Source: Octopus vulgaris (lineage: Eukaryota). From it: a stretch of 64,000 nt of DNA. A program made the translations under genes and the position numbers. The stretch is from contig OX597823.1 of NCBI GenBank assembly GCA_951406725.2, forward strand, positions 76,198,001 through 76,262,000, written 5' to 3'. The notes beneath the pieces are model-generated. The model did not search any database. It was not told the DNA's origin and saw only the letters and a list, made by a program, of their open reading frames with translations. Positions 1 through 64,000 of this stretch are shown here, in pieces. Numbering within the stretch: position 1 is the stretch's first letter; each line of letters opens with the position of its first letter.

Positions 1-122
1 GACAGCTCGTCGCTTTATTTTTGTCTAACATGTTTCAAGAAAATAACAATTTCTTCTTTCAATCAAGTTGTCGAGAAAAGGAACAGTAACGGCTATAAAA
101 GAGGTATTTTCTATTATTTATA

Positions 123-535
123 GGCGTAGAAGTGGCTGTGTGGTAAGTAGCTTGCTTACCAGCCAAATGGTTTCGGGTTCAGTCCCATTGCGTGGCACCT
201 TGGGCAAGTGTCTTCTACTATAGCCTCGGGCCGACCAAAGCCTTGTGAGTGGATTTGGTAGTCGGAAACGGAAAGAGGCCTGTCGTATATATGTATATGT
301 ATACATGTGTGCGTGTGTGCATTTATGTGTCTGTGTTAATCCGCCCAAAATCGCTTGACATCTGATGCTGGTGTGTTTACGTCCCCGTAAGTTAGCGGTT
401 CGGCAAAAGAGACCAATAGAATAAGTAGTAGGCTTACAAAGAATAAGTCCTAGGGTCGATTTGCTCAACTAAAGGTGGTGCTCCAGCATAGCCGCACTCA
501 AATGACTGAAACAAGTAAAAGAGTAAAAGAGTCAA
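123..535 (+). mobile_element. tRNA-derived SINE, local family A (CORE-like)
   Basis: A-box TGGCTGTGTGG, B-box GGTTCAGTCCC, CORE-like GGCACCTTGGGCAAGTG, internal (TA/TG)n, (GAGTAAAA)n tail; many related copies in the window. Confidence 0.85.
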
Positions 536-1099
536 AAGAGACCCAGAGTAAATTAGCTATGATAGAAATTAAATAATTTAAATGTAGGAAGACAAGGAGG
601 ATATGATTTTCATTGAGTGTCACTGAGGAGTTTGAACATCTGAACATAGATTCTTGATAACCGAGTATAAACTTCGTTGTTATTAAATCCGGAGTCAGAT
701 CTGATCCAGCAACGACTAAAAGACAGTCTAGCTTTGCCCGTTGTGCGTCTGACCGATCAGTATATCTGAAACTGTATTATCCAAAGAGCCCCTACTTTTT
801 TAAAGCCAGTAGTGTGTGATTTCATGGAAATGTGGGCAATGGATACAAATCAACACATTTCCCCCTGCAATAGAAAAAAGTGTTACAAACGCTGGAATGA
901 GATGAAAGTGTCGTCTTGCCAAATTATACAGTTTGGTGGGTTACAAGAAAAACTATATTGGTTTGAGAACATCGTTTTCTTGGTCTGCCGAAAAAGGCAT
1001 TTTTTTCCAAATACGCCAGCTAAACTAAGTTGTACTGTCTATAGTCGTAAGACACCCGCTGTTTTTGTCCTGTTATTACTACTATTGCTTTTTGCATTT

Positions 1100-1345
1100 A
1101 TATTCGTGTGGCATCGTCCGTTTTTCTGTCGCTGTTTCCTATACATTCGATACTTTTTCCAAGAACTCTAATGCTCGTAGCTTAGTTTTTCCTTGGGGCT
1201 GGCCGGATCGGAGCGATCTCAAGATTAATCAGCCGAAATTGTGAGGATGATCCGGTTCTTGACTGAAGATTGAAGGCTTCGAATGTCCCGTCCGTGTTTT
1301 TTGTATCGTCTTCTAAATTTTTTACGTTCTTGTCCCAGTTTGTAT
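1100..1345 (+). mobile_element. Short (TA)n-flanked interspersed repeat, possibly Penelope-derived
   Basis: Reverse-complement similarity to 2820-3050 (e.g. CTAATGCTCGTAGCTTAGTTTTTCCTTGG vs CCAAGGAAAAGCTAAGCTAAGAGCATTAG). Confidence 0.55.
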
Positions 1346-1351
1346 CTTTTT

Positions 1352-1428
1352 ACATATATATATATATATCAAGAGAGAGGGGGAGAGGGTGGAGGGGAGA
1401 GAGGGAGAGAGAGATAGACATTTAGGTT

Positions 1429-1465
<37 letters not shown>

Positions 1466-2019
1466 AACGTTGAGAAGAAAGACAGGCAGACAGATATTTG
1501 CATATAGTTGTACACACACACACACATACACACACACACATACACACACATGAACATAGATACACATATATATGACCATCACGAAATATAGCAATATATA
1601 TATGTGGGGGGGGTGCGCGTGCGACTATGTGTTTGCGTGTGTGTGTTGTGTGTATGCATACATACATACATATATATATATATATTTGAAAATATTATAC
1701 ATATATATATATATATATTGGCATTATCACATGCATATATATTAATAATATTTATAATACGAATAAAGAACCACCGCTTTTGTGAAATCTGGAAAAATAT
1801 ACACACTTTCTATTCTCTAATTATCTTTGCAGCTCGTTTGAGTCCCCCCTCGAAGTTTCAGTTTCTTTGATCTTTGATCTGAGAATTAATCTACTATATA
1901 CATTCATAATACATACATGCATACATACATACATACATACATACATACATACATACATACATACATACATACATACATACATACATACATACATACATAC
2001 ATGCATACATACATACATA
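1352..2019. repeat. Compound microsatellites (TA)n,(GA)n,(GATA)n,(CA)n,(TACA)n
   Basis: Directly visible. Confidence 0.95.
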
Positions 2020-2429
2020 AACAGTGAAATAATAAATAAGAAAAAATTATACAACTAAGAAAAACATCAAAAGCTTAGTTATTACTACCACCTGAAAAAT
2101 GTAAATTCTTTTCATGCTGCGAGACAGATCGATATTAATTTTATTCTCTACCACAGAGTTGTTTAAAATCAGCAATTAAGCAGATTTAAACAGACATATC
2201 AACACGCTCTTTTACACGATCTTAATATTCATTATGACAATTTTGCTTCTGTTTCTGTTTTTTTTTTTTTTGCTTTTTGTGTTATCTTCAATTGTAACTT
2301 TTGAAATAACTACAATATTCCCGCAGTTGGTATATGAAATACAAAAGAACTGCTTCTGAAGCAAGAATTGCACATCGGTTAACACTTGGTCTCTTGAAGA
2401 ATCAGAGCAATATTTTTTTTCTTAAATAG

Positions 2430-2590
2430 CTGCGGGCGTTGCTGTGTGGTGAGACATTTGCGCCCCAACCATATGGTTCCGGAATCAGTGTCACTATGGG
2501 GCACCATGAGTAAGTCTCTGCTGCTGTAGCCTCAGACCGACCAAAGACTTGTGAGTAGATTTGGAAGACGGAAACTGAAAGAATCCCCTC

Positions 2591-2592
<2 letters not shown>
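2430..2592 (+). mobile_element. SINE family A, diverged 5' part
   Basis: GCTGTGTGGT...GACCAAAGACTTGTGAGTAGATTTGG...GGAAACTGAAAGAA matches 123-535. Confidence 0.7.
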
Positions 2593-2640
<48 letters not shown>

Positions 2641-2761
2641 GCACGCACACACATATATATGACAAATAGAAGTTGAAAATGCACTGAGAATAACTAAATA
2701 TTTTAGCTATTCTCAGTGCATGTTGACAACCTTTATTTTTTCCTGGAATAAAATGACTTTG

Positions 2762-2819
<58 letters not shown>

Positions 2820-2821
<2 letters not shown>

Positions 2822-3200
2822 GGGACAAGAGCGAAAAACATCCAGATAGAAAAAAAAGGAAGAACAAAACATCCAGATAGACGATACAAAGAAACGAGGA
2901 GGGGTCATTCGGAGTTTTCTTTTCTCAGTCGAGTTCCAGGATAAATTTGCAATTTCTGCTGGTTATACTCAAGGTTGCTTCAATCTGGCAAGCGCCAAGG
3001 AAAAGCTAAGCTAAGAGCATTAGATTCCTTGGAAGAAAGCAGCGAATGTATACGAAAAAACGGTGAATGTTACACAAATACAAATAACAGGATATAACAA
3101 CAGGTGTCTTTCGGCTAAGGACGATTTAAATCAAGCTGGCGTATGTGGAAATAAAGCCTTACGGCAGGGAGACAAGATTTCACAGGCACAGAGATGAATA
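2820..3200 (-). mobile_element. Short (TA)n-flanked repeat, same family as 1100-1345
   Basis: Inverted diverged copy abutting a (TA)n tract. Confidence 0.55.
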
Positions 3201-3427
3201 CATACATGTAGGTATGTATGTATTTGTCTTTCTGCCTGCGTTTGTCCCCCACCACTGCTTGACCAACGGTGTTGTGTTTATATCCCAGTATTCTAGCAAT
3301 ATGGTAGAATAAGTACTGGCGTCGATTTGTCCGACTAAAATTCTTCAAAGTGGTACCTAGGCAGGCCTGCAATCTAATGACGGAAAAATTTAAAGGATAA
3401 AAAGTTTAAAGGATAAAATAGGTGCAG

Positions 3428-3790
3428 ACGTAGGAGTGGCTGTGTGGTAAGTAGCTTGCTTATCAACCACATGGTTCCGGGTTCAGTACCACTGCATGGC
3501 ACCTTGGGCAAGTATCTTCTACTATCGCCTCGGGCCGACCAAAGCCTTGTGAGTGGATTTGGTAGACGGAAACTGAAAGAAGCCCGTCGTATATATGTGT
3601 GTTTGTGTGTCTGTGTTTGTCCCTCCAACATCGCTTGACAACCTATGCGGTTCGGCAAAAGAGACCGATAGAATAAGTACTAGGCTTACAAAGAATAAGT
3701 CCTGTGGTCAATTTGCTCGACTAAAGGCGGTGCTCCAGCATGGTCACACTCACGTGACTGAAACAAATGAAAGAGTAAAAGAGTAAAGAG
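3428..3790 (+). mobile_element. SINE family A
   Basis: Near full-length match to 123-535. Confidence 0.85.
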
Positions 3791-4505
3791 TATGTCCAAT
3801 CAGGTCAGAACAATATTATACGTTCATAAGCCTATGCTCTACCTTTGATGTACACGTCTATACTGTCATACGTCGTAATTTGACATTCATCTATATAATA
3901 TGATTGTTGATATCTTCTCTTATTGTTTAACAGCATTTAGCGGCTGATTGCAGACAACGTGACTGTGAATAGAATTAATAGTGTTCTGTGATTAATAGCA
4001 TCAAATGCTTTGGATTTTGTAAAATGACCGATGTTCGCTTCGAATTGTATAGGTGGAGATCAGGCAGCAAAAACAGCAAAAAAATCGTTTGACAGTTGCA
4101 AGTATCAGTTTGTACTGGTCTGTATTAGAAACAGAACTTAAAATGTCCCTGAATAGATATAAAGATACATGTTAAGTTCAACTGAATGTAAAATAGAAAG
4201 ATACATGATAAAGCGACACTTTCAATGATGAACCTATTTGGGTGTGATTTATTATGTGCATAAAATAATAATATACTTATTTATATCATTATATTAAGGG
4301 AACAAGAGCGAAAACGGCCTATCTCCAGCATGCTTGAAGTGACGATACCTTCCAAAAACTACCAAAAACTCCAAATAAATATGTACATGGCAGAAAGCAG
4401 GCTAGTGAAAGAATATTAAAAAGACCTCACGCTAATTGTGAATTGGCCCCTTGCTCCCTTTATATAATTATATACCTATGTGTATTATTATTAATGTAAT
4501 GCTTG

Positions 4506-4546
<41 letters not shown>

Positions 4547-4582
4547 AATGATTTGCCTAATAGTGGTTTTATCTCTAATTTA

Positions 4583-4640
<58 letters not shown>

Positions 4641-4649
4641 TATGATAGA

Positions 4650-5550
4650 CAAGGAGGTACCCAAAAGAAACCAGGATTTCGCAATATTATTTTATTCACT
4701 TAGTTTTATGTTTACCTTTTTATCGCTTTAAAAGTATTCTCCATTTGAGGCAATACACCGGTCCAGACGCGTTTTCCACTATTCATGCTGGGACTCTTAC
4801 GAAATGATGCCTTTTAACGCCCCCGTGATTTTTCCTTCACCTCTTCCACATTTGTACATTCCGTACCACCAGCGTAGGTCACCAGTGATAAGCTTCGAAA
4901 AGAGGTCCGATCAACTTCCAGCTGTTCTTTCAGTTCACGACAAGCATTCAGCTGTAATTGTTTTTGATCTTCCGTGAGCAAGCGAGGCGCAAATGCCGCT
5001 GCAACTCTTTACATTCGCAATTCCTCGCTCAAAATTCGTTGAAGAGGAGCTCCGGGACACGCCAATCATATCAACAAGTTTCAGGTAACGCCTCCAAAAT
5101 CAGTTCACGAATTTTCGTGATATTTTCATTCATTCGGGTGGCTGACGGTCGTTCTGAATGAGGTTTATTTTCAAGCGACAATTGACCATTCCTAAAGCGT
5201 AGAAACCACTTGTAAAGTTCTGTTTTGCTCATGGTAGCGTCTTTGTAAGCTGCTTGAAGCATGACAACTGTTTCGGCCGCTGTTTTCCCCAGCAGCAAAC
5301 AGAAATTCACGGAAGCAGGCTGTCCCTCTTCGTTTCAGCCATCGAAAAAATCGACGAACCGAGGGAGGAAAAGCACTGTAAAACAAAGTCACAAAGTCGC
5401 ACCACGTGACAATAAGACTACGAACGTCGACACCGGTCGGCAGACTGATGCCTGAGGATCACACACAGTAGCTTCTGGCGGCGGAATTCTGACCTACTAA
5501 GGACTTGTCCCACAAAGAACGTTTCTATTTACTTTTGGGCACCCTCTCGT
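4650..5550 (-). mobile_element. Internally deleted mariner transposon
   Basis: Imperfect TIRs (GGTACCCAAAAG / CTTTTGGGCACC); fragment FCLLLGKTAAETVVML...YKWFLRFRNG resembles the mariner N-terminal HTH; flanked by (TA)n. Confidence 0.8.
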
Positions 5551-6021
5551 TTATATATATATCTATAACGACCCTGCATGTTTGTTTTCGTTCGGTTTCC
5601 TTTTTTGCCTCCACTGTCCTGCTTTTGTTCCCAGCTTTGACCGTTCCATAAATCATAAATTTTATTTTGGAATTTATGGAAGCAACTGTCTTAGAAGACT
5701 CATATTGTCGTTGAATGCTCGAAATGAAGAGTAGACGTGCAGCCGACAACTGATGAAGGGTTTTTCTCTGTGTTTACTTGTCCTGTTTTCCATTTGTTTC
5801 CCTTACTGTTTGTGTATTTAACTCCTTAATTTTCATATTTCATGTTGTTTGCACATATGGTAACATCCTGTACCCATATATGCATATATATATATATATA
5901 TATATATTAACAATCGTACTGACTTTCATGGTAAGCATGTATTTTCGTGGTTGAAACCTTTTGGATTAACTGGTGCTAGAGTGAGCAATATAGTGACCAC
6001 TCTCTTATATTTATTTTATAT

Positions 6022-6065
<44 letters not shown>

Positions 6066-6599
6066 GTATATCATTTAAATGCTGGGTATATAAAATTATA
6101 TTTATCTTTCACAGGAAGGAGTAGTGTTTAGTTGATCCAAAATATAACGGGATAGTAATAGATGCATAGGCATGTGTGTTTTTGTGCATGTCTGTTTTTG
6201 TGCATGTTTGCACTTGAGAACTGATGAACTGTTTAAATTCGTCCACTACTTTTTTTATCTATTTTTTTCTGTGAACGTCTTTTTAGTCCGTCTTAAAATA
6301 CGCTATCGGAGTATATTATGATTTGAGTAAGTTTTGACTGTTGCTTCTTTCAAACTAATGTTCATTGTCTTGTAAGTATGCAGTATAGGTTAATCACATT
6401 ATTTTCAGATTTTTCTAAAAAGAAATGGTGGAAAAATTACGGTATACCTGTTACGTCTCAATGTTGAACACCGAGGATAGTATTGGCTCCACTGTGGCTA
6501 ACTTTTGCCAAGTGTATTCTATATTCATGTATTTCTGATAAATATAGCAACAAACTTGTGAAAAGTCAATTATCAACCATGGCGTAAAGAAAGGAAGTA

Positions 6600-6693
6600 T
6601 TATGTGTGCAAGTGTAAGTTTATATACATAGGTATGTGTTTGTGTACATATATACGCGTGCAAGTGTGTGTATGCATGTATGAATGTACGTAC

Positions 6694-6726
<33 letters not shown>

Positions 6727-6739
6727 TGTATATATATAC

Positions 6740-6790
<51 letters not shown>

Positions 6791-7116
6791 TGTATATATA
6801 TACATTTATATATATATATGTATATGTATATATATATATACACAAACAAATACATATGATTCAGCTCTCTGTGTTTTGCTCGTGGTCTCATGGTCTCGGT
6901 ATTCATGTGTTACTCGGGAATGGAGTTTATATAGATCTATGCATGCGTGTATACATATACACATACCTTCAAAAAGAGAACAGAGAAGTATATATAGATA
7001 TTCACAAGTCTATGTACACAAGTACACGTAAATATATTTACATATATGTGTGTGTGTGCGTGCGTGTGTGTGTGTGTTTATGTATCTGTGTATATGTATA
7101 TTTATATGTGTGTGAG

Positions 7117-7147
<31 letters not shown>

Positions 7148-7340
7148 TCACATATATATGCATATATTTACATATATAAACTTTGAAATATGTATGCATA
7201 TACTGTCCGAGTCCTTTTTCAAGAAGAAGCTGACAGATACATATTTAGAAACATACTCCATATATATATATATATATATTTGTGTGTGTGTGTGTGTGTT
7301 TGTGTGTTTGTGTGTGTGTGTGTTTACACGTGTGTTTGTG
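6600..7340. repeat. Compound (TA)n/(TG)n microsatellite region
   Basis: Directly visible. Confidence 0.95.
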
Positions 7341-10300
7341 CACTTGTCTGCATATGTATGAACACATCCAAACGTATATGAATGTGTATGTAGATATATA
7401 TGAGTTGATGATGAATGTTTTGTTGTGTACAACACAATTTCCAGTGAGCTACTCCGCTCATTATATTCTATCTCTGATGAAGCAGGGTTTCTTCATAGGG
7501 AAGTAATTATAGTACTGGAGATGCAACATTACCAACATTTCTTTGCGATATTTATTCTATTTGCAAATCCACCAAGACAAGAAAATTTGCTTAGATGCCA
7601 AATATTCTGCATGAACAAATCTGGTTCGCATTGTAGGAAAAAGTTGACAGAGATTATCAAAAAGGTTTTAGCTTGGCAGACTGTGACAAGTTTTGAAGAA
7701 AAATTACTTGCCTAAAGTAGATTTGATATCATAACTATACGACCAATAACCTAGTATATTAATTTTACGATAGCTATACCTTCATTATATTTATATAGCT
7801 TTATTGTATAACATATAATACGAGATCCGTTCTGTTGGTTATTCTCTTTTACTTTGTTTGCAACAGAGAATCTTGTTTGATTTTATTCCTTTTTAACACG
7901 CTATTTCTAAAGTACGGCTGACTTACTTTACCAAGCTGCTCTACATGATATCTAATATATGCCACTGGAATGCTTTTGATCACATGTCTGCAGAAACATG
8001 TTTAATCTAGATCTAACACCAAGATATTGAAACTTCCAATAGAAATCCAAGAAAATATTAAGAGAAAAGGGTTTGTTTTGTTTTATTTTTGTTTTGTTTT
8101 TCACTTTGCAAAATACAAAAGAGAGTGGATGTCAAAGGCAGTAGAAATATATTGTCATGTTATGTGGTTTAACCCTTTTGTTAGCATATTTCTGTCAATA
8201 TACGCAGCCTCTGTTTGAATTCATTTTGAAAACAATGGCGCACTTAGCAATATCACTTTGTGATTTTTACGTTTTTGTTTGCAACATAAATTGTCATAAA
8301 ATTTTGATTAAAAATCTTAATTTAAACCCCTTTTAAAACACGACGTTTTGTATCGGAGAACCATAGAATGTCTCTGACAGGTTGGTGTCGAAATTGTCAA
8401 GTTCAAGTCTCGAGGATAATGGGATGCCCTCTATTACTCAGTCCATTTTCTCTTTCGAAAACAAATACCTGAACGATACAAGTTTCAATGTCAATTATTG
8501 TATTCATGCTTAAAATACAGGATATATTTTACTGGGCAAGCTACATGCTTGCAATATGACGGTTTAGACAATTGTTATAAAAGTGTACAACTTATAATCA
8601 TTCTAATTATAGAAATAAGGATAATCAAACCAATTAGATATCTAACTTGGCTACGTACAATAAATTTTATTGTGATGATGTAGATTAGTAGTTTTCGACA
8701 ATTTTTTGATCTACGGTGAATTGAATACGACATTACTAGTGTAACTGCACTTTATGTAAAAAACTAACATCTGAATTATTTTAAAATAGAGACTAGTGTA
8801 GGCATTATATTTTGCTGTGATGAATACATCTGCACAGATGTAGAGTTTTAATAAAAATCATGTTTCTTAAGTATCCTGGCATTTTGCGATTTACCTCAAA
8901 ACTTTGTGGGGCATCTGCTGACCACAAGCTCCACGTAGGTGTGACGTAACAGCGCAGTGATTGAAAATATCTAGTCTAGAGTTTAGTGACATTGCAATTA
9001 GTGATATTTTAACTTGCTTATCCATATCTTTTAAAGCATTTCCTCGTGACTATGTGAAATGGAATTAATACAAAAACTTAGAATTACTTTAAATTTGATT
9101 TGTTTAATATTTCAAGAATCAATGACAAGGAGATTGAATTTTTAAAAGACATGACTCTCAAGCAATTATGATTCTCATTTAAAAACGCTTCGCTTCACTT
9201 TTGCAGCCAATGCCCTTGGAAATACATGAACAATAAAAGAAGTGTGAGTTTGTGCCGAATTTAGAAATCAATATTGGTTATTTTTTTGTCTTTTTGTCTT
9301 TTCTCAAAAACAATTTCTTACTGTTGACTAGCTATACAACCAAATTTTGTAGGAGGGGTGAAACGGCAAAGAAAATTTCCTCGTATGTATTATCCAAATA
9401 ATACATAAGCGAGAAGGTGAAAATAACTGAGATGCTAAAGCACTGGACAATCAATGGAGAGAAAAATAGTTTATATCTTGGTCCCAAAATAGCTTTAGCT
9501 ATAGACAAATGTAGAGAGATGTTGTTACCAGCTCGACACGGTATCTATAGCCAAACACAAAGCGATATTATCATCAGCATGGTATTTTATCTGTCGCCAA
9601 TCATAGTGTTATCATCTCCAGCGCAGCATCGTATCTGTAGTCAAGTATAGTTATGTAATTCACTACCTTTACACAGTACCAGAGACCTAAGTTTATTTGG
9701 TTTATTTTGGTTTACTAAGTTAAAATTTCCCATCTGAACATCTAAACGCAATAGAAAATAAATTCCCTTATTATCAGAAAGGTTTTTCCTTTGACCTTTC
9801 CAAAAAACTGGCTCAACATATTTGAAATGTCCATAAAAGAAAATAATGTATATCATAAAAGCTGTGCTTCATTACTCGTCCGTCACACTCTCTTCAGATC
9901 AAAATGATATATAAGTAAAGTGTTTAGACAAACGAAATGAAAAAACAGTGAATTTATACAATTTATTTGTCGAAATCACATATCAAAAATTGCCTGAGAA
10001 TCATATCTTTTAAAAAGGTTGAAGTTTATTTTTGGTCAAATTGTATTTCCCCCGCAATCATTGGAATGAAATAATCATTGCCACTTCCCTTTCAAACCCT
10101 GACTATTCAGCATTGCAATTATCTCAGTTTGCAAGATTTTTCACTTACATGAATTGTAAAGTAGGATCACGTCTTTCGTGATGCTTTCTATAATTTTAAT
10201 TGTAAGGCAAGTCGGATACATTTTCAGAATTTTTAAACTACACTTTCTTTCTAGCTAATTCGTCTAGAAGCAGTCTTTTGGCTGAGATCAAAATGATTAA

Positions 10301-10604
10301 CAGAAAACTTTCAAATCATTATGTATGCGTGCATACATACATACATATTCATACATACATGCATACCACCATATGTGTGTGTATGAGTCTATGTATGACC
10401 GTATGGAAAATGTTACGTATACATTATTATAAAAACTTACGGAGTTTGTATTGGAATTTTTCACCGTGAATATTTGTGTGTTTGTATACATAGATTTTCC
10501 AGTGTAACAATGAATAGATATGTATCTACCTATCTACCTACCTACACACATACACACACATACATACATAGATACATACATACATACATAGATGCATACA
10601 TACA

Positions 10605-10662
<58 letters not shown>

Positions 10663-11340
10663 GATTAACAACGGCAATGAAAAGTGAACTAGATAAACAA
10701 CTTCATATGGAAAAAGAAATCAATCACATCAGATAATGTGGCGCTCGTGTGTATTTAATGTAGTGTCTTTGATCTAAGGTAAATTAGGGTTGACTTGGAA
10801 CTCCACAGCAATAACAATACAATTAATCAAGAAGAAAAATATGATCACTGCTTCCACTGTCACCTTCAATATAAACACGAAACCAATATGACCAAGGCCA
10901 CACCCCCTATCAATTGACAACGACAATGTTAATACCAATATGATAACAATATATGTAGCTATATATGTTTTATGTCAACAGCGCTGATGGTGAGAAGATT
11001 GTGGGTTTTTTATGCCACACGTCAGACGTGTAAAAGTCGAAGTTCTTACGAACCTGCTAGCCCGTCAATTAACTGTAACCATATAGTACTTACTTATATC
11101 TCGCTCTTTCATTTTTTCATCAACTAATTTCCATTCTTTCACCCATAGAGTATGAGAACAGTTTTTGTTCATACATAACATTTTTTTTTTTTTGCAATAC
11201 ATACTTTTGTGGATATTTAATCGCTGGTGCTAGTTACAGTTTATTGATAATTTAAAATGTCTGGAAAGAAACAATCATGTAGAGTTGAAGATAGTAGTAA
11301 TATGGAAAGCAAACATATAAGAATTACACCAGTTACTAAA

Positions 11341-11604
11341 ACATAAATAAAATAAATGCGCCCTTTTAAAGCCTAGCCAGGCTCATTGGCCCGGTTTCCC
11401 GGTTTCCCTGGCGTATGTGTTCCCCAGCAGGATGAGATGACAGTCTATCGCAGCGTTACTCATTTTTACCAGCTGAGTGGACTGGAGCAACGTGAAATGT
11501 AGTGTTTTGCTCAAGAACACAACGCGTCGCCCGGTCCAGGAATCGAAACCACAATCTTACGATCATGATGCTGACATCCTAACCACTAAACCACGCGTTT
11601 CCAC
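11341..11604 (-). mobile_element. tRNA-derived SINE, local family C, with 14-bp TSD
   Basis: Minus-strand tRNA-like head (TAGTGGTTAGG...GGTTTCGATTCC), body GTGTTCTTGAGCAA...GTTGCTCCAGTCCACTCAGCTG; TSD CACCAGTTACTAAA at 11327-11340 and 11605-11618. Confidence 0.85.
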
Positions 11605-12736
11605 CACCAGTTACTAAACTTGGTATTTTAGATTTGAAGAGAGAGGAAAAGTTAACCACATTGCCAAAACATCAAAAGTCACCGCATCTACACTGAGAAA
11701 TATAAGTGAAAATAGACAGAAAATTCCTCAAACAGTTAATTGCTCAGGCCTTTAGTTTTCAGAAATTTAATGTGTTTCTACAAATGGAACGGTTTTTGGA
11801 TGCCTGAATCGAAAAATATACGACGTGGCTGCATCCGACCTTCACTAGTTCTCCACAAATGAAAAGTCAGCATCAAAGTCGGAAAAGTAGTGTAATTTGG
11901 CAAATAATTTAGTATTTGAAGAGGTCATAGAGGATGGTGCTTTTGTGTTGCTTATTGTTCCATAGAGAAATGTTACCAAAATAGGGGCCGATGCGGTTAG
12001 ACGAAGATGAGAAACTCCACCAAGCACACTTAAGTGCAAAAAATATTGCTAAAGGCTTAGTACTTCTAGGGAAATGTCTGTAAGTTATTATTGATAACAA
12101 CTCTAATCGTGAACATAACATAAATATTATAACAAGGGTTTACAATTAGCGAAGTTTCTACATTGAGCTGTAGAAAGTGACGATGCACCATAAACATTAG
12201 TTTTGGATAAGCTCTTGTTTGCCCCTTAAGTACATGATGATAATGAATTATGAGATAAAAGATAGTGTGCCTTATCCACTCTGTAACTTTCATTCTACAT
12301 ATATCCCCCAGACAGTTGTTAACATGGTTTTTGTTATTCCACTACGATATTACGGTTCTTATTTATTCCCTAACATATTTTAGTCTAAATGTTTTTATGT
12401 ATACATACTATACTGTACTGCGTATATTTAGACACTGTTATTTTCCTACATAAAGCTTGTGCTGCTCTTTTTTTTTTGTTTTTCGTATGCGTTGAAGGAA
12501 AACAGATAAAAACAGTAACGAGGAAGAAAAAAGTATTAAAAATAAGAACAACTATATTAAAATCTTTACTCAGAAAAACAATTTATTCTGCTGTAAACCT
12601 ATTTTGATTTGCTGAATGAAGATCCTTCCATGTCTAGAAATTATCTATTTAAAGCGTGTAAACTATTTTAGAAACACATGAAGTACAATAACAGAGAAAT
12701 TGTAAGCCATGAAATAATTCCTTAACGGAAAATACA

Positions 12737-13682
12737 ATAGTGGTGGGGCCATGATGCACCCCCCCCCCATCCTTGTGATTTGCTTTAATGGCTTCAAACA
12801 TGTTGTGAAAGAATGTGATGTTGCACAGATACCTGATCCAAGGCAGAGCTTCATCATAGAGGATGGAAAGGCAGTATTCCATTGCTTGTGTGAGATTCTA
12901 CAAACACTCGTCTCGTAATGTCTTAGGATCTGCTCTTCACCTGTCACCTGTCATATTTAGCACTGACATGTACAAGGAATACTCTGTAAAAGGTGTTGAA
13001 CGAAACAGACGAGGTGTTGGAGACGAACTCATCCTGAGTGGTGAGAAAACAAAACATTCGAAAGACTGGAAAGTCTTTCTTGCAAATAATGAGAACAAGA
13101 CACAGTCCGTTCAGCTTTTGCTCTCAACTTGGAGGAATGAGTTGTCTGCCGACATTCTCACTGCACATGAGATGGTACTAATATGTGAAGGAAAAGCTTA
13201 CCAGTTGATATTGAATGGACATAACACATTCTGTCAAGAAATACACTCTCTCGAATCTTCACAAGAAGAAACTGAGACCTATGTGATCCTGTATTGGAAG
13301 TCTGCTAAAGAACGGGGATGCAAATCCGTTCGCGTGAGGAGTCCCGATTCAGAAATTTTCCATCTTATTTCACCATGCTAGATCCCTGGAAAGACTTCAA
13401 ATTCTGGTGACATTTGCATGATCTTGACTAGGCAATAATTTTAAGTGATGATTTGAAATATTTTGGAGAGGAGATGCAAAGTTAGAGCTGTTTGAATTTT
13501 CTGCCTCCAGCTGTAAAAATGGGCGTGGTCAAAAAGTCCATGGGGGTATCTTCCATCCCGGTCTTTTTTTTTTTTTTTGCTGGCAACACCAATTTTCTAA
13601 CTTGTTAGACCCAGGGCAACATGAAAATACCCACTAGAATAAATCACAAGGGGGGGAGGCGCACCCTATCCCCCCCCACTAG
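12737..13682 (+). mobile_element. TIR element remnant with PIN/XPG-like nuclease fragment
   Basis: Imperfect ~45-bp inverted ends; frameshifted IIEDG..., DMY..SVK..ER.RR, FLAN.ENK, SQEETET, SPDSEI motifs. Confidence 0.6.
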
Positions 13683-13774
13683 TCCATGGCCTAGAAACTT
13701 TACATTTAACACTTTGATTATGGATGACAACGTTTTGACTAAGATATTTTACTTATATATTAGATTAATTCTGC

Positions 13775-14002
13775 GGACAGGCTGGAGCAACGCCTTTAGT
13801 CGAGCAAATCGACCCCAGGACTTCTTTGTAAGCCTAGTACTTATTCTATCGGTCTCTCTCGCCGAACCGCTAAGCGACGGGGACGTAAACACACCAGCAT
13901 CGGTTGTCAAGCGATATTGGGGAGACAAACACAGACACACGAACATATACATACACGCACACACACACACACACACACTTACACATACGCACACACACAC
14001 AT

Positions 14003-14049
<47 letters not shown>

Positions 14050-14268
14050 CATTATTAAATCTCATATATGTATATATATATATCTCATATATATATATAT
14101 ATATATATATACGACGAGCTTCTTTCAGTCTCCGTTCAAGAAATCCACTCACAAGGCTTTGGTCGGTCCGAGAGTATAGTAGATGACACTTGCCCAGGCT
14201 TCCACGCAGTGTGGGCTGAACCCAGAATCATGTGGTTGGTAAGGAAGCTGCTTACTACACAGCCACAC
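13775..14268 (-). mobile_element. SINE family A split by expanded internal microsatellite
   Basis: 3' half 13775-13950 and 5' half 14110-14268 match the reverse complement of 123-535. Confidence 0.8.
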
Positions 14269-14684
14269 TTGGATTTTTTATTAGTTTACTCGACTAGCTA
14301 GAAATGGAAGCCAAGTCTGTTTCAAATCGGTTGCAATATCAGAAAGAGAAACTTGAATATAATTATTGTTTATGCAGAGGTAATCTATATAAATGTTAAT
14401 TTTTCACAATGCATACACTAACTTTGCCAATTATGAAATGAATTATTTCACATAAACGGTTTTTAATTTAAAAAATGTTAAAAGACTATTCATTATGCTT
14501 TACCTGTGAGTAACAATCTAAATTTCAATATTTTACTCAACTGAAAAATACAAATAGAAGTAAAGTTAATCAGTTTCTAATGATTTCAAAGACAGATTGT
14601 ATTTAAACGCTAAGTATTAGTAACAGTTTACTTAATTTAAATTCGAAATTTTACCAGCGACAAGGTATGAAAGTAGCTTAGAGT

Positions 14685-15280
14685 TAAAAGCCGAAACGGT
14701 AAGATTCGTCCTTGCTGCCCAAGATCAGAGCTTATTTACAGAAAACTACCAAGCAAACATTTTCAAATATGCAGCGGACCCAAAATGCAGAATGGCTACG
14801 ACCGAGTCGAGAAAAAAGATCATTTAGTTTTACGATGCTTCGGTTTGATTTCAACTGAATACAAAGGTATGCATCATTGGATTGGTCAATGTATTCATCG
14901 GATACTATACAAACATTATGATACAGAACATGCTCAAAACATGATGTGAACACCATGCCCTATCAGCGATTGTATTGGATTTTATAATCACAAGAGACCC
15001 CAGTGTAACCATCAATCGATTTGATATTGCCGTTCAAGATTGGAACAAAACAATCCGGATCTTTAACATGTAAGAAAAATGAATTTGCTAAAATGTATCT
15101 CGAACAACGACTAAGAAGTTGAAATTAGCAGAATGCGGCAATTGAAAACACAAACAACCCCTGCTGTAATTCGGGCAACCGAAATTGTAAAGAAGGGTGT
15201 AAACGATTGTCAGCAACGTTGCTGTTCCAACGTTTATGATACTCCAAAACTTGATCCCGACAGCACGGTTCACAATTTAT
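14685..15280 (+). pseudogene. Decayed C-terminus of RLE-type non-LTR retrotransposon (R4/Dong-like)
   Basis: Manual translation gives FVLAAQDQSLFTENYQANIFK..ADPKCR, HLV..C and DFII....NRFDIAV (NRPDI-like). Confidence 0.7.
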
Positions 15281-15484
15281 GTAAACGTTTTCTTTGTTAA
15301 ACCAAAGAAATTAATACTAAATTCCCTTCGGTAATGTATATTATTATTTTCTATCATTCAAAATTATACTTATGTTTTCTAAGTCTAACTTGATTTTATA
15401 AGTTTTTAGAGATACGTTATGTCAAGATAACAACAATACATATCCTAGGTGTCAGTGTGACATGCAATATAGGATCGTTAAGCA

Positions 15485-15625
15485 CTTGACTGGTATTTTA
15501 TTTTATAGGCCCTGGAGAGATGAAATGCAAAGTTGACCTCGGTAGGAATTGAACACAGAGAGTAAGGAATTGGAAGAAATGCCGCGAAGCATTTTTTCCG
15601 ATGCAGTGATTCTGACGTCTCACAA
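15485..15625 (-). mobile_element. SINE family B, diverged
   Basis: GATGAAATGCAAAGTTGACCTCGG matches the family B core. Confidence 0.6.
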
Positions 15626-16829
15626 CCTTTAATAGTTTCATATATCTTGACTCAAGGCAGCAATTTAGCAAGAAGTGCTAAGTCATTTTTTATTGACCCC
15701 AGCACTTGACTGACGTCATTTTCTATCGACTCCGGGTACAGGTAGCTAGGAGTGCTGCAGAGTGATATGTTAAAGGAAAGACAAATGGGAGAGAAGGTTA
15801 TCAAAGATTGAGTACGCGAGAGAAAACTACATAGAGATAATATTATCAAACTAATGAATATATGGGGCATACCAGTATTAAGATATTCTGTTTCCTTTCT
15901 AAAACTGACAATAGCAGAACTACAGGAAGCTACTAATTATGAACAAAACCCTGAAATTAATTTCGACAGGCTTCTACCAAGAAGGAAAGGTGGTTGGATA
16001 AAAGTGGCTTGTTATACGCAGAAGACACGTTAGTATTGTGTAGTGAAGAAAATATACTGTCGGTGACTAGAAAGTTTCAAAACGCAGAGTGGGAAGATTT
16101 TATAGCTCACATCAGAGGTGCAAGAGGCAAAATCTCTAGGAAACTGATAGCACTTCAACCAACTATAATCTCAATGTATTCTCCTGCCTCACTCCATCGC
16201 CCTTTTATCTTCTCCCATCCATTCTTACAACTAACGCTGGATTAACCATTTAACAAAATAAACACGTGATAAGAACATCAAAGAAAAGGAGCACTACAGA
16301 AAGGGTAAGTGGTGTACGATCCAAAAGAAATCAGTCTAAATTTGCTAAAAAAATATTTGAAGTGGTTTATATAATCGGAAATCTAATTCCCAAGTGTTCA
16401 TGGTGTCGTAGTGAAGAGTTGATCAAAGACTTTGTGATTTAATAAAAACGTTGGAGAAAACTTTTAAATTGTAAATAAATGGAAGTATACAAAAAAAAAA
16501 ACATTATTTTCCATCGCACTATAAGTTTTGTTGCATTTTACAAAATTAAAATTTATTTTATAAAATTATTTATATTTTGAATTACGTACATATGAGGACA
16601 CTAAAATCTTTTAATTGTTTAGGGCCTTTATGGGTATTAAGCACATCAATAAGAATAAGACTACAGTTTTTCACTCTCATAAAACTTTCTTTTTTAGTGC
16701 TACTTTTTTTTACAACACATTTGTTGTGGATAATTTTTGAGCGTCGCTGATTTTGAATTTATCTACTATACCAGATATATTGAAAGAATTCATGAAGTGA
16801 AGACTGGAAGCAGAAATGCAAAGGAAACC

Positions 16830-18650
16830 ATAAAAGGATTGTGCTAGATAAGAAATTTAATGTTTTAAAAGGGCTTCGTGCGGATGTAAAAAATCATCCA
16901 CATTGCCAGAACATTGAATTTTGCAACGTGTACAATGAAATAATGCGTGGCAATAGAGAGAAAGTCATGAGCTCAAACAACTTCTCCATTAACTGCGCGG
17001 ACTTTATTTTTCTCATAGATCTAATGTTATGCTTTGGATCGATGATCAGACTCGATGTAATGCGTTGATAAGCGCCATGGTAATTTAAACAAAGTCAAAC
17101 GTTTGTATGAGGATTTCCAGGAAAGGGAAAGTTTTATCTAATGAGAAATCTTTTCTGACAAGTAAAATCTAGTTTGAAAAGTTTAAGCACTTGAATTTGC
17201 CAAACATAGAAATGATTAATGAAGCTACTAATGATGATATAGAGGCTGCTACTAATTATCCTCAGCTGCTGAGGAAAATTATCTTTCAAGAGGGCTACCA
17301 GAACAAGAACACAATGTTTGATGTAACTGCACGTTTTTGGATGTTCACGCTGCTGAAAATGTTATTTCTCGAGAAGAAATATCAACACAAAGATTTAAAT
17401 CTTCCAGAAAGTGTCGTGCGTTTCTTCTGAGAGGAAATACCGCTGGTGATATGAAATAATAGCCTCAACTCGTGTATTACTCTGAAAAATCAAAAGACTT
17501 TCAAGGTTTACGCAAAGTTTCAGTTGCCTCTGATTTGGGACATTTCAAATGAGTAAGCATGGCTGACTTAGTGGTTCTTCGAAGAGAAGTTTCCGAACAT
17601 TTATTTGGCTTTTTGTCCTGTTGTAGAAAGGTATTGTGCGATTTATAATGGTTCCAAATTTTGGACGCAAAGTCATGATTTCGGGGAGGGTGTAAGTCAA
17701 TTACATCGACCCCAACGCTCAACTGGTATTTATTTTATTAACCCCAAAATGAAAGCAGGTGAAGTCGGCCTCGGTAAAATTTAAACTCAGAAAATAAAGA
17801 CGGACAGAATGCCGCTAACGATACTGTGATCTCATTGCCTTTATTGTACCATACATAATATTTATTTCTTTATTGCCCACAAGGGGCTAAAAATAGAGGG
17901 GACAAACAAGGACAGACAAAGGGATTAAATCGATTACATCGACCCCGGTGCGTAACTGGTACTCATTTAATCAACCCCGAATGGATGAAAGGCAAAGTTG
18001 ACCTCGGCGGAATTTGAATTCAGAACGTAACGGCAGGCGAAATACCGCTAAGCATTTCGCTCGGTGTGCAAACGATTCTGCCAACTCGCCATACATAATA
18101 AATCCGAAGAGGCATTACTAGTGAAATTAAATGAAATGACTGACAATGTGAATTCAGAATTTATTCCCAAGAAAGCATCTTCTATTCTCTAACAAACGGA
18201 TCCAGTTGTGATTGTTACTCGGGAAAATATACAGCTATGCAATTTCCGGGACTTTACTTTTCCACAAACAGAAAGTCTGCATCAAATTCGGAAAGACATT
18301 GCAACATTTGTATAAATGATGTCAGATTTAAAGAAGTCATTGCAGATGATGTGACTAAGTTTCTAGCATTCCACAGAGAATAGTTATCTAATGAAGAGAT
18401 GAGGCTGTTAGAAAAAGATCGAGCTGAAAATACAAACGGGACTGCGGAAATTCCAATTCCTGCAAGTAAGTTCGCAGCATTTCTCGAGGAAAATCATCAA
18501 GATTTTGCTGACAGCTTCCCTTATCATATATGTTACACAAAAAGTATAATAGTTTACAATGATCAATTCCTGCGCTGTGTGGCACAAAGAGATGGTGTGC
18601 AATAAACATTCTCCTAGAAACTCTCGTTCCATCATTACCCCTCAGGCAGT
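16830..18650 (+). pseudogene. Decayed pogo/Tigger transposase interrupted by SINEs
   Basis: Fragments MLWIDDQTRCN, DIEAATNYPQLLRKII, ISREE...RFKSS...FLLRGNTAGDMK, EFIPKKASSIL*QTD (cf. FLPPNTTSLIQPMD); many stops and frameshifts. Confidence 0.75.
17861..18090 (-). mobile_element. SINE family B (Meta-domain-like core) with TSD
   Basis: Full-length copy; TSD CCATACATAATA at 17849-17860 and 18089-18100; another diverged copy at 17690-17820. Confidence 0.85.
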
Positions 18651-18971
18651 AATCAACATGGTTTGTCGTATTATCATATTGAGATTGTATTTTAGCTTTC
18701 TTTTGTTTATTAATTTATATTTTGGTAATAGTCGTTTTGTTGGATTTCACGCAAAGGGAAGATTTTCAAGAACTATTGCTTTCGCAACGTGATCATTACA
18801 GTTTAAACACACACACATCCGTATGTGTGTATGTGTGTGTGTGTGATAAAAATTCAAGACATTCTGAGATACATGAAAATAAGTATTTTTATCATCATCA
18901 TCATCATCATCATCATCACTATTATTAAAATCATTACAATCACTACCATCGCCATCTTCATCATCATCATT

Positions 18972-19370
18972 AGGCGGCGAGCTGGCAGAAACGTTAGCAC
19001 GCCGGGCGAAATGCGTAACCATATTTCGTCTGCCGTTACGTTCTGAATTCAAATTCCGCCGAGGTTGACTTTGCCTTTCATCCTTTCGGGGTCGATAAAT
19101 TAAGTACCAGTTACGCACTGGGGTCGATGTAATCGACTTTATCCCTTTGTCTGTCCATGTTTGTCCCCTCTGTGCATAGCCCCTTGTGGGAAGTAAAGAA
19201 ATAGGTATTTCGTGCGTCGTTACGTACTGAGTTCAAATTCCGCCAAGGTCGACTTTGCCTTTCATCCCTTTGGGATCGATGAAATAAATACTAGTTACGC
19301 ACTGAAATCGATGAAATCGACTAGCTCCATCCCCTAAAATTTCAGACCTGGTGCCTATAATAAAAGGGAT
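18972..19370 (+). mobile_element. SINE family B head-to-tail dimer
   Basis: GGCGGCGAGCTGGCAGAA head, B-box GTTCAAATTCC (second unit), core GACTTTGCCTTTCATCC twice; ends in (ATT)n. Confidence 0.85.
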
Positions 19371-19378
19371 TATTATTA

Positions 19379-19457
<79 letters not shown>

Positions 19458-19460
19458 CAT
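19369..19460. repeat. (ATT)n microsatellite (SINE tail expansion)
   Basis: Directly visible. Confidence 0.95.
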
Positions 19461-20050
19461 CAATAAGTATTTAAATTATTTTAATTATTTTACCACGCAA
19501 TATAACCTCAATGCGTTCAGTCGTTTCTGTTAGCAATGATAACCAATTCTTTTAATCCCATTCACTTATTCTAAATAACAACAACGACATCAAATAGCAT
19601 GAACAATAATTTCAACACAAAATATACAGTACAAACAATACCAGGATTCAAAAAGGATTTTTCTCAATTTCGTTTTGTCTATTCGTGTTTTATAAACAAC
19701 TGAGTGTATTTTATTGATAAAAGTGAAACATTGAAAAATGAAATGAATCGTGTATATACAAAAATAACTTTGCTATTCTGAATGGCCGAAACGAACATAA
19801 AGATGCTTAAAAGTCGGTTATTATCATAGATAAGATTAGTACTATAACTTGCTATTTTCATTTCTCAACAGCGTCGTTTAGTTAACTTATTAAGACAGCA
19901 TCGTAGAAAATACATAATAAATTTCCATATTTCAGCATTAGTCGTCACAAGAAATTGTAAAATGCGTGATATAGTTGATATTCAACTTGCTTTAGAATTT
20001 TTAAATTCTTTTAATATAATAACTATGGAGTCCATAAGTATATAAGTGTG

Positions 20051-20419
20051 GGATCTTTTCTTTTTGAAAGCCAGATTTTCCTAGTTAACTAAACAATTTG
20101 AAACTTCGTATACTGGTAGAATGTGTCAAAAAAAAAACATAATTGTAAACCAAAATGAAAACGGAATTGTAATTTCTAAGTTTAACGTTGTTTAAAAATT
20201 CGAATTTTAACCAATGATATTCTTTCTTTCGGCCTCATGTTATTTACTGCTTCTCAAAATATTGTTACTGTGACGTAAACAGCTATTTTGTGACGTAGTT
20301 AACGTAAACATGTAAATAGCTAACTAAAATGTAAACATCTCCGCTTATCAAAACTTCGTGGAGTATATATAAAATTTGTGTAGATCCTAAATAGCTACAC
20401 ACACATGTATACAAACATA

Positions 20420-20470
<51 letters not shown>

Positions 20471-20666
20471 CTATACACACATATTCTAATGCATATGCAT
20501 ATATGTGTATATATTTATAATGTGTGTGTATTATAGATGCATACATTATATATATAAAAGATGTTTACATACAATATATATATATGTTATATACATCTAC
20601 ATATATTTTATGTATGAATATATAAGTACCACAGAATTTGAATCAAACTGTTTTGATCCATACATA

Positions 20667-20702
<36 letters not shown>

Positions 20703-21159
20703 AACACTACCATCCATGAGACATCCTAACATAATCAATGCTACTACTACTATCATCATCATTATCATCATCATCCACTGCCGCCACCACCACCACCACC
20801 TCTACAAAAACACCAACACTATAATTGCTGCCATCATATACATCCACTGTCACCACTACCACCACTGCCATGATAACCACATCTACCACAGTTGTTTGCT
20901 TACTGCTTACCCACTCACAAAATAGCTATCTACGTCACATTAACACTATGCAGCTAATAATTTCAAATGAAAACAGACAATATGATTGGTTAAAATTCGC
21001 AGATTTAAACTACGTTTAAACCTATAAAATATATTTTTGTCAAAAAAACTAGTTGAAATTATTGTTTTCTTTTGACACATTCTACCAGTATACGAAGTTT
21101 CAAATTATTTAGTTAACTAGAAAAATCTGAAAAATCTGGCTTTCAAAAAGAAAAGATCC
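20051..21159. mobile_element. 1.1-kb MITE forming the left arm of E1
   Basis: Internal inverted TIR copy ending ...CTGGCTTTCAAAAAGAAAAGATCC at 21159. Confidence 0.85.
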
Positions 21160-21286
21160 GGGTTTGGGTTTTAAGGTTAGGGTTTTAGGGTTAGGGTTTT
21201 AGAGCTAGGTTTTATGGTTAGGGTTTTAGAGTTAGGGTTAGGTTTAGGGTTTTAGGGTTAGGGTTGGGATTTAGGATTAGAGTTAC
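21160..21286 (+). repeat. Degenerate interstitial telomere-like (TTAGGG/TTTTAGGG)n tract
   Basis: Directly visible. Confidence 0.85.
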
Positions 21287-21753
21287 GGAAACAAGCGAGA
21301 AATAAAGAAATTGGAGGTGGAGGGGTAGGAGGCAAAATTTTTTTCCGAAAATAGTTGCTGAAATCAAGAAATTGCCGAAGAAAGACTTTCACTTTTTTAT
21401 GAGCGGCTATCGAAAACGCTGGGGTTTTAATATGACAAAAGAAAATACAAAAATGGTGGGCTTTTATGCACATATGTACTAATGGATATCATATATATAC
21501 GTACAAAATGAAACTTGAGATTTCGAAAGAAATTGTGATGTGTGCCACTAGTTTCCTTTTCACATCAAATTCCAATATAATCTGAATATATACATTCTGA
21601 AAAGTATTTGTAGCAAATTTCATTAAAAAATACCCAAGTTATGAGGAAACAAAGTCAACTCATGTGAATTTCCCGAAACCCCTCTTCCTAACCACAGAAT
21701 CTTTTTAAATATCAAATTCCTATGTAAGCGGAATATACACAATCTAAAACATA

Positions 21754-22265
21754 CCGTAAATCCTCAAGTATAATTCGCATTATTTTCCCAAAATTTAAAG
21801 GTCAAAATCCCTAATGCGTACTATATATGAGGTTAAAAATGGAAATTATTTTCTAAGCAATGTCCAAGTCTCTATTTGCTATCAGGCAATGTTTATTCAG
21901 AGGCATTTTGTGATGTCGAGCTCGAAAATACCCTAAGCTAAGCCTGAAAGCAATGAAGTCATAAAAGAATCATCCATAACTTGCAATAAGCAACATTTAT
22001 TAAACGTTATTACTGTTATTTCTTTATTTTCTGCAAACAAAATGCACAAAAAAGCTACACGTTTACATTATGTTATATATACAATAATAATAAAGGATGT
22101 TACCGTATACATTTTTAGAAACCAAGGACGTTATATACACCTCCTTGACTGAAGTTAGAGAAGGGGTGCGTATTATACACAAGGTTTAGGTTTTCCAGAG
22201 GTACAGCCCCCTAAAAATCCCCTGCGTATTATACTCAAGGGGAGACTATACTCGAGGATTAACGG
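21754..22265. mobile_element. Tc1/mariner-superfamily (pogo-like) MITE
   Basis: TIRs CCGTAAATCCTCAAGTATA / TATACTCGAGGATTAACGG, TA on both sides. Confidence 0.75.
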
Positions 22266-22744
22266 TATTTTTTGAAAATTTCATTAAAAAAATTTACATT
22301 TTTCTGGAAGTTATGAGGCAACAAAGTCGGTCGGGTAGGGGCACACATGTATAGGTAAACCGACATTTGCATTATTTTACAATAATCATTTCAAATCCTG
22401 CTCGGCTGGTTTTTGTCTTATCTTTCAGGGCCCAATAGAATGAGTTAATCGTAATAAAACAGAGTTGTAAACACCCCTATACCTATCCATTCAAATGCTA
22501 ACGTCAGTACAGTTGGTCAAGGAAAACCGGTCTTTTTACTTTTATTGGAATTGATATTGTATTTATTTAAGATGCCAAAGGAGTTCTGTGTTTTTGTTTT
22601 TATGAAGACGCTTCATGAATAATCTAATCTTCTCACTCCTTCGGTCATTGTTTTACTAAGATAAAAATAGTATGATGACTTATAAAATATTTAGAGGAAT
22701 ATTAGGTTTTACAGGCCAGATGTTTAAAAAATATTGGAGTAGCT

Positions 22745-22858
22745 GATTCCGGGTTCAGTCCCACTGTCTGGCACCTTGGGCAAGTGTCTTCTACTATAAC
22801 CTCGGGACAACCAAAGCCTTGTGAGTGGATTTGGTAGACGGAAACTGAAAGAAGCCCG

Positions 22859-22920
<62 letters not shown>

Positions 22921-23110
22921 GTGTGTGTTTGTGTGTCTGTGTTTGTCCCCCTAGCATTGCTTGGCAACCGATGCTGGTGTATTTATGTCCCCGTTACTTA
23001 GCGGTTTGGCAAAAGAGACCGATAGAATAAGTACAGGGCTTACAAAAAGAATAAGTCCCGGGGTCGAGTTGCTTGATTAAAGGCGATGCTCCAGCATGGC
23101 CGCGGTCAAG
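22745..23110 (+). mobile_element. SINE family A, 5'-truncated
   Basis: Match to 123-535. Confidence 0.8.
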
Positions 23111-23489
23111 AGTAACATTAAAAGTAAAATATGTTTTATATGACACATTAGGGTTAGGGTTAGTGTCCGAAGGTTGAAAGTGTTTAGTTACAAAAAATAT
23201 ATTTCTCGATCTGCCGTTGAAAGGGTAAAGATCCCTTATATTATTTATTTAAACACTTTACAAACTAGAAGGGTTATGGGTCAAGAGGAAAATACATCAA
23301 TCAAATGTTGGGAAGGCCATCGGTTGAATAAAACAACATTGTTCCTCAACAGAACAATAAGGCTCTATAGTTAGGGGGAAATTTACCCATTCAGTTTCAA
23401 AACTCAGGTGGGGCCAAAAGAGGTCTCTACACATACATACGTATACACACACACATACATACATACATATATCCAGACAACTTCAGCTT

Positions 23490-23527
<38 letters not shown>

Positions 23528-24601
23528 TACCGCTTGGATCGCTTTCAATGCCACTACGTCCCGTCCGATTCGCTCCAAAATTTACAGGGACATGTAGAAA
23601 TAGGTGACAAAGCTCGTGGGCTACCTCAGAAATCCCTATCTTAAAAGGTGTGGTTGCTAGGGGGCATCTTCCTCACTTACGCTATTTCCTCCAGTACCCT
23701 CTCACTCCCCTTCAAATATAACTTTGATATTTCCACTACCGTTATTTAAAGTATCTGTCACTCTCGCTATTTCCTCTCATATTCGCTCACTCTGTTTCTT
23801 ACCTTCCCATTACATCGGCGTTATTTTACGTATCTGTCTGTCACCAACAACACACGAGCATGAGAACAAATATTATGAACCAGATATTCTTGCGTTCATT
23901 TATATGTATGTGTGTGTCTTCTATATATAAATATGTATATATAATGTATGTGTGTGTGTGTTCTATATATAAATATGTATATATAATGTATGTGTGCGTG
24001 TGTGTGTGTTCAATATATAAATATGTATATTTAATGTATGTGTGTGTGTGTTCTATATATAAATATGTATATATAATGTATATATACAAAGTGTATATAT
24101 CTGTATTTATGTATATTAAACTTTTTCATACTTTTTCATAGTTATATATATATTAAAACAAATTATAAATATAATTTAATAATTTTTATTTTCAATTTAA
24201 TTTAAATTTTTAAATTTTATATTTTCTATATTTTCTATATTTTATTTGTTTTTAATGTTTTTGTTTTTGTTTTTTCACTGTTTGATTTGCATAAAAATTC
24301 CATTTTTCACTTTTATGATTATACCCAGAGTGCTCTAATCGAATATGAACTGTCTTCCCATTGGCGGACGTTTGTCTTTTTTATTTTTGAAACAAACGCA
24401 TTGCCTCTTTCGTTTTAAAACAATAAAACAATACTACCTTAATACATTGCTCCAACAAACAAAACATCACCCACTCTCATTCTTTTATGTATCTGAGAAT
24501 GTGTGTCTGTCTGTCTGTGTGTTTCCCTAAAACTTGAGAACTACACAACCAATTTCATTCAAATTTTACACATGACTTACTTAGAGTATAAGGAGTGTGT
24601 T

Positions 24602-24945
24602 GAGCTGGGCTCTGGGCGCCATTGGGCTCACTGTCCACGGCTACGAGACCACAGTGAGCGCTATGGCGACCAGAGCTCGCTCTGGGCGCCATTGGGCTCA
24701 CTGTCCACGGCTACGACACCACAGTGAGCGTTATGGCAACCAGAGCTCGCTCTAGGCGCCATTGGGCTCACTGTCCACGGCTACGACACCACAGTGAGCG
24801 CTTTGGCGACCAGAGCTCGCTCTGGGCGCCATTGGGCTCACTGTCCACGGCTACGACACAACAGTGAGTGCTATGGCGACCAGAGCTCGCTCTGGGCGCC
24901 ATTGGGCTCACTGTCGGCGGCTACGACACCACAGTGAGCGCTATG
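24602..24945. repeat. 70-bp GC-rich hairpin minisatellite, ~5 units
   Basis: Period 70 (CAGAGCTCGC at 24671, 24741, 24811, 24881). Confidence 0.95.
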
Positions 24946-25312
24946 TCTGTCTCCTACGATTTAGATTCCTAACTGCTCCCACATTTTGTGGTGCAGTTTA
25001 ACCAAAACCGGGTATCTTATAGTCGTGATTCATATCGAGCCCTTCTGGGTATTAGCACGCGTCTACGATGAGTAAACGATTTTAAAAAAAATTTACCATC
25101 AGTTTTTCCATTTTAATGCATTTTTTCTCTATTATATAAGGAAATAACTCTCTAAAAATGTCTACGATGAGTCAATGATTTTTTTAAAAATTACCATCAT
25201 TTTTTATTCCATTTTTAATGCATTTTTTTGCTATTTTTTGCTATAACTCTCTAAAAATGCTTATATAGTTATTTCACTTACAAACCCGAGCAACGCCGGG
25301 TGATACTGCTAG
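24944..25312 (+). mobile_element. Non-autonomous Helitron (3' portion)
   Basis: Hairpin CCCGAGCAACGCCGGG then CTAG|T terminus; inverted copy of 32074-32471. Confidence 0.85.
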
Positions 25313-25549
25313 TTAAATATAAAATAACAATAATATACCGATGATTAAGTAATGTACAAAATAATAAATAAATCGTATATATCATGAATTGAGAAAAGGT
25401 GTTTTTTTTTCTAATTTATATATATATATAAATTTATCAATATCAATTTAGCAAAAAAATTCAAGAAAAATTCAAGAAAAATTTTTCGCAACCAGCGGTC
25501 AAGTGAGAAAGAAGAAATAGTCACAGACTATATAATATATTCAACAATA

Positions 25550-26065
25550 GTATTAAGGAATATATATATATTCAGTCAAACTAATGCACCTGCTTGTTAT
25601 TCCTGCACCTGTCTTCGTCTTTTGTTGTTTTCTGTAAATATATCCTTTTATATATCTGTGCTGCAAGATTCTTGATGTGAAACCGTGCGTTGAAACAGAT
25701 GTTGTATTTCGCTCTTTTTGCCACATAAACAGACGCACTATATAATTCCCTTTTCAATCATTTATTACTGTTCTTATTCTAATTTATGTTTATCGTCCGG
25801 AAATCTTTCGTCACACCTCTGTGAACTCTTCAGCGACACTTTCCGTCTTCATGTGTACTCTTGCTCCGCTTTTATACATATACACACATACGCGAGTAAA
25901 TATACGGGTAAAACCCTTGTGGTATGATATATAAAGCTCGTATAAAGTCTTACTCAAAGAAGGTGCATTTCACACCTTGAATTGGTGATAATGATTACAC
26001 AACATCTCACCAATGAACAAGTGTAAAAATGTGTCGGAACAATTGTAATGTTTATAGATAATGTC
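25550..26065 (-). mobile_element. Penelope-type terminal remnant with hammerhead-like core
   Basis: Minus strand CTGAAGA-GTTCAC-AGAGGT-GTGAC-GAAA at 25806-25833; (TA)n flank. Confidence 0.45.
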
Positions 26066-26096
<31 letters not shown>

Positions 26097-26487
26097 TGTA
26101 TGTATGTGTGTATGTGTGTATGTATATACTTACATATATATGTATATACATATGCATATATGGGTACAGGACGTCACAGAAGGTAAACAACATGAAATAC
26201 GAAATACGAAAATATGGAATGCGAACTTTTTTGCGAACAGCGAAAAACAATATTATCGATAATGCCCGAAATTGCGTTTGACTCCTCTTGCTGATAACTG
26301 ATGAAGAATTTATGACCTTGTGTGTTTTCTGTTCGCCTGTGCATTTCGTATGTGTTCGTTTATTTATTTACTATACGTTTATTTTTAATTGTATATATAT
26401 AGATATGATATATTTTCCGTTTGTTGTCTTTTTATTTAATCCTGAAGATATTATTTATGTAACGCACGCACTCATTAATCTTTTACC

Positions 26488-26550
<63 letters not shown>

Positions 26551-26718
26551 GGTTCAAATTTACAGAAAACAAACGACGAAGACAGGTGAAAGAACAACAA
26601 GCAGAGTTTGAAGGTTTTTTAGTTATAGAAATCGACCCCAGGACTTACTCTTTGGAACCCTAGCACTTATTCTATCGGTGTCTTTTTCTAAAACGCTAAG
26701 CTACGGGGACGTGTATAT

Positions 26719-26799
<81 letters not shown>

Positions 26800-28059
26800 C
26801 GTAGGAGTGACTGTGTGACAAGAAGTTTGCTGCCTGGTCACTAGGTCAAATAGATTTGGAAGATGGAAACTGAAAAAAGCCCGTCGTATATACGTGTTTG
26901 TGGGCCGGAGGGGGCTAGCTTCGTGCTTGTCCCAGACAACCGCTTGTTGACTTCCTTTCCATCCCCGCAACTTAGAAGTTCGACGAAATTAACCCATAGA
27001 ATATGTCGAATGACTGAGACAAGTAAATGTTTTTTTAGATATATCGTAGTAATATCCAATGTAGTTGTGGTTTACGACCAGTCAGGACGTTACCATTGGT
27101 TTCACACTTTTTATACTCTTAGCAATATAGACGACTCCCACTACTAAGAACGTAAAAGGCGCGAAAGCAATGGTGACTCCTTGACAGGCCATACCAGCCA
27201 CATAGTTTCGGGTTCATTCACACTGCGTGGCACCTTAGAACCTAGGGTTGGATTCAAAATTTCTACCAGGACCCCTGAGAGTAAATCAGCCGAAATTTTG
27301 TGGTAGCAACAAACAAGATGAGGACAAATATCCGTCCAATGTAAAAAATGTAAATATTGTACAGAATTCCTCATCTCTAAAATATAGAACAATTTATGAT
27401 TGTTTCAAAAATTCCATGTTGACTTAATCTTGCATCGTGTTTTTAAACGACTCTACAATTAATGATGTAGTCATATCCGTTGTACAGATACCCCGTTCAT
27501 AGAAATGATCCCTCGCAACTCTCTACAAAAAATAATATGCTGAAGTGTTTGTCTACCGCTTAAATATAGGACATTAATCAATGTTTATAGTGGACGGCAC
27601 AGCGGTCACGTTTATAAACATGATTGAAGATAAGTCAAAATGAATTTGTAGAAATAATTGTAAACTATGAAACAAAAATAATAACGCAAGCTCCACTCTT
27701 CAGTGTTTATCATTTTATACTCAACAATAATTTGTGGGTTACCAGCTTATTGGGGGTCTTTTCCCCATTTAGTCATTGTCCGTAGAAGCACTTCTTCCCT
27801 AGGCAAGCGCCTGGATTATTTTATCCCAAGTCTCCTGTAATATACCTCCCTGCGCGCACGACCGAGTGTGGGTGTTTTCAACTGCTTTGTGAGTTCAAAT
27901 CACGCCTAAGTTAACTTCATCTTCATATTCTCAAAATAACAATACAGAGAAGATTCGTGGAATCTAGTAGTATCTAGCAGTATCTATTTCGGATCCCTAT
28001 ATTCTGAGTTCAAATCCCACCTACTATCAGCGGAAAAATAAAAGGGTCCTTCGTAGAAG

Positions 28060-28450
28060 AAAATCCGTTGGTAAAGGTTCGAAGCACTCTAAAATATGGA
28101 CGTCAGCGGCACATTTCATAAAGTATGCACGTCAGCGGCACATATCGTAAAGTATGGACGTCAGGATCTCTTTAATATCGATCCTTTCTCAGCCAGACAT
28201 AATCTGCACTTCCTGCTGCTATTGAAGTACGCTTTACATTTCTCTAGAATCCTCCACTTTATGTTATTCTTGGTGATGCTGTCTTTCAACGACCATACGT
28301 GCTTGGCCAGGGTTGTGGAATTACATCTCTCCTAGATGCTGAAGGACTTGTGGTTGTTATAGCAGGGTCTGAAGGGGCCTTCAGTTGCTCCAATGTACTT
28401 TCGCACGCTTGGTTGTCTATTTAATCCTATTGCTGTTACCTTTACCTCGT
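28060..28450 (-). pseudogene. Penelope-like element GIY-YIG endonuclease remnant
   Basis: Manual translation: RKYIGATEGPFRPCYNNHKS, STTLAKHVWSLKD...IKWRILEKCKAY..SSRKCRLCLAEK. Confidence 0.8.
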
Positions 28451-28464
28451 ATGGAATGGAAGCA

Positions 28465-28628
28465 CGGCGTCGGTTACGACGACGAGGGTTCCGGTTGATC
28501 CGAATCAACGGAACAGCCTGCTCGTGAAATTAACGTGTAAGTGGCTGAGCACTCCACAGACACGTGTACCCTTAACGTAGTTCTCGGGGATATTCAGCGT
28601 GACACAGAGAGTGACAAGGCCGGCCCTT
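28465..28628 (-). mobile_element. SINE family C 3' tail
   Basis: Reverse complement of tails at 30820-30955, 59570-59680 and 60290-60430. Confidence 0.7.
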
Positions 28629-28649
28629 GGTGGTGGCTGTTGTGGTGGC

Positions 28650-28650
28650 G

Positions 28651-28713
<63 letters not shown>

Positions 28714-28796
28714 CTGGTAGCGGCGACAATGTTAATGTCGGGTCGTTGATGTTATGGGTGGTGATGGCGGTGGTAGCATCCGCAGCGGTGTGGGTA

Positions 28797-28873
<77 letters not shown>

Positions 28874-29190
28874 GATCTATCTATTTCTCTATCTATCTCT
28901 CTATCTATCTCTCTATCTATATATCTATCTTCTTAAGACTTGAGAGACAGACAGATTAAATAACATAAGCATTGACCCACGGTCTAGAGAAACTGACCAT
29001 AGTGATTATTAGCGGGAATAGCTTAGATTGGAAGTCTGTCCATGGATGGAATTTACCATGGTAGAATATACCGTGATGGAAATTACCTAAGGTGAAATTT
29101 ACCTGGTGGAATTTTCCGTGGTAGAATTTACCTAGAACTCATACATACATACATACATACATACACACACACACATACATACATACACAC

Positions 29191-29223
<33 letters not shown>

Positions 29224-29512
29224 TACATACATGCATACATACAAACATACATACATATATACATACAAACATACATACATACATACACACATACATATAT
29301 ACATACATACACACATGCACACACACGCATACATACATACACACACACATACATATACACAAACACATACACACACACATACATACATACATACATACAT
29401 ACATACATACATACACACATACATACATACATACATACATACATACATACATACATACAAACAAACAAACAAACAAACAAACAAACAAACAAACAAACAA
29501 ACAAACAAACAA
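28650..29512. repeat. (AGT)n,(ATCT)n,(ACAT)n,(ACAA)n microsatellites plus ~15-bp GGTGGAATTTACC-type repeats at 29047-29135
   Basis: Directly visible. Confidence 0.9.
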
Positions 29513-29704
29513 AAAAGAAGGAAAATTCTTGAAAGTATCGAAAAGAGACCCCTTGAACTTAAATTGAGCCGCCTGAAAGAGGAGTCAATGAGAAGCTGTC
29601 GGAGTCAAACTTCGACATTAGAAGCAGGTAACTGAAAAAATAATTAACAATAATAACATAGGCGCATGAGTGGCTGTGTGGTAAGTAGATTGCTTACCAA
29701 CCAC

Positions 29705-29851
29705 ATGATCACCACCATCCCCTGCCGGAGCATCGTGGAGCTTTTAGGTGCTTTCGCTCAATAAACACTCACAACGCCCGGTCTGGGAATCGAAACCGCG
29801 ACCCTACGACCGCGAGTCCGCTGCCCTAACCACTGGGCCATTGCGCCTCCA
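29705..29851 (-). mobile_element. tRNA-derived SINE (family C-related head)
   Basis: Minus strand GGAGGCGCAATGGCCCAGTGGTTAGGG...GGTTTCGATTCCC. Confidence 0.7.
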
Positions 29852-30019
29852 CGTTCACTACATACTGATGGATGGTAGATGATTGACAAAAAATCAAAAT
29901 ATCCAATGCTATTCGTATTAGGCTGGTGCATAATTATTGCGGCTTTTTTTTTTTCAATAAATTTTAGTCAACAAAATATTTAAACAAAACGCTAAGCAGA
30001 AATAGAAGTTGATGATGAA

Positions 30020-30810
30020 GGCAGCGAGCTGGCAGAAACGTTAGCATGCCAGGCGAAATGCTTGGCGGAATTTCGTCTGCCGTTATGTTCTGAGTTCAAG
30101 TTCCGCCGAGGTCGACTTTGCCTTTCATCCTTTCGGGGTCGATAAATTAAGTACCAGTTACGCACTGGGGTCGATGTAATCGACTTAATCTCCTTGTTTG
30201 TCCTCTCTGTGTTTAGTTCCTTGTAGGTAGTAAAGAAATAGGTATTTCGTCTGCCCTTATGTTCTGAGTTCAAATTCCGCCAAGGTCGACTTTGCCTTTC
30301 ATCCTTTTGAGGGTAGATTAAATAAGTACCAGTTACGCACTGAGGTTGATATAATCGACTTAATCTGTTTGTTTATCCTTATTTGTCCTCTCTGTGTTTA
30401 GCCCCTTGTGGGTAGTAAAGAAATAGGTATTTCGTCTGCCGCTACGTTCTGAGTTCATCTTCCGCCGAGGTCGACTTTGCCTTTCATCCTTTCGGGGTCG
30501 ATCAAATAAGTACCAGTTACGCACAGGGGTCGATGTAATCGACCTAATCCCTTTGTCTGTCCCTGTTTGTCCCCCTCTATGTTTAGTCCCATGTGGGCAA
30601 TAAAGAAATCAGAAACGTTAGCACGCTGAGCGAAATGCTTAGCGGTATTTTGTCTGTCTATGGGTTCTCAGTTCAAATTCCGCCAAGGTCTATTTTGCCT
30701 TTCATCCTTTCGGGGTCGATAACTTAAGTACCAGTTGTGTAATGGGGTCGATCTAATCGACTGGCCCCCTCCCACAAAATTTCGGGCTTTGTACCTCGAG
30801 TAGAAAATAT
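30020..30810 (+). mobile_element. Tandem array of four family B SINE units
   Basis: Core (G)ACTTTGCCTTTCATCCTTT-like motif repeated four times about 185-220 bp apart. Confidence 0.85.
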
Positions 30811-30959
30811 TCTATGTCGTACTGAATTTCGCTAAGAACTATGTTAAGAGTACACGGGTCTGTGGAGTACTAAGCCACTTGCATGTTAATTTCACGAGCA
30901 GGCTGTTCCGTTGATCGGATCAACTGGCACCCTATTCGTCATAACCGATGGAATGCTAG

Positions 30960-31011
<52 letters not shown>

Positions 31012-32073
31012 ATCGTAAAAATGTCTGGTCTGAAAAGAAGACGTTTAAACCGGATGTATCCTAGGAACAAGAAATCTGATAGGGGCATCGTCTCTGCCAA
31101 CAGCATCAATGGCGATATTGCTGAGGGTATGGTAGTAAACTGAGCCCACATCATCATCTTTAACATGTCTCACAGCTAGAACCTTTTACTAAATATTTTA
31201 TCCAATCATTTATCTCCAGAATGGCAGCTTCTACATGGAATCACATTCTCATCAGACATTAATTTACAAAAGTTGAAAAAAGACATCATCTACATTCACA
31301 TTAACAGCTTAGGAAAGCCTGCAGATGTTCTCTTGCTCGCACTTTATATTAATACAAATAAGAATTTCTAACAAAGGTTCATAGCCAAAAATTTTATAAG
31401 AGGAAATAATGTCAACTATATAATGTCAACCACTCCTTATCTAGTGTTTTATTTCATTGCCAACAAAAAAAGAGAAATGTGAAGTGTGTTGACAATGCTA
31501 ACTAACCCTTTCATGACTTAAATTCTGATAGGTAAACTGTTTCATTAAATCACTAGTGCCAGTTTAGCATACAGTAAACGTGGCCATTTACAATTTAGTA
31601 TGCTATCTGTTGCCAATTCTAGACCATAGCTCTAACCCTAACATAAACCATAACAAGGCATAGTCTACATAGTTACAAGCAGATAGACACTCTACTGACC
31701 TTCTCACCTTTATCTCATAATTTTGTTGATCCAGACACCTGATTAATAATTAAAGAAAGTAGCTATTTTACTAAGACTGTTCAAATTGATTATGTGTATT
31801 TCATTGGGAACATGACTATAAAAGAATTTAGCATCAAATTTGATTTCAACTTACATTTTCCACAGCTATTCTAACAACAGTGTAACAATACTTCTGTAAC
31901 CTCTCAGAGGAAACATGACTCCTCCATCACTCCTCTCCACCCTTCCTTTATGGTTTGAGAACAATTCTATAATTGTTATAAACTGGATTGGAACTTACTT
32001 TCTTTCTGCTCGCATCCATTCTCCATTTAATGCTGCTTGGTTTGCATCTTTTAGAGAGATAGATTACATATAA

Positions 32074-32471
32074 CTAGCAGTATCGCCCGGCGTTGCTCGG
32101 GTTTGTAAGGGAAATAACTATATAAGCATTTTTAGAGAGTTATAGCCAAAAAATAGCAAAAAAATGCATTAAAAATGGAAAAAAAATGATGATAAATATT
32201 TTTAAAAATCGTTGACACATCGTAGACATTTTTAGAGAGTTACTTCCCTTATATAATAGCAAAAGAATGCATTAAAATGGAAAAAATGATGGTAAATTTT
32301 TTTTTAAAATCGTAGACTCATTGTAGACGCGCGCTAATTCCCAGAAGGGCTCGATATGAATCACGACTATAAGATACCCGATTTTGGTTAAACTTAACCG
32401 CAAAATGTGGGAGTAGTTAGGAATCTAAATCGTAGGAGACAGACACACAACCTCTCTTTTATATATAAAGA
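32074..32471 (-). mobile_element. Complete ~400-bp non-autonomous Helitron
   Basis: Minus strand: A|TCTTTATATATAAAAG start, 3' hairpin CCCGAGCAACGCCGGG, CTAG|T end, no TSD. Confidence 0.9.
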
Positions 32472-34384
32472 TAAACTCAAAGAGCAACTAGAAAGTGAAA
32501 GTAGTATCTAACTTAGGATGTCTCATAGATAGTGCTGGCAATGGTGTTGGAGGTGGTAGATGTGGTTATCATGGCAGTGGTGGTGGTGGTGTAGTGGTGA
32601 CAGTGGATGTGTATGATGGCAGCAATTATAGTGTTGGTGTTTTTGTAGAGGTGGTGGTGGTGGCGGCGGCAGTGGATGATAATGATAATGATGATGATGG
32701 TAGTAGTAGCATTGATTATGTTAGGATGTCTCATGGATGGTAATGTTGAAGACATTGCAGAGTGTAGTGGTGGTGAAATTGGTGATTTTGAATATGATGC
32801 TGGTATTGATCTTGGAGTTGTGGTTGCAGAAGATGGTTGTGGTGGTGGCATTGGAGGTTGTAGTAATGGTTGTAGTGGTGGTTGTGAAGATGATTCTGAT
32901 ATTGATAGTCTTTGCATTGAGGTGGTGGCAGAGTCAGAGTAAATAATAAGAGCCCAGTTAACACAAGATTCTCAAATTTCGGAGATCATAAGATAGGGAG
33001 CAAGAAGTTAAAAGTTCCAATACTGGCCCAATACCTACACCCCAGATTCTTCAACTATTTTATAAGAAAGGGGTTAATGGCAGGATAGGGATTCAGCTTT
33101 AAAATAAATTGTATAACACAAAATACATAAATAAATTACTGCTCCAACGATGTAATTTTAGTATTGTGTATGTATGTGTGTGTGTGTGTGTGTGTAAGCA
33201 ATGCAAACAATGGAAAATAATTTAAACACTCATTTTCTAATGTCTAAGGATGGATATTTATGCGTATGAATCTTTTTCTTTTTTATTTTCTTTCAAATAT
33301 AATTCTAGGGAACTGAAAAAGCTGGGTACGATGCCAAGCGAATTTAGCTATTTACGATGAGCGGATGTTTACGTTACAAACGAATCTGTAGGTCTGTTTA
33401 CATGTTTACGTTAACCACGTCACAAACTAGCTGTTTACGTCACAGTAACAATATTTTGAGAGGCAGTAAATAATATGAGGTCGAAAGAAAGAATACCATT
33501 GGTTAAAATTCGAATTATTAAACAACGTTAAACTTAGAAATTACAATTCCGTTTTCATTTTGGTTTACAATTATGTTTTCTTTTGACACATTCTACCAGC
33601 ATACGAAGTTTCAATTTGTTTAGTTAACTAGGAAAATCTGGCCTTCAAACTGAAAAGATCCTAAGTGTGTGTATATACATATGTGTGATTGTGTGTTTGG
33701 AAGTGTATATATATATATATATATAAATATATATATATATACACGCATACACGCATCTATGTATGTATGTATGTATGTATGTATATATGTAGGTATGTAT
33801 GCATGTATGTATGTATGTATGTATTACAATCTTGCGATTGTTGTTATATATAATGTCTGGACAGACATCTCACTTATGAAATCTTTTAAATTTTTTCTTT
33901 CTCTATTTTTCGAAATGAGTTGTCAATTTGCTATTACTTTGACATGTATCTCATTTTTTGTCTAAAATAACATATGTCTTATTTTTTGCGATGCTACAAA
34001 TATGAAATAATGACCTTATTTATAATAATAAAAAAAAATACTTTCAAACATTTATTTATTCAGCTGCGTCAAGTTATTTCGTATATTCGATATCATTGTT
34101 GGGTTCAGATTTAATCTTGTACTTTTATATCTTTCAATCGAAATATCTTCCAACTATGATGTCTAATCTGGTAAAAAAAAAAAAAAAAAAAAAAAAGAAC
34201 ATTTTTCCAAAAACTCCCGTTTAACACATTCTTTCCCCAACTCACAATGAATGTTAAGCTTGGCACTCCCGATTCTTTTGTAGGGAAGCGGAAGTTTCTT
34301 TAATTTTAGCTGTAATTTAAACGACTGAAATTATCATTCTGTATTATAAAAATCAAAACTTATATATATTTGTTGACATTTGTG

Positions 34385-34510
34385 CATCTCCACAAATTCT
34401 TCCAGAAATTGTCGTGCTTTTCTTCTGAAAGGAAATACCGCTGGCAATATCAAATAATAGCGTCTATTCATGTATTACTCTAAAAACTCAAAAGACTTTC
34501 AAGGATTTAA
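34385..34510 (+). pseudogene. Second Tigger transposase fragment
   Basis: Similar to 17397-17520 (FLLKGNTAGNIK). Confidence 0.65.
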
Positions 34511-34950
34511 AATCTTCTAGAAATCTTTACAAATTTCTGACAATGTAACTAACGGATAGCCACAGCAATTGTTGGCCATTTGGATCTTTTCTTTTTGAAA
34601 GCCAGATTTTCCTAGTTAACTAAGCAATTTGAAACTTCGTATACTGGTAGAATGTATCAAAAGAAAACATAATTGTAAACCAAAATGAAAACGGAATTGT
34701 AATTTCTAAGTTTAACGTTGTTTAAAAATTCGAATTTTAACCAATGATATTCTTTCTTTCGGCCTCATTATTTACTGGTTCTCAAAATATTGTTACTGTG
34801 ACGTAAACAGCTATTTTGTGACGTAGTTAACGTAAACATGTAAATAGCTAACTAAAATGTAAACATCTCCGCTTATCATAAACTTCGTGGAGTATATATA
34901 AAATATCTGTGTAGATCCTAAATAGCTACACACACATGTATACAAACATA

Positions 34951-34999
<49 letters not shown>

Positions 35000-37074
35000 T
35001 CTAATGCATATGCATATATGTGTATATATTTATAATGTGTGTGTATTATAGATGCATAAATTATATATATATAAAAGATGTTTACATACAATATATATAT
35101 GTTATATACATCTACATGTATATGTATGTATGAATATATAAGTACCACAGAATTTGGATCAAACTGTTTTGATCCATTCATACACACACACACACACCAA
35201 CACTACCATCCATGAGACATCCTAACATAATCAATGCTAATACTACTATCATCATCATTATCATCATCATCCACTGCCGCCACCACCACCACCACCACCT
35301 CTACAAAAACACCAACACTATAATTGCTGCCATCATACACATCCACTGTCACCACCACCAGCACTGCCATGATAACCACATCTACCACAGTTGTTTGCTT
35401 ACTGCTTACCCACTCACAAAATAGTTATCTACGTCACATTAACACTATGCAGCTAATAATTTCAAATGAAAACAGAAAATATGATTGGTTAAGTATATAA
35501 TAAGTACTGGGCTTAAAAAAGAATAAGTCCCGGGGTCGAGTTGCTCGATTAAAGGCGATGCTCCAGCATGGCCGCGGTCAAGAGTAACATTAAAAGTAAA
35601 ATAGGTTCTATATGACACATTAGGGTTAGGGTTAGTGTCCGAAGGTTGAAAGTGTTTAGTTACAAAAAATATATTTCTCGATCTGCCGTTGAAAGGGTAA
35701 AGATCCCTTATATTATTTATTTAAACCCTTTACAAACTAGAAGGGTTATGGGTCAAGAGGAAAATACATCAATCAAATGTTGGGAAGGCCATCGGTTGAA
35801 TAAAATAACATTGTTCCTCAACAGAACAATAAGGCTCTATAGTTAGGGGGAAATTTACCCATTCAGTTTCAAAACTCAGGTGGAGCCAAAAGAGGTCTCT
35901 ACACATACATACGTATACACACACACACATACATACATACATATATCCAGACAACTTCAGCTTTATATATATATGTATATATATATATACCGCTTGGATC
36001 GCTTTCAATGCCACTACGTCCCGTCCGATTCGCTCCAAAATTTACAGGGACATGTAGAAATAGGTGACGAAGCTCGTGGGCTACCTTAGAAATCCCTATC
36101 TTAAAAGGTGTGGTTCCTAGGGGCCATCTTCCTCACTCACGCTATTTCCTCCAGTACCCTCTCACTCCCCTTCAAATATAACTTTGATATTTCCACTACC
36201 GTTATTTAAAGTATCTGTCATTCTCGCTATTTCCTCTCTTTTTCACTCACTCTGTTTCTTACCTTCCCATTACATCGGCGTTCTTTTACGTATCTGTCTG
36301 TCACCAACAACACACGAGCATGAGAACAAATATTATGAATCAGATATTCTTGCGTTCATTTATATGTATGTGTGTGTGTGTGTTCTATATATAAATATGT
36401 ATATATAATGTATGTGTGTGTGTGTGTGTGTGTGTTCTATATATAAATATGTATATATAATGTGTGTGTGTGTGTGTGTTCTATATATAAATATGTATAT
36501 ATAATGTATGTGTGTGTATGTTCTATATATAAATATGTATATATAATGTATATGTGTGTGTGTTCTATATATAAATATGTATATACAAAGTGTATATATA
36601 CAAAGTGTATATATCTGTATTTATGTATATTAAACTTTTTCATAGTTATATATATTTTTAAACAAATTATAAATATAATTTAATAATTATTATTTTCAAT
36701 TTAATTTAAATTTATCAATTTTATATATTATAATTTTTTTAATGTTTTTGTTTTTTCACTGTTTGATTTGCATAAAAATTCCATTTTTCACTTTTATGAT
36801 TATACCCAGAGTGCTCTAATCGAATATGAACTGTCTTCCCATTGGCGGACGTTTGTCTTTTTTTATTTTTGAAACAAACACATTGCCTCTTTCGTTTTAA
36901 AAAATACTATCTTAATACATTGGTCCAACAAACAAAACATCACCCACACTCATTCTTTCATGTATTTGAGAATGTGTGTCTGTCTGTCTGTGTGTTTCCC
37001 TAAAACTTGAGAACTACACAACCAATTCCATTCAAATTGTACACATGACTTACTTAGGGTATAAGGAGTGTGTT

Positions 37075-38150
37075 GAGCTGGGCTCTGGGCGCCATTGGGC
37101 TCACTGTCCACGGCTACGAGACCACAGTGAGCGCTATGGCGACCAGAGCTCGCTCTGGGCGCCATTGGGCTCACTGTCCACGGCTACGAGACCACAGTGA
37201 GCGCTATGGCGACCAGAGCTCGCTCTGGGCGCCATTGGGCTCACTGTCCGCGGCTACGAGACCACAGTGAGCGCTATGGCGACCAGAGCTCGCTCTGGGC
37301 GCCATTGGGCTCACTGTCCGTGGCTACGAGACCACAGTGAGCGCTATGGCGACCAGAGCTCGCTCTGGGCGCCATTGGGCTCACTGTCCGCGGCTACGAG
37401 ACCACAGTGAGCGCTATGGCGACCAGAGCTCGCTCTGGGCGCCATTGGGCTCACTGTCCGCGGCTACGAGACCACAGTGAGCGCTATGGCGACCAGAGCT
37501 CGCTCTGGGCGCCATTGGGCTCACTGTCCGCGGCTACGAGACCACAGTGAGCGCTATGGCGACCAGAGCTCGCTCTGGGCGCCATTGGGCTCACTGTCCG
37601 CACTACGAGACCACAGTGAGCGCTATGGCGACCAGAGCTCGCTCAGGGCGCCATTGGGCTCACTGTCCGCGGCCACGAGACCACAGTGAGCGCTATGGCG
37701 ACCAGAGCTCGCTCTGGGCGCCATTGGGCTCACTGTCCGCGGCTACGAGACCACAGTGAGCGCTATGGCGACCAGAGCTCGCTCTGGGCGCCATTGGGCT
37801 CACTGTCCGCGGCTACGAGACCACAGTGAGCGCTATGGCGACCAGAGCTCGCTCTGGGCGCCATTGGGCTCACTGTCCGCGGCTACGAGACCACAGTGAG
37901 CGCTATGGCGACCAGAGCTCGTTCTGGGCGCCATTGGGCTCACTCTCCACGGCTACGAGACCACAGTGAGCGCTATGGCGACCAGAGCTCGCTCTGGGCG
38001 CCATTGGGCTCACTGTCCACGGCTACGAGACCACAGTGAGTGCTATGGCGACCAGAGCTCGCTCTGGGCGCCATTGGGCTCACTGTCCACGGCTACGAGA
38101 CCACAGTGAGCGCTATGGCGACCAGAGCTCGTTCTGGGCGCCATTGGGCT
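37075..38150. repeat. 70-bp GC-rich hairpin minisatellite, ~15 units, followed by (TTGGC)n
   Basis: Same unit as 24602-24945. Confidence 0.95.
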
Positions 38151-39026
38151 TGGCTTGGCTTGGCTTGGCTTGGCTTGGCTTGGCTTGGCAGAATTTTAAT
38201 TACTCAGAGATCCTTAGCGTGAAGGCAGCATATAAAAAAAAACAACTCTTCATCAGTTGTTGGCAGTTTTACTTACTCCGCATTGCAACAAGATGTGTCT
38301 TCGTTAAAGCAAATTAGATAAAATTTGACATACGTGGAACGTCAAAGCTGCTAACAAAATCAGGACAATCAAAATTTTCGCTAAGGGCTGTTTAACCCTA
38401 ATGAGGTGACGTGGTGAACGCTGCAGAAAGAAAGCTTTGTCAAGAGACAGACGGGAATGCATGAACGAAAAGAAAAAGAATTACATTTAGAAATAGATCT
38501 ATAGTTATTGAGGACAGAATTTCTGTTAGAAATAGAGAACAATAAATATTGAATTATGCATAAAGCGCTGACTTACATTCGGGGCTTCCAATTTCTCTGT
38601 AAAATATAAGATTGTCGCAAAATCATCGCACATGTCACCATCGATTACAAATGCCGGTGGAAGATAAACGTTCCAGAGGACATTCTTGTTCTTTCGTTCG
38701 TACAAGGATCGTATTATGTTTCGGCTTAAAATAAATTATAGATACAAATATAATGTATAGAAATATATAAAAACCAGAATAGAAAATAAACGTCTTAGGC
38801 ATATAAAATGAGATAACATGAGATATGAAGGTGTTATAAACTTGAAACTTACTAGAATATCATAGATTATATATCAAGTCATCCAGTCAGTTCCGTCCAA
38901 TTTTACCTTTTTTTTTTAGATTTGAATGAAATTTAATAGTATTTGCAAACGTCTAATTCAATTAAGAATTATTTTTATGCATTTGTGTACGTTTAAACTG
39001 ATTCAATATTGTTTTACAAAATAATA

Positions 39027-40337
39027 GACGGTATCCACAAAGTCTGCGTACATGGGAATTAACACATACTTTTAAAACAAAACAATTTTATTTAATTATA
39101 ATGTTAATAAATAATATTTTCAAAGTGATTTCCATCATTTTTCAATGCATAACTTGATGCGCCTTGCAAAATTCAGGTGAACTTGATTAAATAAGTCTAC
39201 ATTGCCATCAATTTCAGCACACTGACTGGTAATGCGTTCTCTCATGTGTTTTAAATCTGTAATCTTTATTGAGTAAACTTTCTCTTTCAACATACCCCAG
39301 AAAAAGAAATCAAGGGGAGAAAGGTCTGGTGAACGAGGGGACCATTCCATATGACCCCTTCTTCCAATCTAGTGAGGAGGAAAAGTGTCATTAAATCAAT
39401 CTCTAACAGTTGTGGCAAAATGGGTAGGGGCCCCATCCTGCTGAATCCAATTCGGAAGGCCCTCCCCTAGGCATCAATTTAAGATATTAATTTGTCTCTC
39501 AATATATTTGCATAAGTCTCATCCGTTACATGTTCAATGAAGAAGGGTCCTAGAACATGAGCTTTCCAAAAACCACACCACACCATCACCTTTTTGCTGT
39601 CTTGCTGTTTGGATAGATCCATCCAATGTGGATTACCTCGAGACCAGTATAGAAGATTCTGTCTGTTGACCTCACCATTTACATAAAACGTAGCTTTGTC
39701 ACTGAACAACACAAAGTTTTTCGTAAAATTGATATTTTCATCCAATTTATCTGAAAACCATTCGCACGTCTACATTCGTCTATCAGGATCGTCTTCATTT
39801 AAGTGATGCAATATCTGTAGGTTGTATCGATGAAACTTTTCCTCAACCAGCATTTTGGAACACCTAACACCGTAGATGTCCGACGAAGTGATTTTTGGGG
39901 GCTAGCTAGGAGAAACTTTAGCCTCGACAGCCTCTTTAGTTTCATCTGAAGACTTTGGTCGCCCGGAACGGGGTTTATCCGAAACACTGCCTGTTTCTTT
40001 AAATGTCTTGATCAATTTCCTGACGGCAGTAAAATAAATAGGTTGCCTACAAGGGTGTGGAAGATTAAGTTCTTCCGCAATTTTGCGATAAGACCATCCC
40101 TCTCGTCCACTTAATAATACTAACTCGATTCTTTCTTCTTTAGACAGATTCATCATTCGATCTGGGATTCTTTCTTCTTTAGACAGAGCCATCATTCGAT
40201 CATCTGTAGAAAAAATAACAAATAAATTTAGAAAAGTAAAGTATTTTTTTATTTAATTTAAACAAAAGTAAAAAAGGAAAATTATTATTTCTTATGTTAT
40301 GATTTTATTCCATAAACCCAGACTTCGTGGACACCCT
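39027..40337 (-). mobile_element. Decayed Tc1/mariner transposon (rosa/maT-like)
   Basis: FSDKATFYVNGEVNRQN..YWS, WSPRSPDLSPLDFFFWGMLK; imperfect TIRs GGTATCCACAAAGTCTG / CAGACTTCGTGGACACC. Confidence 0.85.
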
Positions 40338-40344
40338 AAAATTG

Positions 40345-41441
40345 CTTTGATTAAAACCCCTTTCAACATCGAAGTATTCAAGGAGCATTTAAGGCACATA
40401 TAATTCTTTATGAGTACAATAAAGGTAACTCTGCTGCCGAAGTGACTCGAAACATACACTCAGTTTATGGCAAAGTGCTCGAATGAAAGAACTTGCAGGA
40501 GATCGTCTGCAAAATTGAAGATGAATATCGAACAGGATGTCCAGTTGAGTTTGACAAGCTCCTTGAGGCATTACTTGAAGAAAATCCGTCATTATTAATT
40601 GAAGAACTGGCAATAAAGCTTACTTCAAACCATACAACAGTTCATCGTCATCTACAACAACGTGGAAAGATTCCTAAACTTGGAAAATAGGTGCCTTATG
40701 TATTGTCCGAAAGCAACCGCAAATCCCGAGTTGGCATCTGCTCTTCTCTCCATTCTCGCAAACTCATTTCACCATTTTTCGATAGACTTGTGATGAAAAA
40801 TGGATTTTCTATCGAAATGTTAGACGTCGTAAATAGTGGCTTGGTAAAAGGGAAAATTCTCAACCACAACCGAGAAGGGAACTTCATGGGGAAAAGGTTC
40901 TACTCTCTATCTGGTGCGATTGCAAAGGCGTAATTTACTTTATATTGTTAACACCTAATGCAACAATCAATGCTCAAGTCTACTGTCAGCAATTAGAGCG
41001 TTTGAACCAAGCTTTGAAGGAAAAAAGAGCCGCTTTAGTGAGTCGAAAACGAGTGATGTTTCATCAGGACAATGCGCAACCCCACACTGCAAAGATCACA
41101 TCACAGAAGATCGAAGGGGTCGGTTTGGAAAAATTTCTTCATCCAACTTATTCTCCCGACCTTACTCCTTCAGGATACCATTTGTTTCATAGTTTACAGA
41201 TTTAGTAGGGGGATACAACTTTCGCAAGCCAGGGGGAGGTCGAACCTGACATTTCAGAGTTCTTCGCTTTGAAACCAAAAGAGTTTTACGTTGATGGGAT
41301 TAAAAAGCTTGTAAATAGATGGAGGTAAGTCATAGATAATTAGGGAAAGTACATTGATGATTAACTTTCAATTAAATATAACATTTGATCACTTGTATTA
41401 TTTATCCAAAATTCAGACAGAACTTATGGGATGACCTGAGA
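40345..41441 (+). mobile_element. Decayed mariner transposon, 5'-truncated
   Basis: KLGK*VPYVL (cf. WVPHEL), FHQDNAQPH, HPTYSPDLTPSGYHLF. Confidence 0.85.
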
Positions 41442-41838
41442 TATATACACTGGCGAAAATATATTTAAGACAGACGATAAAAGTTCTATTTCTTACAAAA
41501 TATTTTGTTACTAACACCATACAAATTATTTTTATCTTCTTCACGTTATGCAAAATTTATTTCGCTTTCGAATGATGCAGACAATAACCATTTTTATACA
41601 ACTTGAAGAATTCTAATGCTAAATATAATTTTAATGGAGATAACCTGCAGTATATAGTACAACATTTTTGTCTCCGTATATGAGCTAAGTATTAATAAAA
41701 TGTGGTATACGATAAAAATTTCGGATATTTGTCTTAAAACATTCAGACAAGAAAATTCAGATGTAGCACATGAGGTATTATTCCATACGAATATCCACAT
41801 ATTTATATTAAGAATTTCATGATAAAAATATAGAAATA

Positions 41839-42405
41839 TTGGGTTGTCCGGAAAGTTCTTGCAGATTTATAGTAGCTTATCTTTCGACTTATTTTAGAAC
41901 ATGTTTGAGTCCATAAAAAAGGATTTGACTACACCTCCATTTGGAGCACAGTTTAATCTATCTTTTCGTGGAAGAAGGTTTATGTTCCAATAACCTGTGT
42001 TACTTCTGTAACCCTTTAAATTAAAAGATGAGAAAAATTCATTATCGGCATTTGATGCTTTGGGAACCAGACAAAAATTGCTGCAGCTTGGCTGGGGTGA
42101 CTTACCCCACCCTCCATATTCACCAGATATTACTCCTTCGGATTTCCACTTATTCAGGTCTCTGCAGAATAGTCTTAATGGTGAAAATTTCAATTCCTTA
42201 GATGACGTAAAAAGATACCTTGATGAATTATTTGCCTTGAAACCACCCCAATTCTGGGAAGAGGGTATTTTAAAGGTAAATGTAAGATGGAGACGTATTG
42301 TGCAACGAAATGGTTCAGATTTGGTTCATTAAAAATGTAATGGCAAGTATTTAGTGACCATGTACTTTCCTTTAAAAATCGGAACGAACTTTCCGGACAA
42401 CCCAA
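41839..42405 (+). mobile_element. Internally deleted mariner (567 bp) with perfect TIRs
   Basis: TIR TTGGGTTGTCCGGAAAGTTC on both ends, TA TSD, HPPYSPDITPSDFHLF. Confidence 0.9.
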
Positions 42406-42857
42406 TATAAACATGAAAAATAAAAACCTAAATTGAAAGAGGCGATTAAAATTTTTTCCTAACCTGCAGCCGTTTGTTGTACGAAGTATTCGAAATTCAT
42501 CCCTCCTTCCTCAGGGTTCCTTTCTCGAGGTAAAATCCAGCAGAAAGCAGTAAGGCACTACATAGTGAGTATTCAAGTTGTGAAAGTTCAGTATTTGGGT
42601 ATCGGTAAATGGTTTTATTATTACCCATAAGGGGCAAACAAAGAGGGGACGATACAACCTGATGTGGGGTCAGATTCTCGGATGGGGTTACAAAAAAGAT
42701 GAGATTAAAAATTCAAAAATTCACAAAAATTGCAAAAATTATAAAATCGAATGAATAACAGACCGGAAGACATTACAGGTGGAGTGGGGGCGGGTTCAGC
42801 TCGGACCCCACGAGCCCCGCCTCACCACTGATACTTTGGTTTCGTCCTGATTTACAT

Positions 42858-45800
42858 TTATGTGGTGTCATCCATTCGCAACTTCCGTGCTACATCCTTC
42901 CATCGTTCTTCATACACTCTCTTAGTCAGGCATTTTCTCTCCAGCCCTATCTTCCTTTTCAGGTGGAAGATGAAGTAATTCATCAATCCAGGGCCGGATA
43001 TGAACTTGCCTGACCGTATACCTTTCATTCTCGTCTTCCATATCACCTCTTTCGCAATTGCTACCACAACGAGAAAACAATTCTTACCTTCTTTCGCGAG
43101 GAAATCTGGTGGGTCAATTTTTTTAATACACTCAGTCGACAGCTGTACTCTTCGTGTGCTTGACAACAGCTGTTCGGCATAAACCCACACCTCAGACACG
43201 ACCGAACAATGAACAATAGCGTGCGGGACGGTTTCCCTATCCCGCCCGCATCTTGGACACGTCGGACTGTCTTGGCCACCGTGCCTTGCGAGTTTATCCC
43301 GAACAGGTAGAGCTCCTCTGTAGCATTGCCATGCCAGAGACTTCTGGAAGTTGTCCAGTGTCTTCGGCTTGAACGTACGTCGGAACAGACTGGCCAGCTG
43401 ATTATCGTCGAGACCTAGGGTTTCCCCCAAGGTGTCTTCACATTTCGCCTCTACCAACCCTCTATAGAAGAATGTGGTGGAACCCCCACCGCAGGCGTTG
43501 CCCGAGCGACGGAATAGCAGGAGAGCCTTGCGACACTCCGTATACCATGTGCCCAGTTTCGATCTACGATTCAACCAGGTTTCCCATCCACCGAAACTAG
43601 TGAACTTGGGAAACATCAGTTTTGCTAGCGAAGACCACACCCGTTCACCATCCAGGTAGAGCCACAGATGTCTTAACCTCAGCGCATGTTTGCGCATCAT
43701 CAGCCAAGGCATCCCTAGCCCACCCTTTAACGGTTGTTGACAGCAAGTAGAGCGTTTCACAAATGGTTTCCCGCCCTTCCACAAGAAGTAGAAGAGCTGT
43801 CTTTCCAACTTGATCAACCACGAATCAGGGCATGGAACGACGGAAAGGCGGTAGGTGATAACCGATGCGATAAACACATTGGCCACCTCCGCCCTCCCTT
43901 TCAGGGATAGCCACCGCCAAGACCAGGTCTTGGCTACTGCAGCCACCTTGCTCGTTACCTCGCCCCAATTCTTCTCTATTTGGAGGTCTGGACCGAACCA
44001 GACCCCTAGCAGTTTAATCGGACCCTCCGTCCAACGTCCCACGACGCTGTCAGGAGGCATCGACTTGCCTCTCCAGGTGCCGAGTTGCAAGCCGACTGAC
44101 TTTTCGCGATTAACTTTTGCTCCTGTCACCGTCTCGTAATCCTCTATGGCCTTGCCTACTTTACATAGGTGGTCCATTTCGGTTACGATGATGGTGATGT
44201 CATCCGCGTACGCTGACACTGATTTTCCATTACCTGGCTGTCTCGGGATGCCGCTCAGTTTTCGCAGTAATGGCTCAAGAGCCATCACGTACAAAAGCGG
44301 GGAGAGCGGACACCCTTGACGAACCGAGCGTTTGATTTTGAACGGCTTCGACAAGAAGCCGTTCACCCGAACTACCGAGTCGATGTTGTCATAAATTTGG
44401 ATAATCCACCTGAGGAAGCCAAGGCTCAGCCCGAACTGTGCCAGGGCAGATACCAGGTAACGATGGTCGACCCTATCAAAAGCCTTGGATTGGTCTAAAT
44501 GGACCAGTGCCCCACCCTTGCCAGAATCACTATTAAACCCCTCTATAGTGTACCGCATTAGATGGAGATTATCCTGAATGGTTCTGCCCGGAACGGCACA
44601 TGTCTGTGCCTCCCCGATCAGACCATCCGCGACACGCGCCAATCTTTTCGATAACACTTTGGCCAAAATCTTCAACTCTGTGTTTAGCAGAGTGATGGGC
44701 CTGAAATTATCAATGCACTCCCCCTTGCTCGGGTCCTTTCTGACGAGAGTCACCACTCCCCGGCGCACAGATCTGGGTATAAGCCCGTTCTGCTGCCAGT
44801 TCGCATAGACCTACGCCAGTAGGTGCCCGAACAAGTCTGGCATACTCTTATATAACTCATAGGGTAGACCATCCAAACCCGGCGCCTTGCCCGTGCCGCA
44901 GTCCGCCATTGCCTCAACCACCTCCTCAGGCGTGATTGGCCCTTCACAGCCCTCCGCATCTCGCCCCGATAAGCGCGGCAGCCCGTCGAGTAGGTCCGTA
45001 AAGGCCCTCCTCCTATCCAGCCCGCCGCACTCACCGAAAAGCTGAGCGAAGTGCTCCTGAAAGGCCTCACACATCTCCTCGGGTTCGTTTATCAACTCAC
45101 CTTGTTGGTTCTTCAAAGATCGAATCGTGGCATCGTTGCCATTCTGAGCTTCCACCACTCGGGCCCATCTCACGGCGTTGATTCCTTCACATCCCGTATG
45201 ACGGATTCTAGCCCTGACAATGCAGCCCATGTGTTTGGCCTCGAGGTGCTGGTTTAACACCAGTCTTTTGGATGCCACCTGAGCCGCAGAGCCAGTTTTC
45301 ATGGCTTCCTCTAATTCCTTAACTAGAGTAGTTTCCCTTCTAGCCTCTCTAGTCACTACTCCTATGCTATATCTAATAGACTCAAACTTGATGGCTCGTT
45401 TGAGGGCGTACCACCATTTGTTATTAATGATGGCACCAGACAGCGCCCTCTGAATTATAGTCCTAATCCGGTCTCTGTACTCCTTAATTGCCAAAAGGGA
45501 CGTATTAGGTTTCCAGTAACCGGATCCTCTATTTCTAACCTTATCTATGTCAAGCTTACAAGTGACCATTTTATGATCACTGTAGCTGATCGGGTAAAAC
45601 TGTGGACACTTAGCTATTTTACTGTCTACCTTTCTAATTAGAATTCTATCTATGTATGACCTGGAAGATCCGTCGCTGTTTGACCATGTCCACAATGGAG
45701 CGTTCGGAAATTCCAACCTATAAGGATCTGCTAGCTCAAAGCGGCTTAGCAGTTCCAGGAAGCAAGAGTTACCTTTTCTATCTGCATTCGAGCTAACACA

Positions 45801-46250
45801 ATCTACATCCGCTTTGCAAATTGTGTTAAAGTCTCCTAGCACAACTAATGAATGCGAAGTACCGAGAAAGTTTTCTAGTTCACGAAAATAATCACTTTGC
45901 CCTGTATTGGGTGCGTAAATTGCAACCAGTCTGATAACTTTACCGTTACTGAACGTCAAATCCATGACGACCAGCCTACCTTCTGGGTCTGAAAAGATTA
46001 ACTTTTTCTCAAAAACCCGGTTTCTTTTTAATAGGACCAACACCCCACCCCCGCCTGTAGGACTGGCCGGAGAGAAAAAACTCTCGTAGCCGTCAAACAG
46101 CGGGAGTAGACCTCTTGGCCCCTTTAACCGGGTTTCTGTAGCAACAATAACATCCAAATTACGCGACCTGATATCATTAAGGAAGCGACCTTGCTTCCCG
46201 CTTGATCCCAGGCCGCGCACATTTAAACAACCAAAATAAATGTAGTCCAT
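42858..46250 (-). pseudogene. Tx1 ORF2 (APE endonuclease, reverse transcriptase, zinc finger) with one in-frame TAG at 44811-44813
   Basis: LNVRGL, TET, GDFN, IDRI, SDHK; KAPGLDG, RPITLLN, KAFDRV, QGCPLSP, YADD, CPRC..ETVPHAIVHC; both track ORFs share one frame (~1130 aa). Confidence 0.92.
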
Positions 46251-46258
46251 AACTTACC

Positions 46259-47623
46259 TTATATCAGTGGTTCGACTTGTTCGACTGGTTCGCCTTGTTT
46301 TTCGTCGTCTTCTTCGCTTTTATTTTTTTCCTTGGCTCGTGGGGGAGTCCGACGCAGGCCCTCGTATAGGTATGGAGACATGTCCAGTCTCAGAGGGCCC
46401 ACGTCGTGGAAGAATTCGGATTTTATCCGCCTGTAATCCTTCCGGCCTATTTTGTACACAATACAGTCTTTCGTTTTCCTTACTCTCTCCACTTTGGCCA
46501 TGGCTGCCAACACATTGACTAGTCTATTGTTGGTAGCCTTAATGGCCATAAATGAATTGGTTACTTCTTTTCTCTTCTTCTGGTTCTCTTCTTCTTGAGG
46601 GGTGGTTTCTGTTTTCCGTTTTTTTTTTTTGGTAACTTTTGACCACCCCTCCTCTTTTTCTTTTTCTTTTTCTGCACCACTCGATGATTTTTCTACCTCT
46701 TTGGTTTCCTCTGTTTTCTTTTCTGTTTCAGTTTCTTCCTTTTCCGACGGTGCTTCTACCTGCGGTTTAAGTTGATACTCTGCTCTTACGTGTCCCTTTT
46801 TTCCGCAGCCGAAGCACCTCGGCTTTCTTCCTTCTACGAAAACCAACACTCTCTCCTCCTCATCGAGCCTCAGCACCTCTGGTATTTCCTCCAGTGTCTG
46901 GACCTCGGCTTGGATTGCCATTGTGATGCTCTGGCCCTGCCAGAACCCCTCCTCCTCCACTGTAGCTTGGAGGATATTGATTTTGTCCTTCAGGCCTAGC
47001 ATCACTGCCGCCACCAGGCATGTGGCGTCCGCCTCTGGGGGAATATTTCTCATAACTATTTTTGAGGTCCTTCTGCCTCTGTACATGGGTAGAAGGACTA
47101 TGTTCCCTGCTTTTTGCGGTTCGGTAGATAGCCTCTTTGCTATTTCCTCGGTCCTAAACCTCACCTCTACCGTTCCGAACCTTCTTCCTCTGTTTATGTA
47201 TGTTACGTCCTTTCTAATTGCCTTCAGGCACTCCTCTATTTTCTTTTCTTCCACTTTTTGGATACTTTTTGTTGTTGTACTGTATGTTTTATAAATTATC
47301 CTTTTCTTTTCTATCTCTTCTTTTTTTCCTACATCTGCTTTTACTGCTATCTCGTTTCCTTCTTTTTTCAGAAAGACTTCATATTTTTCCAGATTACTGC
47401 TATCTGTATTTATACTTTTTTGTTTACGCCCTGCAACTTCCGCGAACTTCTTCGCTGGGGCCTTTTTTTCTGGCGTTACCGCCGGTTCTTTTTCCGGCGT
47501 CACCGCCGGTGAGCTTTCTTCACCTGAGGCTTGTGAGCTTTCATCACCTGAGATTGGTGAATAAGAGATAGGGAATTCCATTTCGAGCTTTTTCAGTTGG
47601 CATTCACCGCCTTCCGAAGACAT
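46259..47623 (-). CDS. Tx1 ORF1 (zinc knuckle, Lys/Glu-rich)
   Basis: Open frame from ATG at 47623; CFGCGKKGHVRAEY knuckle with last Cys replaced by Tyr; directly upstream of ORF2. Confidence 0.85.
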   Translation of the reverse strand: MSSEGGECQLKKLEMEFPISYSPISGDESSQASGEESSPAVTPEKEPAVTPEKKAPAKKFAEVAGRKQKSINTDSSNLEKYEVFLKKEGNEIAVKADVGKKEEIEKKRIIYKTYSTTTKSIQKVEEKKIEECLKAIRKDVTYINRGRRFGTVEVRFRTEEIAKRLSTEPQKAGNIVLLPMYRGRRTSKIVMRNIPPEADATCLVAAVMLGLKDKINILQATVEEEGFWQGQSITMAIQAEVQTLEEIPEVLRLDEEERVLVFVEGRKPRCFGCGKKGHVRAEYQLKPQVEAPSEKEETETEKKTEETKEVEKSSSGAEKEKEKEEGWSKVTKKKKRKTETTPQEEENQKKRKEVTNSFMAIKATNNRLVNVLAAMAKVERVRKTKDCIVYKIGRKDYRRIKSEFFHDVGPLRLDMSPYLYEGLRRTPPRAKEKNKSEEDDEKQGEPVEQVEPLI

Positions 47624-47896
47624 TTTGGCTTTGCAAGCCGTTTGTAGAAATTTTTTAATGTGTTCCACACACGATGACACACAATAATTCCCCCGCGAGG
47701 GGGGAACTAAGTACGCAGCCTTCGCACGAAGGCCACTAACAGTCTTATAGAAAAGACACCAAAACAACAGTGATTAAGTTAACAAAGTAGCAGTAATTTA
47801 CTAACCAAGCAGGCACTCGTATAAGTATTCAGTCGGTCAAAGTTCAGTTTTTGAGTATCGATGAAAAAGTAACATCTAACAAACAAAGTAACATCG

Positions 47897-48578
47897 TTTT
47901 TGGGTATCGGTAAATGGTTTTATTATTACCCATAAGGGGCAAACAAAGAGGGGACGATACAACCTGATGTGGGGTCAGATTCTCGGATGGGGTTACAAAA
48001 AAGATGAGATTAAAAATTCAAAAATTCACAAAATTGCAAAAATTATAAAATCGAATGAATAACAGACCGGAAGACATTACAGGTGGAGTGGGGGCGGGTT
48101 CAGCTTGGACCCCACGAGCCCCGCCTCACCACTGATACTTTGGTTTCGTCCTAATTTACATTTATGTGGTGTCATCCATTCGCAACTTCCGTGCTACATC
48201 CTTCCATCGTTCTTCATACACTCTCTTAGTCAGGCATTTTCTCTCCAGCCCTATCTTCCTTTTCAGGTGGAAGATGAAGTAATTCATCAACCCAGGGCCG
48301 GATATGAACTTGCCTGACCGTATACCTTTCATTCTCGTCTTCCATATCACCTCTTTCGCAATTGCTACCACAACGAGAAAACAATTCTTACCTTCTTTCG
48401 CGAGGAAATCTGGTGGGTCAATTTCTTTTTCTTTTTCTGCACCACTCGATGGTTTTTCTACCTCTTTGTTTTCCTCTGTTTTCTTTTCTGTTTCAGTTTC
48501 TTCCTTTTCCGACGGTGCTTCTACCTGCGGTTTAGGTTGACACTCTGCTCTTACGTGTCCCTTTTTTCCGCAGCCGAA
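47897..48578 (-). mobile_element. Second Tx1 copy, 5'-truncated with ~3.5-kb internal deletion
   Basis: 47897-48424 is near-identical to 42594-43120; 48422-48578 matches 46657-46813. Confidence 0.92.
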
Positions 48579-48584
48579 ATAAAG

Positions 48585-48748
48585 AAATAAACCGCCACTA
48601 CAATCTTTTCATGTCTTCAATGACATTCGTCAGGTGGATTTTCGATCTCCTAATCTGTTTTAATTTAAATTAAAACAGATTAGGAGATCGAAAATCCACC
48701 TGACGAATGTCATTGAAGACATGAAAAGATTGTAGTGGCGGTTTATTT
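48585..48748. repeat. Perfect 164-bp palindrome (no spacer)
   Basis: 82-bp arms, centre 48666/48667. Confidence 0.95.
48696..48738 (+). ncRNA. Minimal type I hammerhead ribozyme-like motif (Penelope-type)
   Basis: CCAC-CTGACGA-ATGTC(ATTGAA)GACAT-GAAA-AGATT-GTA-GTGG; stem III weak. Confidence 0.6.
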
Positions 48749-48920
48749 ATTTATATTAAAAAAATTTTTATGTATTGATTAAGTCTTTCCTTGTTTGTTT
48801 TGCAAAATAGTGGTTTTGTCTCGAATTAATATTATATAATATTTTACTATAAAATTGGATTTAATCCTAAATCTGGTTTTTTTCCCTGTAATTTTGGATT
48901 TATTCCCTAATATTTATTAT

Positions 48921-48987
<67 letters not shown>

Positions 48988-49418
48988 CATGTATGTATGT
49001 ATGTATGTATGTATGTATGTATGTATGTATGTATGTATGTGTGTGTGTATGTATATACTTACATATATATGTATATACATATGCATATATGGGTACAGGA
49101 CGTCACAGAAGGTAAACAACAGGAAATACGAAATACGAAAATATGGAATACGAACTTTTTTGCGAACAGCGAAAGAAACAATATTATCGATAATGCCCGA
49201 AATTGCGTTTGACTCCTCTTTCTGGTAACTGATGAAGAATTTGTGACCTTGTGTGTTTTCTGTTCGCCTGTGCATTTAGTATGTGTTCGTTTGTTTATTT
49301 ACAATACGTTTATTTTTAATTATATATATATAGATATGTCATATTTTCCGTTTGTTGTCTTTTTATTTAATCCTGAAGATATTATTTATGTAACGCACGC
49401 ACTCATTAATCTTTTACC

Positions 49419-49449
<31 letters not shown>

Positions 49450-49676
49450 ATGTGTGCGTGTGTGTGTGTGTGAGTGTGCGCGCGCGTGTGTGTGTGTAGT
49501 TCAAATTTACAGAAAACAAACGACGAAGACAGGTGAAAGAACAACAAGCAGAGTTTGAAGGTTTTTTAGTTATAGAAATCGACCCCAGGACTTACTCTTT
49601 GGAACCCTTTGGAACTTATCTATCTTTGGAACTTATTCTATCGGTTTCTTCTTCCAAAACGCTAAGCTACGGGGAC

Positions 49677-49737
<61 letters not shown>

Positions 49738-50210
49738 CGTAGGAGTGACTGTGTGACAAGAAGTTTGCTGCCTGGTCACTAGGTCAAATAGATTTGGACG
49801 ATGGAAACTGAAAAAAGCCCGTCGTATATACGTGTTTGTGGGCCGGAGGGGGCTAGCTTCGTGCTTGTCCCAGACAACCGCTTGTTGCCTTCCTTTCCAT
49901 CCCCGCAACTTAGAAGTTCGACGAAATTAACCGATAGAATATGTCGAATGACTGAGACAAGTAAATGTTTTTTAGATATATCGTAGTAATATCTAATGTA
50001 GTTGTGGTTTACGACCAGTCAGGACGTTACCATTGGTTTCACACTTTTTATACTCTTAGCAATATAGACGACTCCCACTACTAAGAACGTAAAAGGCGCG
50101 AAAGCAATGGTGACTCCTTGACAGGCCATACCAGCCACATAGTTTCGGGTTCATTCACACTGCGTGGCACCTTAGAACCTAGGGTTGGATTCAAAATTCT
50201 ACCAGGACAC

Positions 50211-50242
50211 CTGATGAAGGCTGGAGAGTAAATCAGCCGAAA
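50211..50242 (+). ncRNA. Hammerhead-like core
   Basis: CTGATGA-A-GGCTG(GAGAGTAAAT)CAGCC-GAAA; stems I and III not evident. Confidence 0.45.
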
Positions 50243-50842
50243 TTTTGTGGTAGCAACAAACAAGATGAGGACAAATATCCGTCCAATGTAAAAAATGTAA
50301 ATATTGTACAGAATTCCTCATCTCTAAAATATAGAACAATTTATGATTGTTTCAAAAAGTCCATGTTGACTTAATCTTGCATTGTGTTTTTAAACGACTC
50401 CACAATTAATGATGTAGTCATATCCGTTGTACAGATACCCTGTTCATAGAAATGATCCCTCGCAACTCTCTACAAAAAATAATATGCTGAAGTGTTTGTC
50501 TACCGCCTAAATACAGGACATTAATCAATGTTTATAGTGGACGGCACAGCGGTCACGTTTATAAACATGATTGAAGATAAGTCAAAATGAATTTGTAGAA
50601 ATAATTGTAAACTATGAAACAAAAATAATAACGCAAACTCCACTTTTCAGTGCTTATTACTTCTGTAACCTCTCAGAGGAAACATGACTCCTCCTTCACT
50701 CCTCTCTACCCTTCATTTATGGTTTGAGAATAATTCTATAATTGTTATAAACTGGAATGGAACTTACTCTCATTCTGCTCACATCCATTCACCATTTAAT
50801 GCTACTTGCTTTGCATCTTTTAGAGAGATAGATTAGATATAA

Positions 50843-51240
50843 CTAGCAGTATCGCCCGGCGTTGCTCGGGTTTGTAAGGGAAATAACTATATAAGCACTC
50901 TTAGAGAGTTATAGCCAAAAAATAGCAAAAAAATGCATTAAAAATGGAAAAAATGATGGTAATTTTTTTTTTAAATCGTTGACTCATCGTAGACATTTTT
51001 AGAGAATTACTTCCCTTATATAATAGCAAACAAAAATGCATTAAAATGGAAAAAAATGATGGTAAATTTTTTTTTAAATCGTAGACTCATCGTTGACGCA
51101 CGCTAATACCCAGAAGGGCTCGATATGAATCAAGACTATAAGATACCCGGTTTTGGTTAAACTGCACCGCAAAATGTGGGAGTAGTTAGGAATCTAAATC
51201 GTAGGAGACAGACACACAACCTCCCTTTTATATATAAAGA
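50843..51240 (-). mobile_element. Non-autonomous Helitron (E2 counterpart of 32074-32471)
   Basis: Same termini and same flanks. Confidence 0.9.
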
Positions 51241-52784
51241 TAAACTCAAAGAGCAACTAGAAAGTGAAAGTAGTATCTAACTTAGGATGTCTAATAGATA
51301 GTGCTGGCAATGGTGTTGGAGGTGGTAGATGTGGTTATCATGGTAGTGGTGGTGTTGGTGGTGTAGTGGTGACAGTGGATGTGTATGATGGCAGCAATTA
51401 TAGTGTTGGTGATTTTGTAGAGGTGGTGGTGGTGGCGGCGGCAGTGGATGATAATGATAATGGTGATGATAGTAGTAGTAGCATTGATTATGTTAGGATA
51501 TCTCATGGATGGTAGTGTTGAAGACATTGCAGAGTGTAGTGGTGGTGAAATTGGTGATTTTGAATATGATACTGGTATTGATCTTGGGGTTGTGGTTGCA
51601 GAAGATGGTTGTGGTGGTGGCATTGGAGGTTGTAGTAATGGTTGTAGTGGTAGTTGTGAAGATGATTCTGATATTGATAGTCTTTGCATTGAGGTGGTGG
51701 CAGAGTCAGAGTAAATATTAAGAGCCCAGTTAACACAAGATTCTTAAATTTCGGAGATCATAAGATAGAGAGCAAGAAGTTAAAAGTTCCAATACTGGCC
51801 CAATACCTACACCCCAGATTCTTCAACTATTTTATAAGAAAGGGGTTAATGGCAGGATAGGGATTCAGCTTTAAAATAAATTGTATTACAAAAAATACAT
51901 AAATAAATTACTGCTCCAATGATGTAATTTTAGTATGTGTGTGTGTGTAAGCAATGCAAACAATGGAAAATAATTTAAACACTCATTTTCTGATGTCTAA
52001 GGATGGATATTTATGCGTATGAATCTTTTTCTTTTTATTTTCTTTCAAATATAATTCTAGGGAACTGAAAAAGCTGTGTACGGTGCCAAGCGAATTTAGT
52101 TATTTACGATGAGCGGATGTTTACGTTACAAACGAATCTCTAGGTCTGTTTACATGTTTACGTTAACTACGTCACAAAATAGCTGTTTACGTCACAGTAA
52201 CAATATTTTGAGAGGTAGTAAATAATATGAGGTCGAAAGAAAGAATACCATTGGTTAAAATTCGAATTATTAAACAACGTTAAACTTAGAAATTACAATT
52301 CCGTTTTCATTTTGGTTTACAATTGTTTTCTTTTCACACATTCTACCAGTATACGAAGTTTCAAATTGTTTAGTTAACTAGGAAAATCTGGCCTTCAAAC
52401 TGAAAAGATCCGGCCATTTTAATGCCGTTAAAGAAACCTGTATACATGAGCTAAAGAAAATTTTCCATGTGATACGCTAGATCTACTAAAAATAATTGTT
52501 TCCAGCATAGGCACAGAAAAAAAGGGGCAAGCAGGCAATATCGTCTTCACGCTGGGCAAAATGTTTAAAATTCCGCCAAGGTCGATTTCACCGTTCATCT
52601 TTCAGGGGTCGATAGCATAAGTAGCTGTTGAACACTGGGATCGCTGTAATTGATTTCCTCCACTCTCCCGAAATTGCTGGCCTTGTACCAAAATGTGAAA
52701 TCAATATAGTCACAAGCTGAGGTAAAGCGCTAGTCGAGTACATCGACCCCAATATTTCAATGCTATTATATTTTATCCAAAGCG

Positions 52785-52995
52785 CAGACCTGGCAGAAAC
52801 GTTAGTACGCCGGGCGAAACGCTTACCTGTATTTCATCTGCTTTACGTTCTGAGTTCAAATTCCGTCGAGGTCGAATTTGCCTTTCATCCTTCCGGGGTC
52901 GATAAATTAAATACCAGTTGCGTACTGGGTTCGATCTAATCGACTATCTCACTCCCTCAAAATTCCGCGCCCTATGCCTAGAGTAAAAAAGATTA
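52785..52995 (+). mobile_element. SINE family B (alternative tail)
   Basis: Head, B-box and core present; a more diverged piece lies at 52565-52705. Confidence 0.75.
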
Positions 52996-53975
52996 TATTT
53001 TATCCACCTCGAATCGATGAAAGATACTGTCGACCTCAGTGGGCTGTGAAATAGGAACGTCCAATCTGCTAAGACTAAAAATAACTACAGAAATAACTAA
53101 ACTATATTACACATCCCTCCACCTCTTTTATCAAAAAGCTATTGTTTTTCCAGAATAGTCTTCTTATTTGTTGAAGCACAGGAATCTTATAAAGGAAGAA
53201 AAATAAATAGGATTAAATTGCAAGCAGATGAAAACATAATTAAAACCACAGGACTTACAAATATATGTATAACATACAGAAGTAACAATACGAGACACTG
53301 CACGAAGATAACGTAAAGTCAATAACTAAATACATTATGTAGAGTACTGTTAATTGAAACCAAAATAAAATATTCCACATACACAAGTCCCACAGACCTA
53401 CTGAATAATGTTGTCATGGATATACAAAACTACGAGGTGGTCATGTCTTGAATTATTTTGATCATATGTCTGATGATTCGGAATGAACCAAGTGTTGTAT
53501 GATTTCAACAAAGGTTATTAATAAATAGAATTGCACAATGAATATCAATGATATTTATTATTATTACTACAAATACTGTGATAAAATTTTCGAATAAGAT
53601 TAATTAATAATGGAATCAATTATACGAATTTTAATTCCCATCACGAAAATAATAATGAAATGCAATTATTAGTTATCTCAGATTGTGAATAGGACAATAC
53701 ATGTTATCTAATACAACGCAAAAATACTCTTGCATCTATATATATATTTCAGTTGTTTGTTACTGATAAAATTCTATTAAAAGCGATTGAGATAATATAA
53801 TGTCCAAGAAGATAAATCAAGAAAGTTTCTTTCATTTTGAATACATCAAACAAATCTACTCTTTTTTAATTCTCTAAGACTTATGTAAAATACACAGACA
53901 ATAAGAAGGCCTATCCATTGTTGGTGAACATGATGCTACAGAGGTCCATACATGCATACATAAATGCGTACATCG

Positions 53976-54180
53976 ATAAGGTGTCCATAAATTATCTTTA
54001 CAATTTCCATTGTATCATTGGTTGCACGCAACCGATAGAGCCCACCTGGAAGTGTTCTGATTTTTCTAATAAAACTTTATCTGCTTGCCTTATGCTTTCC
54101 AATAAACTCAACCGAGTTATTCGCATTTTCCATGTTTATAAATTTTTAAAATTCTAGAGATAATTTATGGACACTTTGTA
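53976..54180. mobile_element. Tc1/mariner-type MITE
   Basis: TIRs GTGTCCATAAATTATCT / AGATAATTTATGGACAC. Confidence 0.7.
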
Positions 54181-54420
54181 TAATCGAATGTGAGTCTTTA
54201 ATTATACGTAATACTATGACCAAATCTGTTGCATAGAATCGAGACTAATTTGCATATTCTTTATTTTTAATAGTAACGAGTCTAATCAACAAAACCTTGT
54301 CATAGATTCGTTCGATATTGGGACATTTTTTGCATTGTTTATTCATGCACAGACAGACCATAATTCAAAAGTCATTTCTCATATTGTGCTGAAAGAGTTT
54401 AATGTTGTTTGGTTTTTGTA

Positions 54421-54656
54421 GGGCGGCGAGCTGGCAGAATCGTTAGCACGCCGGGCGAAATGCTTTGCAGTATTTCGTCTGCCGCTACGTTCTGGGTTCA
54501 AATTCCGCCGAGGTCGACTTGGCCTTTCATCCATTCGGGGTCGATAAATTAAGTACCAGTTGCGGACTGGGGTCATTGTAATCGACTTAATCCGTTTGTC
54601 TGTCCTTGTTTGTCCTCTGTGTGTTTAGCCCCTTGTGGGTAGTAAAGAAATAGGTA
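54421..54656 (+). mobile_element. SINE family B with TSD
   Basis: Full-length; TTTGGTTTTTG at 54408-54418 and 54657-54667. Confidence 0.85.
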
Positions 54657-54869
54657 TTTGGTTTTTGATACACCCTCGGTCTACTAAAAATGTATCACCG
54701 TATGTTGCTCTTCTTTACAGTAAAAATAAAGAGATGTCATCATTGTTAGCGCAATAACAACTATTACTTTGTTGACCTTTCTGGTTCTAAACCTGCAGCG
54801 TCGTGACAAGGAGGACATTGTGTCTACTAGTTCATGCGCAGCTAATTTTCCCACTAAAGTGTATGAAAT

Positions 54870-55205
54870 TTACAGTTCTATATTTAAGAGATGAGGAATT
54901 ATGTACATTATTTACATTCGACAGATATTTGTCCTCATCTTGTTTGTTGCTAACACAACGTTTCGGCCTTCTCCAGGTATCTTGGGGGAAATTTCGAACC
55001 TGGGTTCTCATTCCTAAAGTATTTTTAGATGTTATTATTATTATTATTGTTCATGTCACTGCTTGAAATCGAACTCGGTATCTTGTGGTTAGTAGTCCGC
55101 GCTCTTAACCACTACGCCATATGCCCACGGTCATGTGGCGTTGAGTTAACAACAAACAAGATGAGGACAAATATCCGTCAAATGTAAATAATCTAAATAA
55201 TGTAA
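54870..55205 (-). mobile_element. tRNA-headed SINE-like element with Penelope-like tail and inverted tail copy
   Basis: A-box TGGCGTAGTGG, B-box GTTCGATTT; tail matches 50175-50337; inverted repeat 54908-54960 / 55139-55192. Confidence 0.7.
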
Positions 55206-55497
55206 ATAAAGTATGAAATTTGTAATAACGACACAGGTTCATTATATTTAGGACTACACAGCTTTCGCGCCTCCTTTTGCGATAATGAGACGTAATTTGA
55301 TGGAGATTTGTATTGTTTGATTTTTTGTGAATGAAACAACTGTGTAGATGCTACTTCGTAATCTAGTGTAGTATGCAAATGTCTTGTGTATACGTGTGTC
55401 GCCGTACTAATTAATACAGGCTAGTAAAAACATAAAGCCTCCTCAACGAAGAGTACTTTTTATTCTGACAGCCAGATCCATAAAAGCAGATTATTAT

Positions 55498-55635
55498 AAA
55501 AGCACCACAATCCTCAGACACATATGTGACATAAAGGCACCACAATACTCAGACACATATGTGACATAAAGGCACCACAATCCTCAGACACATATGTGAC
55601 ATAAAGGCCCCACAATACTCAGACACATATGTGAC
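55498..55635. repeat. 35-bp minisatellite x4
   Basis: GCACCACAAT(C/A)CTCAGACACATATGTGACATAAAG. Confidence 0.95.
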
Positions 55636-56384
55636 AAAATATTAAAAGAGCGAGCATTTGTGGTAGCATATAGATATGTCCCAATAATATTATTCGATTG
55701 TCTCAAGGCGGTGAGCTGGCAGAATAGTTACCACGCCAAGCAACAGAATAGTTACCACGCCAAGTTCTGAGTTCAAATTGCGCCGAGGACAACTTTAACG
55801 TTCATCATTTCGGGATACCAGTTGAGTACTGGCGTCGATGTAGTCGAGTATCTCCCTGCCCCGAAACTTACTGGATTTGTGCCAAAATCTGAAATTATTA
55901 TTCTACTGTGACGATGTGTTAGATTGTAACGATTTTAACAATTATGAAATTAATAATGATTTCCCAATTTGGCGCAAGACAAGCAGTTTCGGGAAAGCGA
56001 TGCACGACGATTGCATCAACATCTGTGTTTCATTGGTACTTATTTTTTCGACCCCGGAAAGACAAAAGGCAAAGTCGAGCTCAGTAAAATTTGAACCCAA
56101 ACCGTGAAGACGGTCGAAGTGCCGCTTAACATTTTGCCCGGCGTGCTAATGATTCTGCAAGTTCGCCGCCTTAAATAGAAAGAAAATGCGGCATTTATAC
56201 ATGGGCCTTATATATATATATTCTACAATAGTGCCCTGTTTACCTGTAGAGGTTAAATGAACAGCGTCTAAATACAGTGGCTAAATGAGAATGATCCAGT
56301 TTCATGACTAATAAACTAATAATAGTCGTAAAGCAACAGAGGGAGTGTTCACTTGAACTCGGTGTTCCAGCTTTTAGCACACTT

Positions 56385-56725
56385 GGATCTAGAATCCGGG
56401 ACCCCCTTCGGTCACGACACTGACCATGGGATTGCACCTAGAAAGTTAACCTCACAGGCACAAGTCCGGGCAAGGTTGTTTATGGAAGACCAGCAGTTGC
56501 CCATGCATACCGGCCTCCCCTCTCCACGCCACCAGTGTTATCCAAGGGAAAGGCAAGGGCCGATACAGCTTGGCACCCGTAACGTCGCAACTCATTTCTA
56601 CAGCTGAGTGAACTGGAGCAACATGAAATAAAGTGTCTTGCTCAAGAACACAACACGCAACCCGGTCCGGGATTCGAGCTCACAACCTCACAATCGTAAG
56701 CTCGACGCTCTAACCACTGAGCCAA
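56385..56725 (-). mobile_element. tRNA-derived SINE, family C head with a different tail
   Basis: Minus strand TGGCTCAGTGGTTAGAGCG...CTCGAATCCC; body shared with 11341-11604. Confidence 0.75.
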
Positions 56726-57124
56726 GAAACCCTTGTATAAATCTATAAAGGTAGATAAAAGTCGTTTTCAAATAAACATTGCGTCAGTCTGTTGGTTAAA
56801 TAGAATCATTCTTCTCTTCTGCTCACAGCTACATCGGTACCTAAAACAATTGCATAGAGAAAGTCAGTAAGGAGAAACAAATGGCAGATGTAGCAAGCAT
56901 AAGAAACTGAGGTGTGACAGCCACGGATAAACGAAAGAGAGAACTGTTCAAGTTCCTTCTCGAGCACCAGCTCAAATTATCTGGCAGCACTATTTAGGGA
57001 TCGCTGTACATACTCTAATCTGAGAAATAAAGGAAGAGTGAAACCTGCTCTTGCATCTTAGCTTAACCCGACTGGGGTTTGTTTCGCATTTCTGTGACCA
57101 AAATAAATCAAGAAAATACATCAA

Positions 57125-57700
57125 AGTTATTTTTGTCACTTGGAAAGTCAGAATAATGTTGGATATAACAAATTCGGGAAGGTTCGAATTCAGTAGTTCG
57201 ACAGGTAATAGGAAATCGATGCTGTTTGGTATAGAACACTGATGTCCTGTCAAAACACGACTGAAAAGACAGAAAAGTTACAAAAAAAGAATTACATCTT
57301 CTGCTGGTCACAAAGAGTAGGTGCTATACAGAGCTAGTATTGGCCTTGCTATCTCAAACACCGTATCAATAAATTGCTATCGTTTCCTGTTGCTATATCC
57401 GACAGGGCGATGAAGACAGGATTAGCTCTGACAGAAAATCGAAGTATAACTGATTTTAGTGTCCATACTCCTATAATGACAAACGAGCAGAATAAGGAGC
57501 ATTTCGTCGATTTACTACGTTATAACGTGAGTATTGTGGTAACAATTGACAAACCACTGGACCTCGGAGATTTCAATGCAAGAATGCAAATAAATTGTCA
57601 AACGTTGGATCGAACTTCATGTCATTTCAGAAAAGGTAATTATCAACTTCAACAGCAAAATTCTAAGCTGAAATATGCGCCAAGTATAACACTTTCTTCC
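57125..57700 (+). pseudogene. Decayed APE endonuclease of an RTE-clade LINE
   Basis: TWKVRIMLD (cf. TWNVRTLLD), ISDRAM, SVHTP, LGDFNAR. Confidence 0.7.
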
Positions 57701-58257
57701 TGCCTCTTGAAAAGTAATTTTCTCTCTGATAGTCTCCTCGCTCCAAATAACGGCATCGGTTGGAAAATGCATTGCACCTGCAAGAAAACATTGCAAATGT
57801 AAGATGTACACGTGGCATAAGAAATGATTGTCTCACCTATCAAGAACTCATAAATGACAAAAGTGTTTAAAATAATCACGACTTTCCTTTTTCTCTAATA
57901 AAAGCACTGCTCCTGCGATTGCGAAAATTACTCGAGACAATTCTTGAAAGAGTGAGCGTATTTTGTTGATCAAAGGACAACAATGATACAATTTTGCGAC
58001 CAAATAAAGAAATTATGGAATCTCGAATCCAAACTTTATTATTAGATTCGTCTATTTTTCAAGAACATTCGAGAGTGTAAGAAGAAAGGGCGATCCATCA
58101 CAACATCTGAATCTATCTCGTTAGAAATAGTACTGGTCAAATATCAAAATTCTTCACTAAACTGAGGGGGGAATTTACAGTTATGTTGGGTAAGGTGTTC
58201 GTGTGCCGGTTCCTCAAGTTTAATTTGATACGAATCTTTAATCTTTTTATATTTCTT

Positions 58258-58486
58258 ATTTGTTTATTGCCCACAAGGGGCTAAACATAGAGGGGGCAAA
58301 CAAGGACAGACAAAGGAATTAAGTCTATTGTATCTACCCCAGTGCGTAACTGGTACTTAATTTATCGACCCCGAAAGGATGAAAGGCAAAGTCGACCTCG
58401 GCGGAATTGAACTAAGAACGTAACGGCAGACGAAATACTGCTAAGCATTTCGCCTGGCGTGCTAACGTTTCTGCCAGCTCGCCGCC
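58258..58486 (-). mobile_element. SINE family B
   Basis: Full-length reverse complement of 54421-54656. Confidence 0.85.
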
Positions 58487-59429
58487 TTTTTGCATTTCTT
58501 AATAAACCGACAGCTGTCGCAGCACGTTGCAACTCATACGTAATGTTTTGGATATTTTGTAGAAATTGAGCCACTCCAGCTAAGTGATGGGTGATCGCTA
58601 ATACACTGATACACAGAACATGATGCTTTGTAATTCACTTTAGCCTAGACAGTTTCAACAAGTTACCACTCACATTTGTTGTTTTTCAAAATATTGGCCC
58701 CTCTCTCATCACTAATCCCGATATTCCATCCAAGACAGGGTCACCTTATGCAAGCTGTCCACATTAATTACTGTTGTCTATTCCAGTAGTTCAGTAGTCA
58801 AACCATACGCATCTGTGTCAAACATCACACACCACCAGTTACTCAGAGATATTAACATCCTACATGCATCGAGAAATCTGACGGAAATCATTGATAAAAA
58901 TGTTAAAATGTCAGTTTTGCAATAATTTGGTTTTAGTACATGGCTTAATAACCAGAGTGTTGAGCTCATGATTATAAGGTTGTGGTTTCGATAATTAGAC
59001 CAGGTGATGCCTTGTATTGTGGAGCAAAACACTTTCATTTCATGTTGCTCCAGTCCACTTATCTGCTAAGAATGATTAATCCTGCAACAGACAGGCGTCT
59101 TGGCCAGGGAGGTATATACACATCAGAGAAACCAGGAAACTAACCCTGTGCTCCTTACAGAGTAATGTGGACTAACCATAACCATCACAGTGTTTTGCTT
59201 TTAGTAAATGTCTTCCACCATAATCTTAAGCTGAGTCACACGTGAGTGTGAAGTCTCAAAGGTGGAAATCCTGCAGATGTTCATAAGCTAGACCGCACCA
59301 AGGACAAGTCTTAATCAGTTTAACTCAACAAACTGCTGGTTATCTTTAACAGAAATATCTTGTTGGAAGCATACAGGTCTAGTATATGGCATGCAGACAA
59401 CACATGATTTATTGTTACTCTTATGCAGA

Positions 59430-59680
59430 TGTGTGGCCCAGTGGTTAGGGTATCTGGCTTACGATCGTAAAATCGTGAATTCGATTATTGTGTCTGTTGT
59501 GTCCTTGAGCAAGACAGTTTGCTCACGTTCCTCCAGTCCACGCAGCTGAAGCTCCATGTACACTACGTGAAGGATACACGTGTCTCTGCAGTGCTCAGCC
59601 ACTTGTACGTTAATTTCACGAGCAGGTTATGTTGATTGGATCAAGTGGAACTAACATCGTCGTACCGAACGGAGTACCAG

Positions 59681-59682
<2 letters not shown>
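59430..59682 (+). mobile_element. SINE family C
   Basis: TGGCCCAGTGGTTAGGG head, GTGTCCTTGAGCAAGAC body, shared tail. Confidence 0.7.
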
Positions 59683-59742
<60 letters not shown>

Positions 59743-60023
59743 TTAAATAATAGGGGTGATAAATTGAATATTAAGTTGATTAATATCAATTTAAAAACAG
59801 TGGCCTAGCGTATAGAAAACTCTGAAGATTCAGAAAAATTATATTACATACATATTAGAGGGATGGCCAATAAGTGGACATCCATTATGCTAGAGGTAAA
59901 TCCCATATGGTCTGACCACCAAGAAAAGATTGTTCTCAAGAAAATTCAGCGAACGCCGGAACGTAAGCGAGCAAGACAAATGAAATGATACAAAATTTTG
60001 TATCTTTTCATTTGTCTTGTATG

Positions 60024-60060
<37 letters not shown>

Positions 60061-60069
60061 TTGTGTGTT

Positions 60070-60127
<58 letters not shown>

Positions 60128-60131
60128 GGGG

Positions 60132-60430
60132 GGCTTGTGGTTTACTAGTTAGGGTATATATGGCTTCCGATAGTCATGTCATAAGTTCAAATCCCGGCGA
60201 CACGTTGTGTCCTTGAGCAAGACACTTTATTTCACGTTGCTTCAGTTCCACTCAACTGGCAAAAATGAGTAATCAACTGTATTTCAAAGGCCAGCCTTGT
60301 CACACTGTGTGTTATACTGAAATCTCCTCGAGAACTATGTTAAGGGTACTATGTTAAGGGTACTATGTTAAGGGAACTATCTGTGGAGTGCTCAGCCATT
60401 TGCACGTTAATTTCACGAGCAGGCAGTTCC
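60132..60430 (+). mobile_element. SINE family C
   Basis: B-box GTTCAAATCCC, GTGTCCTTGAGCAAGACAC body, triplicated ACTATGTTAAGGG. Confidence 0.7.
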
Positions 60431-60805
60431 ATGGTAAACGAAGAAGTGCCAGTGTTTTTCTTTAATTTTTCTTTCCTTTCTGTCATTGATTTGTAAAAAA
60501 AATCTTCCTGCCTAATTCTTTTGATAGCAGTGTAACTAACACAGTAAACGATTTTGAAAAATTGGGGTGGGGAGTGAATTTATTTTCTGTAAAGTAGTAC
60601 GTACATATCCTGCTTTATAAACGTTTCTGATTACGTGAAATTATTAGTTACATCCTGAAATGGGAAATATTTAGATCTTCCTTTGTTTCTTTGAAATTAT
60701 TAACAGCTAAAACAGGCTTAAAAGGAAAAAAATTTCTCTGTCTAGTACCCACAGACTTCACTTATATTTTAACCAAGTATATATCAATATATGTGTGTGT
60801 GCATA

Positions 60806-60888
<83 letters not shown>

Positions 60889-61093
60889 CATTTAGAAATA
60901 TTTACAAACACACATGATGTGTATAATATATACATATGCATACATATATGTACCTATGTATATATAATTATATATGTGTGTGTGTGTATCTGCATTGATA
61001 CATATATGATCACACAATATTCATAGCGTTTTTATATGCTCTGCTCGTATGCTTAATATATACACATATCCATATGTGTATGTGTTTGTACCA

Positions 61094-61144
<51 letters not shown>

Positions 61145-61669
61145 TTTTAATACTGCAAATATATTACAAATTAAATCAGTATTTTTCCTCCCCAAATCAC
61201 TTATATATGCTTTGATAATGGTAAATTAATTGACGATTGAAGTTTTCCTTTATAACCTAATGGGTTACATTAATATATCACTATTTGTATTTATTTCTTT
61301 GTTTCAAAATTAAACAAAAGCTACGCTATGATGAGTAAATGTGAGAATTTAATCTAATTGGAAGCTTAAATTTATGTCTTCGTTATGATTTCTGTAAAGC
61401 AATTTGAATGTACAGAGGTGTTGTTTCGTTATTTACACTACTTTATATACACTTCTTGATTTTCTAATTTAAATATACAAACTGCATACATATATATACA
61501 TATATGTGTGTGTGTGTGTTATCAGGGAATCATAAACCCGAAAAAGAAGCACACTCTACGTTATAGAATACATAAAGATAGATATGGCCCCTCTATGGGG
61601 AATACCCTGGGTTTCACATCCATAAAGCGCTTAGACCGTATCCATCTTAGGCCATATCTATCTATCTAA

Positions 61670-61735
<66 letters not shown>

Positions 61736-61750
61736 CTCTCTCTCTCTATA

Positions 61751-61809
<59 letters not shown>

Positions 61810-62468
61810 GGAATTTACAAAAACAAAAGACAAAGACAGGTGGTGTAGAAAACAAACAGATGTATAAGTTTAACGCTCGGGAAGTGAGAAAGTCTTTTCC
61901 GTTTCGAGCCTACGCTCTTCAACAGAAAAGGAACACAGAAATAAGAGAGAGAAAACAAATATATATATATATAATTGGAGTCAACAAGAAGGGGTACGGT
62001 TAGACATTTATTTTTTAATCAATGTAGTCCTCCACACAGCGTAGTTCTCCAAGCGTGCAAATACTTGATTATGTAACTGTTTCCCTGCATTATGAGATCT
62101 AATTATACTTTCTACAGATAAAGAGGATCTTCTTGAAGCCAAGGATTTTGAATTTACGGAGACAATATTTACATATCGCCTGAGGAAACACAACTAGATT
62201 TCATAATGAAAGGAAACAGTTGCTTAATCAAGTATCTACACGCCTGGAGAAATACAATGAGCGGAAACAATTTTAGTGATTAAAAAGCAAATGTCCAACC
62301 GAATTCCTTGTTGACTCCAATTTTTTTCATTTATATATTCCCACACGACAGATACCTAAAAGCAAGCCTGAAGGTCTGAAAGTATGTATTTACCCTGGAT
62401 AGAACAGGGTAAATTTGAAGATGGACGAGCTTTATACTGTACTCTACTACGTTCTTAACAGGATATAC

Positions 62469-62519
<51 letters not shown>

Positions 62520-62521
<2 letters not shown>

Positions 62522-62710
62522 GCTTAGCGGTATTTAGTCTGCTGTTACGTTCTGAGTTCAAATTCTGCCAAGGTCGACTTTACCTTTCATGCTTTCGGGG
62601 TCGGTAAATAAACACCATTTACGCACTGGGGTCGATGTAGTCGACTCAATCCCTTTGTCTGTCCTTGTTTTACCCCTCTATGTTTGTCCCCTTGTGGGCA
62701 ATAAAGAAAT
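62520..62710 (+). mobile_element. SINE family B, 5'-truncated
   Basis: Core and tail present. Confidence 0.8.
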
Positions 62711-62982
62711 ATATATATATATAAGTATAGTCATCACTAAAGTGACATAGGGTGCTATTCAACATCAGCATTGCTAGAAATAAGACCCAATACTACTCTT
62801 AGGCTGTATTCCTGCTGTACTATTTCACCACAACTTTCTCTCACTCTTTCTTCTGTTGGCCAGCTCGCTTAGCCAACAGGGTGGCATCATTTGAAGGCTA
62901 AAACAATGCGAAGCGCATTGTGACCAGTGATGTGTAGCAACATCTGATAGCCTGGTCGGTGATAGTGACGGTGATATGTATG

Positions 62983-63033
<51 letters not shown>

Positions 63034-63194
63034 GCACAAAGATATATGTGAGATATATAGATATAGAGAGAGATACATAAAGAGCGATATATTCCTACAT
63101 ACAGGTATACATTTTCTCTAGTTAAACATTACAAAGATATATGTGAGATATATATATAGAGAGATACATAAAGAGAGATATATTCCTACATACA

Positions 63195-63512
63195 TCATCA
63201 TCATCATCTCGTGGTCGAGACAATGGAATTTACTATGTTATGCCAGACTTCACGGTCCATCATAGCATTACGGAGGTCCTGTTGCTGGATGCCTGTATCC
63301 CTGGAGATTACATCAGGGTAGGAGAGTGTGCGCCCTCTGGTATTGCGAGTAGATGGCTTCCAGAGGAGAAGAGTAGAAATTACTTCTTTTTCAGCTCTAC
63401 AACAATGTCCAGCAAACTGGACTCTCCTACCTTTCACAAGAGATGACACAGGTGGTAGTCTCCCATATATTTGCATTTTGGTTGGATGGTGCTTCCACGA
63501 GAGATTTTGAGC
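63195..63512 (-). mobile_element. 5'-truncated RTE/RTE-X LINE 3' end
   Basis: IYGRLPPVS..VKGRRVQFAGHC.R...LLLWKP...RGR...AMMDREVW, then (GAT)n tail; flanked by CCTAC(A/G)TACA. Confidence 0.8.
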
Positions 63513-64000
63513 TCACCTACGTACATATATACATTTTCTCTAGTTAAACTTTAATTAATCATACTGCCTGTTGACACAGTGCTTTGTTCTGGGCAGTGAG
63601 TTGGTTGTTGTCAGACCGAATGCCTTGCATTATTCATTCCTGCTCTCTGCTCTCTACAGTATTTAAAATGTCCTTATTTATGACAGGGATCTGTGATCTG
63701 AGAGGAATTTGGATGCAATTTCTCAAGTGACCACAACAAATGTTGACATTTATTTTTTTGTTATTGTTATCATTGTTAAAATTGTTATTGCCACCGCCGT
63801 AAATGTAAGAGCACTGACATGGCTAAATGGTTAAAATCATCACACTTCATGGTCATGTCATTCGTGTTTGATCCTACTAAGTTTTCTTTGTAAGATCGAG
63901 TAAATGGGAATCTTTATGGAAACCTGTCAGATGGATTTTAGATGTAATTCAAAGAGCCAGCCTTGTTATTTACTCTGTCACACACTGATACTATCTGAGA

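What the first reader, a model, noticed from the sequence alone, without database searches (positions are those of the whole stretch)
20051..52411. Two giant (13.6 and 17.8 kb) transposase-less cargo transposons with long TIRs and different 8-bp TSDs
Seen: E1 (20051-33661) is flanked by TAAGTGTG on both sides and E2 (34582-52411) by GGCCATTT on both sides. TIRs are ~270-300 bp, and the left/right diagnostic differences (CTTTTTGAAAGCC vs CAGTTTGAAGGCC) are identical in both copies. Colinear shared blocks: 20051-20991/34582-35491, 23025-24945/35500-38150, 26066-27710/48930-50657, 31888-33661/50658-52411. Different TSDs mean two separate transposition events, 920 bp apart, not a tandem segmental duplication. 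Knowledge: GG-starting TIRs with 8-9 bp TSDs fit Merlin (IS1595-related); Mutator usually has 9-11 bp TSDs. Inference: a trans-mobilised macro-transposon that duplicates multi-kb blocks including other TEs. Best candidate here for an undescribed system.
Basis: partly seen in the sequence, partly recalled or inferred. Interest (0 to 1): 0.85.

Follow-up and report, generated by a model that had tools for sequence, protein, structure and literature searches.

The report
Giant transposons built from paired MITEs
These two 14- and 18-kb blocks belong to a family of at least 40 giant jumping elements (about 5-66 kb) in this animal genome that carry no transposase of their own, are each bounded by two inverted copies of a small mobile element and carry other transposons as passengers; the family likely arose once as a composite and was likely moved by a Merlin-type transposase made elsewhere.

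Summary
In detail: both elements, their 269-bp TIRs and their different 8-bp TSDs sit at the stated coordinates. They are two members of a genome-wide family. I paired 42 long copies (5-66 kb, median 17.5 kb). Of 32 other long pairs with both termini read, 22 have a perfect 8-bp TSD. Each arm is a deletion derivative of a free 1.6-kb MITE, and E1's left arm is still a whole MITE with its inner TIR. The element is therefore most likely a Tn10-like composite of two inverted MITEs. It amplified with nested Tc1, mariner, Penelope, RTE and Helitron passengers, and at least 18 kb demonstrably moved as one unit. Some of the length was added after insertion. No host gene and no cognate transposase turned up inside. 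Merlin is the likeliest mobiliser: GG ends, 8(9)-bp TSD, and a target profile matching Merlins of this genome. No autonomous partner was found. Composite elements are known (Drosophila Ising TE, maize macrotransposons); a naturally amplified, junk-carrying family of this size was not found in my literature searches. Verdict: new variant of a known kind, interest 0.55.

The parts
20043..20050 (.). E1 left TSD TAAGTGTG
20051..33661 (+). E1, 13,611-bp non-autonomous composite element (older sublineage lacking the two common deletions)
20051..21159 (+). E1 left arm: a complete, internally deleted copy of the free 1.6-kb MITE (outer TIR-A 20051-20319, inner TIR-B 20915-21159)
   Evidence: maps to L039 positions 1-292, 504-845, 1144-1605
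23168..23243 (-). TIR remnant of a related, older GGATCT-type MITE within the cargo
24609..24945 (.). 70-bp GC-rich minisatellite (4.8 copies; 15.3 copies in E2 at 37082-38150)
24944..25322 (+). dispersed repeat with an inverted second copy at 32064-32445; not a nested TIR pair (Helitron-like label is recalled)
   Evidence: also found in unrelated loci
28155..28460 (-). Penelope-like (GIY-YIG type, label recalled) fragment; junction shared by 6 copies
30018..30800 (.). SINE array in cargo; junction shared by 3 copies
32553..33661 (-). E1 right arm: second, inverted MITE copy with different deletions and no TIR-B; outer TIR 33394-33661
   Evidence: maps to L039 1-413, 834-1156, 1148-1321
33662..33669 (.). 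E1 right TSD TAAGTGTG
34574..34581 (.). E2 left TSD GGCCATTT
34582..52411 (+). E2, 17,830-bp composite element (sublineage with both common deletions)
34582..35492 (+). E2 left arm, with TIR-B cut by a 2-kb deletion whose junction is found at 13 places (E2 included)
39028..42410 (.). co-amplified passengers: decayed Tc1-like element (about 39028-40338) and two mariner-like elements (about 40340-41400 and 41845-42410); junctions shared by 9-11 copies
42591..48578 (-). L1/Tx1-like LINE (ORF1 46259-47773; endonuclease 44811-46253; RT 42858-44810) plus a duplicated piece 47896-48578; probably a separate insertion into a recurrent target site
51322..52411 (-). E2 right arm (inverted MITE derivative)
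52412..52419 (.). E2 right TSD GGCCATTT

Best explanation
E1 and E2 are two separate insertions of a genome-wide family of giant non-autonomous DNA transposons whose two arms are inverted derivatives of one small MITE; the family likely formed when a transposase supplied in trans, likely a Merlin, used the outer ends of two neighbouring MITEs and moved them with the DNA between. Repeated cut-and-paste with gap repair would then have multiplied the unit. Lineages lost different internal segments and picked up new transposons, which were copied onward as passengers. Shown: the arm/MITE homology, the TSD-bounded copies, shared passenger junctions, and at least 18 kb shared colinearly between copies on different chromosomes. 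Inferred: the one-time composite origin, the Merlin enzyme, the cut-and-paste chemistry and an age of about 3 Myr.
For: Arms map onto the free MITE L039/L181/L183 with different deletions, the left arm keeps both TIRs, and free relatives of each arm exist (L129, L187). There are 810 close termini genome-wide; the 26 small pairs fetched were 0.1-1.8 kb. Giant-specific junctions give 73 left and 66 right arms and 42 pairs of 5-66 kb. TSDs of the other long pairs: 22 of 32 readable are perfect 8 bp, 2 have one mismatch, 2 are perfect 9 bp; the 65.6- and 52.2-kb copies are among the perfect ones. 2 of 20 long copies split a repeat that is contiguous elsewhere with a single target. Tc1/mariner junctions are shared by 9-11 copies and the Penelope junction by 6; RTE and Helitron ORFs recur in about 9 and 3 copies. 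C15_24.9 shares 18.0 of its 18.3 kb colinearly with C4_29.9. For Merlin: GG ends, 8(9)-bp TSD and a TIR length inside the published 24-462 bp range (PMC8101967 passages). The TSD profile A2/T7 is 32 of 50 in long copies and 14 of 22 in transposase-bearing Merlins of this genome, with the reverse profile 6 of 50 and 2 of 22. At least 150 Merlin hits exist here, many with open frames near 300 aa, including a 9-kb Merlin with nested cargo. Related TIRs lie near Merlin hits 9 times against 2.4 expected.
Against: No GGATCT-ended element enclosing a transposase was found in 58 of 150 Merlin hit loci, in 30 of 66 MULE hit loci (1.5-kb flanks only) or in two longer related pairs. The TSD profile is weak in the small MITEs (15 of 30, reverse 10 of 30), and there is no in-genome control from another 8-bp superfamily. 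No arm-free donor locus: all 21 long matches of one cargo piece lie beside a left arm. 6 of 32 readable long pairs have no clear TSD, 5 more lacked a terminus, and 24 of 66 right and 36 of 74 left arms are unpaired. Part of the size came after insertion: the sampled part of the 65-kb copy's unique interior is mostly minisatellite, and the LINE junctions differ between copies. Orthologous empty sites for E1 and E2 were not seen.
Confidence: 0.6

Rival explanations
1. Same composite family, but mobilised by a Mutator/Foldback-type (MuDR) or another 8-bp-TSD transposase rather than Merlin.
For: Long TIRs and G-starting ends also fit MuDR, and Foldback elements frame Drosophila's Ising TE (PMC6431247 passage; MuDR end and TSD rules recalled). 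66 MULE hits exist in the genome. No Merlin partner was found.
Against: The TSD is 8 bp in the great majority. 0 of 30 MULE loci carry these TIRs. The target profile matches local Merlins.
Confidence: 0.2
2. One MITE captured DNA internally by gap repair or template switching (a Pack-TIR). The second arm is an inverted duplicate made in that process, not a second neighbouring MITE.
For: No donor locus with the cargo between two free MITEs was found. TIR tips are exchanged between arms. Multicopy Pack-TIRs arise by template switching (PMC8277862 passages).
Against: The right arm holds MITE segments (L039 293-413 and 846-1143) that the left arm lacks, and the left arm holds a segment (504-833) that the right arm lacks. 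Each deletion pattern has free-standing relatives, and the left arm ends in its own inner TIR. Published Pack-TIR inserts have a median of 224 bp.
Confidence: 0.15
3. Segmental duplications or assembly artefacts bounded by chance by common MITEs.
For: The TIR superfamily is very abundant (29,106 related termini), and 5 fetched copies contain a 100-N run.
Against: Each copy has its own TSD and unrelated flanks on many chromosomes, homology ends exactly at GG/CC, and two copies split repeats cleanly. E1 and E2 contain no N and differ by 1.9%.
Confidence: 0.03

Closest known systems
Drosophila Ising TE (Foldback-framed composite) and maize Ac/Ds macrotransposons
   Same: A long DNA segment moved by the outer ends of two neighbouring TIR elements (PMC6431247 passage; the maize paper seen only as a reference title).
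   Different: Those are, as I recall, laboratory-stock events carrying host genes. This is a natural family amplified to at least 42 copies, bounded by MITEs, carrying repeats, and diversified by deletion and accretion.
Merlin (IS1595/IS1016-related) elements and their MITEs
   Same: GG termini, 8-9-bp TSD, TIR length in range; same target profile as Merlins of this genome.
   Different: No transposase and no TIR-matched autonomous partner found. The Merlins delimited here are 1.3-9 kb, far smaller than 5-66 kb.
Pack-TIR / Pack-MULE
   Same: Non-autonomous TIR elements with captured DNA; multicopy ones have distinct TSDs.
   Different: Their inserts have medians of 224 bp and 305 bp and a findable parent locus. 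Here the insert is tens of kb, no parent was found and the arms are whole MITEs.
Bacterial composite transposons and TIME-COMPs (MITE-bounded composites)
   Same: Two inverted small elements bound a passenger segment and are mobilised in trans (abstract start in the listing; Tn10 layout recalled).
   Different: Eukaryotic host, no selectable gene found, passengers are other TEs.
Fungal Starships carrying hitch-hiking TEs
   Same: A large mobile unit that carries other TEs (abstract start of PMC13004909 in the listing).
   Different: Starships encode their own tyrosine-recombinase-like gene and are low-copy (passage); this family has long TIRs and no enzyme.

Membership tests
Merlin | TIRs start with 5'-GG, 24-462 bp long | tested here: met
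   GGATC..., 269 bp (definition)
Merlin | 8-bp (sometimes 9-bp) TSD | tested here: met
   22 perfect 8-bp and 2 perfect 9-bp of 32 readable long pairs, plus E1 and E2
Merlin | DDE_Tnp_IS1595 transposase in the element or in an autonomous element with the same TIRs | tested here: inconclusive
   None inside any copy; no TIR-matched partner in 58 of 150 hit loci; 92 hits not examined
Merlin | Target preference like local Merlins (supporting, not defining) | tested here: met
   A2/T7 32 of 50 against 14 of 22; no other-superfamily control
MuDR/Mutator (incl. Foldback) | Mostly 9-bp TSD (recalled) | tested here: not met
   9 bp in 2 of 32 long and 1 of 26 small pairs
MuDR/Mutator (incl. Foldback) | MULE transposase with the same TIRs | tested here: inconclusive
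   0 of 30 loci of 66 hits, with only 1.5-kb flanks
hAT / P / Zisupton (other 8-bp TSD superfamilies) | Own transposase or partner; CA/TA-type ends for hAT and P (recalled) | not tested
   These families were not searched; the ends are GG and the T2/A7 profile recalled for hobo-type hATs is depleted (6 of 50)
Composite (macro)transposon | Two copies of an independently mobile element bound the unit | tested here: met
   Both arms derive from a free, TSD-bounded 1.6-kb MITE
Composite (macro)transposon | Whole unit moved, with one TSD at the outer ends | tested here: met
Composite (macro)transposon | Donor locus with two MITEs flanking native DNA | tested here: inconclusive
   No arm-free donor found; it may have been excised
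Pack-TIR | Captured host sequence with a parent copy not linked to the TIR element | tested here: not met
   All 21 long matches of one cargo piece lie beside an arm; only one piece was fully resolved

The most novel reading that the evidence does not exclude
A Merlin-type DDE transposase in an animal germ line repeatedly moved units of 30 to more than 60 kb intact, using a composite of two MITEs. The family then acts as a transport vehicle that keeps multiplying dead retro- and DNA transposons, and MITE-pair composites may be a routine, unannotated source of segmental duplication in MITE-rich animal genomes.
Probability: 0.35. Interest if true: 0.72.

Novelty: new variant of a known kind. Interest (0 to 1): 0.55.

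Why it matters
It shows, with dozens of TSD-bounded copies, that a composite of two gene-less MITEs can become a lasting, amplifying family in an animal genome and move at least 18 kb per jump. The 42 paired copies add up to about 0.86 Mb. Automated annotation would likely split such units into their passengers, inflating apparent TE activity (one old Tc1 insertion appears as 11 copies) and misreading them as segmental duplications. If the mobiliser is Merlin, it also bears on how much cargo that little-studied transposase can carry. No host gene was found on board, which limits the biological impact.

Tried and rejected
Autonomous partner: PF12762 search (150 hits, 58 loci read) and PF10551 search (66 hits, 30 loci read). 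GGATCT-type TIRs near Merlin ORFs (L049, L060, L061, L070, L169, L174, L175, L215, L223) were neighbouring MITEs or fragments and never an enclosing pair. Two longer pairs of the older subfamily (L229, L230) held no Merlin. The 9-kb Merlin shares only independently inserted LINE/Penelope families with the giants, so it was rejected as partner. Donor locus: not found; candidates on C3, C26 and C6 were deleted or rearranged family members. Russian-doll nested TIR pairs inside E1 were rejected: 20702-20889/32553-32748 is the common part of the two arms, and 24944-25322/32064-32445 is a dispersed repeat. E2's LINE as co-amplified cargo was rejected because the junctions differ between copies. E1 or E2 as a local copy of the other was rejected because they belong to different sublineages. 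Public runs holding the spacer were listed, but no reads were laid, so they give no evidence either way. Earlier-findings look-ups gave nothing relevant.
Full report
OBSERVATION. The window lies on C10 of G000, a 2.8-Gb genome. It looks like an octopus-type genome; that label is my recall from its repeats and comes from no call.

A GENOME-WIDE FAMILY. The TIR tip occurs 810 times within 2 mismatches (control 0), and a related older subfamily 29,106 times. The 26 small pairs I fetched were 0.1-1.8 kb. Two junctions specific to the long form gave 73 left-arm and 66 right-arm hits. Pairing them gave 42 elements of 5.1-65.6 kb, median 17.5 kb, sum 0.86 Mb; I added E1's own left arm and 17 extra left termini by hand, and 4 pairs use those extras. 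24 right and 36 left arms stayed unpaired. I read the ends of 37 long pairs besides E1 and E2 (16, 1). Five lacked a recognisable terminus. Of the other 32, 22 have a perfect 8-bp TSD (one in a TA run, uninformative), 2 have one mismatch, 2 have a perfect 9-bp TSD and 6 have none. The 65.6- and 52.2-kb copies have perfect 8-bp TSDs. Five fully fetched copies contain a 100-N run, so their lengths are uncertain. Two of 20 long copies interrupt a dispersed repeat that is contiguous elsewhere at 56 and 13 sites; the other 18, including E1 and E2, were uninformative.

ARCHITECTURE. A free 1.6-kb MITE (L039, L181, L183; own 8-bp TSDs) explains both arms. E1 20051-21159 maps to its positions 1-292, 504-845 and 1144-1605, so it is a whole MITE that still ends in an inner TIR. 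E1 33661-32553 maps to 1-413, 834-1156 and 1148-1321 in the opposite direction and has lost the inner TIR. Each arm holds MITE sequence the other lacks. Free elements share the first left-arm deletion (L129) or resemble the right arm (L187). The simplest reading, which is an inference, is a composite: two inverted MITEs whose outer ends were used together. TIR tips have since been exchanged, with 5 of 20 left arms carrying the right-type tip. No arm-free donor was found: all 21 long matches of 21300-21900 lie within about 2 kb of a left arm, and the odd matches of 27400-27900 that I fetched were family derivatives.

CARGO. Of 145 non-redundant ORFs of at least 85 aa from 19 long copies, 20 had Pfam hits. 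All were TE domains (RT, endonuclease, Helitron Rep/PIF1, Gypsy-type pol and a DUF7041 hit beside it, Tc1/mariner); none was Merlin, MULE or hAT. Short host exons would be missed. Passengers were co-amplified: the Tc1 and mariner junctions seen in E2 recur in 9-11 copies and the Penelope-like junction of E1 in 6; an RTE-like ORF recurs in about 9 copies and a Helitron ORF pair in 3. With the L1/Tx1-like LINE excluded, pairs of copies at different loci share up to 18-19 kb colinearly, and C15_24.9 shares 18.0 of its 18.3 kb with C4_29.9 (tandem repeats were not masked there). This is the demonstrated lower bound for a moved unit. Against a literal 66-kb jump: only 33% of that copy is shared with others, and the one interior stretch I scanned is mostly minisatellite. 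E2's LINE sits at a site that was hit with different junctions in other copies, so it probably arrived separately.

E1 VERSUS E2. They differ by 1.9% in the right arm; the family median is 2.1%, with one truncated outlier. E2 has two deletion junctions, each seen at 13 places among the fetched copies (E2 included); E1 has neither and groups weakly with C6_103.6. Neither is the parent of the other. With the octopus rate of 0.0036 per Myr quoted in PMC13282606, amplification dates to roughly 3 Myr ago; this is an inference and assumes that rate applies. Why two copies landed 920 bp apart is unexplained; other copies also sit in or beside family members.

MOBILISER. GG ends, an 8(9)-bp TSD and a 269-bp TIR meet the structural definition of Merlin (PMC8101967 passages). 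Symmetrised TSDs of 25 long copies read roughly S-A-A-W-W-T-T-S, with A2/T7 at 32 of 50 (p about 7e-6 against 0.33). Eleven TSDs from elements enclosing a Merlin hit in this genome give 14 of 22 and the same profile. The small MITEs give a weaker 15 of 30, and two of them are duplicates. Related TIRs lie in Merlin loci 9 times against 2.4 expected, and in MULE loci 0 times against 1.0, which fits shared targets but proves nothing. No GGATCT-ended autonomous element was found in 58 of 150 Merlin loci, 30 of 66 MULE loci or two longer related pairs. hAT, P and Zisupton were not searched. I put Merlin at about 0.7 and the two-MITE origin at about 0.8.

COMPARISON AND NOVELTY. Composite units framed by TIR elements are known in eukaryotes: Drosophila's Foldback-framed Ising TE (PMC6431247, passages) and maize macrotransposition (reference title only). 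Animal Pack-TIRs are small, median 224 bp (PMC8277862, passages and section 10). MITE-bounded composites exist in bacteria (listing only), and TEs hitch-hike on fungal Starships (listing only). PMC10175614 (passages) calls eukaryotic TEs generally under 10 kb. The Octopus vulgaris repeat annotation PMC13282606 (parts 1-2 of 3 and a supplement search) lists 18 Merlin families, 2 of them recently active; the parts I read mention no composite or giant TIR elements, and its Zenodo library could not be seen. Searches returned no description of an amplified giant MITE-pair or giant Merlin family in an animal; the library lacks most subscription papers and Repbase. It works like a composite transposon and meets the testable features of one; Merlin membership remains unproven.

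VERDICT. A real, well-supported and unusual family; a new variant of a known kind. Interest 0.55: surprising in size, copy number and anatomy, but the principle is known, the cargo is repeats and the enzyme is unidentified.

Noticed in passing
G000 C16:25033338-25042388 (L161+L044+L162); relatives L046, L043: A 9,051-bp Merlin with about 350-bp TIRs and TSD GAAACTTT; the family encodes an intact-looking 308-aa transposase and carries a CR1-like LINE shared by three copies. A second, autonomous cargo-carrying TIR family.
   Followed up: partly
window 42540-42600 and the same site in other copies: An L1/Tx1-like LINE has inserted at nearly the same site with different junctions in about five copies, suggesting a site-specific retroelement whose target rides inside the giant element; one copy has a frame of at least 1050 aa.
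   Followed up: partly
G000 C3:65582174-65626253 (L203-L207): A 44-kb tail-to-tail inverted pair of two giant copies, left arms outward and no TSD; possibly a second-order composite or a rearrangement.
   Followed up: partly
L049 2929-3168; L180 945-3679: GG-ended elements stack on each other's target sites: two GGATCT TIRs face outward around a tiny Merlin-type MITE, and one Merlin sits just inside the ends of another.
   Followed up: no
genome-wide: The older GGATCT-type MITE subfamily has 29,106 termini, about one per 96 kb, and some copies carry telomere-like repeats inside.
   Followed up: no
L215 1789-2748 (-): A 319-aa Merlin-like ORF with altered putative catalytic residues and no TIRs found; possibly domesticated.
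   Followed up: no
L024-L025 (copy C4_74.3): A Gypsy-type LTR retrotransposon (RT, RNase H, integrase domains) inserted in one giant copy.
   Followed up: no
window 12860-13381 (+): A 173-aa frame with no Pfam hit that looks like a decayed DNA-transposon protein (resemblance recalled, untested).
   Followed up: no
window 24609-24945 and 37082-38150: A 70-bp GC-rich, partly palindromic minisatellite in the cargo, from about 5 copies in E1 to 15 in E2 and more in others, often at deletion breakpoints.
   Followed up: no
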